Shown here one piece after another: positions 1 to 32,000 of a DNA stretch of 32,000 nt. The notes below the pieces were generated by a model. It had not been told where the DNA came from. It was given only the letters and a program-made list of their open reading frames with translations, and searched no databases. The stretch is from Cupriavidus necator (lineage in GTDB: Bacteria; Pseudomonadota; Gammaproteobacteria; Burkholderiales; Burkholderiaceae): the NCBI RefSeq assembly GCF_016127575.1, contig NZ_CP066019.1, forward strand, positions 660,001-692,000, written 5' to 3'. A program made the position numbers and the translations under genes. How positions within the stretch are numbered: position 1 is the stretch's first letter; each line of letters starts with the position of its first letter.

Positions 1-1
1 G

Positions 2-664
2 TTCGGCCTGTTCCGCACCGACCCGGCCTCGACCCGACACCATGGCCTGACCTTCATCCTGATGCCGCTGGACACGCCCGGCATCATCGTGCGCCCGATC
101 CGCCAGCTCAACGGCCAGACCGGCTTTGCCGAGATCTTCTTCGACGACGTGCGCGTGCCGGTGGAAAACCGCCTGGCCGCAGAAGGCGCCGGCTGGCAGG
201 TGGCCATGGCCACCGCCGGCTTCGAACGCGGCCTGATGCTGCGCTCGCCGGCGCGCTTCCAGGAAACCGCGCGCGCGCTGGTCAGGCTGTACCAGGCCAA
301 CCGCGAGGCGGCGGACCGCGACCCGTCGCTGCGCGAGGCGGTGCTGCGCGCCTGGATGGACGCCGAGGCCTACACGCTGTCCACCTACGCCACCGCGAGC
401 CGCCTGGTGCGCGGCGGCCATATCGGCGCGGAGTCGAGCACGAACAAGGTGTTCTGGTCCGAGCTGGACATCCATATGCACGATACCGCGCTGGCCATCC
501 TGGGGCAGTCCGCAGAGGTCGCGCCCGACGGCCAGCCGCCGGGTTCGCTCGGCCACTGGCTGGATGGCTTCCTGTTCTCGCAGGCCGGGCCGATCTATGC
601 CGGCACCAACGAGATCCAGCGCAATATCGTCGCCGAGCGCCTGCTCGGCATGCCGCGCGCATGA
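2..664 (+). CDS. acyl-CoA dehydrogenase family protein, C-terminal ~220 aa (5' end lies outside the window); 'large' member of an adjacent ACAD pair
   Basis: The frame is open from the window edge (FGLFRTDPASTRHHGLTFILMPLDTPGI...) to TGA 662-664. ACAD C-terminal signature ...GPIYAGTNEIQRNIVAERLLGMPRA. Clear paralog of CDS 4991-6193. Confidence 0.9.
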   Translation, partial: FGLFRTDPASTRHHGLTFILMPLDTPGIIVRPIRQLNGQTGFAEIFFDDVRVPVENRLAAEGAGWQVAMATAGFERGLMLRSPARFQETARALVRLYQANREAADRDPSLREAVLRAWMDAEAYTLSTYATASRLVRGGHIGAESSTNKVFWSELDIHMHDTALAILGQSAEVAPDGQPPGSLGHWLDGFLFSQAGPIYAGTNEIQRNIVAERLLGMPRA

Positions 665-684
665 CGGCACCCGGGGAAAACACC

Positions 685-1752
685 ATGGATTTCGCATTGA
701 CCGAAGAGCAGGAGCAGTTTGCCGAGGCGATCCGGCGCTTCCTGATGACCGAGATGACGCCCGAACTGACGCGCGAGCTGTGGGCCACCGAGTCTGGCCG
801 CTCCGACGCGCTGTGGCGCCAGCTTGCCAACCAGGGCCTGACCGCGGTGATGGTGCCGCAGGAGCAGGGCGGACTGGGGCTGGGCGAGGTCGAATGGGCG
901 CCGCTGGCGCAGGCCTGCGGCTACTTTGCGCTGCCCGAGCCTTTGCTGGACACTGCGCTGGTCGCGGCCGGGCTGCTGCGCGATGCGCTCGCGGCGGCGC
1001 CGAACGCCTCGGCGCACGAACGCTGCGCCACGCTGCTGGAGCGCATCGCCGCCGGCGATGCCCGCGTGGCGGTGGCGCATCCGCAAGAGCGGCTGGTGGC
1101 CGACGCCCATGTCGCCGACGCGATCCTGTGCGCGCACGAAGGTGCCGTGCACCTGCTGCGGCCCGACCAGGCCGTGCTGACGGCGCGCACCGGGCTCGAT
1201 CCTTCGCGCCGCCTGTTCGAGCTGGCGTGGACGCCGGCCGCGGAGTCCGAACTGATCCCGTCCGGTAGTGGCCTGTGGAGCAGCGCGCTGAACCGCGGCG
1301 CGCTTGGCGTGGCCGCGCAGCAGCTGGGCCTGACCCAGCGCATGCTGGACCTGGCGATCGACTACAGCGCGCAGCGCAAGCAGTTCGGCAAGGCCATCGG
1401 CGCCTACCAGGCGGTCAAGCACCTGCTGGCCGACGTGGCGATCCAGCTCGAGTTCGCCCGGCCGGTGCTGCTGCGCGCCGCCGCCGCGCTGGCGCACGGC
1501 CTGCCCGATGCGGGCCTGCATGTCTCGCACGCCCGCGTGGCCGCCGCGCGCTGCGCGTGGAGCGCGGCGCGCCAGGCGATCCAGGTGCATGGCGCAATGG
1601 GCTACACCTGGGAGCTGGACCTGCAGATCTTCACCAAGCGCGCCTGGGCCCTGGCGGGAAGCTGGGGCGACCGTGCCTTCCACAAGGCGCGCATGGGCGC
1701 GCACATCCTTGACGGCGTGCATGAGATCGGCGCCGGCGCCACCTTCGCCTGA
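685..1752 (+). CDS. acyl-CoA dehydrogenase family protein, 'small' partner (355 aa)
   Basis: Typical ACAD N-terminus MDFALTEEQEQFAEAIRRFL and C-terminal-domain motifs (QRKQFGKAIGAYQAVKH...IQVHGAMGYTWE). GGGGAA lies upstream of ATG 685. ATG 661 (ATGA overlap) is an alternative start. Confidence 0.85.
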   Translation: MDFALTEEQEQFAEAIRRFLMTEMTPELTRELWATESGRSDALWRQLANQGLTAVMVPQEQGGLGLGEVEWAPLAQACGYFALPEPLLDTALVAAGLLRDALAAAPNASAHERCATLLERIAAGDARVAVAHPQERLVADAHVADAILCAHEGAVHLLRPDQAVLTARTGLDPSRRLFELAWTPAAESELIPSGSGLWSSALNRGALGVAAQQLGLTQRMLDLAIDYSAQRKQFGKAIGAYQAVKHLLADVAIQLEFARPVLLRAAAALAHGLPDAGLHVSHARVAAARCAWSAARQAIQVHGAMGYTWELDLQIFTKRAWALAGSWGDRAFHKARMGAHILDGVHEIGAGATFA

Positions 1753-1772
1753 ATCCAAAGAGAACCAAGACC

Positions 1773-2924
1773 ATGAAAGACGCCTATATCGTTGATGCCC
1801 TGCGCACGCCCACCGGGCGCCGCAAGGGCGGACTGTCGCACATGCACGGCGCCGACCTGGGCGGCTTCGTGCTGGCCGAGCTGGTGCGCCGCAACGGCAT
1901 TCCCGCCGAGGATTATGACGACGTGGTGTTCGGCTGCGTCGACACCATCGGCCCGCTGGCCGGCAATATCGCCCGCAGCGCGTGGCTGGCCGCCGGCCTG
2001 CCGCTGACGGTGCCGGGCGTGACCGTGGACCGCCAGTGCGGCTCGTCGCAGCAGGCCGTGCACTTTGCCGCGCAGGCAGTGATGAGCGGCACGCAGGACG
2101 TGGTGATCGCCGGCGGCGTGCAGACCATGACCCAGATCCCGATCTCGTCGGCCATGCTGGCCGGGCAGGCACTGGGCTTTGCCGACCCGTTCTCGGGCAG
2201 CAAGGGCTGGCAGACGCGCTTTGGCGATGCGCCGGTGTCGCAGTTCCATGCGGCGCAGCGCATTGCCGATCACTGGAAGCTGTCGCGCGAGGCCATGGAA
2301 GCCTACGCGCTGGCAAGCCATCAGCGCGCCGCCGCGGCCATCGAAGGCGGCCGCTTTGCGCGCGAGATCGTGCCGTGCGCAGGCGTGAAGCATGACGAGA
2401 CCCCGCGCCCCGATACCACGCTGGCCAGGATGGCTGCGCTGGAACCGCTGATGCCCGGCAGTTCGCTGACTGCGGCTGTGTCCAGCCAGACCGCCGATGC
2501 CGCCGCCGCGCTGCTGATCGTCTCGGAAGACGCGCTCAAGCGCTACCAGCTCAAGCCGCGTGCGCGCATCGCGCATATGAGCGTGCTGGGCGACGACCCG
2601 CTGTGGATGCTGACCGCGCCGATCCCTGCAACCAGACGCGCACTGGAGCGCAGCGGCCTGCGCCTGGCCGATATCGACGTGGTCGAGATCAATGAAGCGT
2701 TCGCCTCGGTGGCGATGGCATGGCTGGCCGAAACCGGCTACGCGGCCGAGCGCACCAACCCCAACGGCGGCGCCATCGCACTGGGCCACCCGCTGGGCGC
2801 CACCGGCGCGCGCCTGATGACCACGCTGCTGCATGAGCTGGAACGCACCCGCGGGCGCTACGGCCTGCAGACCATGTGCGAAGGCGGTGGCCTGGCCAAC
2901 GTCACCATCATCGAACGCTTGTAA
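1773..2924 (+). CDS. thiolase (acetyl-CoA C-acyltransferase family), 383 aa
   Basis: MKDAYIVDALRTPTGRRKG start. Catalytic Cys motif VDRQCGSSQQAV. C-terminal NGGAIALGHPLGATGARL and MCEGGG motifs. Confidence 0.93.
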   Translation: MKDAYIVDALRTPTGRRKGGLSHMHGADLGGFVLAELVRRNGIPAEDYDDVVFGCVDTIGPLAGNIARSAWLAAGLPLTVPGVTVDRQCGSSQQAVHFAAQAVMSGTQDVVIAGGVQTMTQIPISSAMLAGQALGFADPFSGSKGWQTRFGDAPVSQFHAAQRIADHWKLSREAMEAYALASHQRAAAAIEGGRFAREIVPCAGVKHDETPRPDTTLARMAALEPLMPGSSLTAAVSSQTADAAAALLIVSEDALKRYQLKPRARIAHMSVLGDDPLWMLTAPIPATRRALERSGLRLADIDVVEINEAFASVAMAWLAETGYAAERTNPNGGAIALGHPLGATGARLMTTLLHELERTRGRYGLQTMCEGGGLANVTIIERL

Positions 2925-2934
2925 GGAGACCGCC

Positions 2935-3819
2935 ATGGGAATCTGCGACGCACGCACCGTCATCATCACCGGCGCCGGCGGCGGGCTGGGCCGTGCCTAT
3001 GCGCTGGCCTTCGCCGCCGAGGGCGCCAACGTGGTCGTCAACGACATCCGGCGCGAGGCGGCCGAGGCCGTCTGCGCGGAGATCCGTGCAGCCGGCGCGA
3101 AGGCAAAAGCGGCGCTGGCCAGCGCTGACGACATCACGCAGCTGGCCACCGCGCAGCGCATCGTCGATGCCGCGGTCGAGGCCTTCGGCGAGGTCCACGT
3201 GCTGGTCAACAACGCCGGCATCTGCCGCGACCGCATGTTTGTCAGCCTGACCGAAGCGGACTGGGACGACGTCATGCGCGTGCACCTGCGCGGCCACTTC
3301 TGCCTGGCCAACCTGCTCGCCAAACGGTGGCGCGATGCCGCCAAGGCCGGCCGCGCCGTCGACGCGCGCATTATCAACACCAGCTCCGGCGCGGGCCTGC
3401 AGGGTTCTGTCGGGCAGTCCAACTACGCCGCCGCCAAGGCCGGCATTGCCGCGCTCACGCTGGTGCAGGCCGCCGAGCTGGGCCGCTATGGCATCACCGC
3501 CAATGCGCTGGCGCCGGCGGCGCGCACCGGCATGACCGAAGACGTGTTCGCCGACATGATGCGGGCGCCGGCCGACGGCTTCGACTACTACGACCCGGCC
3601 AACGTCGCGCCGCTGGTGGTGTGGCTGGGCAGCGCCGCCTCCGCGCAGGTCAACGGGCGCATGTTCGAGGCGGCCGGCGGCATGGTTTCCGTGGCCGACG
3701 GCTGGCGCACCGGACCCAGGACCGACAAGGGATCGCGCTGGCAGCCGGCCGAACTGGGCGCAGCCGTGGCGGAACTGCTGGCGCAGGCGCAGCCGCCCCA
3801 GCCGGTCTACGGCAGCTGA
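2935..3819 (+). CDS. SDR, MFE-2/HSD17B4-type (R)-3-hydroxyacyl-CoA dehydrogenase-like, 294 aa
   Basis: AGGAGA Shine-Dalgarno (SD) before ATG 2935. VIITGAGGGLGRAYALAFAAEGANVVVNDI, NNAGICRDRMF and the YxxxK region (SNYAAAKAG) follow the dehydrogenase domain of peroxisomal multifunctional enzyme 2 as I recall it. Confidence 0.87.
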   Translation: MGICDARTVIITGAGGGLGRAYALAFAAEGANVVVNDIRREAAEAVCAEIRAAGAKAKAALASADDITQLATAQRIVDAAVEAFGEVHVLVNNAGICRDRMFVSLTEADWDDVMRVHLRGHFCLANLLAKRWRDAAKAGRAVDARIINTSSGAGLQGSVGQSNYAAAKAGIAALTLVQAAELGRYGITANALAPAARTGMTEDVFADMMRAPADGFDYYDPANVAPLVVWLGSAASAQVNGRMFEAAGGMVSVADGWRTGPRTDKGSRWQPAELGAAVAELLAQAQPPQPVYGS

Positions 3820-3830
3820 GCGCGACGGCC

Positions 3831-4994
3831 ATGGACTTCTCCCTTAGCCTCGAACAGCAGATGGTACGCGACAGCGCGCGCGACTACCTCGCCGCGCACA
3901 GCGATTCGGCGGCGGTGCGGCGCGTGACCGAGGCGGGCGCCGCGCACGACGAAGCGCTGTGGCACGCGGTCGCGGGCGAACTCGGCTGGTGCGGCATCGC
4001 ACTGCCCGAAGCCGTGGGCGGCGCCGGCCTGGGGGCGCCCGGGCTGGTGCTGCTGCAGGAACAACTGGGCCAGCGCCTGGCCTGCGTGCCGTTCTGGTCC
4101 GCCGTGTGCGTGGCCGCGCCCTGGCTTCAGGCCAGCCTGGGCCCGCGCGGCAGCGCGCATTGGCTGGAACGGCTGGCGTGTGGCGAGCTGCGTGCCGCCG
4201 CGGTGTTGCCGGACGATGGCGGCTGGCAGTACGACGGCGTCGCCATTGGCGCGCAGGCGGGCGCGGATGGCTTCGTGCTGCGCGGCTGCGCCGCCCAGGT
4301 GGCCGATGCCGCCGGCGCCGACTGGCTGCTGGTGCCGGCCCGGCTCGAAGACGGCGTGCCTGCGCTGTTCCTGCTGGAGCCAGCAGCACTGGCACAGGAT
4401 GCGCGAATCATGCTGGCGCCGCTCGATACGCTGGACCGCACGCGGCCGCAGGCCGCGCTGCGGCTGGACGGGCTGCCCGTGCCCGCCAGCGCCTGCCTGG
4501 CGCGCGCGGACGCGGCGGCGTTTGGCCTGGCCCAGGCCTGGTGGCACGGCAAGCTGATGCTGGCGGCGGAGCAGCTTGGCGCGGCCCAGCAATGCCTGGA
4601 CCTGACCGTAGCTTATGCCTCGGAACGGATCCAGTTCGGGCGCGCCATCGCCTCGTTCCAGGCGGTCAAGCACCGCTGCGCGCAGATGATGGTGCTGGTC
4701 GAGGCGGCGCGCTCGGCGGTGTATGGCGCGGCGCAGGCGTGGGAAACGGGCGAGGTGGCCGATGGTACCGGCATCCGCCTCGACATCGCCGCCGCATCCG
4801 TGGCAGCCGACGATGCCCTGCGCTTCTGCGCGCAGGAGGCCATCCAGTTGCATGGCGGTGTCGGCTTCACCTGGGAATACGACCCCCAGCTCTATTTCAA
4901 GCGCGCGCAGGCCGCCAGCCACTGGCTGGGCGGTGCCGGCGCGGCGCTGGCGTATCTCGCAGCAAATGGCCCGAACGCGTGGAGGACAGCATGA
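3831..4994 (+). CDS. acyl-CoA dehydrogenase family protein, 'small' partner (387 aa)
   Basis: MDFSLSLEQQMVRDSARDYL start. ERIQFGRAIASFQAVKH...IQLHGGVGFTWEYD. Its stop overlaps the next ACAD start (ATGA at 4991-4994). Confidence 0.86.
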   Translation: MDFSLSLEQQMVRDSARDYLAAHSDSAAVRRVTEAGAAHDEALWHAVAGELGWCGIALPEAVGGAGLGAPGLVLLQEQLGQRLACVPFWSAVCVAAPWLQASLGPRGSAHWLERLACGELRAAAVLPDDGGWQYDGVAIGAQAGADGFVLRGCAAQVADAAGADWLLVPARLEDGVPALFLLEPAALAQDARIMLAPLDTLDRTRPQAALRLDGLPVPASACLARADAAAFGLAQAWWHGKLMLAAEQLGAAQQCLDLTVAYASERIQFGRAIASFQAVKHRCAQMMVLVEAARSAVYGAAQAWETGEVADGTGIRLDIAAASVAADDALRFCAQEAIQLHGGVGFTWEYDPQLYFKRAQAASHWLGGAGAALAYLAANGPNAWRTA

Positions 4995-6193
4995 CAGCGA
5001 ATCAAGAGGCGGCATTCCGCGCCGAAGTCGCGCAGTGGATGGCCGCCAACCTGGCCGGCGAGTTCGCCTGCCTGAAGCACCGCGGCGGCCCCGGCGACGA
5101 AGAGGCCTATCCCGAACTGCGCAAGGCGTGGGAGCGCCGGCTGGCCGAAGGCGGCTGGACCGGCCTGGGCTGGCCGCGCGCGCATGGCGGGCGCGAGCTG
5201 CCGGTCATGCAGCAGGTGATCTTCCATGAGGAATACGCGCGGGCAGGGGGGCCGGGCCGCATGGGCCATATCGGCGAGGGGCTGATCGGCCCGACCCTGG
5301 TCGCCTTCGGCACCGACGACCAGAAGGCGCGCTTGCTGCCCGGCATCCTGAACGGCACCACGTTCTGGTGCCAGGGGTATTCGGAGCCTGGCGCGGGCTC
5401 GGACCTGGCCAATGTGCGCACGCGGGCGGAGCGCGATGCGGCCACCGGCGACTGGCTGGTGAGCGGCCAGAAGGTGTGGACCTCGCTCGCGCACGATTCG
5501 GACTGGATCTTCGTGCTGGCGCGCTGCGAGCCCGGCTCGCGCGGCAGCAAGGGCCTGGTCTTCCTGATGCTGCCGCTGGACCAGCCCGGCATCGAGATCC
5601 GGCCGATTCGCCAGATGGGCGGCGGCGCCGAATTCAACGAGGTGTTCTTCGACGGCGCACGTGCCGCCGCCGCCGATGTGCTGGGCGCGCCCGGCGATGG
5701 CTGGCGCATCGCCATGGCGCTGCTGGGCTTCGAGCGCGGCATCTCCACGCTGGGCCAGCAGATGCAGTTCACGCACGAACTGGAATGGGTGGCGCAGGCC
5801 GCGCGCGACAACGGCAGCAGCCGCGACGCGCTGGTGCGCCAGCGCATCGCGCGCGCCTGGGCCGGCCTGCGCGTGATGCGCGCCAATGCGCTGCGCATGC
5901 TGGCGGGCGCGGCGCAGGCGGGCCAGGACGGCGGCACCGCGCTGCAGCGCGACGCGCTGATCTACAAGTACTACTGGTCCAACTGGCACCGAGACCTGGG
6001 CCAGCTGGCGCTGGACGTGCTGGGTCCGCTGGCCAATGTGCTGGACGCCGGCGACACGCGCCGCACGCGGCTGCAGCAGATGGCGCTGTTCTCGCGCGCC
6101 GACACCATCTACGCCGGCACCAACGAAATCCAGCTCAACATCATCGCCGAACGCGGCCTCGGCATGCCGCGCGAAGCACGAGGACAGTCATGA
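4991..6193 (+). CDS. acyl-CoA dehydrogenase family protein, 'large' partner (400 aa)
   Basis: GGAGGA SD before ATG 4991. FWCQGYSEPGAGSDLANVRT, GQKVWTS and TIYAGTNEIQLNIIAERGLGMPRE motifs. ATGA overlaps at both ends. Confidence 0.9.
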   Translation: MTANQEAAFRAEVAQWMAANLAGEFACLKHRGGPGDEEAYPELRKAWERRLAEGGWTGLGWPRAHGGRELPVMQQVIFHEEYARAGGPGRMGHIGEGLIGPTLVAFGTDDQKARLLPGILNGTTFWCQGYSEPGAGSDLANVRTRAERDAATGDWLVSGQKVWTSLAHDSDWIFVLARCEPGSRGSKGLVFLMLPLDQPGIEIRPIRQMGGGAEFNEVFFDGARAAAADVLGAPGDGWRIAMALLGFERGISTLGQQMQFTHELEWVAQAARDNGSSRDALVRQRIARAWAGLRVMRANALRMLAGAAQAGQDGGTALQRDALIYKYYWSNWHRDLGQLALDVLGPLANVLDAGDTRRTRLQQMALFSRADTIYAGTNEIQLNIIAERGLGMPREARGQS

Positions 6194-6993
6194 CCCTGAA
6201 CACCGAAATCCCCAGCGGCCCGGCCTATGTGCCTGGCCATCAGTTGCTCGCCGGCAAGAGTGTGCTCATCACCGCCGCGGCGGGCGCCGGCATCGGCTTT
6301 GCCGCCGCGCGCCGCTGCGCCGAGGAGGGCTGCCGCGCGCTGATGATCTCCGACGTCCATGAGAAGCGCCTGGCCGAAGCGGTCGGGCGCCTGCGCGCGG
6401 AAACCGGCCTGCAGGCGATCCATGGCCAGCTTTGCGATGTATCGGATGAAGCGCAGGTGCGCGCACTTGTGGCCGCCGCCGAAGAAGCCTTGGGCGGAAC
6501 CGACGTGCTGATCAACAACGCCGGCCTGGGCGGCTCGCGCCGCCTAGTTGATATGGACGATGCCGAGTGGTCGCGCGTGATCGATATTTCCCTCACGGGC
6601 ACCTTCCGCATGACGCGAGCGATGTTGCCGCACATGCAGGCGCGCCGGCGCGGCGCCATCGTCAACAACGCCTCGGTGCTGGGCTGGCGTGCGCAGAAGG
6701 AGCAGTCGCACTACGCCGCGGCCAAGGCCGGGGTGATGGCGCTGACGCGCTGCAGCGCGATGGAAGCCGCCGAATTTGGCGTGCGCATCAATGCGGTGGC
6801 GCCCAGCATCGCGCTGCATGACTTCCTGAAGAAGTCGGCGCCGGCCGACCTGCTGCGCCAGCTCAGCGAGCGCGAAGCGTTCGGGCGCGCGGCCGAGGTG
6901 TGGGAGGTGGCCAATGTGATGGTATTCCTGGCCAGCGACTATGCCTCGTACATGACGGGCGAGGTGCTGCCGGTGAGCAGCCAGCGGGCTTGA
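6190..6993 (+). CDS. short-chain dehydrogenase/reductase (FabG-like), 267 aa
   Basis: Glycine-rich VLITAAAGAGIGFAAA, NNAGLGG and the catalytic SHYAAAKAG (YxxxK). ATGA coupling to the upstream ACAD. Confidence 0.88.
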   Translation: MTLNTEIPSGPAYVPGHQLLAGKSVLITAAAGAGIGFAAARRCAEEGCRALMISDVHEKRLAEAVGRLRAETGLQAIHGQLCDVSDEAQVRALVAAAEEALGGTDVLINNAGLGGSRRLVDMDDAEWSRVIDISLTGTFRMTRAMLPHMQARRRGAIVNNASVLGWRAQKEQSHYAAAKAGVMALTRCSAMEAAEFGVRINAVAPSIALHDFLKKSAPADLLRQLSEREAFGRAAEVWEVANVMVFLASDYASYMTGEVLPVSSQRA

Positions 6994-7033
6994 AGGGAAA
7001 CAGTTGGGACCGGGAACAACGCAGGAACCAGAC

Positions 7034-7489
7034 ATGCCAAGAATCTTCCGTTCTGCCGAAGACATCCACGCCGCCGTCGGCCAGCGCCTCGGCGAGAGCG
7101 CCTGGACCCAGATCACCCAGGAACAGGTCAACCAGTTCGCCAATGCCACTGGCGACCACCAGTGGCTGCACGTGGACCCGGAGCGCGCCGCGCAGGGCCC
7201 ATACGGCGCCTGCATCGCGCACGGCTACCTGACGCTGGCGCTGGTCAACCAGTTCCTGCCGGAGCTGGTCACGGTCGAAGGCATGAAGTGGGGCGTCAAC
7301 TACGGCTGCGACAAGGTGCGCTTCCCGGCGCCGGTGCGCGTGGGCGCGCGCGTGCGCGGGGTGGGGGAACTGGTGCGGGCCGAGACCTTGCAGGGCGGCG
7401 TGCAGTCGGTGGTGCGCATGACCGTGGAAATCGAAGGCGGAGACAAGCCGGCCTGCGTGGCCGAGACCATCAGCCGCTATTACTTCTGA
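7034..7489 (+). CDS. MaoC-like single hot-dog (R)-specific enoyl-CoA hydratase, 151 aa
   Basis: Hydratase-2 type motif [40 protein letters not shown] precedes ATG 7034; the upstream in-frame ATG at 7004 is an alternative start. Confidence 0.87.
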
Positions 7490-7502
7490 ACAGGAATCCA
7501 GA

Positions 7503-8705
7503 ATGAAAGAAGCAGTCATTGTCGCCGTCGCGCGCACACCGATCGGCAAGGCCTTCCGCGGTGCCTTCAACGACACCGAGGCCCCGGTGCTGGGCGGCCA
7601 CGTGGTGCGCGCGGTGGTGGAGCGCGCCGGCGTGGATCCGTCCGAGGTGGAAGATGTGCTGATCGGCGCGGCCGCGCAGCAGGGCACCCAGGGCTACAAC
7701 CTGGGCCGCCTGTGCGCTGTGGCGGCCGGCCTGCCGGACAGCGTGCCCGGCATGACCATGGACCGTATGTGCGGCTCGGGCCTGATGACGATCGCTGCGG
7801 GCGCCCGCGCGATCCAGTGCGGCGAGGCCGACATCATCATCGCCGGCGGCGCGGAATCTATCTCGCTGACGCAGACCAGGCACAAGAACAGCTACCGCGC
7901 CCAGTCCGAAGCGGTGCTGGCGCGGCAGCCGGCAGCCTATATGGCAATGATCGAGACCGCCGAGGTGGTGGCGCGCCGCTATGGCATCAGCCGCGCCGAG
8001 CAGGACGCCTACGCCTGGCGCAGCCAGCAGCGCACCGCCGAGGCGCAGCGGCGCGGTGCCTTCGATGACGAGATCGTGCCGCTGGAAACGCGCCGCGCGC
8101 TGTTCGACAAGGCCGGCACGCTGACCGGCCACGAGACCGTTCGGCTTGCGCACGACGAGTGCAACCGGCCCGATACCACGGCCAGCAGCCTGGAGGCGCT
8201 GAAGCCGGTCTGGAGCGGCGGCCAGGCGGTGGCCGCCGGCGAGCACATCACTGCCGGCAATGCCTCGCAGTTGTCGGACGGCGCCGCCGCGGTGCTGATG
8301 ATGAGTGCCGACGAGGCCCGCCGGCGCGGCCTGCGCCCGCTGGGCCGCTACCGCGGCATGGCGGTGGCGGGCTGCGCGCCGGACGAGATGGGGATCGGCC
8401 CGGTATTCGCCGTACCCAGGCTGCTCGCGCGCCATGGCATGACGGTGGCCGACGTGGGCCTGTGGGAGCTGAACGAGGCCTTTGCCTGCCAGGTGCTGTA
8501 CTGCCAGCAGAAGCTGGGCATCCCGGATGCGCGCCTGAATGTCAACGGCGGCGCGATCTCGATCGGCCATCCGTTCGGCATGTCGGGTGCGCGCATGACC
8601 GCGCATGCATTGATTGAAGGCCGGCGCCGCGGCGTGCAGCAGGCAGTGGTGACCATGTGCATCGGTGGCGGCATGGGTGCCGCCGCGCTGTTCGACGTTC
8701 TGTAA
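7503..8705 (+). CDS. thiolase (acetyl-CoA C-acetyl/acyltransferase), 400 aa
   Basis: [52 protein letters not shown] and [13 protein letters not shown]. Confidence 0.94.
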
Positions 8706-8775
8706 TTACAAGCAGCCCCTGCAGGGACGGCCCGCAACGAGGCCGCCTGCCATCACTCCAACCGGAGGAGACATC

Positions 8776-9741
8776 ATGAAACGACTGATCGGCGTCGCCA
8801 TGTCGCTGGCCGTGCTGGCCACCGCGGTATGGGCCTTCGCGCCGCGCCCGCTGCCGCCGTTCGCGGCCACGACGCTGCGCCCGGACGGCCTGCAGGTCAA
8901 CGGCATCGCGCGCGCCGGCGAGCGCCTGGTGGCAGTGGGCGAGCGCGGCCAGATCCTGTTCAGCGACGACCAGGGCGGCAACTGGCGCACGGCCGTGGTG
9001 GATCATCCGCAAGGCGCCGCGCTGACCCAGGTGGCCTTTGCCGACAGCCGCCACGGCATGGCGGTCGGGCACAGCGGCTGGATCTTGCGCACGGAAGACG
9101 GCGGTGCGCACTGGCAGCAGGTGGCGTTCGACGCGAGCTCGTCCGATCCGCTGCTCGGCGCCTGGGCCCAGGCGGGCGGCCCGTGGTTCGCGGTCGGCAG
9201 CTTTGGCCGCTTCCTGGTCTCGCGCGACCAGGGCAGGCACTGGGAGCCGGCCGCAGACAAGGCCATGCAGGACCGCCACCTCAACGGCATTGCCGGCGAC
9301 GGGCAGGGGCGCCTGATGCTGGTCGGCGAAACCGGCCTGGTGCTGCGCTCGCCCGACGGCGGCAGCCGCTGGGAGGTGGTGAAGTCCCCCTACGAGGGAT
9401 CGCTGTACGGCGTGCAGCCGCTGCGCGATGGCGCCTGGCTGGCCTTCGGCATGCGCGGCAACGCCTTGCGCAGCGAGGACTTCGGCGCCACCTGGCAGGC
9501 CGCGGACACTGGCCTCAAGACCTCGTTCTTCGGCGGCGTCGAGCTGCCCGATGGGCGCATCGTGCTGGCCGGGCAGGGTGGCACGATGGTGATGTCCGCC
9601 GACGGCGGGCGCCACTTCACCGCCCTGCCCGCCGGCAGCCCGCAGACCCTGGCCGCGCTGGCCCCTGCCGGCAAGGACAAGCTGGCGCTGGGCGGCAATG
9701 GCGGCCTTGCCGGCGCCACGCTCGCCGCCAACCCCCGCTGA
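8776..9741 (+). CDS. secreted BNR/Asp-box beta-propeller protein (Ycf48-like), 321 aa
   Basis: GGAGGAG SD. Signal peptide MKRLIGVAMSLAVLATAVWA. Six Asp-box-like repeats: SDDQGGNW, TEDGGAHW, SRDQGRHW, SPDGGSRW, SEDFGATW, SADGGRHF. Confidence 0.78.
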   Translation: MKRLIGVAMSLAVLATAVWAFAPRPLPPFAATTLRPDGLQVNGIARAGERLVAVGERGQILFSDDQGGNWRTAVVDHPQGAALTQVAFADSRHGMAVGHSGWILRTEDGGAHWQQVAFDASSSDPLLGAWAQAGGPWFAVGSFGRFLVSRDQGRHWEPAADKAMQDRHLNGIAGDGQGRLMLVGETGLVLRSPDGGSRWEVVKSPYEGSLYGVQPLRDGAWLAFGMRGNALRSEDFGATWQAADTGLKTSFFGGVELPDGRIVLAGQGGTMVMSADGGRHFTALPAGSPQTLAALAPAGKDKLALGGNGGLAGATLAANPR

Positions 9742-9769
9742 CCCTGGCTTACCGAATGCGAGAACGATC

Positions 9770-12211
9770 ATGACCCGCCCCCATTCCTCCGGCCGCCTGG
9801 GCCGCCTTGTCGATGCCTGCGCCAGCCTGCTGATGCACCGGCGCCGCCTGCTGCTGGTGCTGTGCCTGGCCGTGACCGTGGCGCTGGGCGCCTCGGCCAC
9901 GCGGCTGCGGCTCGATCCCGGCTTCAACAAGATGATCCCGCTGCAGCACCCGTTCATGCAGGTGTTCACCAAGTACGCGAGCACCTTTTCCGGTGCCAAT
10001 ACGGTGCTGCTGAGCCTGCGCTGGAAGGGCGACGGCGATATCTACAACGCGGCCTTCATGGACAAGCTGCGCCGCGCCACCGATGACGTGTTCTTCATCC
10101 CCGGCGTGGACCGCTCGCGCGTGTTCTCGCTGTTCACGCCCAATGTGCGCTACACCGAGGTGACGGAGGCGGGCTTTCGCGGCGACGTGGTGGTGCCGGG
10201 GCGCTTCTCCGGCACGCCGGCCGAGCTCGACAAGGTGCGCCGCAACGTGGCGCGCTCCGGCCAGATCGGCCGCCTGGTCAGCAACGACCTGAGGTCCGCG
10301 CTGATCCGCGCGGAATTGCGCGAGACCGATCCGGCCACCGGCAAGACCATCGACTACGGTTCGGTCGCGCGCCAGCTGGAGAAGATCCGCGGGGACTTCA
10401 GCGGCACCGACGTCGAGGTCAATATCGTCGGCTTTGCCAAGCTGGTGGGCGATGTGGAAGAGGGCATCGCCGGCGTGATGGGCTTCTTCGCGCTGGCCTT
10501 CGCCGTGACCGCGCTGCTGCTGTGGCTGTACACGCGCTCGCTGCGTATCACGCTGCTGTCGCTGGCGGTGGCGCTGCTGCCCGTGGCCTGGCTGCTGGGC
10601 CTGCTGCCGCTGCTGGGCTACGGCATCGATCCGATGTCGATCCTGGTGCCGTTCCTGATCTTTTCGATCGGGGTCTCGCACGCGGTGCAGATGACCAATG
10701 CCTGGAAGCAAGAGGTGGTGCAGGGACATGGTGCGCTGGACAGCGCCAGCGCGGCCTTCCGCAAGCTGTTCATCCCCGGCACGGTCGCGCTGCTGACCAA
10801 CGCGCTCGGGTTCATGGTCATCATGCGCATCGAGATCGACATCGTGCGCGAGCTTGGCATCACCGCCTGCCTGGGCGTGCTGCTGATGATCGTGACCAAC
10901 AAGGTGTTCCTGCCGATCCTGCTGTCGTACACGCGGCTGGAGCCGTCGGCGCTGGCATCGGCGCAGGCCCGGCGCGCGCACGGAACCGGCGGGCTGTGGC
11001 AGAAGTTCGGCGCGCTGGCGCGTCCGGGCCCGGCGCTGGGCGTGTTCGTTGCCGCGCTCGCGTTGCTGGCGGCCGGCGCCATCGATTCGCGCGGCCTCAA
11101 GATTGGCGATGTCGGCAGCGGCGCACCGGAACTGCGCGCGGATTCGCGCTACAACCGCGACAGCGCCAGCATCGTGAGCCAGTACAACATCGGCTCGGAT
11201 GCGCTGACCGTGGTGGTGGAACCCACCGGCTTCGACGACGGCTGCCTGCACTACCCGGTGATGAGTGCGGTGGAACGCTTCGAGATGCATATGCGCGGCG
11301 TGTCCGGCGTGCAGTCGGTGGTGAGCGTGTCGTCGCTGGCCAAGGTGGTGATCGGCGCCTACAACGAGGGCAACCCGCGCTGGGAGGCGCTGCCGCGCAG
11401 CAGCGAGGGCCTGAGCCAGGGCGCCAAGGCCTTCGACCCGGACAACGGCATGAATACCTCGAACTGCCAGGCCATCCAGGTGCTGATCTACACCGCCAAC
11501 CATGAGGGCGCCACCATCGCCCACATCATCCGCGAGATCCGCCGCTTCACCGCCGCCGACAAGACCCCCAACGTGGCGTTCCGCCTGGGCGGGGGCAATA
11601 TCGGCGTGATGGCGGCCACCAATGAGGCCGTGGAAGAAGCCGAAGTGACCATGCTGCTGTCGATCTTCGGTGCGATCACGCTGCTATGCCTGCTGACGTT
11701 CCGCTCGTGGCGCGCGGTGCTGTGCATCATCGTGCCGCTGACGCTGGTGTCGGTGCTGTGCAATGCGCTGATGGCGCGGCTTGGCATCGGGCTGAAGGTG
11801 TCGACGCTGCCGGTCATCACGCTGGGCGTGGGCGTCGGCGTGGACTACGGCATCTACCTGTATGAGCGCATCCAGCACCAGATCCGCGAGGAAGGGCAGG
11901 CCCTGCCGCAGGCCTTTGCCGAGGCCATGCGCCAGCGCGGTTCGGCGGCGCTGTTCACGGCGCTGACGATGTGCATCGGGGTGGGCACCTGGGCCTTTGC
12001 CGCGCTCAAGTTCCAGGCCGACATGGGTATCCTGCTGGCCTTCATGTTCCTGGTGAACCTGTTCGGCGCGGTGTCGCTGCTGCCGGCGCTGGCTGCGTGG
12101 CTGGGGGTGGAGGAAGAAGAGCGTGCGCGCGTGGCCGCCGGTGGTGCCGGTGGCGCCGCGCGCGGCGAGACGGTGCCGCCGGCGCACGCCCTGAAATCCG
12201 ACGCGGTGTAA
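9770..12211 (+). CDS. RND-superfamily (MMPL/HpnN-like) inner-membrane transporter, 813 aa
   Basis: N-terminal TM segment, then two repeats of a large soluble loop followed by a hydrophobic TM bundle. This size and layout are typical of the 'exporter of the RND superfamily' proteins usually found next to Ycf48-like propellers. Confidence 0.85.
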   Translation: MTRPHSSGRLGRLVDACASLLMHRRRLLLVLCLAVTVALGASATRLRLDPGFNKMIPLQHPFMQVFTKYASTFSGANTVLLSLRWKGDGDIYNAAFMDKLRRATDDVFFIPGVDRSRVFSLFTPNVRYTEVTEAGFRGDVVVPGRFSGTPAELDKVRRNVARSGQIGRLVSNDLRSALIRAELRETDPATGKTIDYGSVARQLEKIRGDFSGTDVEVNIVGFAKLVGDVEEGIAGVMGFFALAFAVTALLLWLYTRSLRITLLSLAVALLPVAWLLGLLPLLGYGIDPMSILVPFLIFSIGVSHAVQMTNAWKQEVVQGHGALDSASAAFRKLFIPGTVALLTNALGFMVIMRIEIDIVRELGITACLGVLLMIVTNKVFLPILLSYTRLEPSALASAQARRAHGTGGLWQKFGALARPGPALGVFVAALALLAAGAIDSRGLKIGDVGSGAPELRADSRYNRDSASIVSQYNIGSDALTVVVEPTGFDDGCLHYPVMSAVERFEMHMRGVSGVQSVVSVSSLAKVVIGAYNEGNPRWEALPRSSEGLSQGAKAFDPDNGMNTSNCQAIQVLIYTANHEGATIAHIIREIRRFTAADKTPNVAFRLGGGNIGVMAATNEAVEEAEVTMLLSIFGAITLLCLLTFRSWRAVLCIIVPLTLVSVLCNALMARLGIGLKVSTLPVITLGVGVGVDYGIYLYERIQHQIREEGQALPQAFAEAMRQRGSAALFTALTMCIGVGTWAFAALKFQADMGILLAFMFLVNLFGAVSLLPALAAWLGVEEEERARVAAGGAGGAARGETVPPAHALKSDAV

Positions 12212-12234
12212 GGCCGATGACCCGGAGAGACAGC

Positions 12235-13476
12235 ATGCACGATCACCAGGCTTACGCGGCGGCGGCATTCACACCGGTCCGCATCGGCCCGCTCACGCTG
12301 CGCAATCGCATTATCAAGGCCGGCGCCAACGAGGGCATGACGCCGCAGGGCCTGCCGACCGAGGCGCTGGTCAGGCACCACCGCGAGCTTGCCGCGGGCG
12401 GCGTGGGCATGACCACGGTGGCGTATGCGGCGGTGGCCGACGACGGCCTGACTTTTTCGCACCAGCTCAGTATGCGCCCGGAGCAGGTTGCGCACCTGCG
12501 CGTGCTGACCGATGCCGTGCATCGCGAAGGCGCGGCGGCCTGCCTGCAGATCACCCATGCGGGCTCGTTCACCACCATGCGCCATGGCGGCAGCCGCGCG
12601 CCGGGCAGTGCTTCATCCGGACTCAATGCCTTTGGCATGCTGCATGGCGTGTATTTCCAGCGTGCCATGCGCGAGGCGGACATGGCGCGCGTTGCCGGCC
12701 AGTTTGCCGCCGCGGCGCGGCTGGCGCGCGAAGCCGGCTTCGACGCGGTGGAAATCCACATGGGGCACGGCTACCTGCTCAACCAGTTCCTGTCGCCACT
12801 GAGCAACCGTCGGCGCGATGCGTTCGGCGGCAGCGTGGAGAACCGCACCCGCTTTCCGGCCGCGGTACTGCGCCAGGTGAAGGACGCGGTCGGCGCCGAG
12901 CTGGCGGTCTGCTGCAAGCTGAGCGTCAGCGACGGCGTGCCGGGCGGCAACGAACCCGCGGATTCCGCCGTGAGCGCGCGCCTGCTGGAGGCGGAAGGCG
13001 CCGACCTGCTGACCCTCAGCGGCGGGCGCAACGTCGAGAGCCCGTGGGCGCTGTTCGGCAGCCCCATGCCCACGGCGCAGATGAAGGCCGCCGCACCGAC
13101 CGCGGTGGCGCGCTTCGGCATCACCATGCTGGAGAAGCGCACGCCGCGCGCGCTGGCCTTTCGCGAGCTGTACTTCCTGGAGGCGTCGCGCGTGGTGCGG
13201 CGGGCGGTGCGCATGCCGCTGGCCTATATCGGCGGCGTCAAGTCGATCGGCAATGTCGCGCAGCTGATGGAAGAGGGCTTCGACTGCATCGCGCTGGCGC
13301 GCGCGCTGATCCACGATCCCGCACTGGTCGCCAACTGGCGCAGCGGCGCGGTGGCGCATTCGGCCTGTGACAGCTGCAATGGCTGCGTGGCGCGGATCTA
13401 CGATCCGGCCGGTGTCAGTTGCGTGCATGGCCCGGGCAATGACCCGGCGCTGACGAAGATTGCCGCGCTGCAGTAG
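12235..13476 (+). CDS. NADH:flavin oxidoreductase, Old Yellow Enzyme family, with C-terminal Cys cluster, 413 aa
   Basis: GGAGA SD 6 nt before ATG 12235. IRIGPLTLRNRIIKAGANEGM, QITHAGS, HMGHGYLLNQFLSPLSNRRRDAFGGSVENRTRF. C-terminal CDSCNGC-x11-C at 13366-13422. Confidence 0.88.
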   Translation: MHDHQAYAAAAFTPVRIGPLTLRNRIIKAGANEGMTPQGLPTEALVRHHRELAAGGVGMTTVAYAAVADDGLTFSHQLSMRPEQVAHLRVLTDAVHREGAAACLQITHAGSFTTMRHGGSRAPGSASSGLNAFGMLHGVYFQRAMREADMARVAGQFAAAARLAREAGFDAVEIHMGHGYLLNQFLSPLSNRRRDAFGGSVENRTRFPAAVLRQVKDAVGAELAVCCKLSVSDGVPGGNEPADSAVSARLLEAEGADLLTLSGGRNVESPWALFGSPMPTAQMKAAAPTAVARFGITMLEKRTPRALAFRELYFLEASRVVRRAVRMPLAYIGGVKSIGNVAQLMEEGFDCIALARALIHDPALVANWRSGAVAHSACDSCNGCVARIYDPAGVSCVHGPGNDPALTKIAALQ

Positions 13477-13551
13477 TCCGATGGGACGATGAGCCGCCGG
13501 CCAGACGCTCTTATCTTGAAGGTCCCACGGGAATTCAAGGAGACAGACGCC

Positions 13552-14652
13552 ATGACCGCTGACGGCAACCAGACTGGCTACAAGACCGGCTACAAGATCG
13601 AATCACGCCCGCTCGAGGCCCGCTACGCGCGCGGCTGGCATTGCCTCGGCCTGGCCGATGGCTACCGCGACGGCGTGCCGCACACGCTGAATATCTTCGG
13701 CCGGCGCCTGGCGGCGTTTGCCGACTCGACCGGCGCGATTCGCGTGATCGACGGCTACTGTCCGCACATGGGCGCAGACCTGAGCACCGGCACCGTGCAG
13801 GGCGACAACCTGGTCTGCCCGTTCCACGGCTGGCAGTGGGGCGGCGACGGCGGCTGCAAGTCCATTCCCTACTGCAAGCGGGTGCCGCCCAAGGCCCGCG
13901 TCGGCGCCTGGGAGACCTGCGAGCAGAACCACCTGCTCTTCATCTGGCACGATCCCGAAGGCCGCCCGGCACCCCTCGAGGTGGCGATTCCGCGCATCGA
14001 TGCCTGCTTCTCTTCGGATTGGTCGGACTGGGCCATCGACGAGATGCTGATCCGCACCAATTGCCGCGAGCTGGTCGACAATATCTCCGACATGGCGCAT
14101 TTCGGCACGGTCCATGGCGCGCCGGTGGACTATTTTGCCAACCTGTTCGAAGACCACAAGGCCACGCAGCTGATGATCGGGCGCAGTGCCCGGCTCTCGG
14201 GCGATGCGCAGCTGACGGCGCTGTCCACGTACTTCGGGCCCGCATACCACATCACCGAGATGATCGGACAGATGGGCGACCAGCAGATCCACTCGATCCT
14301 GCTCAACTGCCATGTGCCGATCGACCTCAACAGCTTCGCGCTGCGCTACGGCGTGTTGGTGAAGAAGATCCCGGGGCTGTCCGAGGAACAGAACCGTGCC
14401 ATGGCGCAAGCCTATGTGGAGCAGGCCAAACAGGCCTTCTACGAGGACGTGGCGATCTGGGACAGCAAGATCCGCATCGACAACCCGTTGCTGTGCGAAG
14501 GCGACGGGCCCCTCTACCAGATGCGTGACTGGTACCAGCAGTTCTACACCGACGTGGAGCAGGTGCGGCCGTCCAGCGTGGCACGGCGCATCTTTGAGCT
14601 GAACCCGGGCAATATCGAACCGCCGGCGCTGCGGCATGTGTTCGAGGCCTGA
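13552..14652 (+). CDS. Rieske [2Fe-2S] non-heme-iron oxygenase, KshA-like (3-ketosteroid 9alpha-hydroxylase oxygenase family), 366 aa
   Basis: AAGGAGA SD. Rieske motif CPHMGADLSTGTVQGDNLVCPFH (C-x-H-x16-C-x2-H, from nt 13759). RGWHCLGLA and WQWGGDGGCKSIPY resemble KshA. Mononuclear iron motif DNISDMAHFGTVH. Confidence 0.87.
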   Translation: MTADGNQTGYKTGYKIESRPLEARYARGWHCLGLADGYRDGVPHTLNIFGRRLAAFADSTGAIRVIDGYCPHMGADLSTGTVQGDNLVCPFHGWQWGGDGGCKSIPYCKRVPPKARVGAWETCEQNHLLFIWHDPEGRPAPLEVAIPRIDACFSSDWSDWAIDEMLIRTNCRELVDNISDMAHFGTVHGAPVDYFANLFEDHKATQLMIGRSARLSGDAQLTALSTYFGPAYHITEMIGQMGDQQIHSILLNCHVPIDLNSFALRYGVLVKKIPGLSEEQNRAMAQAYVEQAKQAFYEDVAIWDSKIRIDNPLLCEGDGPLYQMRDWYQQFYTDVEQVRPSSVARRIFELNPGNIEPPALRHVFEA

Positions 14653-15470
14653 TGGCAACCTCCACGGAACCTCGCACCATGAAAACCGTCGTCATTACCG
14701 GAGCCGCGTCCGGTATGGGCGCGGCCGTGCGCCAGCGCATGCTCGCCGACGGCTGCCGGGTCATCGGCATCGACCTGCGCGATGCCGACATCGTTGCCGA
14801 CCTGTCCAGCCCGCAGGGCCGCGCTGCCGCGATCGACGCCGTACTGTCGCGGTCAGGCGGCCGCATCGACCGGCTGGTCTGCTGCGCCGGCCTGGGCCCG
14901 CATGTCGAACCCGCAACGCTGGTGGCATCGGTCAACTACTTCGGCTTGGTAGCACTGCTGGATGGCCTGTTCGAGGCGCTGCGCCAGGGCTCGGATCCGT
15001 GCGCCGTGGTGGTGTCGTCCAACTCGGCCACGCTCCAGTCCTGGGAGGGCAGCCCGCTGCGTGATGCCTACCTTGCCGGCGATGAGCCAGGCGTGTGCAC
15101 GATGGTGGCGGCCGCCGCGGCGGCGGAAGCCACCCGGGACCAGGCTGGCTATATCGCCTATGCCAGTTCCAAGCATGCGGTGGCGGCGGCCGCGCGGCAA
15201 CGTGCGGCCGCGTGGGGACAGGCCGGCGTGCGCCTCAACGTGGTCGCGCCGGGGGCGGTGGAAACGCCGCTGCTGCAGGCCGGGCTGAAGGATCCGCGCT
15301 ATGGCGATGCCATTCGCGATTTCCTGCCGCCGCTTGGGCGCCGCGCCCAGCCTGAAGAGGTGGCCGCGCTGATCGCGTTCCTGTGCGGGCCGCACGCTGC
15401 CTACATCCATGGCAACGTGGTGTTCATCGACGGCGGCCTGGATGCCGCGCAGCGACCGCTGAACTTCTGA
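14652..15470 (+). CDS. SDR closely resembling 3alpha-hydroxysteroid dehydrogenase/carbonyl reductase (Comamonas HsdA type), 272 aa (263 aa if it starts at 14679)
   Basis: From memory, alignment with C. testosteroni 3alpha-HSD/CR is striking: IGIDLRDADIVADLS, LVCCAGLGP, SVNYFG, AAAWGQAGVRLNVVAPGAVETPLLQAGLKDPRYG, PPLGRRAQPEEVAALIAFL, IDGGLDA. TGATG overlap with the Rieske gene. ATG 14679 (MKTVVITG) is the alternative start. Confidence 0.88.
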   Translation: MATSTEPRTMKTVVITGAASGMGAAVRQRMLADGCRVIGIDLRDADIVADLSSPQGRAAAIDAVLSRSGGRIDRLVCCAGLGPHVEPATLVASVNYFGLVALLDGLFEALRQGSDPCAVVVSSNSATLQSWEGSPLRDAYLAGDEPGVCTMVAAAAAAEATRDQAGYIAYASSKHAVAAAARQRAAAWGQAGVRLNVVAPGAVETPLLQAGLKDPRYGDAIRDFLPPLGRRAQPEEVAALIAFLCGPHAAYIHGNVVFIDGGLDAAQRPLNF

Positions 15471-15481
15471 TCTCCTGGCCA

Positions 15482-15525
15482 ATGGGGCATCCGCCGCGAG
15501 CCGCGGCGGATGCCCCATTTTTGTT
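15482..15525 (+). terminator. Rho-independent terminator closing the 14-gene + strand operon
   Basis: Perfect 17-bp stem ATGGGGCATCCGCCGCG / CGCGGCGGATGCCCCAT with a 3-nt loop, followed by TTTTGTT. Confidence 0.85.
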
Positions 15526-15541
15526 CGATGGCGCTCCGGAC

Positions 15542-15664
15542 TTACGTGACCATGACATCGTCCTGCATCCGGCGCTCGCGTTCGCCGGGATACAGGGCCT
15601 TCATTTCGAGGTAGAAGCACTCGGCGCAGCCCGGGTTGCAATCGGAGCGGCTGGGCTTTGCCAT
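15542..15664 (-). CDS. hypothetical 40-aa Cys-containing small protein (MAKPSRSDCNPGCAECFYLEMKALYPGERERRMQDDVMVT)
   Basis: ATG to TAA. Third-codon positions are almost all G/C, like genuine host genes. It lies between two convergent terminators. No family recognised. The only SD-like element is the GGGGG of the upstream hairpin. Confidence 0.35.
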   Translation of the reverse strand: MAKPSRSDCNPGCAECFYLEMKALYPGERERRMQDDVMVT

Positions 15665-15665
15665 G

Positions 15666-15701
15666 TAAAAACCCCCAAAAGTCGTCTCCGACTTCTGGGG
15701 G
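15666..15701 (-). terminator. Rho-independent terminator downstream of the DUF1329 gene
   Basis: On the - strand: CCCCCAGAAGTCG-GAGA-CGACTTTTGGGGG (13-bp stem, one G:U) followed by TTTTTAC. Confidence 0.7.
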
Positions 15702-15770
15702 CAGTTCAGGGCGGGGAGGGGAGCGCGACCGGGCGCCAAAGGCTGCGCCCGGCCGGATATCACGATGGGA

Positions 15771-17150
15771 TCAGGTACCCGACCCGCGCGCGGCGTCCGG
15801 GGAGAAGAACGCCTCGTTGAATTCCGGGCTGTTGTTCAGCGTTGCCATCGGGCCTTCGTTGGTCAGGCGGTCGGCCATGTAGGCACCCGAAATCAGGTCA
15901 TGGTAGAACACCGTGGTCGGATAGTAGCGGCGTGCATCATAGGCGTACACCGAGGCCTGGAGATTGGTGCGCCACAACTGGCCCCGGCCATCGTAGTTGT
16001 CGGCCGCCAGGGCCAGCCAGCTGTCTTCGTCGAGATACAGCACGCGTTTCGCATACTGGTGCCGGAAACCGGACTTGAGCGTGGCTTCCAGTACCCATAC
16101 CCGATGCGGTTCATAGCGCATCGCGTCCGGATTGGCATGGCCATTCGTGAGCAGCTCCTTGTACTTGACGGAAGTGCTCTGCAGCTTGTAATTGTGGTAC
16201 GGGACGAAGATCTCTTTCTTGCCGACGATCTTCCAGTTGTAGCGTTCGCCCGAGCCGTTGAAGAGGCGGTCGTCGTCCACGGTGCGGAAGCCGCCGGGAC
16301 CCTGGGGCTGGTCAAAGCCGAATTCCGGCGCCTGGCGCACCCGCCGCGTGCCCGGGTTGTAGATCCACGTGCGGTTGGTGTCGGAACCCTCCTGGTCCCA
16401 GACCGCGTAGCCAACGATCACCTGGCCGCGGTCACGCAACGGCAGGTCGGTGGCGGTGCGGAAGAAGGAGCGCTCGTTGAGGGCGCTGCGCGGGTCGAAC
16501 TTGCCATTGTTGCGCGGCGACAGGATGCTGTACGAGACGCGCCCCCACGCGATCGAGCCGTTCGGATACACCACGGCCTGGTCGAACTGAGCCTTCTCGG
16601 TGCCGATGGCCGACGAGAAACGCTGGTTCCACAACAGCTCCATCGCGGTTTTCGGAATCGGGTAGGGAACCTGCGGACCCGCTTCCTTCAGGCCGTTGGC
16701 ATCGCTCGTCATGCTGACGGTGGTGGCGTAGGTGCGGATGTCCTTGTAGACCGCGTCCTCGTAGCGGAAATCGCGATGGCTTGGGTACACCGGCATCTTG
16801 AAGGTGTCGGGATACTTCTTGAACAGCGCCTTCTGCCCGTCGCTAAGCCGCTCGGCATACTGCGCCATGTTCTGCGCCGTGATGACGAACAGCGGCTTCT
16901 CATCGGCATACGGGTCCGGGTAGCGTTCGCCGCGCTGGTATTTGACATGCGCCGGCGTGCCCAGCCACTTGCCGGACCATGCCGGGACCTCGCCGTCCTT
17001 GCTGGCGGCACGCTCGGCGCCCATCGGCGTGAGGGGGCCATCCAGTTGCTTGAGCTCCTCCGGGGTGGCCTTCGCCCACGATGCCGCCGCCAGGGCCATG
17101 CTGGTGAGCAGCAGGCCACCGCGTATCAGTTGTCTTGTGCTGGATTTCAT
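15771..17150 (-). CDS. DUF1329 domain protein (periplasmic, LolA-like 'outer membrane lipoprotein-sorting' family), 459 aa
   Basis: GGAG SD. Signal peptide MKSSTRQLIRGGLLLTSMALAAASWA. The sequence (ELKQLDGPLTPMGAERAASKDGEVPAWSG...YPDTFKMPVYPSHRD...) matches my recollection of DUF1329 proteins. Confidence 0.85.
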   Translation of the reverse strand: MKSSTRQLIRGGLLLTSMALAAASWAKATPEELKQLDGPLTPMGAERAASKDGEVPAWSGKWLGTPAHVKYQRGERYPDPYADEKPLFVITAQNMAQYAERLSDGQKALFKKYPDTFKMPVYPSHRDFRYEDAVYKDIRTYATTVSMTSDANGLKEAGPQVPYPIPKTAMELLWNQRFSSAIGTEKAQFDQAVVYPNGSIAWGRVSYSILSPRNNGKFDPRSALNERSFFRTATDLPLRDRGQVIVGYAVWDQEGSDTNRTWIYNPGTRRVRQAPEFGFDQPQGPGGFRTVDDDRLFNGSGERYNWKIVGKKEIFVPYHNYKLQSTSVKYKELLTNGHANPDAMRYEPHRVWVLEATLKSGFRHQYAKRVLYLDEDSWLALAADNYDGRGQLWRTNLQASVYAYDARRYYPTTVFYHDLISGAYMADRLTNEGPMATLNNSPEFNEAFFSPDAARGSGT

Positions 17151-17388
17151 TGAAGTCTCGCTCCTTGTAAAGAGGAATTGCCGGCGCCGGCTGTGCCTGT
17201 GCCTGTGGTGACAGCGTAGTGATGGCGCGGCGGCGGGGAATCGTTGGAACGGACTAGTGGATTTCCCTAGCGCCCGGCGTGGCGGAGGGGGCGGGGACAA
17301 TCCGGGTGGCGTGCCAGCATCCCGCGAGGATTGCGGGAGCGTACCGGGGTGGTACGGGAAGGGGGGCGGGGGTAGGGGGACTTAAACG

Positions 17389-17420
17389 GCGCGAGGCCGG
17401 GCAAGTGCCCGGCCTCGCGC
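17389..17420 (-). terminator. GC-rich hairpin (terminator-like) between the ACAD pair and the DUF1329 gene
   Basis: 14-bp perfect stem GCGCGAGGCCGGGC / GCCCGGCCTCGCGC with a 4-nt loop, 32 nt after the ACAD stop. The U-tract is weak (GTTTAAG on the - strand). Confidence 0.45.
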
Positions 17421-17451
17421 GCCAGCATGCGGCCAGCGGCCGCAGCCAGGG

Positions 17452-18579
17452 TCAGGCTTCCATCACTTCGCCGAAGCGCTGCAGGTGGTAGTCGCTGTCG
17501 CCCAGCAACTGGTCCAGCATGGTCAGGCGCTTGAAGTAGTCGCCCACGGACAGCTCATCGGTCATGCCCATGCCGCCATGCAGCTGCACGGCCTGCTGGC
17601 CGACGAAGCGCCCGGCGCGGGCCAGCGTCACCTTGGCCGCGGACAGCATGCGGCGGCGCGCGGCGGGATCGGCCTCGTCCAGCGCCTGGACTGCGACGTA
17701 GGCCATCGACAGTGCCAGCTCCTTCTGCACCAGCATGTCGGCCATGCGGTGCTGCAGTGCCTGGAAGCTGGCCAGCGGCTTGCCGAACTGCTGGCGCGTG
17801 CCCAGGTACTCGGCGGTGATCTCGATCAGCTTTTCCATGGCGCCGGCGCCCTCGGCGCACAGCGCGGCAACGCCGTGCTCAAGGCCCACGCCCAGCGCGG
17901 CCAGGCCGTCGGCGGGCTGGCCCACCAGCGCGTTGGCCGGCACCGTCACGTCCTGCAGCGACAGGTCGGCGGCGCGCAGGCCGTCGACGGTCGGGTAGGC
18001 GGTGACGCCCAGGCCCTTGCTGTCGCGCGGCACCAGGAACAACGCAATCTCATTGCTGCCGGCCACGCGCGCGGTCAGCAGGTAGGCGTCGGCGGCGGCG
18101 CCGTGCCAGACCACGCTCTTGATGCCGTTGAGCACGTAGCCGTCGCCGCTGCGCTCGGCGCTGGCGCGGGCCGATTCCGGGCGGTAGCGGGTGGTCGGCT
18201 CCAGGTAGGCCAGCGTGACGATGCGCTCGCCCGAGGCGATCGCGGGCAGCCATTGTTCCTTCTGCGCGGCGCTGCCGTGGGCGGCCAGGATGGCCGCGGC
18301 CATCACGCCGCTGGGCGTGACCGGCTCCAGCACCAGGCCGCGGCCCAGTTCGCGCTGCACCACCAGCTGGCTGGCGGGGCCTTCGCCGAAGCCGCCGAAG
18401 TCGGCCGGCACGGTCAGGCCCAGCACGCCCATTTCAGCGAGCTTGTTCCACACGCCGCGATCCAGGCTCTCGCCTGCGCGCGCGCTCTTGCGGCGGGCCT
18501 CGAACGTGTATTCGGTATCGATGAAGCGACGCAGGCTGTCCGCCAGCATCTGTTGCTCTTCGCTGTAGGTGAAGTCCAT
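17452..18579 (-). CDS. acyl-CoA dehydrogenase family protein, 'small' partner (375 aa)
   Basis: MDFTYSEEQQMLADSLRRFID start. TRQQFGKPLASFQALQH and VQLHGGMGMTDE. Starts 13 nt after the upstream ACAD. Confidence 0.9.
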   Translation of the reverse strand: MDFTYSEEQQMLADSLRRFIDTEYTFEARRKSARAGESLDRGVWNKLAEMGVLGLTVPADFGGFGEGPASQLVVQRELGRGLVLEPVTPSGVMAAAILAAHGSAAQKEQWLPAIASGERIVTLAYLEPTTRYRPESARASAERSGDGYVLNGIKSVVWHGAAADAYLLTARVAGSNEIALFLVPRDSKGLGVTAYPTVDGLRAADLSLQDVTVPANALVGQPADGLAALGVGLEHGVAALCAEGAGAMEKLIEITAEYLGTRQQFGKPLASFQALQHRMADMLVQKELALSMAYVAVQALDEADPAARRRMLSAAKVTLARAGRFVGQQAVQLHGGMGMTDELSVGDYFKRLTMLDQLLGDSDYHLQRFGEVMEA

Positions 18580-18592
18580 GTCAGCTATCCCT

Positions 18593-19786
18593 TCAGAAAC
18601 CCAGGATCATCTTGGAGATGATGTTCTTCTGCACTTCGGTCGCGCCGCCGTAGATCGAGGTCTTGCGCATGTCGTAGTAGGTGGAGGCGGCAGGGGCGGC
18701 CCAGTCGGGGCCCGCCACCGGCTGCGTCGCGCCCGGCTCAAGCCAGTCCGGCGAATACGGCCAGGCGTTGGGGCCGGCCACTTCCATCATCAGCATGCCC
18801 AGGTCCTGCTGCACCTCGGAGCCGCGGATCTTGACGATCGAGGCCTCGGGGCCGGGGGTGCCGGCGGCCTGCGTGGCGACGCGAAGCAGCAGCATTTCCA
18901 GCGCCATGATGTCCATCTCGACGCGGGCGATCTTGTCGCGCATGCGCACGTCTTCGATCAGCGGGCGGCCGGCGCCGTCGGTGGCCTGGCTGGCGTAGTG
19001 CTTGAGCAGGCGCAGCTCGCGGTGGCAGTGGCCGATGCCGGCAATGCCGGTGCGCTCATGGCCGAGCAGGTACTTGGCATAGGTCCAGGCGCGGTTCTCT
19101 TCGCCGACCAGGTTCCCGACCGGCACTTCCACGTCTTCGAACCAGGTCTCGTTGACGTCATGGCCGCCGTCGAGCGTCTTGATCGGGCGCACCGTCACGC
19201 CGGGCGACTTCATGTCGATCAGCAGCATCGAGATGCCTTCCTGGGCCTTGGCCTCCGGGTCGGTGCGCACCAGGCAGAAGATCCAGTCGGCAAAGTGGGC
19301 CATGGTGGTCCAGGTCTTCTGGCCGTTGACGATGTACTTGTCGCCCTTGCGCACCGCGCGCGTCTTCAGCGAGGCCAGGTCGGAACCCGAGCCCGGCTCG
19401 GAGTAGCCCTGGCACCAGAAGTCGTCGATATTGGGGATGCGCGGCAGGAAGCGCTGCTGCATCTCGGGGCTGGCGTACTTCATCAGCACCGGCCCGATCA
19501 TGGTCAGGCCGAACGGCAGCAGGCGCGGCGCGCCGGCGCGGAAGGTCTCGATCTCGAAGATCAGGCGCTGCAGCGCGGTCCAGCCGGTGCCGCCCCATTG
19601 CCTGGGCCAGGTCGGCGCACCCCAGCCGCGCGCCTGCAGGATGCGGTGCCAGCGGATGTAGTCGTCCTTTTCCACGCGCTGGTGGTTGAGAACCTTGTTG
19701 CGGATGTCTTCCGGCAGGCTGGCCTGCGCGAATGCGCGGACCTCCTCGCGGAAGGCCTGTTCCTCGGCGGTGAAACGCAAATCCAT
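18593..19786 (-). CDS. acyl-CoA dehydrogenase family protein, 'large' partner (397 aa)
   Basis: AGGGGA SD. MDLRFTAEEQAFREEVRAF, FWCQGYSEPGSGSDLASLKT, GQKTWTT and SIYGGATEVQKNIISKMILGF. Confidence 0.92.
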   Translation of the reverse strand: MDLRFTAEEQAFREEVRAFAQASLPEDIRNKVLNHQRVEKDDYIRWHRILQARGWGAPTWPRQWGGTGWTALQRLIFEIETFRAGAPRLLPFGLTMIGPVLMKYASPEMQQRFLPRIPNIDDFWCQGYSEPGSGSDLASLKTRAVRKGDKYIVNGQKTWTTMAHFADWIFCLVRTDPEAKAQEGISMLLIDMKSPGVTVRPIKTLDGGHDVNETWFEDVEVPVGNLVGEENRAWTYAKYLLGHERTGIAGIGHCHRELRLLKHYASQATDGAGRPLIEDVRMRDKIARVEMDIMALEMLLLRVATQAAGTPGPEASIVKIRGSEVQQDLGMLMMEVAGPNAWPYSPDWLEPGATQPVAGPDWAAPAASTYYDMRKTSIYGGATEVQKNIISKMILGF

Positions 19787-20029
19787 CTGAATGTCCCCTG
19801 TGGTACGCGGGCCGCGCGGCGCTTCTTGCCCTGCCTGGTTGTGCAGTGCGTCAAAGCGGCGGCCCTCACTGTGCCGGCCGATTGTAGGGGCCGGGCGCGA
19901 TTCTTTGCTTCATCAATGATAAAGCCGTCCTTCGTGGAGGCGGAACCACCTGCGCCGGGTGGTGGCGGGGCGAACTGCGGCTGGCCAGTGGCGTTGACGA
20001 ACACGGCCTTAGTGAATTCCAAATGGCTG

Positions 20030-20045
20030 CGGCACGGGGCTTGCA
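20030..20045 (+). promoter_or_regulatory. candidate sigma54 (RpoN) -24/-12 promoter
   Basis: cGGCACG-GGGC-TTGCA against consensus TGGCACG-N4-TTGCW. The GG-to-GC spacing is exact. It lies about 85 nt upstream of ATG 20131. Confidence 0.5.
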
Positions 20046-20130
20046 GCAAACTGATGCAGCCAGTTTCATGTGGCCGGGTGTATTCCGCCGCATATCCGAG
20101 TCAGCCTGCATCGAGAGACCCACCAGCACC

Positions 20131-21651
20131 ATGTCTTCCTTCCGCCCCGAATACATCCACGACATCCCCCGCTACTGGGCCGCGCAGACGCCCGACGCGC
20201 CGTGCCTGCACGAGAACGGCGCCGTCATCAGCTACGGCGAGCTGTGGCGGCGCATCGAGGCCGCCCGCGACTGGCTGGCGGCGCGGGGCGTGGGCGAGGG
20301 CGACCGCGTGATGGTGGTCGGCGAGAACTGCAACGAGATGGTGGTCACGCTGTTCGCCAGCAGCCTGCTGCATGCCTGGCCGATCCAGGTCAATGCGCGC
20401 CTGTCCGCGCGCGAGATCGACAATATCCGCGATCATGCGCAGCCGGCGCTGGTGCTGTTCACCGGCCATGTCTCCGACGTGGCCGCGGCGCACGGCGAGC
20501 GGCTGGGCGCACAGGCCACCGGCTGCCCGGTGTTCGACGCTGGCATGCGGGTGGTGCGCGCGGCCACCGCGCCGCAGCGCGAGCCGGCCGGGCTGGCCCG
20601 CAGCGTCGCCACGCTGATCTATACCTCCGGCACCACCGGCGCGCCCAAGGGCGTGATGGTGCCGCATGCGGGCCTGACCCAGTTTGCGCGCATCTCTGCC
20701 ACCTCGCGCGACATGGGCCCGGCCGACGTGGCCTACGGCGCCTTGCCGATGTCGCATATCTTCGGCATTGCCACGGTGCTGATGGCCACGCTGTATGCGG
20801 GCGCCAGCCTGTTCCTGCGCCCGCGCTTCGACGCCAATGAAGTGTTCGAGTCGCTGGCATCGCCCGGCGTCACCATCCTGCAGGGCGTGCCGACCATGTT
20901 CACGCGCATCATGGCGGTGGCGCCCACCGTCGGCGCGAAGCCCGGCGCCTATCCGCGCCTGCGCTACCTCTATACCGGCGGCGCGCCGCTGGACCCCACG
21001 CTCAAGCGCGAGGTCGAAACCCTGTTCGGCCAGGCGCTGCACCATGGCTACGGCATCACCGAATACGCCGGCTCGCTCTTCATCACGCGCATGGAAGCCC
21101 CGCGCGCCGACTGCTCGGCCGGCTATATCGTCGAAGGCGTCGAGATCGAGATCACCGATGCCGAAGGCAAGCTGCTTCCCGCCGGCGAGCGCGGCCAGAT
21201 CCGCGTGCGCGGCCCGGGCGTGATGCTGGGCTACTACCGCAACCCCGAGCAGACCGCCGAGGCGCTGCTGCCCGGCGGCTGGCTCAATACCGGCGACCTG
21301 GGCTACCTGGATGCCGACGGCGCGCTGTTTATCTCCGGCCGCTCCAAGGACCTGATCATCCGCTCCGGCTTCAACGTCTACCCGATCGAGGTCGAGTCTG
21401 TGATCAATGCCTTCCCGGGCGTGCGCCAGTCGGCCGTGGTCGGACGCACCACCGGCGACGGCAACGAGGAAGTGGTGGCCTTCATTGAAATGCAGGACGG
21501 CGCCGAGCTTGACCGCAAGGCGCTGGACACCTACCTGCGCGAGAGCCTGGCCCCGTACAAGCGCCCGGCCGAGGTCCGCACCGTCGACGTGATTCCGACC
21601 ACGGCGAGCGGCAAGCTGCTCAAGCAGCCGCTGCGCGCCATGCTCGATTAA
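20131..21651 (+). CDS. AMP-dependent acyl-CoA synthetase/ligase, 506 aa
   Basis: AMP-binding motif [48 protein letters not shown], and the C-terminal [10 protein letters not shown]. Confidence 0.9.
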
Positions 21652-21708
21652 GCGCCCGCCGGGCCCGCCGGCCCCGGGCAATATCAGCCATACCTGGAGG
21701 AGACAATA

Positions 21709-22680
21709 ATGAAGACACGGACGACACTGGCAGCCCTGACCGCCACGCTGCTGCTGCAGGGCGCGGCGTGGGCCGCCGACGCCTACCCGTCGCGGCCGAT
21801 CAAGCTGCTGGTGGGTTACGCGCCCGGCGGCCCGGTCGACACAGCCGCGCGCATCTATGCCGAGCAACTCGGGCGCGTGCTCAAGCAGCCGGTGGTGGTG
21901 GATAACCGCGCGGGCGCCAGCGGCGCGATCGCCGCCGACATGACCGCCAAGGCGGCGCCGGACGGCTACACGCTGTATTTCGTCGCCAGCCCGACCATGA
22001 CCATGACGCCGCTGATCCAGCACTCGGTCAATTTCAATCCGGTCAAGGACTTTACCTACATCGGCCTGATCACCGATTACACCAACGTGCTGCTGGTGAA
22101 CAAGGACTTCCCGGCGAAGAACGTGGGCGAGCTGGTCGACTATGCGCGCAAGCATCCTGAGGGGGTCTCGTTCGGCTCGGCCGGCATTGGGGCATCGAAC
22201 CACCTGTCCGCGGAATTGCTGGCTCAAATGAACAGCGTGAAGATGCTGCATGTGCCGTACAAGGGCAATGCGCCGGCCATGGCTGACGTGATGAGCGGCA
22301 AGGTCACGTTCATGTTCGATATTACCGGCACGGCCATCGGGCATATCAATGGCGGCAAGGTGCGGGCGCTGGCGGTCACGTCGAAGACTCGCAACCCGGC
22401 GCTGCCGAACGTGCCGACCATGATCGAGTCGGGGCAGAAGGACTATGACCTGACCGGCTGGTATGCGCTGGTGGGGCCGCAGAAGCTGCCGGCCGATGTG
22501 GTGGACAAGCTGGTCAAGGCGCAGAAGGCGGTTGGGGAGGATGCTGCTTTCCGGCAACGGATGACGGCTGGGGGGTATGACGTGAATATCAGCACGCCGA
22601 AGGCGCTGGGAGATCGGATTCAGCGGGAGCTGGCGCTTTGGGGTGGGGTGGTGAAGGCGGCGAAGATTCAGGCGGATTGA
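21709..22680 (+). CDS. Bug-family (TctC-like) tripartite tricarboxylate transporter substrate-binding protein, 323 aa
   Basis: GGAGGAG SD. Signal peptide, then the hallmark AYPSRPIKLLVGYAPGGPVDTAARIYAEQL...VVDNRAGASG. Confidence 0.93.
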   Translation: MKTRTTLAALTATLLLQGAAWAADAYPSRPIKLLVGYAPGGPVDTAARIYAEQLGRVLKQPVVVDNRAGASGAIAADMTAKAAPDGYTLYFVASPTMTMTPLIQHSVNFNPVKDFTYIGLITDYTNVLLVNKDFPAKNVGELVDYARKHPEGVSFGSAGIGASNHLSAELLAQMNSVKMLHVPYKGNAPAMADVMSGKVTFMFDITGTAIGHINGGKVRALAVTSKTRNPALPNVPTMIESGQKDYDLTGWYALVGPQKLPADVVDKLVKAQKAVGEDAAFRQRMTAGGYDVNISTPKALGDRIQRELALWGGVVKAAKIQAD

Positions 22681-22734
22681 GGGGGGAGGGGCTTGGGGGC
22701 TGGTTCGATGTTGTTGTAGGTCGACGGCCCTGTT

Positions 22735-22799
22735 CCGCCCTGCTGGGCGGGTCACTTTCTGTCCGAGCGACAGAAAGCGACTCGCCCCTTTAGGGGCGA
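22735..22799. repeat. REP-like block of three consecutive hairpins downstream of the Bug gene
   Basis: CCGCCC-tgct-GGGCGG; GTCACTTTCTGTC-cgagc-GACAGAAAGCGAC (13 bp, one mismatch); TCGCCCC-ttta-GGGGCGA. Confidence 0.5.
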
Positions 22800-22961
22800 A
22801 ACCGGGGCCTCTCCAAGAGCCACCACCACAAATCTGCCGAAATACCTTCTTGAATGCCATCAAGGCATCGCCTGTGAGCCGTGATGCGTGCCTTCGCCAA
22901 GGCGTGGAGTTCTCCGCTCTGTGGATGTCGGCAACTGACGCTCAACTTAGCGTATCGATCC

Positions 22962-23006
22962 TTCACAATCTGCGCCTTGATTGTGAACGGCAGGGTTCTC
23001 TAGACT
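22962..23006 (+). promoter_or_regulatory. perfect 9-bp inverted repeat overlapping a weak sigma70-like promoter candidate
   Basis: TTCACAATC-N8-GATTGTGAA (22962-22987). TTGATT (22977-22982)-N18-TAGACT (23001-23006), about 80 nt upstream of ORF 23088. Confidence 0.3.
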
Positions 23007-23087
23007 GGATGGGCTGCTAATACAGCAGGAGCCGGGAGTGAGAACCCGATCAACGTTACCTCCTCTTCTACGCTATGGAGGTCAGCA

Positions 23088-23396
23088 ATGTCCCAATCCG
23101 GCATTGAACCCGACGCCTTCACCCCGCCCCGACTCGATGATTCCCTTTCGCGGTTCAGTCCCGAAACCCGCCGCGCAGCGCGTGAGGACGCGCTGCCTGT
23201 TCCTCGGCAACTCTTGCTATTGAATCTCTTGGATCAAGCCGATGCGGTTGCGCGAGGCACGGCCTGCGTACTGACGTTGGTTACGCACAGCGAATGTGAC
23301 GCACAGGAAGAGGGGAGCGTAGCCTTGCAGCCGGTTACGTTGGAGCCTTGCGAGCGCTCTGCCGGGCCTCCCTTGGATTGCTGGCCGACAGGGTAG
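23088..23396 (+). CDS. hypothetical protein, 102 aa, in the lower-GC spacer
   Basis: GGAGG SD 6 nt before ATG 23088. Codon third positions are much less GC-biased than in neighbouring genes. No family recognised. Confidence 0.35.
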   Translation: MSQSGIEPDAFTPPRLDDSLSRFSPETRRAAREDALPVPRQLLLLNLLDQADAVARGTACVLTLVTHSECDAQEEGSVALQPVTLEPCERSAGPPLDCWPTG

Positions 23397-23527
23397 AAGA
23401 AGTCGCGGAGGGAATTGAGGAGGCGATGGTCGGGTAACCAATCGCGGTCGGTCGCTGATTCACTGAGATGGCAGGTCCCGCTGGTGTCAATTGTGGGCAC
23501 CGCAGGACTTGACCGACCGTTTGTGTG

Positions 23528-23555
23528 CCCCCTCTCCCGCAAGCGGGAGAGGGGA
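23528..23555. repeat. REP-like / terminator-like palindrome downstream of the hydratase gene
   Basis: CCCCTCTCCCGC-aa-GCGGGAGAGGGG (12-bp arms). No U-tract on either strand. Confidence 0.5.
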
Positions 23556-23588
23556 GCAAACCAGCGGAGCAGATAAGGCTTCAGGCTC

Positions 23589-24455
23589 TTAACCTTCCAC
23601 TTCCGCCCACCCCTGCATCGCCTGCCCGCCGGCATCGTCCCCCGTCCACAGCACCAGCCGCCCAGCCTGCGCCGGATCAGCCGCGCCGCCAACGATGATG
23701 GTGTCCTGGTCGAACAGCGGCGCCAGGCCGCGGAAGCCAAAGCGGCGCACGCGCGCCTGCGGTTGCTCGCGCGCCACCAGGTCCAGCATCAGCATGGCCT
23801 GCATCGGCCCGTGCACCACCAGGCCGGGGTAGCCCTCGACCTCGCGCGTGTACTGGCGGTCATAGTGGATGCGGTGGCCGTTGAAGGTCAGTGCCGAGTA
23901 GCGGAACAGCATCACCGGATCTGCCTGCAGCGTGCGCTGCCACTGCGCGGCCTGCTCCAGGCGCGGGCGCGGCGGCTGCGGCCTGGACGGGTCGGGCATG
24001 GCGCGGTAGACGATATCGTGGCGCTCGTTGACCGCGGTCTTGCCGTTGACGGTCAGCTCGTGATCGACGGCGACAAACCACAGTTCACCGGTGCGCCCGG
24101 TCTTGTACTGCACGTCCTTGATGGTGGAGGTGCGCGTGACGGTATCGCCGATATGCAGTGGATGGCTGAAGCTCAGTTCGCTGCCGGCCCACATGCGGCG
24201 CGGCAGCGGCACCGGCGGCATGAAGCCGCCGAGGGTGGGATGGCCGTCGCGTCCCAGTTCACGCTGCGGCGCGCGCGGCAGGAAGTAGAGCCAGTGCCAC
24301 AGCGGCGGCAGCGGGCCGGCGGCGACGGCCTCGGGGTCGAGGTCGAAGGTGGCGGCGAGGCCGATCACCGGTTCCGGCGACAGCGTTTCGGTGCGCGATT
24401 CGCTGCGGCCGATCCAGCCGCGCAGGCGTTCGAGTTCAGGAGTGGCGTCAGTCAT
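23589..24455 (-). CDS. double hot-dog (FAS1-like N-terminal + MaoC) acyl-CoA hydratase, itaconyl-CoA/mesaconyl-CoA hydratase-like, 288 aa
   Basis: Size and motifs fit (LPPLWHWLYF..., FRYSALTFNGHRIHYD, GLVVHGPMQAMLM). Last gene of the CoA-transferase / lyase / PrpD / ACAD operon. Confidence 0.82.
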   Translation of the reverse strand: MTDATPELERLRGWIGRSESRTETLSPEPVIGLAATFDLDPEAVAAGPLPPLWHWLYFLPRAPQRELGRDGHPTLGGFMPPVPLPRRMWAGSELSFSHPLHIGDTVTRTSTIKDVQYKTGRTGELWFVAVDHELTVNGKTAVNERHDIVYRAMPDPSRPQPPRPRLEQAAQWQRTLQADPVMLFRYSALTFNGHRIHYDRQYTREVEGYPGLVVHGPMQAMLMLDLVAREQPQARVRRFGFRGLAPLFDQDTIIVGGAADPAQAGRLVLWTGDDAGGQAMQGWAEVEG

Positions 24456-24497
24456 GACAGTAAGCCTTGTAATGCGTGAAAGTGGCCGGAAGGCGGG

Positions 24498-25322
24498 TTA
24501 TTGCGCCAGTGCCAGCAGCCGGCGGGCCTGCTCGATCACGGGCCGGTCCACCATCTTGCCATCGACCTGCACCGCATGGCTGCCGCTGGCGGTAGCTTCC
24601 AGCACACGGCGGGCCCAGTCGAGCTGCTCGGGGCTGGGCAGGAAGCCTGCGCGCGCCGCGCCCAGCTGGGCCGGGTGGATGCAGAGCTTGCCGGCAAAGC
24701 CGAGTTCGCGCGCATAGGCAACGTCGCTGGCCAGCACGGCTTCGTCTTTCAGTGCGGTGGTCACGCCGTCGACCGGCGGCGGCAGCCCGGCCACGCGTGA
24801 GGCCAGCACGATGCGCGCGCGTGCAAAGGCGAGCGCGTCGCGCGTATGGCTGCAGCCCAGGTCGACCGCATAGTCGAGCGAGCCGAAGGCAAGACGTGCC
24901 ACGCCGGTGGCGGTGGCCACGGCGTCGATCTGATGCAGGCCCAGCGCGGTTTCGATGATCGCGACCAGTTCGCCCTGCGGGTTGATCGAGTGCAGGGCCT
25001 GCGCGATGGTGGCCAGCGCGGCGGCATCTTCTGCCTTGGGCACCAGCAGGCCTGCCAGCGCGGTACCCGGGGGCAGCGCGCGCAGCCAGGCCAGGTCGGC
25101 GGCAAAGGACGGCGAGGCGCTGTCGTTGATGCGGACAAAGGCATTGGCCGCGGGCAGTCCGGCCAGCCACGCGGCGATGGCTGCGCGCGCGGCGGGCTTG
25201 GCGTCCGGATGGACCGCGTCCTCGAGGTCCAGGATCATCACATCGGGGCCGGCGGCAGCGGCCTTGTCGAAGCGTTCCGGCCGGTCGCCCGGCACGAACA
25301 GGTAGGTGACTGCAGTGGACAT
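24498..25322 (-). CDS. HpcH/HpaI-CitE family CoA-ester lyase (citramalyl-/malyl-CoA lyase-like), 274 aa
   Basis: GAGGA SD. MSTAVTYLFVPGDRPERFDKAAAAGPDVMILDLEDAV, ETALG and the GF.GKLCIHPAQ region. Confidence 0.9.
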   Translation of the reverse strand: MSTAVTYLFVPGDRPERFDKAAAAGPDVMILDLEDAVHPDAKPAARAAIAAWLAGLPAANAFVRINDSASPSFAADLAWLRALPPGTALAGLLVPKAEDAAALATIAQALHSINPQGELVAIIETALGLHQIDAVATATGVARLAFGSLDYAVDLGCSHTRDALAFARARIVLASRVAGLPPPVDGVTTALKDEAVLASDVAYARELGFAGKLCIHPAQLGAARAGFLPSPEQLDWARRVLEATASGSHAVQVDGKMVDRPVIEQARRLLALAQ

Positions 25323-25332
25323 GTCTTGGTCC

Positions 25333-26715
25333 TCAGCCTGCGGCGGGCAGCCAGTCGTTGACGTTCGGGGCCTGCTCCAGCGCCCACACGCGCTGGATGA
25401 TGGCGCGCATCTCGGCCTCGCTCGCGCCGTGGCGGAACGCGCCCAGCTGCAGCGCCTTCGCTTCCAGTTCCGGGCGCGACAGCGTGTTGTCGGGATCGCC
25501 CTTGGGCACGTCGACGCGCGCCGCCAGTGTGCGGCCGTCGGTGGTCGTGACGGTAACGCGGCCGATCCACTGGCGCGGGTAGGCGGCGTTGATCTCGGCA
25601 TCCAGTTCCATGCCGACCTTGCCGCGGAAGGCGGTCACCTTCGGGTCCTGCAGCGCATGCTGCTCGAACTCGCCCAGACCCGCATGGCCGTGCACGGCCA
25701 CCAGCCCCAGCACCGTGCCCATCGAGAACTTGGCCTGGTGGATGGTGGTGGGGTTGACCACCGGGCCGAGCACGTCGATGGCGCCCTGGTGCACGTGCGT
25801 GGTGACGCTGGCGACCTGGTCGGCGCCGATGCCTTCGCGCTGCATCAGCGCCTTGAGCGCATCGGCGGCCGGGTGCGTGTGGCGGCATGAGGCGAAGAAC
25901 TTGAACGAGGTCTCGGCGGTGGCCCAGCGCGTGCCCAGGCCGTCGGTCAGGCAGGCGGGGTTGGCATCGCTGGACATGCCGGCGGCCATGCCCTGCGCGC
26001 CTTCCAGGATCTGCTTCGCGCCGGTGAAGCCGGCGCGCGCGAGCCAGGCTGACTGCAGGCCATCGGCCGCGGCCTTGGCGGTATGCAGCTGCTTGGAGTC
26101 GGCGGCGTCGCGCAGGAATTCCCACAGGCCCGCGGCCTGCGTGCCGGCCGAGCCCAGTGCCTGGTTGATGCCTTCGGCATCGAGGCCGTAGAGCTTGGCC
26201 ACGGCCGCGGCGGCGGCCAGCGTGCCCACCGTGCCGGTGGTGTGGAACACGCGGTAGTGCGAACGGCCCATGAATTCGCCGATGCGGATGCCGGCCTCAT
26301 AGCCGGCGATCGAGGCCAGCAGCACTTCGGCGCCGGTCTTGCCCTCGGTCTGCGCGGCTGCCACCACGGCAGGGAACACCACCGCGGCCGGGTGCAGCAC
26401 CGAGCCGTTGTGCACGTCGTCCTGCTCGACCACGTGCGAGGAGGCGCCGTTGATCAGCGCGGCAAAGTAGGGCGAGGTGCGGCGGCGGTCCACCAGCACT
26501 TCGGCGCCGCCTTGGTCCGGGCCCATGGCCGCGGCGAACTCCTGCAGCTTGCGCACGGCGGGGGCATCCTTGCCGGCGATGGCCGAGGCGATCCAGTCCA
26601 GGAACAGGTCCTTGGTGCGCTCGATCACGGGCGCGGGCACGTCGGCCAGCTTGAGGTCGGCCAGGAAGTCGCAAAGCTGGCGGGTGGGGTAGGTGGTGTC
26701 TGCGGGTTGGCTCAT
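25333..26715 (-). CDS. MmgE/PrpD family protein, 460 aa
   Basis: GGAG SD. DFLADLKLADVPAPVIERTKDLFLDWIASAIAG, SHVVEQDDVH and FHTTGTVGTLAAAAA are typical of the 2-methylcitrate dehydratase superfamily. Confidence 0.92.
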   Translation of the reverse strand: MSQPADTTYPTRQLCDFLADLKLADVPAPVIERTKDLFLDWIASAIAGKDAPAVRKLQEFAAAMGPDQGGAEVLVDRRRTSPYFAALINGASSHVVEQDDVHNGSVLHPAAVVFPAVVAAAQTEGKTGAEVLLASIAGYEAGIRIGEFMGRSHYRVFHTTGTVGTLAAAAAVAKLYGLDAEGINQALGSAGTQAAGLWEFLRDAADSKQLHTAKAAADGLQSAWLARAGFTGAKQILEGAQGMAAGMSSDANPACLTDGLGTRWATAETSFKFFASCRHTHPAADALKALMQREGIGADQVASVTTHVHQGAIDVLGPVVNPTTIHQAKFSMGTVLGLVAVHGHAGLGEFEQHALQDPKVTAFRGKVGMELDAEINAAYPRQWIGRVTVTTTDGRTLAARVDVPKGDPDNTLSRPELEAKALQLGAFRHGASEAEMRAIIQRVWALEQAPNVNDWLPAAG

Positions 26716-26751
26716 GCAGGCTCCGATGCGGATTGGGTTTCGTGGAGGAGG

Positions 26752-26785
26752 AAAAAGCCCGGCGCTCTGTGCGAGATGGCCGGGC
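26752..26785 (-). terminator. possible intra-operon attenuator/partial terminator between the CoA-transferase and PrpD-family genes
   Basis: On the - strand: GCCCGGC-(15 nt loop)-GCCGGGC followed by TTTTTCC, inside a 79-nt intergenic gap. Confidence 0.3.
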
Positions 26786-26794
26786 GTCGTGTGT

Positions 26795-27991
26795 TCAGAT
26801 GGTCCGCTTGTCAGCCAGCGCGGCGATATCGCCGTCGTCATAGCCGAGCTCGGCCAGGATCTGCCGGCTGTGCGCGCCCAGTGCCGGTACGTCGCCCATG
26901 ACAGGCTCCACGCCCGACAGGTTGGCGGGCGGCAGCAGCGCGCCGATCGGACCGCCCGGGGTGGCCACTTCGCGCCAGCGCTGGCGTGCCTGCAACTGCG
27001 GATGGTTCCATACGCCCTCGATGTCGTTCATCGGGGCATTGGCGATCTGCGCCTCGTCGAGCAGTGCCTCGGCCTGCGCCACAGTCATCGGCGCGAAGCG
27101 CTCTTCGATGATGGCGGTGAGTTCGGGGCGATTGTGCACACGGGCCGTATTGCTGGAGAAGCGTTCGTCCTGCGCCAGTTCCCGGTTGCCGAGCACGATC
27201 TCGCAGAAATTGGCGAACTCGCGTTCGTTCTGCACGCTGAAGATCACGCTGCCATTGCCGGTGCGATGCACGCCATACGGGGCGATGGTCGGATGCGAAG
27301 CGCCGAAGCGTCCCGGCGGCTTGCCGCCGTAGTGGCCGAAGTAGAGGACCTGGTTCATCCACTCGGCCATCGCCTCGAGCATGGTCACCTGCACGCGCAG
27401 GCCCTTGCCGGTGCGGCCACGCTGCAGCAGCGCCGAAAGGATGCCGCTGTAGGCGTACATGCCGGCCGAGATGTCGGCGATCGAAACGCCGGCGCGCGAC
27501 GGCTCGTTCGGTCCGCCGGTGAGGCCCACCAGGCCGGCGGCGGCCTGGATCAGCAGGTCGTAGGCCTTCTTGTCGCGATAGGGACCGGAGTCGCCATAGC
27601 CCGAGATGTCACAGACGATGAGCTTGTCGTACTTGCCGTGCAGGCTGTCGAAGTCCAGGCCCATGCGCACTGCCGCGCCGGGGGCGAGGTTCTGCACCAG
27701 CACATCGGCATCGGCCAGCAGCCGGTGCAGGATGGCCTGCGCCTCTCGATCCTTCAGATCCAGGGTCAGGCTTTCCTTGCCCCGGTTAAGCCACACAAAG
27801 TACGAGGCCTGGCCGTGCACGGACTGGTCATAGCCGCGCGCGAAGTCGCCCACTCCGGGGCGCTCGATCTTGATGACGCGGGCACCAAGGTCGGCCAGCT
27901 GGCGCGTGGCGAAGGGCGCGGCCACGGCGTGCTCGAGCGAGACCACGCGGATGCCGTCGAGCGGGCGGATGCCTTTGGGGGAATGGGACAT
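26795..27991 (-). CDS. family III (CaiB/BaiF) CoA-transferase, succinyl-CoA:itaconate CoA-transferase-like, 398 aa
   Basis: PLDGIRVVSLEHAVAAPFATRQLADLGARVIKIERPGVGDFAR...YFVWLNRGKESLTLDLK...DVLVQNLAPG. Confidence 0.93.
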   Translation of the reverse strand: MSHSPKGIRPLDGIRVVSLEHAVAAPFATRQLADLGARVIKIERPGVGDFARGYDQSVHGQASYFVWLNRGKESLTLDLKDREAQAILHRLLADADVLVQNLAPGAAVRMGLDFDSLHGKYDKLIVCDISGYGDSGPYRDKKAYDLLIQAAAGLVGLTGGPNEPSRAGVSIADISAGMYAYSGILSALLQRGRTGKGLRVQVTMLEAMAEWMNQVLYFGHYGGKPPGRFGASHPTIAPYGVHRTGNGSVIFSVQNEREFANFCEIVLGNRELAQDERFSSNTARVHNRPELTAIIEERFAPMTVAQAEALLDEAQIANAPMNDIEGVWNHPQLQARQRWREVATPGGPIGALLPPANLSGVEPVMGDVPALGAHSRQILAELGYDDGDIAALADKRTI

Positions 27992-28000
27992 GCAGGGGCC

Positions 28001-29170
28001 TTAGAACGAACGCGGCAGCTCGAGCACATGCTCGGCCACGTAGGACAGGATCAGGTTGGTCGAGATCGGCGCCACCTGGTACAGGCGCGTCTCGCGGAAC
28101 TTGCGTTCGATGTCGTACTCGGCGGCAAAGCCGAAGCCGCCGTGCGTCTGCAGGCAGACGTTGGCCGCTTCCCACGACGCGTCGGCGGCCAGCAGCTTGG
28201 AGATATTGGCTTCCTTGCCGCACGGCTTGCCGGCGTCGAACAATTGCGACGCCTTGTAGCGCATCAGGCTGGCCGCCTCGACATTGATGTACGAGCGCGC
28301 GATCGGGAACTGCACGGCCTGGTTCTGGCCGATCGGGCGGTCGAACACGATGCGGTCGCGCGCATAGTTGCTGGCGCGCTCGACAAACCAGTAGCCATCG
28401 CCGATGCACTCCGCGGCGATCAGGATGCGTTCGGCGTTGAGGCCGTCAAGGATGTACTTCAGGCCCTTGCCTTCCTCGCCGATCAGGTTTCCGGCGGGGA
28501 CTTCGAGGTTGTCGAAAAACAGCTCGTTGGTCTCGTGGTTGACCATGTTGCGGATCGGCTTGACCGTCAGGCCCTTGCCGATGGCATCACGCAGGTCCAC
28601 CACAAACACCGACAGGCCCTCGGACTTGCGCTTGACCTGGTCCAGCGGCGTGGTGCGTGCCAGCAGCAGCATCAGGTCCGAATGCTGCACGCGCGAAATC
28701 CATACCTTCTGGCCATTGACGATGTACTTGTCGCCCTGGCGCACCGCGGTGGTCTTGAGCTTGGTGGTGTCGGTGCCGGTGGTGGGCTCGGTCACGGCCA
28801 TCGACTGCATGCGCAACTCGCCCGAGGCGATGCCCGGCAGCCAGCGCTGTTTCTGCGCTTCGGAGCCGTGGCGCAGCAGGCAGCCCATTACGTACATCTG
28901 GCCGTGGCAGGCGCCGGAATTGCCGCCGCTGCGGTTGATTTCCTCCATGATGACCGAGGCGGCTGTCAGCGACAGGCCCGAGCCGCCATAGGCTTCGGGG
29001 ATCAGCGCTGACAGCCAGCCCGCCTGGGTCAGAGCCTGGACAAAGGTCTCAGGAAAGGCGTTCTGCTCTTCCACCCGTTGCCAGTACGCCGAATCGAAGC
29101 CGGCACAGAGGTCGCGTACCGCTTCGCGGATTTCGGGGTAGAGCTGGTCTGGATCCTGATGTGCGTGCAT
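28001..29170 (-). CDS. acyl-CoA dehydrogenase, 389 aa (first gene of the itaconate-type operon)
   Basis: AMAVTEPTTGTDTTKLKTTAVRQGDKYIVNGQKVWIS, RIVFDRPIGQNQAVQF and LQTHGGFGFAAEYDIERKFRE. Confidence 0.92.
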   Translation of the reverse strand: MHAHQDPDQLYPEIREAVRDLCAGFDSAYWQRVEEQNAFPETFVQALTQAGWLSALIPEAYGGSGLSLTAASVIMEEINRSGGNSGACHGQMYVMGCLLRHGSEAQKQRWLPGIASGELRMQSMAVTEPTTGTDTTKLKTTAVRQGDKYIVNGQKVWISRVQHSDLMLLLARTTPLDQVKRKSEGLSVFVVDLRDAIGKGLTVKPIRNMVNHETNELFFDNLEVPAGNLIGEEGKGLKYILDGLNAERILIAAECIGDGYWFVERASNYARDRIVFDRPIGQNQAVQFPIARSYINVEAASLMRYKASQLFDAGKPCGKEANISKLLAADASWEAANVCLQTHGGFGFAAEYDIERKFRETRLYQVAPISTNLILSYVAEHVLELPRSF

Positions 29171-29200
29171 GGGGTAGCCCCGCTCGGATTGAATGGGGCC

Positions 29201-29229
29201 ATTATTCCCGAGCCCCCGGCACGCTGAAA
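29201..29229 (-). promoter_or_regulatory. candidate sigma70 promoter for the itaconate-type operon
   Basis: On the - strand: TTTCAG-N17-AATAAT. The -10 element lies about 30 nt upstream of ATG 29170. Confidence 0.25.
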
Positions 29230-29261
29230 TTCGGATTTGCGAAAGAGCGGCTTAGGTGGGC

Positions 29262-29285
29262 CGGAAGCGGGGGGGGGGCGGAAGC
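29262..29285. repeat. G10 homopolymer flanked by direct CGGAAGC repeats
   Basis: CGGAAGC-GGGGGGGGGG-CGGAAGC, read directly at 29262-29285, about 95-115 nt upstream of the ACAD start. Confidence 0.9.
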
Positions 29286-29313
29286 TGCATGCGGCGCCGG
29301 GGCGCCCGCAGTT

Positions 29314-29345
29314 GCGCAAGAGGCCGGCGCAGCGGCCTCTTGCGC
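29314..29345 (-). terminator. GC-rich hairpin downstream of the micro-ORF (terminator-like, no U-tract)
   Basis: Perfect 13-bp stem GCGCAAGAGGCCG / CGGCCTCTTGCGC with a 6-nt loop. Confidence 0.4.
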
Positions 29346-29374
29346 GGGGATGGCTGGCAGGCCGGGCCTGGGAA

Positions 29375-29449
29375 TCAGTGCATGAAGAGCCAGATCAGGA
29401 CCAGGATGAAGGCCGGGACGCCAAGTAGCCAGGCAAGGATATAGGGCAT
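29375..29449 (-). CDS. 24-aa hydrophobic micro-protein (MPYILAWLLGVPAFILVLIWLFMH), single predicted TM helix
   Basis: AGGAG SD 8 nt upstream of the ATG. Host-like GC3. Followed by the hairpin at 29314-29345. No family recognised. Confidence 0.4.
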   Translation of the reverse strand: MPYILAWLLGVPAFILVLIWLFMH

Positions 29450-29465
29450 GGTGCAACTCCTGTCG

Positions 29466-29505
29466 ATGACGGTAATCGGTGATTCCAATATAGGAATGCC
29501 GTCAT
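29466..29505. promoter_or_regulatory. nested inverted repeat in the divergent micro-ORF / MgtC-family intergenic region
   Basis: ATGACGG-N26-CCGTCAT encloses ATTCC-AATATA-GGAAT. This is an unusually AT-rich core for this genome. Confidence 0.35.
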
Positions 29506-29670
29506 GGCGGCACTGTCGGCGAGCTTCCGCTTGCGGTGTAGGACGCAGCCGCAAGCGCCTGGCGGACGGCCCGCGCGGTGTGGCGCGAGCGCCTTGGGGC
29601 CCGCCGGCCCGGTTGCCGGCAGGCCATCCCGTGCTACGCTCAGGTGTACCCAAGCACCCGGAGACGAGCC

Positions 29671-30138
29671 ATGGACGGGGTCTGGTCCGAGATCTACAGT
29701 GTCTTGCGCGCCGAGTTCGCCGATGTGCCGGACGCTGGCGAGGCCACCCGCATCCTGGCACGCCTGTTCATGGCGGTGTTGCTGGGCGGCCTGATCGGCT
29801 ATCAGCGCGAGGCCTCCGGCAAGGCAGCGGGGCTGCGCACCCATATGCTGGTGGCGCTGGGCTCGGCGCTGTTCGTGCTGGTGCCGCTGCAGGCAGGGAC
29901 GCCGCTGGCCGACATCAGCCGCGTGCTGCAGGGGCTGATTGCCGGCATCGGCTTCCTTGGCGCCGGCGCGATCCTGAAGCACAGCGACGAAGCTCACATC
30001 CAGGGCCTGACCACCGCGGCCAGCATCTGGATGGTCGCGGCCATCGGCGTGGCTGCCGGCCTGGGTCGCGATACCACCGCGGTGATCGCCACCATTTTCA
30101 CGCTGGTCATCCTGCAGGTCCTGCAGCGCTGGAAATAG
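29671..30138 (+). CDS. MgtC/SapB/YhiD family membrane protein, 155 aa
   Basis: GGAGA SD. LFMAVLLGGLIGYQREASGKAAGLRTHMLVALGSALF...GIGFLGAGAIL...GLTTAASIWMVAAIGVAAGLG. Confidence 0.9.
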   Translation: MDGVWSEIYSVLRAEFADVPDAGEATRILARLFMAVLLGGLIGYQREASGKAAGLRTHMLVALGSALFVLVPLQAGTPLADISRVLQGLIAGIGFLGAGAILKHSDEAHIQGLTTAASIWMVAAIGVAAGLGRDTTAVIATIFTLVILQVLQRWK

Positions 30139-30334
30139 CGCACCCGCGCCCGGTGCATCCGGCACCCCGTGCCGCCCGGCGTGCGCCGGTCTGTTCGCTT
30201 GCCCGCCAATTTGCGTCATTTCCCACAGTAATGCGCGCCAGCGCACGCTGCCCGCGCGCGCTGCGCCCTATGCTGTGGCACAGGTTGCGCCGCGATCCAC
30301 AGGCGCGGCCGTGGCAGAGCAGGGGGAGGCAGCC

Positions 30335-30841
30335 ATGAAATCATCGATCCGTGACGATGCGGCGCTGGCCGCATTCGTGGGGCCGCGCTATGCGTACTAC
30401 AGCCAGCGCTGGTCCCTGGCAGAGGCACGCGGCGGCATGTCGTGGAACTGGGCGGCGTGCCTGCTGGGGCCGTTCTGGATGGCCTACCGGCGCATGTACT
30501 GGCAGGTGGGGGTCTATGCGCTGATCGTCTGCGCCGAACCGGTGCTGCACGCGCTGTTCGGGCTGAAGATGCCGCTGGCGGTCCGGCCGATGCTGTATGC
30601 CATGGCGCTGCTGCTGGGCATGTATGGCAACCAGATCTACCGCTGGCATGCCGAGGCGACCATCCGGCACCTGCGCGAGTACCATTTCTCACCGGAACTG
30701 GTGCACGACTCGCTGGCGCGCTGTGGCCGCACCAGCTGGCCCGGTGTGTTCGCCATGGGCCTGCTGCTGGTGGTGATGGCGGTGTCGCTGAGCCCGCTGG
30801 CGGGGCTGGTGGTGCAGGGCGGCGGGCTGGCCGCCGGCTGA
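30335..30841 (+). CDS. DUF2628 domain membrane protein, 168 aa
   Basis: GGGGGAGG SD. FVGPRYAYYSQRW...SWNWAACLLGPFWMAYRRMYW matches the DUF2628 core as I recall it. Confidence 0.78.
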   Translation: MKSSIRDDAALAAFVGPRYAYYSQRWSLAEARGGMSWNWAACLLGPFWMAYRRMYWQVGVYALIVCAEPVLHALFGLKMPLAVRPMLYAMALLLGMYGNQIYRWHAEATIRHLREYHFSPELVHDSLARCGRTSWPGVFAMGLLLVVMAVSLSPLAGLVVQGGGLAAG

Positions 30842-30862
30842 ACGGTCGGCGGCTTCCCTGAT

Positions 30863-31765
30863 TTACACGGGCTCGCGCGCCGCGTCGACCAGGTACTGGA
30901 TCAGGGTTTCGGCAAACTGGGGCAGTTCGCGCCCCGGGCGGCGCACCAGGCGCAGTTCGCGCTTGGCCCATTCGTCTTCCAGCTGGATAAAGCGCAGCAC
31001 CTTGCGGCTGGCGTAGCGGCGCGCGCAGCTGTTGGGCACGATGGCGATGCCCGCGCCGGCCTCGACCATGCGGCATACGGCATCGAAGCTGCCCACCTGG
31101 ATGCGCAGGCTGATGCGCTTGCCCATGCCGCCGGCGATGCGGTCCAGGAACGACTGGATCGCGCTGAACTGGTTCAGGCCGACAAAGCGGCAGGTATCGA
31201 GCAGGTCGGCGAAATGCAGCCGCTTGAAGGCCGGCAGCGGGTGGTTGACCGGTGCAATCACGATCAGCTCATCGCTGCACAGGTGCATCGCGTCCAGGTC
31301 CTGGGTGGCGACTTCACCGGCCACGATGCCCAGGTCGGCGGCGCCGGCGCTGATGGCCGAGACGATTTCCTGCGACAGGTGCTCTTCCAGCTCGATGTCC
31401 ACGTCCGGGTTCTCGCTCAGGAAGCGCGATACGCCGGTGGCCAGGAACGAGTTGGTGGCGGTGGTGTTGGCCAGCAGCCGCACCCGGCCCTTGACGCCCT
31501 TGGCATAGGGCCGCAGGTCGGCGTGCAGGCATTCCAGTTCGCGGAAGACCTCGCGCGCGTGGCGCAGCAGCGCATCGCCCGCCGGCGTCAGGCGCACCCC
31601 CTTGACCTGGCGGATCAGCAATTGTGTCTGGAACGCCTCTTCCAGTTGCTTGATCCGGGTGCTGGCCGCGGGCAGCGACAGGAAGCTGCGTTCGGCCGCG
31701 CGGGTCAGGTTCTCCGTCTCGCCAACGTTCAGGAAGAGGCGGAGGTCGGTCAGGTCGTAATGCAT
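30863..31765 (-). CDS. LysR-family transcriptional regulator, 300 aa
   Basis: N-terminal wHTH: LTDLRLFLNVGETENLTRAAERSFLSLPAASTRIKQLEEAFQTQLLIRQVKGVRLTPAG. C-terminal substrate-binding domain. Divergent from the SDR start at 31956. Confidence 0.93.
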   Translation of the reverse strand: MHYDLTDLRLFLNVGETENLTRAAERSFLSLPAASTRIKQLEEAFQTQLLIRQVKGVRLTPAGDALLRHAREVFRELECLHADLRPYAKGVKGRVRLLANTTATNSFLATGVSRFLSENPDVDIELEEHLSQEIVSAISAGAADLGIVAGEVATQDLDAMHLCSDELIVIAPVNHPLPAFKRLHFADLLDTCRFVGLNQFSAIQSFLDRIAGGMGKRISLRIQVGSFDAVCRMVEAGAGIAIVPNSCARRYASRKVLRFIQLEDEWAKRELRLVRRPGRELPQFAETLIQYLVDAAREPV

Positions 31766-31955
31766 GGGCTTCCGTCAGGCCAAAGGCCAGTTTTGTGATT
31801 CGTGAATTCCAAAGTCTCGGCCGTCAATTTATCGTATCCACTGCGGCGTGGACATCCGGATTGACCGCACCGGCGGGCGAATGCCCGCGGCGCAGGGGTG
31901 TTTCGCCGGGTTTGCGGTCGGTGACCGCACAAAAAGTATTCAGAGGAGCAACGCA

Positions 31956-32000
31956 ATGAGCGGTTTGATGGCAGGCAAGGTCGCGCTGGTGACGGGCGCA
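31956..32000 (+). CDS. short-chain dehydrogenase/reductase, N-terminal 15 codons only (continues beyond the window)
   Basis: AGAGGAG SD. MSGLMAGKVALVTGA is the start of the Rossmann TGxxxGxG motif. Confidence 0.6.
   Translation, partial: MSGLMAGKVALVTGA

Follow-up and report, generated by a model that had tools for sequence, protein, structure and literature searches.

The stretch of DNA analysed here, a window of 32,000 nucleotides from Cupriavidus necator, is 100% identical to chromosome 2 of C. necator H16 (AM260480.1). Its first 15,470 nucleotides hold 14 tightly packed genes, all on the plus strand, that run down to one strong terminator. The features below were mapped from an ORF listing, codon-position GC and Pfam matches.

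2-664, plus: gene 1, ACAD large (alpha-type) subunit, C-terminal 220 amino acids, ScdM1 position (Pfam Acyl-CoA_dh_1)
661-1752, plus: gene 2, ACAD small (beta-type) subunit, ScdM2 position (Pfam N- and C-terminal ACAD domains)
1773-2924, plus: gene 3, thiolase, ScdF position, FadA6-type (Pfam Thiolase_N/C)
2935-3819, plus: gene 4, SDR, ScdE position, hydroxyacyl-CoA dehydrogenase (Pfam adh_short/KR)
3831-4994, plus: gene 5, ACAD small (beta-type) subunit, ScdC1C2-position pair (Pfam N- and C-terminal ACAD domains only)
4991-6193, plus: gene 6, ACAD large (alpha-type) subunit, ScdC1C2-position pair (all three Pfam ACAD domains)
6190-6993, plus: gene 7, SDR, ScdG position (Pfam adh_short_C2)
7034-7489, plus: gene 8, single hot-dog MaoC enoyl-CoA hydratase, ScdD position (Pfam MaoC_dehydratas)
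7503-8705, plus: gene 9, thiolase, ScdJ position (Pfam Thiolase_N/C)
8776-9741, plus: gene 10, BNR/Ycf48-like beta-propeller, AmeC-like (COG4447), predicted secreted (Pfam PSII_BNR/BNR)
9770-12211, plus: gene 11, HAE3-type RND/MMPL inner-membrane transporter, AmeD-like (Pfam MMPL, Sterol-sensing, Patched)
12217-13476, plus: gene 12, Old-Yellow-Enzyme (OYE) family flavoprotein, ~410 amino acids (Pfam Oxidored_FMN)
13489-14652, plus: gene 13, KshA, oxygenase of 3-ketosteroid 9alpha-hydroxylase (Pfam Rieske and KshA_C, 248 bits)
14652-15470, plus: gene 14 (hsdA), 3alpha-hydroxysteroid dehydrogenase/carbonyl reductase homologue, SDR (PDB 1fjh)
15481-15519 (stem; to 15527 with the T run), plus: intrinsic terminator, 18-pair stem with 13 G-C pairs, then TTTTGTT
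15771-17300, minus: DUF1329/LolA-like protein, AmeB-like, convergent on the string (Pfam DUF1329, E 3e-124, and LolA_like)

Layout and extent of the gene string

The junctions are close throughout. The start codon of gene 2 overlaps the stop of gene 1 in an ATGA at 661, and that of gene 6 overlaps the stop of gene 5 in the same way at 4991; a further ATGA lies at 6190, and gene 14 begins within the kshA stop (TGATG at 14650). The other gaps span 5-70 nt, the largest, of 70 nt, falling between gene 9 (8705) and gene 10 (8776). The ORF map and junctions bear out the initial annotation, made from the sequence of the window, in its description of 14 co-directional packed genes with overlaps at 4991, 6190 and 14650, to which the one at 661 is now added. 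The strong intrinsic terminator that it placed at 15482-15525 is likewise confirmed by the 18-pair stem, which is the sole strong plus-strand site of this kind in positions 1-17500; the remaining plus-strand terminator-like sites there have stems of 5-9 pairs (total 7, against 6.1 expected from shuffled sequence).

The unit is not one of 14 genes and 15.5 kb, as had been proposed, because gene 1 is cut by the left edge of the window and the string continues outside it. Complete gene 1 encodes 388 amino acids (8838-10004 of locus L001) and starts 1,166 nt outside the window. In H16 this strand carries seven more genes directly upstream, joined by gaps of at most 23 nt or by overlaps, in the order tesB, CoA_trans (L1), L2, ECH, NMO and ECH, then full gene 1, and no terminator was found from tesB onward to gene 1. 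From tesB to the terminator, the string comprises ~21 genes and ~21.4 kb.

Transcription of this string as one unit is a prediction from its layout. It is possible, though doubtful, that there are at least two units, a conserved tesB-to-scdJ operon and a separately promoted BNR-RND-OYE-kshA-hsdA segment sharing its terminator. The 70 nt gap before gene 10 permits an internal promoter, and OYE and hsdA are variably present among related loci. In addition, the cluster of Comamonas testosteroni TA441 stops at scdJ and is followed there by the regulator gene tesR, its kshA homologue and 3alpha-dehydrogenase gene lying elsewhere in a 120-kb mega-cluster, whereas H16 carries a LuxR-type regulator upstream of tesB and continues after scdJ with the five-gene segment. 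Against such a split, genes 9 and 10 are not separated by any terminator-like hairpin, no sigma-70-like promoter match occurs anywhere in 1-17500, and scdJ, BNR, RND and kshA are neighbours without exception in three genera.

Correspondence to steroid ring-degradation genes

Genes 1-9 follow the order scdM1M2-F-E-C1C2-G-D-J, as do the published B/C/D-ring (HIP) genes of TA441, for which the full order is tesB, scdL1L2, N, K, Y, M1M2, F, E, C1C2, G, D, J. Their Pfam classes also agree, gene for gene, with the enzyme class published for each TA441 Scd protein. The one-to-one Scd assignments are predictions, drawn from the order of the genes, their domain classes and matches to family models rather than from reciprocal best hits.

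Gene 1 has a pimC_large type as its top NCBIfam match. Both small ACAD subunits have IpdE2 as theirs, at 136 bits for gene 2 (under the cutoff of 450), in which Pfam detects no middle ACAD domain, and at 171 bits, again below cutoff, for gene 5. Among solved structures, gene 6 comes closest to two heterotetrameric steroid ACADs, Tcur3483 (E 1e-52) and chain 4x28 (E 5e-47), the latter taken to be the side-chain enzyme ChsE4-ChsE5. The two ACAD pairs recognized initially are, by these NCBIfam and structural matches, heteromeric and of steroid type. Gene 3 passes the NCBIfam equivalog PRK07801 (697 > 591) and has FadA5 among its PDB matches (E 4e-78), and gene 9 matches PRK07108 best (532 bits, under the cutoff of 615); the translations of both thiolases retain the catalytic Cys/His/Cys, in keeping with the earlier view that they are catalytically complete. 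The two SDRs pass PRK07791 (gene 4, 470 > 373) and the equivalog PRK07831 (gene 7, 454 > 336). Gene 4 is 71-87% identical to its counterparts in Paraburkholderia, Burkholderia and C. basilensis-type Cupriavidus loci, and the putative role of gene 7 is borrowed from TA441 ScdG, which is reported to interconvert 9-hydroxyl and 9-oxo groups on the ring-remnant CoA ester.

Similar comparisons can be drawn with the actinobacterial KstR2 regulon for HIP catabolism (IpdAB, IpdC, IpdE1E2, IpdF, FadA6, EchA20 and FadD3), which involves the same chemistry and homologous families. However, the H16 proteins mostly fall under the equivalog cutoffs, IpdE2 and HsaC (the top NCBIfam match of upstream tesB) being best matches yet below threshold. 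The gene order also differs, and the H16 regulator is of LuxR type rather than the TetR-type KstR2.

Gene 13, which has an alternative start at 13552, matches PDB KshA structures at E 1e-114 to 1e-110 (48% identity to chain 4qdf_B), and the alignment displays the CxH...CxxH and HxxxxH...D motifs. Gene 14 aligns with 1fjh over its full length (E 4.5e-78, 51% identity), including the Ser/Tyr/Lys residues. The earlier identification of a KshA-like Rieske oxygenase and of an SDR near 3alpha-HSD/carbonyl reductase is upheld by these matches, which, with those of the ACADs, support its broader view that the enzymes are of steroid-pathway type.

Probable placement in the 9,10-seco pathway

The tesB-to-hsdA string, of which the window holds the distal two thirds, very probably (about 90%) belongs to a steroid (androgen) catabolic island of H16 chromosome 2 and serves the ordinary 9,10-seco pathway, as in TA441, whose gene classes and order are equal from tesB through scdJ. 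H16 (ATCC 17699) is a predicted steroid degrader that grew on and removed testosterone, and not cholate or cholesterol (Bergstrand 2016). Cupriavidus, Burkholderia and Ralstonia, with NC_008314 (H16 chromosome 2) listed among them, have been predicted to degrade steroids without the cholate side-chain genes, and C. necator NH9 is reported to carry scd and tes genes. Unlike TA441, H16 lacks those side-chain genes and, upstream, steABCD for 12-hydroxyl removal.

The window itself contains no IpdAB and, as the initial annotation stated, no KshB, KstD or TesA/B/D. The suggestion of that annotation that kshB, kstD and meta-cleavage genes be sought elsewhere proved fruitful, since KshB-, KstD- and tesB-type genes all lie upstream in H16. 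Immediately before gene 1 are scdL1L2 (IpdAB-like), two enoyl-CoA hydratases and an NMO-family protein, and KshB, a FadD3-type ligase, two KstD-family genes (Pfam FAD_binding_2) and genes resembling HsaA and HsaB all lie within ~25 kb upstream. The KshB-like reductase is encoded ~17 kb upstream of the window, and many of its homologues are recorded as '3-ketosteroid-9-alpha-monooxygenase reductase'. It adjoins a 546-aa AMP-binding gene whose orthologue in Cupriavidus sp. KK10, rather than the H16 gene itself, passes the FadD3 model (769 against a cutoff of 657). No tesD/hsaD or tesEFG genes were found in ~26.6 kb upstream of the window, in the 16.5 kb that follow the operon inside it or in ~10 kb beyond the window.

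Genes 13 and 14 would act at the start of the pathway, gene 14 converting 3alpha-hydroxysteroids to 3-ketosteroids and KshA with KshB catalysing 9alpha-hydroxylation of the 3-keto-1,4-diene, which leads to opening of the B ring. Genes 1-9, together with the upstream scdL1L2/N/K/Y-like genes, would degrade the CoA ester of HIP. HIP is 9,17-dioxo-1,2,3,4,10,19-hexanorandrostan-5-oic acid, made up of rings C and D together with the cleaved ring B. By transfer of the Scd steps from TA441 to H16, ScdC1C2 would introduce a 6-ene to be hydrated by ScdD, after which ScdE would oxidize the 7-hydroxyl and ScdF remove acetyl-CoA. ScdG would oxidize the 9-hydroxyl, ScdK, ScdY and ScdL1L2 would open the D and C rings, ScdJ would carry out a second thiolysis, and ScdM1M2 with ScdN would begin a third round of beta-oxidation.

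The same enzyme classes serve side-chain degradation, and it could be supposed that the ACAD pairs, MaoC, MFE-2-type dehydrogenase and thiolases shorten the C5 or C8 chain of a bile acid or sterol, in line with FadA5 among the thiolase matches and with 4x28, presumably ChsE4-ChsE5, among the closest solved relatives of the large ACAD subunit. This is very unlikely: the genes sit in scd order between IpdAB-like scdL1L2 and kshA, the string has no aldolase (Sal/Ltp2) or ChsH-type hydratase, the models that a thiolase and both SDRs pass are not that of FadA5, and both the scarcity of cholate side-chain genes in the three genera and the failure of H16 to use cholate or cholesterol argue against it. 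Least probable is a compact, self-contained module that departs from the 9,10-seco pathway and handles another polycyclic or alicyclic carboxylate such as a hopanoid or terpenoid acid; the gene content of the window, the distant kinship of its RND protein to the hopanoid transporter HpnN and the presence of AmeABCD-type cassettes in terpene clusters would fit it, but it is largely refuted by the flanking sequence, where the absent genes occur in the same genome, and is opposed also by the TA441 gene order, the growth of the host on testosterone and HpnN scores far below cutoff.

The androgen-island assignment also revises the initial interpretation. The substrate was called unknown and the pathway partial or divergent, for a different polycyclic compound, because the window edge cut off the flanking genes; these genes and the testosterone growth of H16 speak against both statements. 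What was described as a compact module for a steroid-like or alicyclic carboxylate has the content and order of the TA441 scd (HIP) genes. The cluster is already known for steroid (testosterone) breakdown, and this reading explains its parts except the transporter and the OYE flavoenzyme.

Transporter cassette and flavoenzyme

An AmeABCD-type HAE3 RND cassette has four parts, of which genes 10 and 11 and the DUF1329 gene represent three. In Castellaniella defragrans, AmeABCD consists of DUF1302, DUF1329, COG4447 BNR and HAE3 RND proteins, and a related co-fit four-gene system exists in Shewanella and Pseudomonas. The BNR propeller, HAE3-type RND protein and DUF1329 protein are common to AmeABCD and H16, as is their setting in an island that serves the catabolism of a hydrophobic compound. 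In H16, however, the window contains no DUF1302 gene, the DUF1329 gene closes a different operon on the other strand, and the context is steroid rather than monoterpene.

Gene 10 has a Ycf48-like PDB match (E 4e-17) and an N-terminus resembling a signal peptide. Gene 11 carries sterol-sensing-domain-like segments; its top NCBIfam match is HAE3 TIGR00921 (181 bits, cutoff 352), two HpnN models score 86 against 752 and 41 against 1100, and HpnN is its only PDB match, a weak one. In each of the 67 loci with enough flanking sequence (Cupriavidus, Paraburkholderia, Burkholderia and Ralstonia), scdJ and kshA enclose the pair. Its probable partner, the DUF1329 gene, is terminated by a strong hairpin (15702-15671, minus strand), occurs downstream of kshA in 33 loci and adjoins kshA in Solimonas and Zavarzinia as well.

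Driven by the proton-motive force, the three proteins would presumably move the hydrophobic steroid among inner membrane, periplasm and outer membrane, with tolerance of the substrate or its efflux slightly favoured over uptake. Deletion of AmeABCD lowers monoterpene tolerance; in C. testosteroni, a DUF1329 gene of the steroid cluster is reportedly dispensable, which counts against the reading given here. An RND gene has also been reported in the steroid cluster of Pseudomonas stutzeri Chol1, and in clusters of this type scdJ and tesR are reportedly separated by two additional ORFs; these occupy the place of the H16 BNR-RND pair and may correspond to it.

Gene 12, whose database homologues begin at the second ATG (413 aa), has no Fe-S domain and only generic OYE matches in the PDB. 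Only 18 of 71 Burkholderiaceae loci have it, so that most related clusters do without it and it does not belong to the core of the pathway; it may reduce a C=C bond in an intermediate, either a steroid or a ring remnant. By description, it resembles two alkene reductases of OYE type from steroid clusters, SteD (ORF6) of TA441 and Sor1 of P. stutzeri Chol1, which complete 12-hydroxyl removal. Unlike SteD, gene 12 has no neighbouring SteC-type NTF2 dehydratase, and ORF6 orthologues are reportedly kept in cholate degraders only, not in testosterone-only degraders such as Cupriavidus. In the steroid cluster of Pseudomonas laurylsulfativorans, a full DUF1302-DUF1329-BNR-RND cassette precedes an OYE that shares 65% identity with gene 12. 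There, in contrast to the placement after scdJ in H16, the cassette stands beside A/B-ring genes, adjoining tesD-, kshB-, tesB-, hsaA-, kshA- and kstD-like genes.

The gene string and its continuation in H16

Codon-position G+C and Pfam matches together yield one clear gene set for the window, the G+C content of which is approximately 70%; an Rfam scan of the same stretch found nothing. Between 1 and 15470 there are 14 plus-strand genes, which are followed by two hairpins and a convergent gene:

1-8705 (+): genes 1-9, in order ACAD (cut by the left edge), ACAD, thiolase, SDR, ACAD, ACAD, SDR, MaoC hydratase, thiolase
8776-9741 (+): gene 10, secreted BNR/Ycf48-like propeller
9770-12211 (+): gene 11, MMPL/RND transporter
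12217-13476 (+): gene 12, OYE flavoprotein
13489-14652 (+): gene 13, Rieske and KshA_C oxygenase
14652-15470 (+): gene 14, SDR
15481-15519 (+): 18-pair hairpin, then a T run
15702-15671 (-): second hairpin, ending the convergent gene
15771-17300 (-): convergent DUF1329 gene

The start/stop overlaps described in the initial annotation (ATGA at 4991 and 6190, TGATG at 14650) are all present, as is a further ATGA overlap at 661, and the remaining gaps span 5-70 nt. The hairpin at 15481-15519 is likewise the sole strong plus-strand terminator-like structure, as had been proposed. The 14-gene string is therefore real as far as the window reaches, although the left edge cuts it short and it continues upstream. 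Where they overlap, the window and AM260480.1 (chromosome 2 of C. necator H16) are 100% identical, which places the window at approximately 734.7-766.7 kb of that record. On the same strand, the genes that lead into the window there are, in order:

tesB, an extradiol dioxygenase (best family match HsaC)
a CoA_trans protein and its partner (IpdAB/ScdL1L2-like)
an enoyl-CoA hydratase
an NMO-family protein
a second hydratase
full-length gene 1

These genes overlap or sit no more than 23 nt apart, and a terminator search from tesB to gene 1 found none. Given this tight packing without a terminator, the string from tesB to the terminator comprises 21 genes and approximately 21.4 kb.

Correspondence with the scd genes of TA441

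The Pfam classes of the extended string (dioxygenase, CoA_trans and its L2 partner, ECH, NMO, ECH, two ACADs, thiolase, SDR, two ACADs, SDR, MaoC, thiolase) follow the published order tesB-scdL1L2-N-K-Y-M1M2-F-E-C1C2-G-D-J of Comamonas testosteroni TA441 gene for gene, Pfam classes being compared here with published enzyme classes. The latter comprise hydratases (N, Y, D), a dehydrogenase (K), ACAD pairs (M1M2, C1C2), thiolase/CoA-transferases (F, J), a hydroxyacyl-CoA dehydrogenase (E) and a 9-OH/9-oxo SDR (G), and remarks on sub-clusters in a 2026 comparative preprint corroborate the TA441 gene order. Because the classes match gene for gene, genes 1-9 occupy the scdM1M2-F-E-C1C2-G-D-J positions; judged by position and class, they are the predicted counterparts of these genes. 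Published reciprocal-BLAST and CAGECAT analyses also place Scd orthologues in H16 chromosome 2 and in C. necator NH9.

The string contains two adjacent large/small ACAD pairs, in which the small subunits lack a Pfam middle-domain match and have IpdE2 as their best NCBIfam match, and the large subunits match the pimC_large type. Among solved structures, the sole complete large ACAD in the window (4991-6193) is closest to two heterotetrameric steroid ACADs, Tcur3483 and the 4x28 chain, which we take to be ChsE4-ChsE5. Both ACAD pairs are predicted to be heteromeric, of the alpha2beta2 type. The first thiolase and both SDRs (genes 4 and 7) pass the curated equivalog/subfamily cutoffs of PRK07801, PRK07791 and PRK07831. 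These models were presumably built around the mycobacterial KstR2-regulon proteins FadA6, Rv3548c and IpdF.

If the steps established in TA441 also operate in H16, 3alpha-HSD, other dehydrogenases and KstD-family enzymes would produce androsta-1,4-diene-3,17-dione, which KshAB would hydroxylate at C9, whereupon the B ring would open and the A ring aromatise. TesA1A2, TesB and a hydrolase would strip the A ring to leave HIP (9,17-dioxo-1,2,3,4,10,19-hexanorandrostan-5-oic acid), and a FadD3/ScdA-type ligase would convert this to HIP-CoA. The operon itself would then carry out three beta-oxidation-like rounds interleaved with ring opening. In the first round, C1C2, D, E and F would take off the B-ring remnant; G, K, Y and L1L2 would subsequently open rings D and C, and J, followed by M1M2 and N, would act on the resulting methyl-oxo-dicarboxyl-CoA esters.

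A role for the same genes in side-chain beta-oxidation is rejected on the basis of gene order, the enzyme types present and host phenotype: neither a retro-aldolase (Sal/Ltp2) nor a ChsH/Shy-type hydratase occurs in the gene string, the host is published to use neither cholate nor cholesterol, and the genus is without side-chain genes.

KshA, 3alpha-HSD and the rest of the steroid pathway

The KshA-like and 3alpha-HSD-like calls made from the window both hold. Gene 13 scores 70 bits against Pfam Rieske and 248 bits, over the full domain, against KshA_C, and matches solved KshA structures at E 1e-114 (48% identity to one of them), with its metal ligands (CPH...CPFH and H-x4-H...D) in alignment. 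On this sequence evidence, it is assigned as the KshA oxygenase of 3-ketosteroid 9alpha-hydroxylase. Gene 14 is 51% identical over 263 residues, its whole length, to 3alpha-HSD/CR (HsdA) of C. testosteroni (E 1e-93); the catalytic Ser-Tyr-Lys is kept (SS...YxxSK aligns), and the next best PDB match is approximately 57 orders of magnitude weaker. Three Burkholderia loci (L045, L046 and L062) carry, downstream of the first copy, another KshA paralogue with 59-60% identity to gene 13, followed by two SDR-like genes.

The window has no kshB, kstD or meta-cleavage genes, but a KshB-type reductase, two KstD-family genes and tesB are all found upstream in H16. Beyond tesB, the genes further upstream include:

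an HsaA/TesA1-like ACAD-fold oxygenase
a flavin reductase (HsaB/TesA2-like)
two FAD_binding_2 proteins of KstD size
a KshB-type reductase
an acyl-CoA ligase
two SnoaL-fold proteins
several SDRs
a 3beta-HSD-like epimerase-family protein

The candidate for the cognate KshB is a protein of 355 aa (FAD_binding_6/NAD_binding_1/Fer2) encoded approximately 17 kb upstream of the window on H16 chromosome 2, homologues of which are named KshB or 3-ketosteroid 9alpha-monooxygenase reductase in many sources. For the acyl-CoA ligase next to it, a close orthologue passes the FadD3-family cutoff. The acyl-CoA ligase within the window (20023-21651) was rejected as the HIP-CoA ligase, as it scores 276 bits against a FadD3 cutoff of 657 and the FadD3-type ligase lies upstream by KshB. 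In the approximately 68 kb examined (about 26.6 kb left of the window, the window and about 10 kb past its right end), tesD/hsaD and tesEFG were not found, and the 10 kb to the right contain no steroid genes.

A LuxR-type regulator and an EthD-like gene directly precede the tesB string. This regulator is one of two of approximately 395 aa in the steroid island (1179-2366 of L001 and 903-2087 of L087, both H16 chromosome 2 stretches upstream of the window), which are possible TesR counterparts, although placed differently from TA441. Divergent from the regulator is an SDR (L001 116-946, -) with homologues that are 65-72% identical in Rhizorhabdus/Sphingomonas wittichii and Pseudomonas. Since R. 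wittichii RW1 is known to degrade testosterone, this SDR may be a conserved steroid dehydrogenase.

Of the initial interpretation, the steroid enzymes stand; the unknown or divergent substrate does not, since the "missing" pathway genes lie outside the window in H16 and both impressions stem from where the window was cut. The check thus removes a false lead created by the window boundary. What takes its place is already known: this is the expected steroid C/D-ring operon of a strain that has been predicted to degrade testosterone and grown on it. Bergstrand et al. (2016) predicted that Cupriavidus, Burkholderia and Ralstonia carry the proteobacterial steroid pathway without cholate side-chain genes, listed H16 chromosome 2 (NC_008314), and found that testosterone supported growth of C. 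necator ATCC 17699 and was removed by it, which was the case for neither cholate nor cholesterol; scd and tes genes are described for C. necator NH9 in the 2026 preprint. A literature search for gene-level data on induction or knockouts in H16 yielded none.

The transporter cassette, the linked OYE and the surroundings

In TA441, tesR comes after scdJ, whereas in H16 genes 10-14 are found there instead. A scan of representative genomes with the KshA protein gave 80 loci. Of these, 67 from Cupriavidus, Paraburkholderia, Burkholderia and Ralstonia have enough flank, and every one of the 67 places the BNR-RND pair between scdJ and kshA; the end of the RND gene is within 1.7 kb of kshA in 64 of them, and in two of the remaining three the OYE gene separates the two. 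Within 10 kb downstream, 33 of the scanned loci contain a DUF1329 gene. The RND protein matches Pfam MMPL, with HAE3 as its best NCBIfam match (181 bits versus a cutoff of 352), and the DUF1329 gene of the window (Pfam E 3e-124; no match in a PDB search with the protein) is on the opposite strand to the operon. Likely counterparts of three of the four parts of the AmeABCD system of Castellaniella defragrans are present, namely the BNR (COG4447), HAE3-type RND and DUF1329 components; a DUF1302 gene was not found among the window's genes.

Systems of this type are tied to monoterpene tolerance and efflux in Castellaniella, to pleiotropic envelope phenotypes in Shewanella and Pseudomonas, and to growth on fatty esters in P. 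putida. They are widespread, and their role is disputed between cell-envelope export, solvent efflux and ester use. In steroid clusters, an RND gene of P. stutzeri Chol1 has been noted as a candidate efflux pump, and a DUF1329 gene of C. testosteroni is reported to be dispensable. The RND protein is not the hopanoid transporter HpnN, as its scores are 86 bits for TIGR03480 (cutoff 752) and 41 for NF052374 (cutoff 1100); its match to HpnN in the PDB is partial (E 7e-9), and it has no close solved relative. Two TA441 genes considered as transporter counterparts, ORF25 and ORF26, are both amidases.

Gene 12 has an OYE fold and belongs to a subfamily of approximately 410 aa present in 18 of 71 related loci, with homologues 60-65% identical in Pseudomonas and approximately 58% in Steroidobacter and Solimonas. 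In Pseudomonas laurylsulfativorans (L089 1-17236), a complete DUF1302-DUF1329-BNR-RND cassette and an SDR are followed by an OYE gene, which precedes hydrolase-, KshB-, TesB-, HsaA-, KshA- and KstD-like genes; this OYE is 65% identical to gene 12, compared with 45% for KshA and 39% for the RND protein. The surroundings of the Steroidobacter homologue (L088) contain no core steroid genes, and the link between this OYE and steroid clusters is therefore not universal. TA441 has an OYE-like alkene reductase for steroids, SteD, which partners a dehydratase in removing the 12-hydroxyl and is associated with cholate degraders; orthologues of ORF6 (SteD) are reported absent from testosterone-only degraders. 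Gene 12 has the OYE fold that a SteD/Sor1-type enzyme would show, but no NTF2 (SteC-type) dehydratase adjoins it in the window.

DUF1329 genes also flank or neighbour a kshA homologue in the distant gamma- and alpha-proteobacteria Solimonas (L074, L075) and Zavarzinia (L079), although nothing recognisable as the BNR/RND pair of the window occurs in their 10-kb flanks. Together with the fixed scdJ-kshA position of the pair in Cupriavidus, Paraburkholderia and Burkholderia and the full cassette with the same OYE subfamily beside A/B-ring genes of one Pseudomonas, this association raises the tentative idea, which we regard as rather doubtful, that the AmeABCD-like cassette (BNR and HAE3 RND, with DUF1329) and the 410-aa OYE together constitute a module that Gram-negative steroid degraders dedicate to steroid handling. 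Conceivably, such a module could supply a step still missing for hydrophobic steroids, either transport across the envelope or detoxification. To our knowledge, nothing but a TonB-dependent receptor has been shown for envelope transport of steroids in proteobacteria. The passage of steroids through the envelope of Gram-negative degraders is little understood, and the conserved cassette may bear on this question. The role of the cassette and its linked OYE is the thread that remains, and H16, which is genetically tractable and has the cassette built into its steroid operon, is a convenient place to probe it.

Beyond the DUF1329 gene, the window contains:

18593-19786 and 17452-18579 (-): PimC/PimD-like ACAD pair, upstream of the DUF1329 gene
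20023-21651: acyl-CoA ligase (not a FadD3 orthologue), diverging from this pair
21709-22680: TctC/Bug solute receptor, also diverging from it
22681-23588: approximately 900 nt without a called gene
23589-31765 (-): ACAD, family III CoA-transferase, MmgE/PrpD, HpcH-type lyase and MaoC/Htd2 hydratase, with a LysR regulator nearby

The 17452-22680 set adjoins the steroid cluster only in Cupriavidus loci and might handle the dicarboxyl-CoA end products. The 23589-31765 genes look like a cluster for the catabolism of C5-dicarboxylates (itaconate/methylsuccinate type), with no relation to steroids. Between them, 22681-23588 has the lowest G+C in the window (0.61), and in another Cupriavidus strain (L084) a transposase and a toxin-antitoxin-like HTH/Gp49 pair occupy the same spot; this segment therefore looks like an insertion hotspot.

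Follow-up and report, generated by a model that had tools for sequence, protein, structure and literature searches.

A four-part envelope transport set dispersed over the steroid catabolic region of Cupriavidus necator H16, with a possible role in steroid uptake

DUF1302 and DUF1329 proteins, a BNR propeller and an RND transporter form a recurrent four-gene set without a resolved mechanism (PMC6394551; bioRxiv 10.1101/072470; PMC10866462), in agreement with the original prediction, which placed such sets next to catabolic genes. The steroid (KshA/C,D-ring) catabolic region of C. necator H16 chromosome 2 raises the question of what this set does in a steroid degrader and where its DUF1302 barrel is encoded. 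The window, i.e., the whole stretch of 32,000 nucleotides analysed here (AM260480.1 734,663-766,662), lies within this region and carries the other three families:

8776..9741, plus strand: Ycf48-like BNR beta-propeller, periplasmic or membrane-anchored, 321 aa, six Asp boxes
9770..12211, plus strand: lipid-type RND inner-membrane transporter, HAE3-like, with a predicted sterol-sensing-domain fold, 813 aa
13489..14652, plus strand: KshA-type 3-ketosteroid 9-alpha-hydroxylase oxygenase (Pfam KshA_C 248 bits, plus Rieske)
15771..17150, minus strand: secreted DUF1329 protein with an N-terminal extra domain and a C-terminal LolA-like half-barrel, 459 aa
17452..19786, minus strand: ACAD pair, pimC/pimD-like large and small subunits, upstream of the DUF1329 gene on the same strand

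The long plus-strand operon comprises ACADs and, further on, thiolase, propeller, RND, OYE, KshA and SDR genes, and is marked by its KshA gene as an operon of steroid catabolism. Profile searches of the window and its flanks disclose KshA and IpdAB-like genes, ACAD pairs, thiolases and a dioxygenase resembling HsaC; in the flanks, a dioxygenase and a hydrolase find their best NCBIfam matches in HsaC and HsaD, each below the cut-off, and a tesE-like hydratase scores above its own. The region holds the genes expected of a 9,10-seco steroid cluster, including (i) KshA, (ii) HsaC/TesB-like, (iii) HsaD/TesD-like, and (iv) tesEFG genes, with C/D-ring beta-oxidation genes nearby. Testosterone supports growth of strain ATCC 17699 (PMC4810484). 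A 395-aa LuxR-type gene is located ~8 kb left of the window in H16, and an Rfam scan of the window at gathering thresholds returns no match.

The propeller reading frame opens with the ATG at 8776, ends with the stop at 9741 and begins with a hydrophobic N-terminus (MKRLIGVAMSLAVLATAVWA/FA). Its six Asp boxes follow the pattern [ST]xDxGxx[WF], starting at residues 63, 106, 149, 192, 233 and 274, with Pfam scores of 62.4 bits for PSII_BNR (cut-off 27) and 38.6 bits for BNR. By sequence, its best hits in the PDB are Ycf48-like proteins; the photosystem II assembly factor Ycf48 itself is rejected as an identity (NF010237, 63.7 bits against a cut-off of 326), the two sharing a fold family while being different proteins. 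The gene precedes the RND start by 28 nt and stands directly upstream of RND in all homologous loci examined, being the AmeC/PP_2018-type partner of the transporter.

The RND reading frame (ATG 9770, stop 12211) scores 104.8 bits for MMPL and 32.6 bits for Sterol-sensing in Pfam, and its hydropathy pattern is consistent with 12 TM segments and two large periplasmic loops, with invariant charged residues at D287 in TM4 and at K676 and D692-Y693 in TM10. The best NCBIfam match is HAE3 (TIGR00921, 180.6 bits, E 4e-53), below the curated cut-off of 351.9. Foldseek comparison of the AF2 model (pLDDT 74) retrieves MmpL4/5, MmpL3, HpnN, NPC1, NCR1 and Patched as best matches (TMq 0.62-0.70), and the top 50 matches are lipid-type RND or SSD proteins throughout, with 0 AcrB-type HAE1 pumps. 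The modelled fold appears to place the protein on the lipid/sterol branch of the RND superfamily, to which the sterol importers NPC1 and NPC1L1 also belong. Two more specific identities are rejected: (i) the HpnN hopanoid transporter, with 86.3 against 751.85 for TIGR03480, 40.4 against 1100 for NF052374, and steroid catabolic genes as neighbours; and (ii) a tripartite HAE1 pump of the AcrAB-TolC type, with ACR_tran at 32 bits and confined to a single TM bundle. Pfam scans of all GC3-supported open reading frames of the window find no membrane-fusion or outer-membrane-factor gene. The original prediction of a six-Asp-box propeller and an 813-aa RND protein inside a degradative operon is borne out in coordinates and in Pfam support, and the set is neither a classical tripartite efflux pump nor built on a HpnN-type RND.

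The DUF1329 protein (PF07044, 415.6 bits against a cut-off of 23.1) carries a signal peptide ending SWA/KA, and its gene, which converges on RND across 3.56 kb counted from the RND stop, follows the ACAD pair on the same strand, an arrangement found in 9 Cupriavidus species. The AF2 model (pLDDT 90.7) matches LolA3 (9tp6, E 7.6e-18, TMt 0.81), the DUF1329 structure 4z48 and 3bk5, followed by LolA, LolB and RseB, and every one of the 52 alignment columns without variation among 61 homologues is retained in the sequence. On the strength of the modelled fold, a periplasmic carrier of a hydrophobic ligand is proposed. The gene sits in a discrete segment with the following elements:

15474..17453, no strand assigned: presence/absence segment of 1.98 kb, comprising the DUF1329 gene, its upstream region, a terminator and a gene remnant
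15481..15519, plus strand: terminator closing the long plus-strand operon (fold -38.3 kcal/mol, z = -6.2)
15542..15664, minus strand: 40-codon remnant of a radical-SAM/SPASM sulfatase maturase, with a CX3CX2C motif
15671..15702, minus strand: intrinsic-terminator-like hairpin and T-run just past the DUF1329 stop (fold -31.1 kcal/mol, z = -6.5)
17388..17423, minus strand: strong GC hairpin without T-run, past the ACAD stop and upstream of DUF1329, not called a terminator (fold -36.8 kcal/mol, z = -5.4)

The proposal that DUF1329 forms its own terminator-flanked unit holds for its 3' side, for the convergent orientation and for the position downstream of the ACAD pair, but not for the upstream hairpin. 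In Cupriavidus sp. TMH.W2, 127 unrelated bases stand in place of the segment: blastn aligns window positions 1-15473 at 93.6% and 17454-22686 at 94.2% identity, with no alignment between, and the gene list of TMH.W2 passes from SDR directly to the ACAD pair. The maturase remnant is what is left of a module of maturase and sulfatase genes that sister species have after DUF1329. Solo DUF1329 genes occur in non-steroid operons of other Cupriavidus strains, one type being an AraC operon.

The original prediction held that the set is split and lacks DUF1302, and only the split stands. Neither a DUF1302 gene nor a remnant is found in the window by tblastn with three DUF1302 queries (best E = 0.04), and none lies within 10 kb on either side; nevertheless, H16 encodes a full-length DUF1302 protein on the same chromosome, 62.5 kb left of the window (PF06980, CAJ95395.1, AM260480.1 670,605-672,167, Pfam 455.8 bits), located via 90%-identity cluster members through its accession. 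The barrel seemed to be missing because only a 32-kb window had been looked at. Its unit has the composition SDR-DUF1302-tesEFG, with the barrel directly upstream of the tesEFG-like genes, its neighbours being a 2-oxopent-4-enoate hydratase (432 bits, above cut-off), tesF/G-like genes and, nearby, an HsaD-like hydrolase. Barrel and window belong to the same steroid catabolic region, of which the analysis covered the sequence on either side of the ~42 kb (AM260480.1 roughly 682-724 kb) between the DUF1302 locus and the left flank of the window. The H16 barrel is orthologous to those adjoining DUF1329 in Burkholderia steroid clusters, and orthology and location together suggest that it pairs with the DUF1329 protein of the window.

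The four parts of H16 are thus dispersed in a 1+2+1 pattern, in three transcription units about 71 to 78 kb apart and spread over ~80 kb, rather than in a single cassette in the order barrel-carrier-propeller-RND. Since the barrel is present, the H16 system is complete, though in three separate units, and the window is no evidence that the other three parts function without it; of the modularity claimed earlier, what survives is that the parts evidently work when encoded apart. The promoters of the three units, ten regions in all, show no shared operator motif, defined as an 11-mer in at least 3 regions or a 12-mer (one mismatch allowed, below 80% GC) in at least 4.

Comparison with other genomes places the set among steroid genes. 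DUF1302 lies immediately upstream in 56 of 80 related DUF1329 loci, tesEFG follows in 52 of these 56, and steroid genes are seen at 71 of the 80. Within 10 kb of the DUF1302-DUF1329 loci, KshA is present in 31/56 and RND in 24/56, and the propeller stands beside RND wherever the locus extended far enough. The order thiolase, propeller, RND (then KshA) is common to Burkholderia, Paraburkholderia, Pseudoduganella, C. basilensis and TMH.W2; Burkholderia and Paraburkholderia show the same tesEFG operon as H16, but with DUF1329 between DUF1302 and tesE. DUF1302-DUF1329 pairs also occur in the steroid clusters of P. protegens and Aromatoleum. The four-part set is therefore a conserved part of Burkholderiales steroid clusters, and its DUF1302-DUF1329 pair also of Rhodocyclales and Pseudomonas ones. 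The position of the carrier varies between close relatives: in H16, DUF1329 adjoins the ACAD pair and is missing from the surroundings of DUF1302, whereas in TMH.W2 the ACAD pair has no such neighbour and a different DUF1329, of a type 67% identical to that of H16, lies 5 kb from DUF1302. In Pseudoduganella, the cytoplasmic C-terminus of RND is fused to a genuine 3-oxosteroid 1-dehydrogenase (PDB 7P18, E 8e-189), in a continuous reading frame seen in four independent cluster representatives.

The closest described counterpart is AmeABCD from Castellaniella defragrans, comprising AmeA (DUF1302), AmeB (DUF1329), AmeC (COG4447 propeller) and AmeD (HAE3 RND) (PMC6394551). Both systems combine the same four kinds of protein, the HAE3 match of the H16 RND staying below its cut-off, and both lie in betaproteobacterial gene islands for the breakdown of a hydrophobic substrate, with the propeller gene directly upstream of RND and without a membrane-fusion or TolC-type gene; on the other hand, AmeABCD is one A-B-C-D cassette in a monoterpene island, whereas H16 distributes three units over its steroid region, and the likeness is one of family and gene order. 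A 2+2 split has already been published for P. stutzeri RCH2 and P. putida KT2440: the P. putida pairs PP_0765/PP_0766 (DUF1302/DUF1329) and PP_2018/PP_2019 (BNR/RND), and those of P. stutzeri RCH2 and Shewanella, are encoded apart and linked by cofitness. These sets likewise have a LuxR-type regulator nearby, but keep barrel and carrier together, which H16 also parts. In P. putida, all four homologues are needed on Tween 20, PP_0765, PP_0766 and PP_2018 on butyl stearate, and none on free fatty acids; the substrates are thus fatty esters, not steroids. An AlphaFold-based shuttle model exists for these sets, with two alternative partners predicted for DUF1329, the barrel on the one hand and the propeller together with RND on the other; DUF1302 forms a barrel of 18 strands, and its predicted complex with DUF1329 reaches an ipTM of 0.84.

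Among structural relatives, HpnN and the mycobacterial MmpL3/4/5 share the RND lipid-transporter fold with the H16 model (Foldseek TMq 0.62-0.67), and HpnN is the best PDB sequence match (E 7e-9); nevertheless, H16 RND is far below the HpnN family cut-offs, no hopanoid biosynthesis genes lie nearby, and HpnN functions without barrel, carrier or propeller partners. The NPC2-to-NPC1 pathway (with NPC1L1 and NCR1) brings sterol into the membrane from its extracytoplasmic face by way of a soluble carrier and an SSD-bearing RND protein, and the H16 model aligns with NPC1, NCR1 and NPC1L1 at TMq 0.67-0.70; the parallel is an analogy only, given that DUF1329 is LolA-like and not of the NPC2 fold, and that H16 RND lacks the NPC1 N-terminal domain. 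Known steroid uptake systems within steroid catabolic clusters, the cholesterol importer Mce4 of Actinobacteria and the TonB-dependent EdcT of Novosphingobium, belong to unrelated protein families and draw their energy from ATP and TonB, respectively. How steroids are taken up through the Gram-negative envelope is described in reviews as poorly understood, and the literature linking steroids with DUF1329, HAE3 or ORF61 consists of passing mentions. The DUF1329 protein ORF61 of C. testosteroni is reported as dispensable for steroid degradation; ORF25/ORF26 of strain TA441, considered as a possible propeller/RND pair, are amidases according to the papers.

On balance, we lean towards the view that propeller, RND and DUF1329, together with DUF1302, make up a system dedicated to transport through the envelope and belonging to the proteobacterial 9,10-seco steroid gene set, with uptake as the favoured function. 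A hydrophobic steroid (e.g., testosterone or androstenedione) would cross the outer membrane via the DUF1302 barrel and be picked up in the periplasm by the LolA-like DUF1329 carrier, which would pass it to the inner-membrane propeller-RND complex; RND, driven by the proton gradient, might then insert the steroid into the inner membrane or move it across, and cytoplasmic KstD and KshAB could act on the delivered molecule. The data show which genes these are, their folds, their scatter over the genome and their retention in steroid clusters; we infer the substrate, the physical hand-off and, above all, the inward direction, for which uptake rather than efflux is plausible though unproven, the RND-KstD fusion of relatives adding some support. 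Against this view stand the reported dispensability of ORF61, the lack of a promoter motif common to the three units, and the solo DUF1329 genes of non-steroid operons.

The direction is where the main rival differs, in which the same four parts would export steroid or its intermediates as a tolerance device. We regard export as the less likely direction, although nearly all characterised bacterial RND proteins work as exporters, including the nearest structural matches MmpL3/4/5 and HpnN, a bile-acid review proposes a role in efflux for the RND encoded among the steroid genes of P. stutzeri Chol1, and intermediates are transiently released by steroid degraders. AmeABCD has been read as an exporter conferring monoterpene tolerance, its deletion lowering tolerance and raising Nile Red accumulation (PMC6394551); its export direction is itself unproven, and the poor growth of the mutant on hydrocarbon but not on oxygenated monoterpenes (PMC6394551) suits uptake equally well. 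Moreover, the growth failure of the P. putida mutants is specific to bulky esters as substrates, a soluble LolA-like carrier with a barrel is unlike the architecture of known efflux pumps, and an RND protein fused to cytoplasmic KstD is more readily explained as substrate delivery. The same fusion ties RND to the steroid itself and so weighs against another outward route, the export of an envelope lipid or cell-wall component that remodels the outer membrane upon membrane-active hydrophobic substrates, along the lines of the export proposed by Price et al. This route seems improbable to us: HpnN and MmpL relatives do move envelope lipids, the four genes are cofit in Shewanella and P. stutzeri, where their phenotypes are pleiotropic, and DUF1302 and DUF1329 are reported from Delftia outer-membrane vesicles/nanopods, but catabolic clusters have dedicated paralogous sets of their own, as seen for steroids and for monoterpenes, with a C. 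necator plasmid carrying a second set for steroids, and the steroid-cluster DUF1329 clade keeps at least 50% identity from Cupriavidus to Pseudomonas.

The two remaining rivals concern the parts themselves. That propeller, RND and DUF1329 work as a three-part system without any barrel, as the original prediction suggested from the empty window and as the 10 kb on either side would also allow, is very doubtful in view of the full-length, family-typical DUF1302 on the same chromosome and of its cluster members listed from many Cupriavidus species with the H16-type arrangement. We give hardly any credence to DUF1302 and DUF1329 being enzymes, with an unrelated RND pair: the fitness data on Tween 20 and butyl stearate initially led to the suggestion of an esterase in P. 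putida, whereas the carrier has a predicted LolA fold with 0 hydrolase matches, the barrel has its 18 strands, testosterone has no ester bond to cleave, and the same research community later turned to a transport hypothesis.

Returning to steroid uptake by the four-part system, a bolder extension is possible, though we would hold it only tentatively: the system may represent the steroid importer that has long been sought in Gram-negative degraders, an analogue of NPC2-to-NPC1 running from the barrel via the LolA-like carrier and propeller/RND to cytoplasmic KstD, with DUF1329 as an exchangeable, substrate-specific adaptor. Such an adaptor would explain (i) the differing DUF1329 lineages at differing places in close Cupriavidus genomes, (ii) the solo DUF1329 genes in other catabolic operons, and (iii) the linkage to sulfatase and maturase in sister species, possibly for steroid sulfates.

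The H16 set is a further instance of a known, uncharacterised envelope transport system. C. necator H16 is genetically tractable and grows on testosterone, and its parts are encoded in three separate units, so that removing any one part should spare the others from polar effects, which makes the strain a convenient test case; the RND-KstD fusion, in turn, offers a new handle on the direction of transport.

Exact-protein look-ups place the window on chromosome 2 of Cupriavidus necator H16 (AM260480.1 734,663-766,662). Its gene map, derived from third-position GC and Pfam/NCBIfam scans (69% GC), comprises a single long plus-strand operon extending from the left window edge to 15470, with DUF1329 and an ACAD pair on the minus strand.

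Gene content around the transport genes (window positions)
Start of the plus-strand operon, plus strand: ACADs, thiolase, SDR and two further ACADs (Pfam/NCBIfam)
Before the propeller, plus strand: SDR, MaoC hydratase and thiolase (7503-8705; Pfam/NCBIfam)
8776-9741, plus strand: propeller, after the thiolase
9770-12211, plus strand: RND transporter, after the propeller
End of the plus-strand operon, plus strand: OYE flavoprotein, then KshA (13489-14652), then SDR
15771-17150, minus strand: DUF1329 protein
17452-19786, minus strand: ACAD pair
Beyond the ACAD pair: acyl-CoA ligase and TctC-family binding protein

The left flank encodes HsaC-like, IpdAB-like, ECH and NMO proteins and a LuxR-type regulator; this part of H16 is a steroid nucleus degradation region, and testosterone supports growth of strain ATCC 17699 (PMC4810484). 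A candidate TesR-like regulator is encoded ca. 8 kb left of the window (L005:1179-2363): its 395 aa include a LuxR/GerE HTH at the C-terminus and match GAF weakly. In Pseudomonas, DUF1302/DUF1329 pairs usually have a LuxR-type regulator as neighbour. On the other side, a low-GC stretch at ca. 22700-23588 holds no convincing gene. C. necator N-1 ceases to be syntenic exactly there, carrying a toxin-antitoxin pair and a transposase in place of the TctC and ligase genes, and the steroid island probably has its right border at this stretch. The genes at 23589-29170 (hydratase, HpcH aldolase, PrpD-like, CoA-transferase III and ACAD) may serve a different pathway. Right of the window, past a LysR gene, a type I secretion ABC/HlyD pair and a giant cadherin/RTX-repeat protein (L001:1-7005) are unrelated to the transport set.

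The three transport genes are as first described, with signal peptides and TM segments called by eye and hydropathy only: (i) the propeller, hydrophobic at its N-terminus, starts at ATG 8776 and contains six Asp boxes at ca. 43-residue spacing; (ii) the RND protein starts at 9770, 28 nt past the propeller stop, and is 813 aa long, its pattern being that of 12 TM segments and two large loops; and (iii) the DUF1329 protein comprises 459 aa with a signal peptide (Pfam, 415.6 bits). The DUF1329 unit had also been called terminator-flanked, which holds for the terminators after DUF1329 and at the close of the plus-strand operon; upstream, the element after the ACAD stop is a strong hairpin devoid of a T-run. 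Genes for a membrane-fusion protein, an outer-membrane factor and a DUF1302 barrel are all absent from the window, and tblastn with three DUF1302 queries disclosed no DUF1302 remnant in the window or 10 kb either side.

The headline of the original prediction, a set lacking its barrel, is nevertheless overturned by a full-length H16 DUF1302 protein (CAJ95395.1, 455.8 bits), traced from a Paraburkholderia DUF1302 search through a 90%-identity cluster listing. It is encoded at AM260480.1 670,605-672,167, 62.5 kb left of the window, ca. 71 kb from the propeller/RND pair and ca. 78 kb from DUF1329, and shares ca. 60% identity with the barrels of Paraburkholderia and of a plasmid-borne C. necator steroid cluster. 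Its unit comprises SDR, DUF1302, 2-oxopent-4-enoate hydratase (above the NCBIfam cut-off), tesF-like and tesG-like genes, opposite genes for an HsaD-like hydrolase, a KSI-like NTF2 protein and a TetR regulator; no DUF1329 or DUF1329 remnant adjoins the barrel gene. H16 therefore possesses the whole four-part set, its members dispersed 1+2+1 (barrel; propeller/RND; DUF1329) inside one steroid region; the published split sets are divided 2+2.

Across Burkholderia, Paraburkholderia, Pseudoduganella and C. basilensis, the RND homologues (68-82% identity) preserve the local order of H16, thiolase, propeller, RND and, where present, KshA, with DUF1302 and DUF1329 5-9 kb away by tesEFG-like genes. 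In C. basilensis the latter two are divergent and not adjacent; its DUF1302 matches spread over three reading frames (L011:19365-20937), so the gene is frameshifted (pseudogene or assembly error). The second, plasmid-borne steroid cluster of another C. necator strain holds all four genes together. A DUF1329-alignment scan of one genome per species, with neighbours annotated by tblastn, yielded 80 loci. DUF1302 lies immediately upstream of DUF1329 in 56, followed by tesEFG in 52 of these; of the 56, 31 show KshA and 24 the RND within 10 kb. DUF1302 is non-adjacent, within 10 kb and next to tesEFG in 7, and not in view in 17. Eleven of these 17 are Cupriavidus species with an H16-type DUF1329 (88-92% identity), directly downstream of the ACAD pair in nine, and for many of these species DUF1302 orthologues are listed elsewhere in the genome. 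More distant DUF1329 homologues, from P. protegens (52% identity) and an Aromatoleum MAG (53%), form DUF1302-DUF1329 pairs within steroid clusters.

Comparison with Cupriavidus sp. TMH.W2, whose RND shares 97% identity with the H16 protein, highlights a presence/absence segment: sequences on either side of the DUF1329 position share ca. 94% identity, whereas the 1,980-bp H16 segment with DUF1329 (15474-17453) is replaced by 127 unrelated bases (L096:15708-15834). TMH.W2 carries a 67%-identical DUF1329 elsewhere, ca. 5 kb upstream of the DUF1302-tesEFG unit, a position at which H16 lacks the gene. This complementary pattern argues that one DUF1329 is required and would function irrespective of its encoding site. 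The proposed modular working of the parts is supported.

A 40-codon ORF (MAKPSRSDCNPGCAECFY...) at 15542-15664 on the minus strand is what remains of the N-terminal part of a radical-SAM/SPASM sulfatase maturase. Both C. phytorum and C. neocaledonicus encode a 765-800-aa sulfatase after DUF1329, preceded in C. phytorum by a full 437-aa maturase, with DUF1254/DUF1214 pairs and a LuxR gene also there; remnant and sister-species sulfatase hint at a lost steroid-sulfate module. In Cupriavidus strains (L097-L100), DUF1329 of yet another lineage, the third (65% identical), forms the last gene of an AraC-regulated Dabb/SDR/alcohol-dehydrogenase operon and stands alone there, with a sulfatase 6-8 kb upstream and no DUF1302, propeller or RND within 10 kb.

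The DUF1329 model, a confident one (pLDDT 90.7), comprises a C-terminal region of ca. 290 residues matching LolA3, the DUF1329 structure 4z48, LolA, LolB and RseB, all acyl-chain or lipoprotein binders, and an extra N-terminal domain (ca. 150 residues) with no structural match. The RND model (pLDDT 74) matches MmpL4/5, MmpL3 and HpnN, as well as the eukaryotic sterol transporters NPC1, NCR1, NPC1L1, Patched and Dispatched (TMq 0.62-0.70). Its best family match is HAE3, below the curated cut-off; it is neither an HpnN nor an HAE1 pump, and the top 50 structural matches include no pump of the AcrB type. D287 (TM4), K676 and D692-Y693 (TM10), invariant in 45 homologues, are consistent with proton coupling.

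The four families cofit in several bacteria, split sets included; for growth, P. putida needs all four genes on Tween 20, three on butyl stearate and none on free fatty acids, and AlphaFold predicts DUF1329 complexes with the barrel, or with propeller plus RND. A serious alternative to uptake is efflux of the substrate or of toxic intermediates, the Castellaniella cassette having been read as an exporter (PMC6394551). Against efflux stands Pseudoduganella ginsengisoli (L010:10001-14104), in which the RND orthologue (68% identity) and a C-terminal 3-oxosteroid 1-dehydrogenase (KstD; PDB 7P18, E 8e-189) form one continuous 1367-aa ORF, a fusion seen in four independent representatives (L010, P0104, P0106, P0108). 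The C-terminal KstD is, by topology, cytoplasmic, and the simplest reading of a transporter joined to the first ring-attacking enzyme is delivery of substrate. On computational grounds inward movement is thus favoured, in which the steroid would pass the barrel first, then the DUF1329 carrier and then propeller/RND; envelope-lipid export is a less likely alternative. Elsewhere in the Pseudoduganella locus (L010:4054-6396), the operon's two adjacent ACAD genes are fused into one 780-aa protein.

The four-gene system, its occurrence in catabolic islands and 2+2 splitting are already published, as is the lack of an established mechanism. Passing mentions in the literature concern a DUF1329 gene of the C. 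testosteroni steroid cluster and an RND gene of the P. stutzeri Chol1 cluster; our literature search found no paper treating the four-part system as a conserved steroid-cluster component. The present analysis adds the location of the H16 barrel gene and the 1+2+1 layout, the DUF1329 segment that is present or absent between relatives, the extent to which the system accompanies steroid genes, and the RND-KstD fusion.
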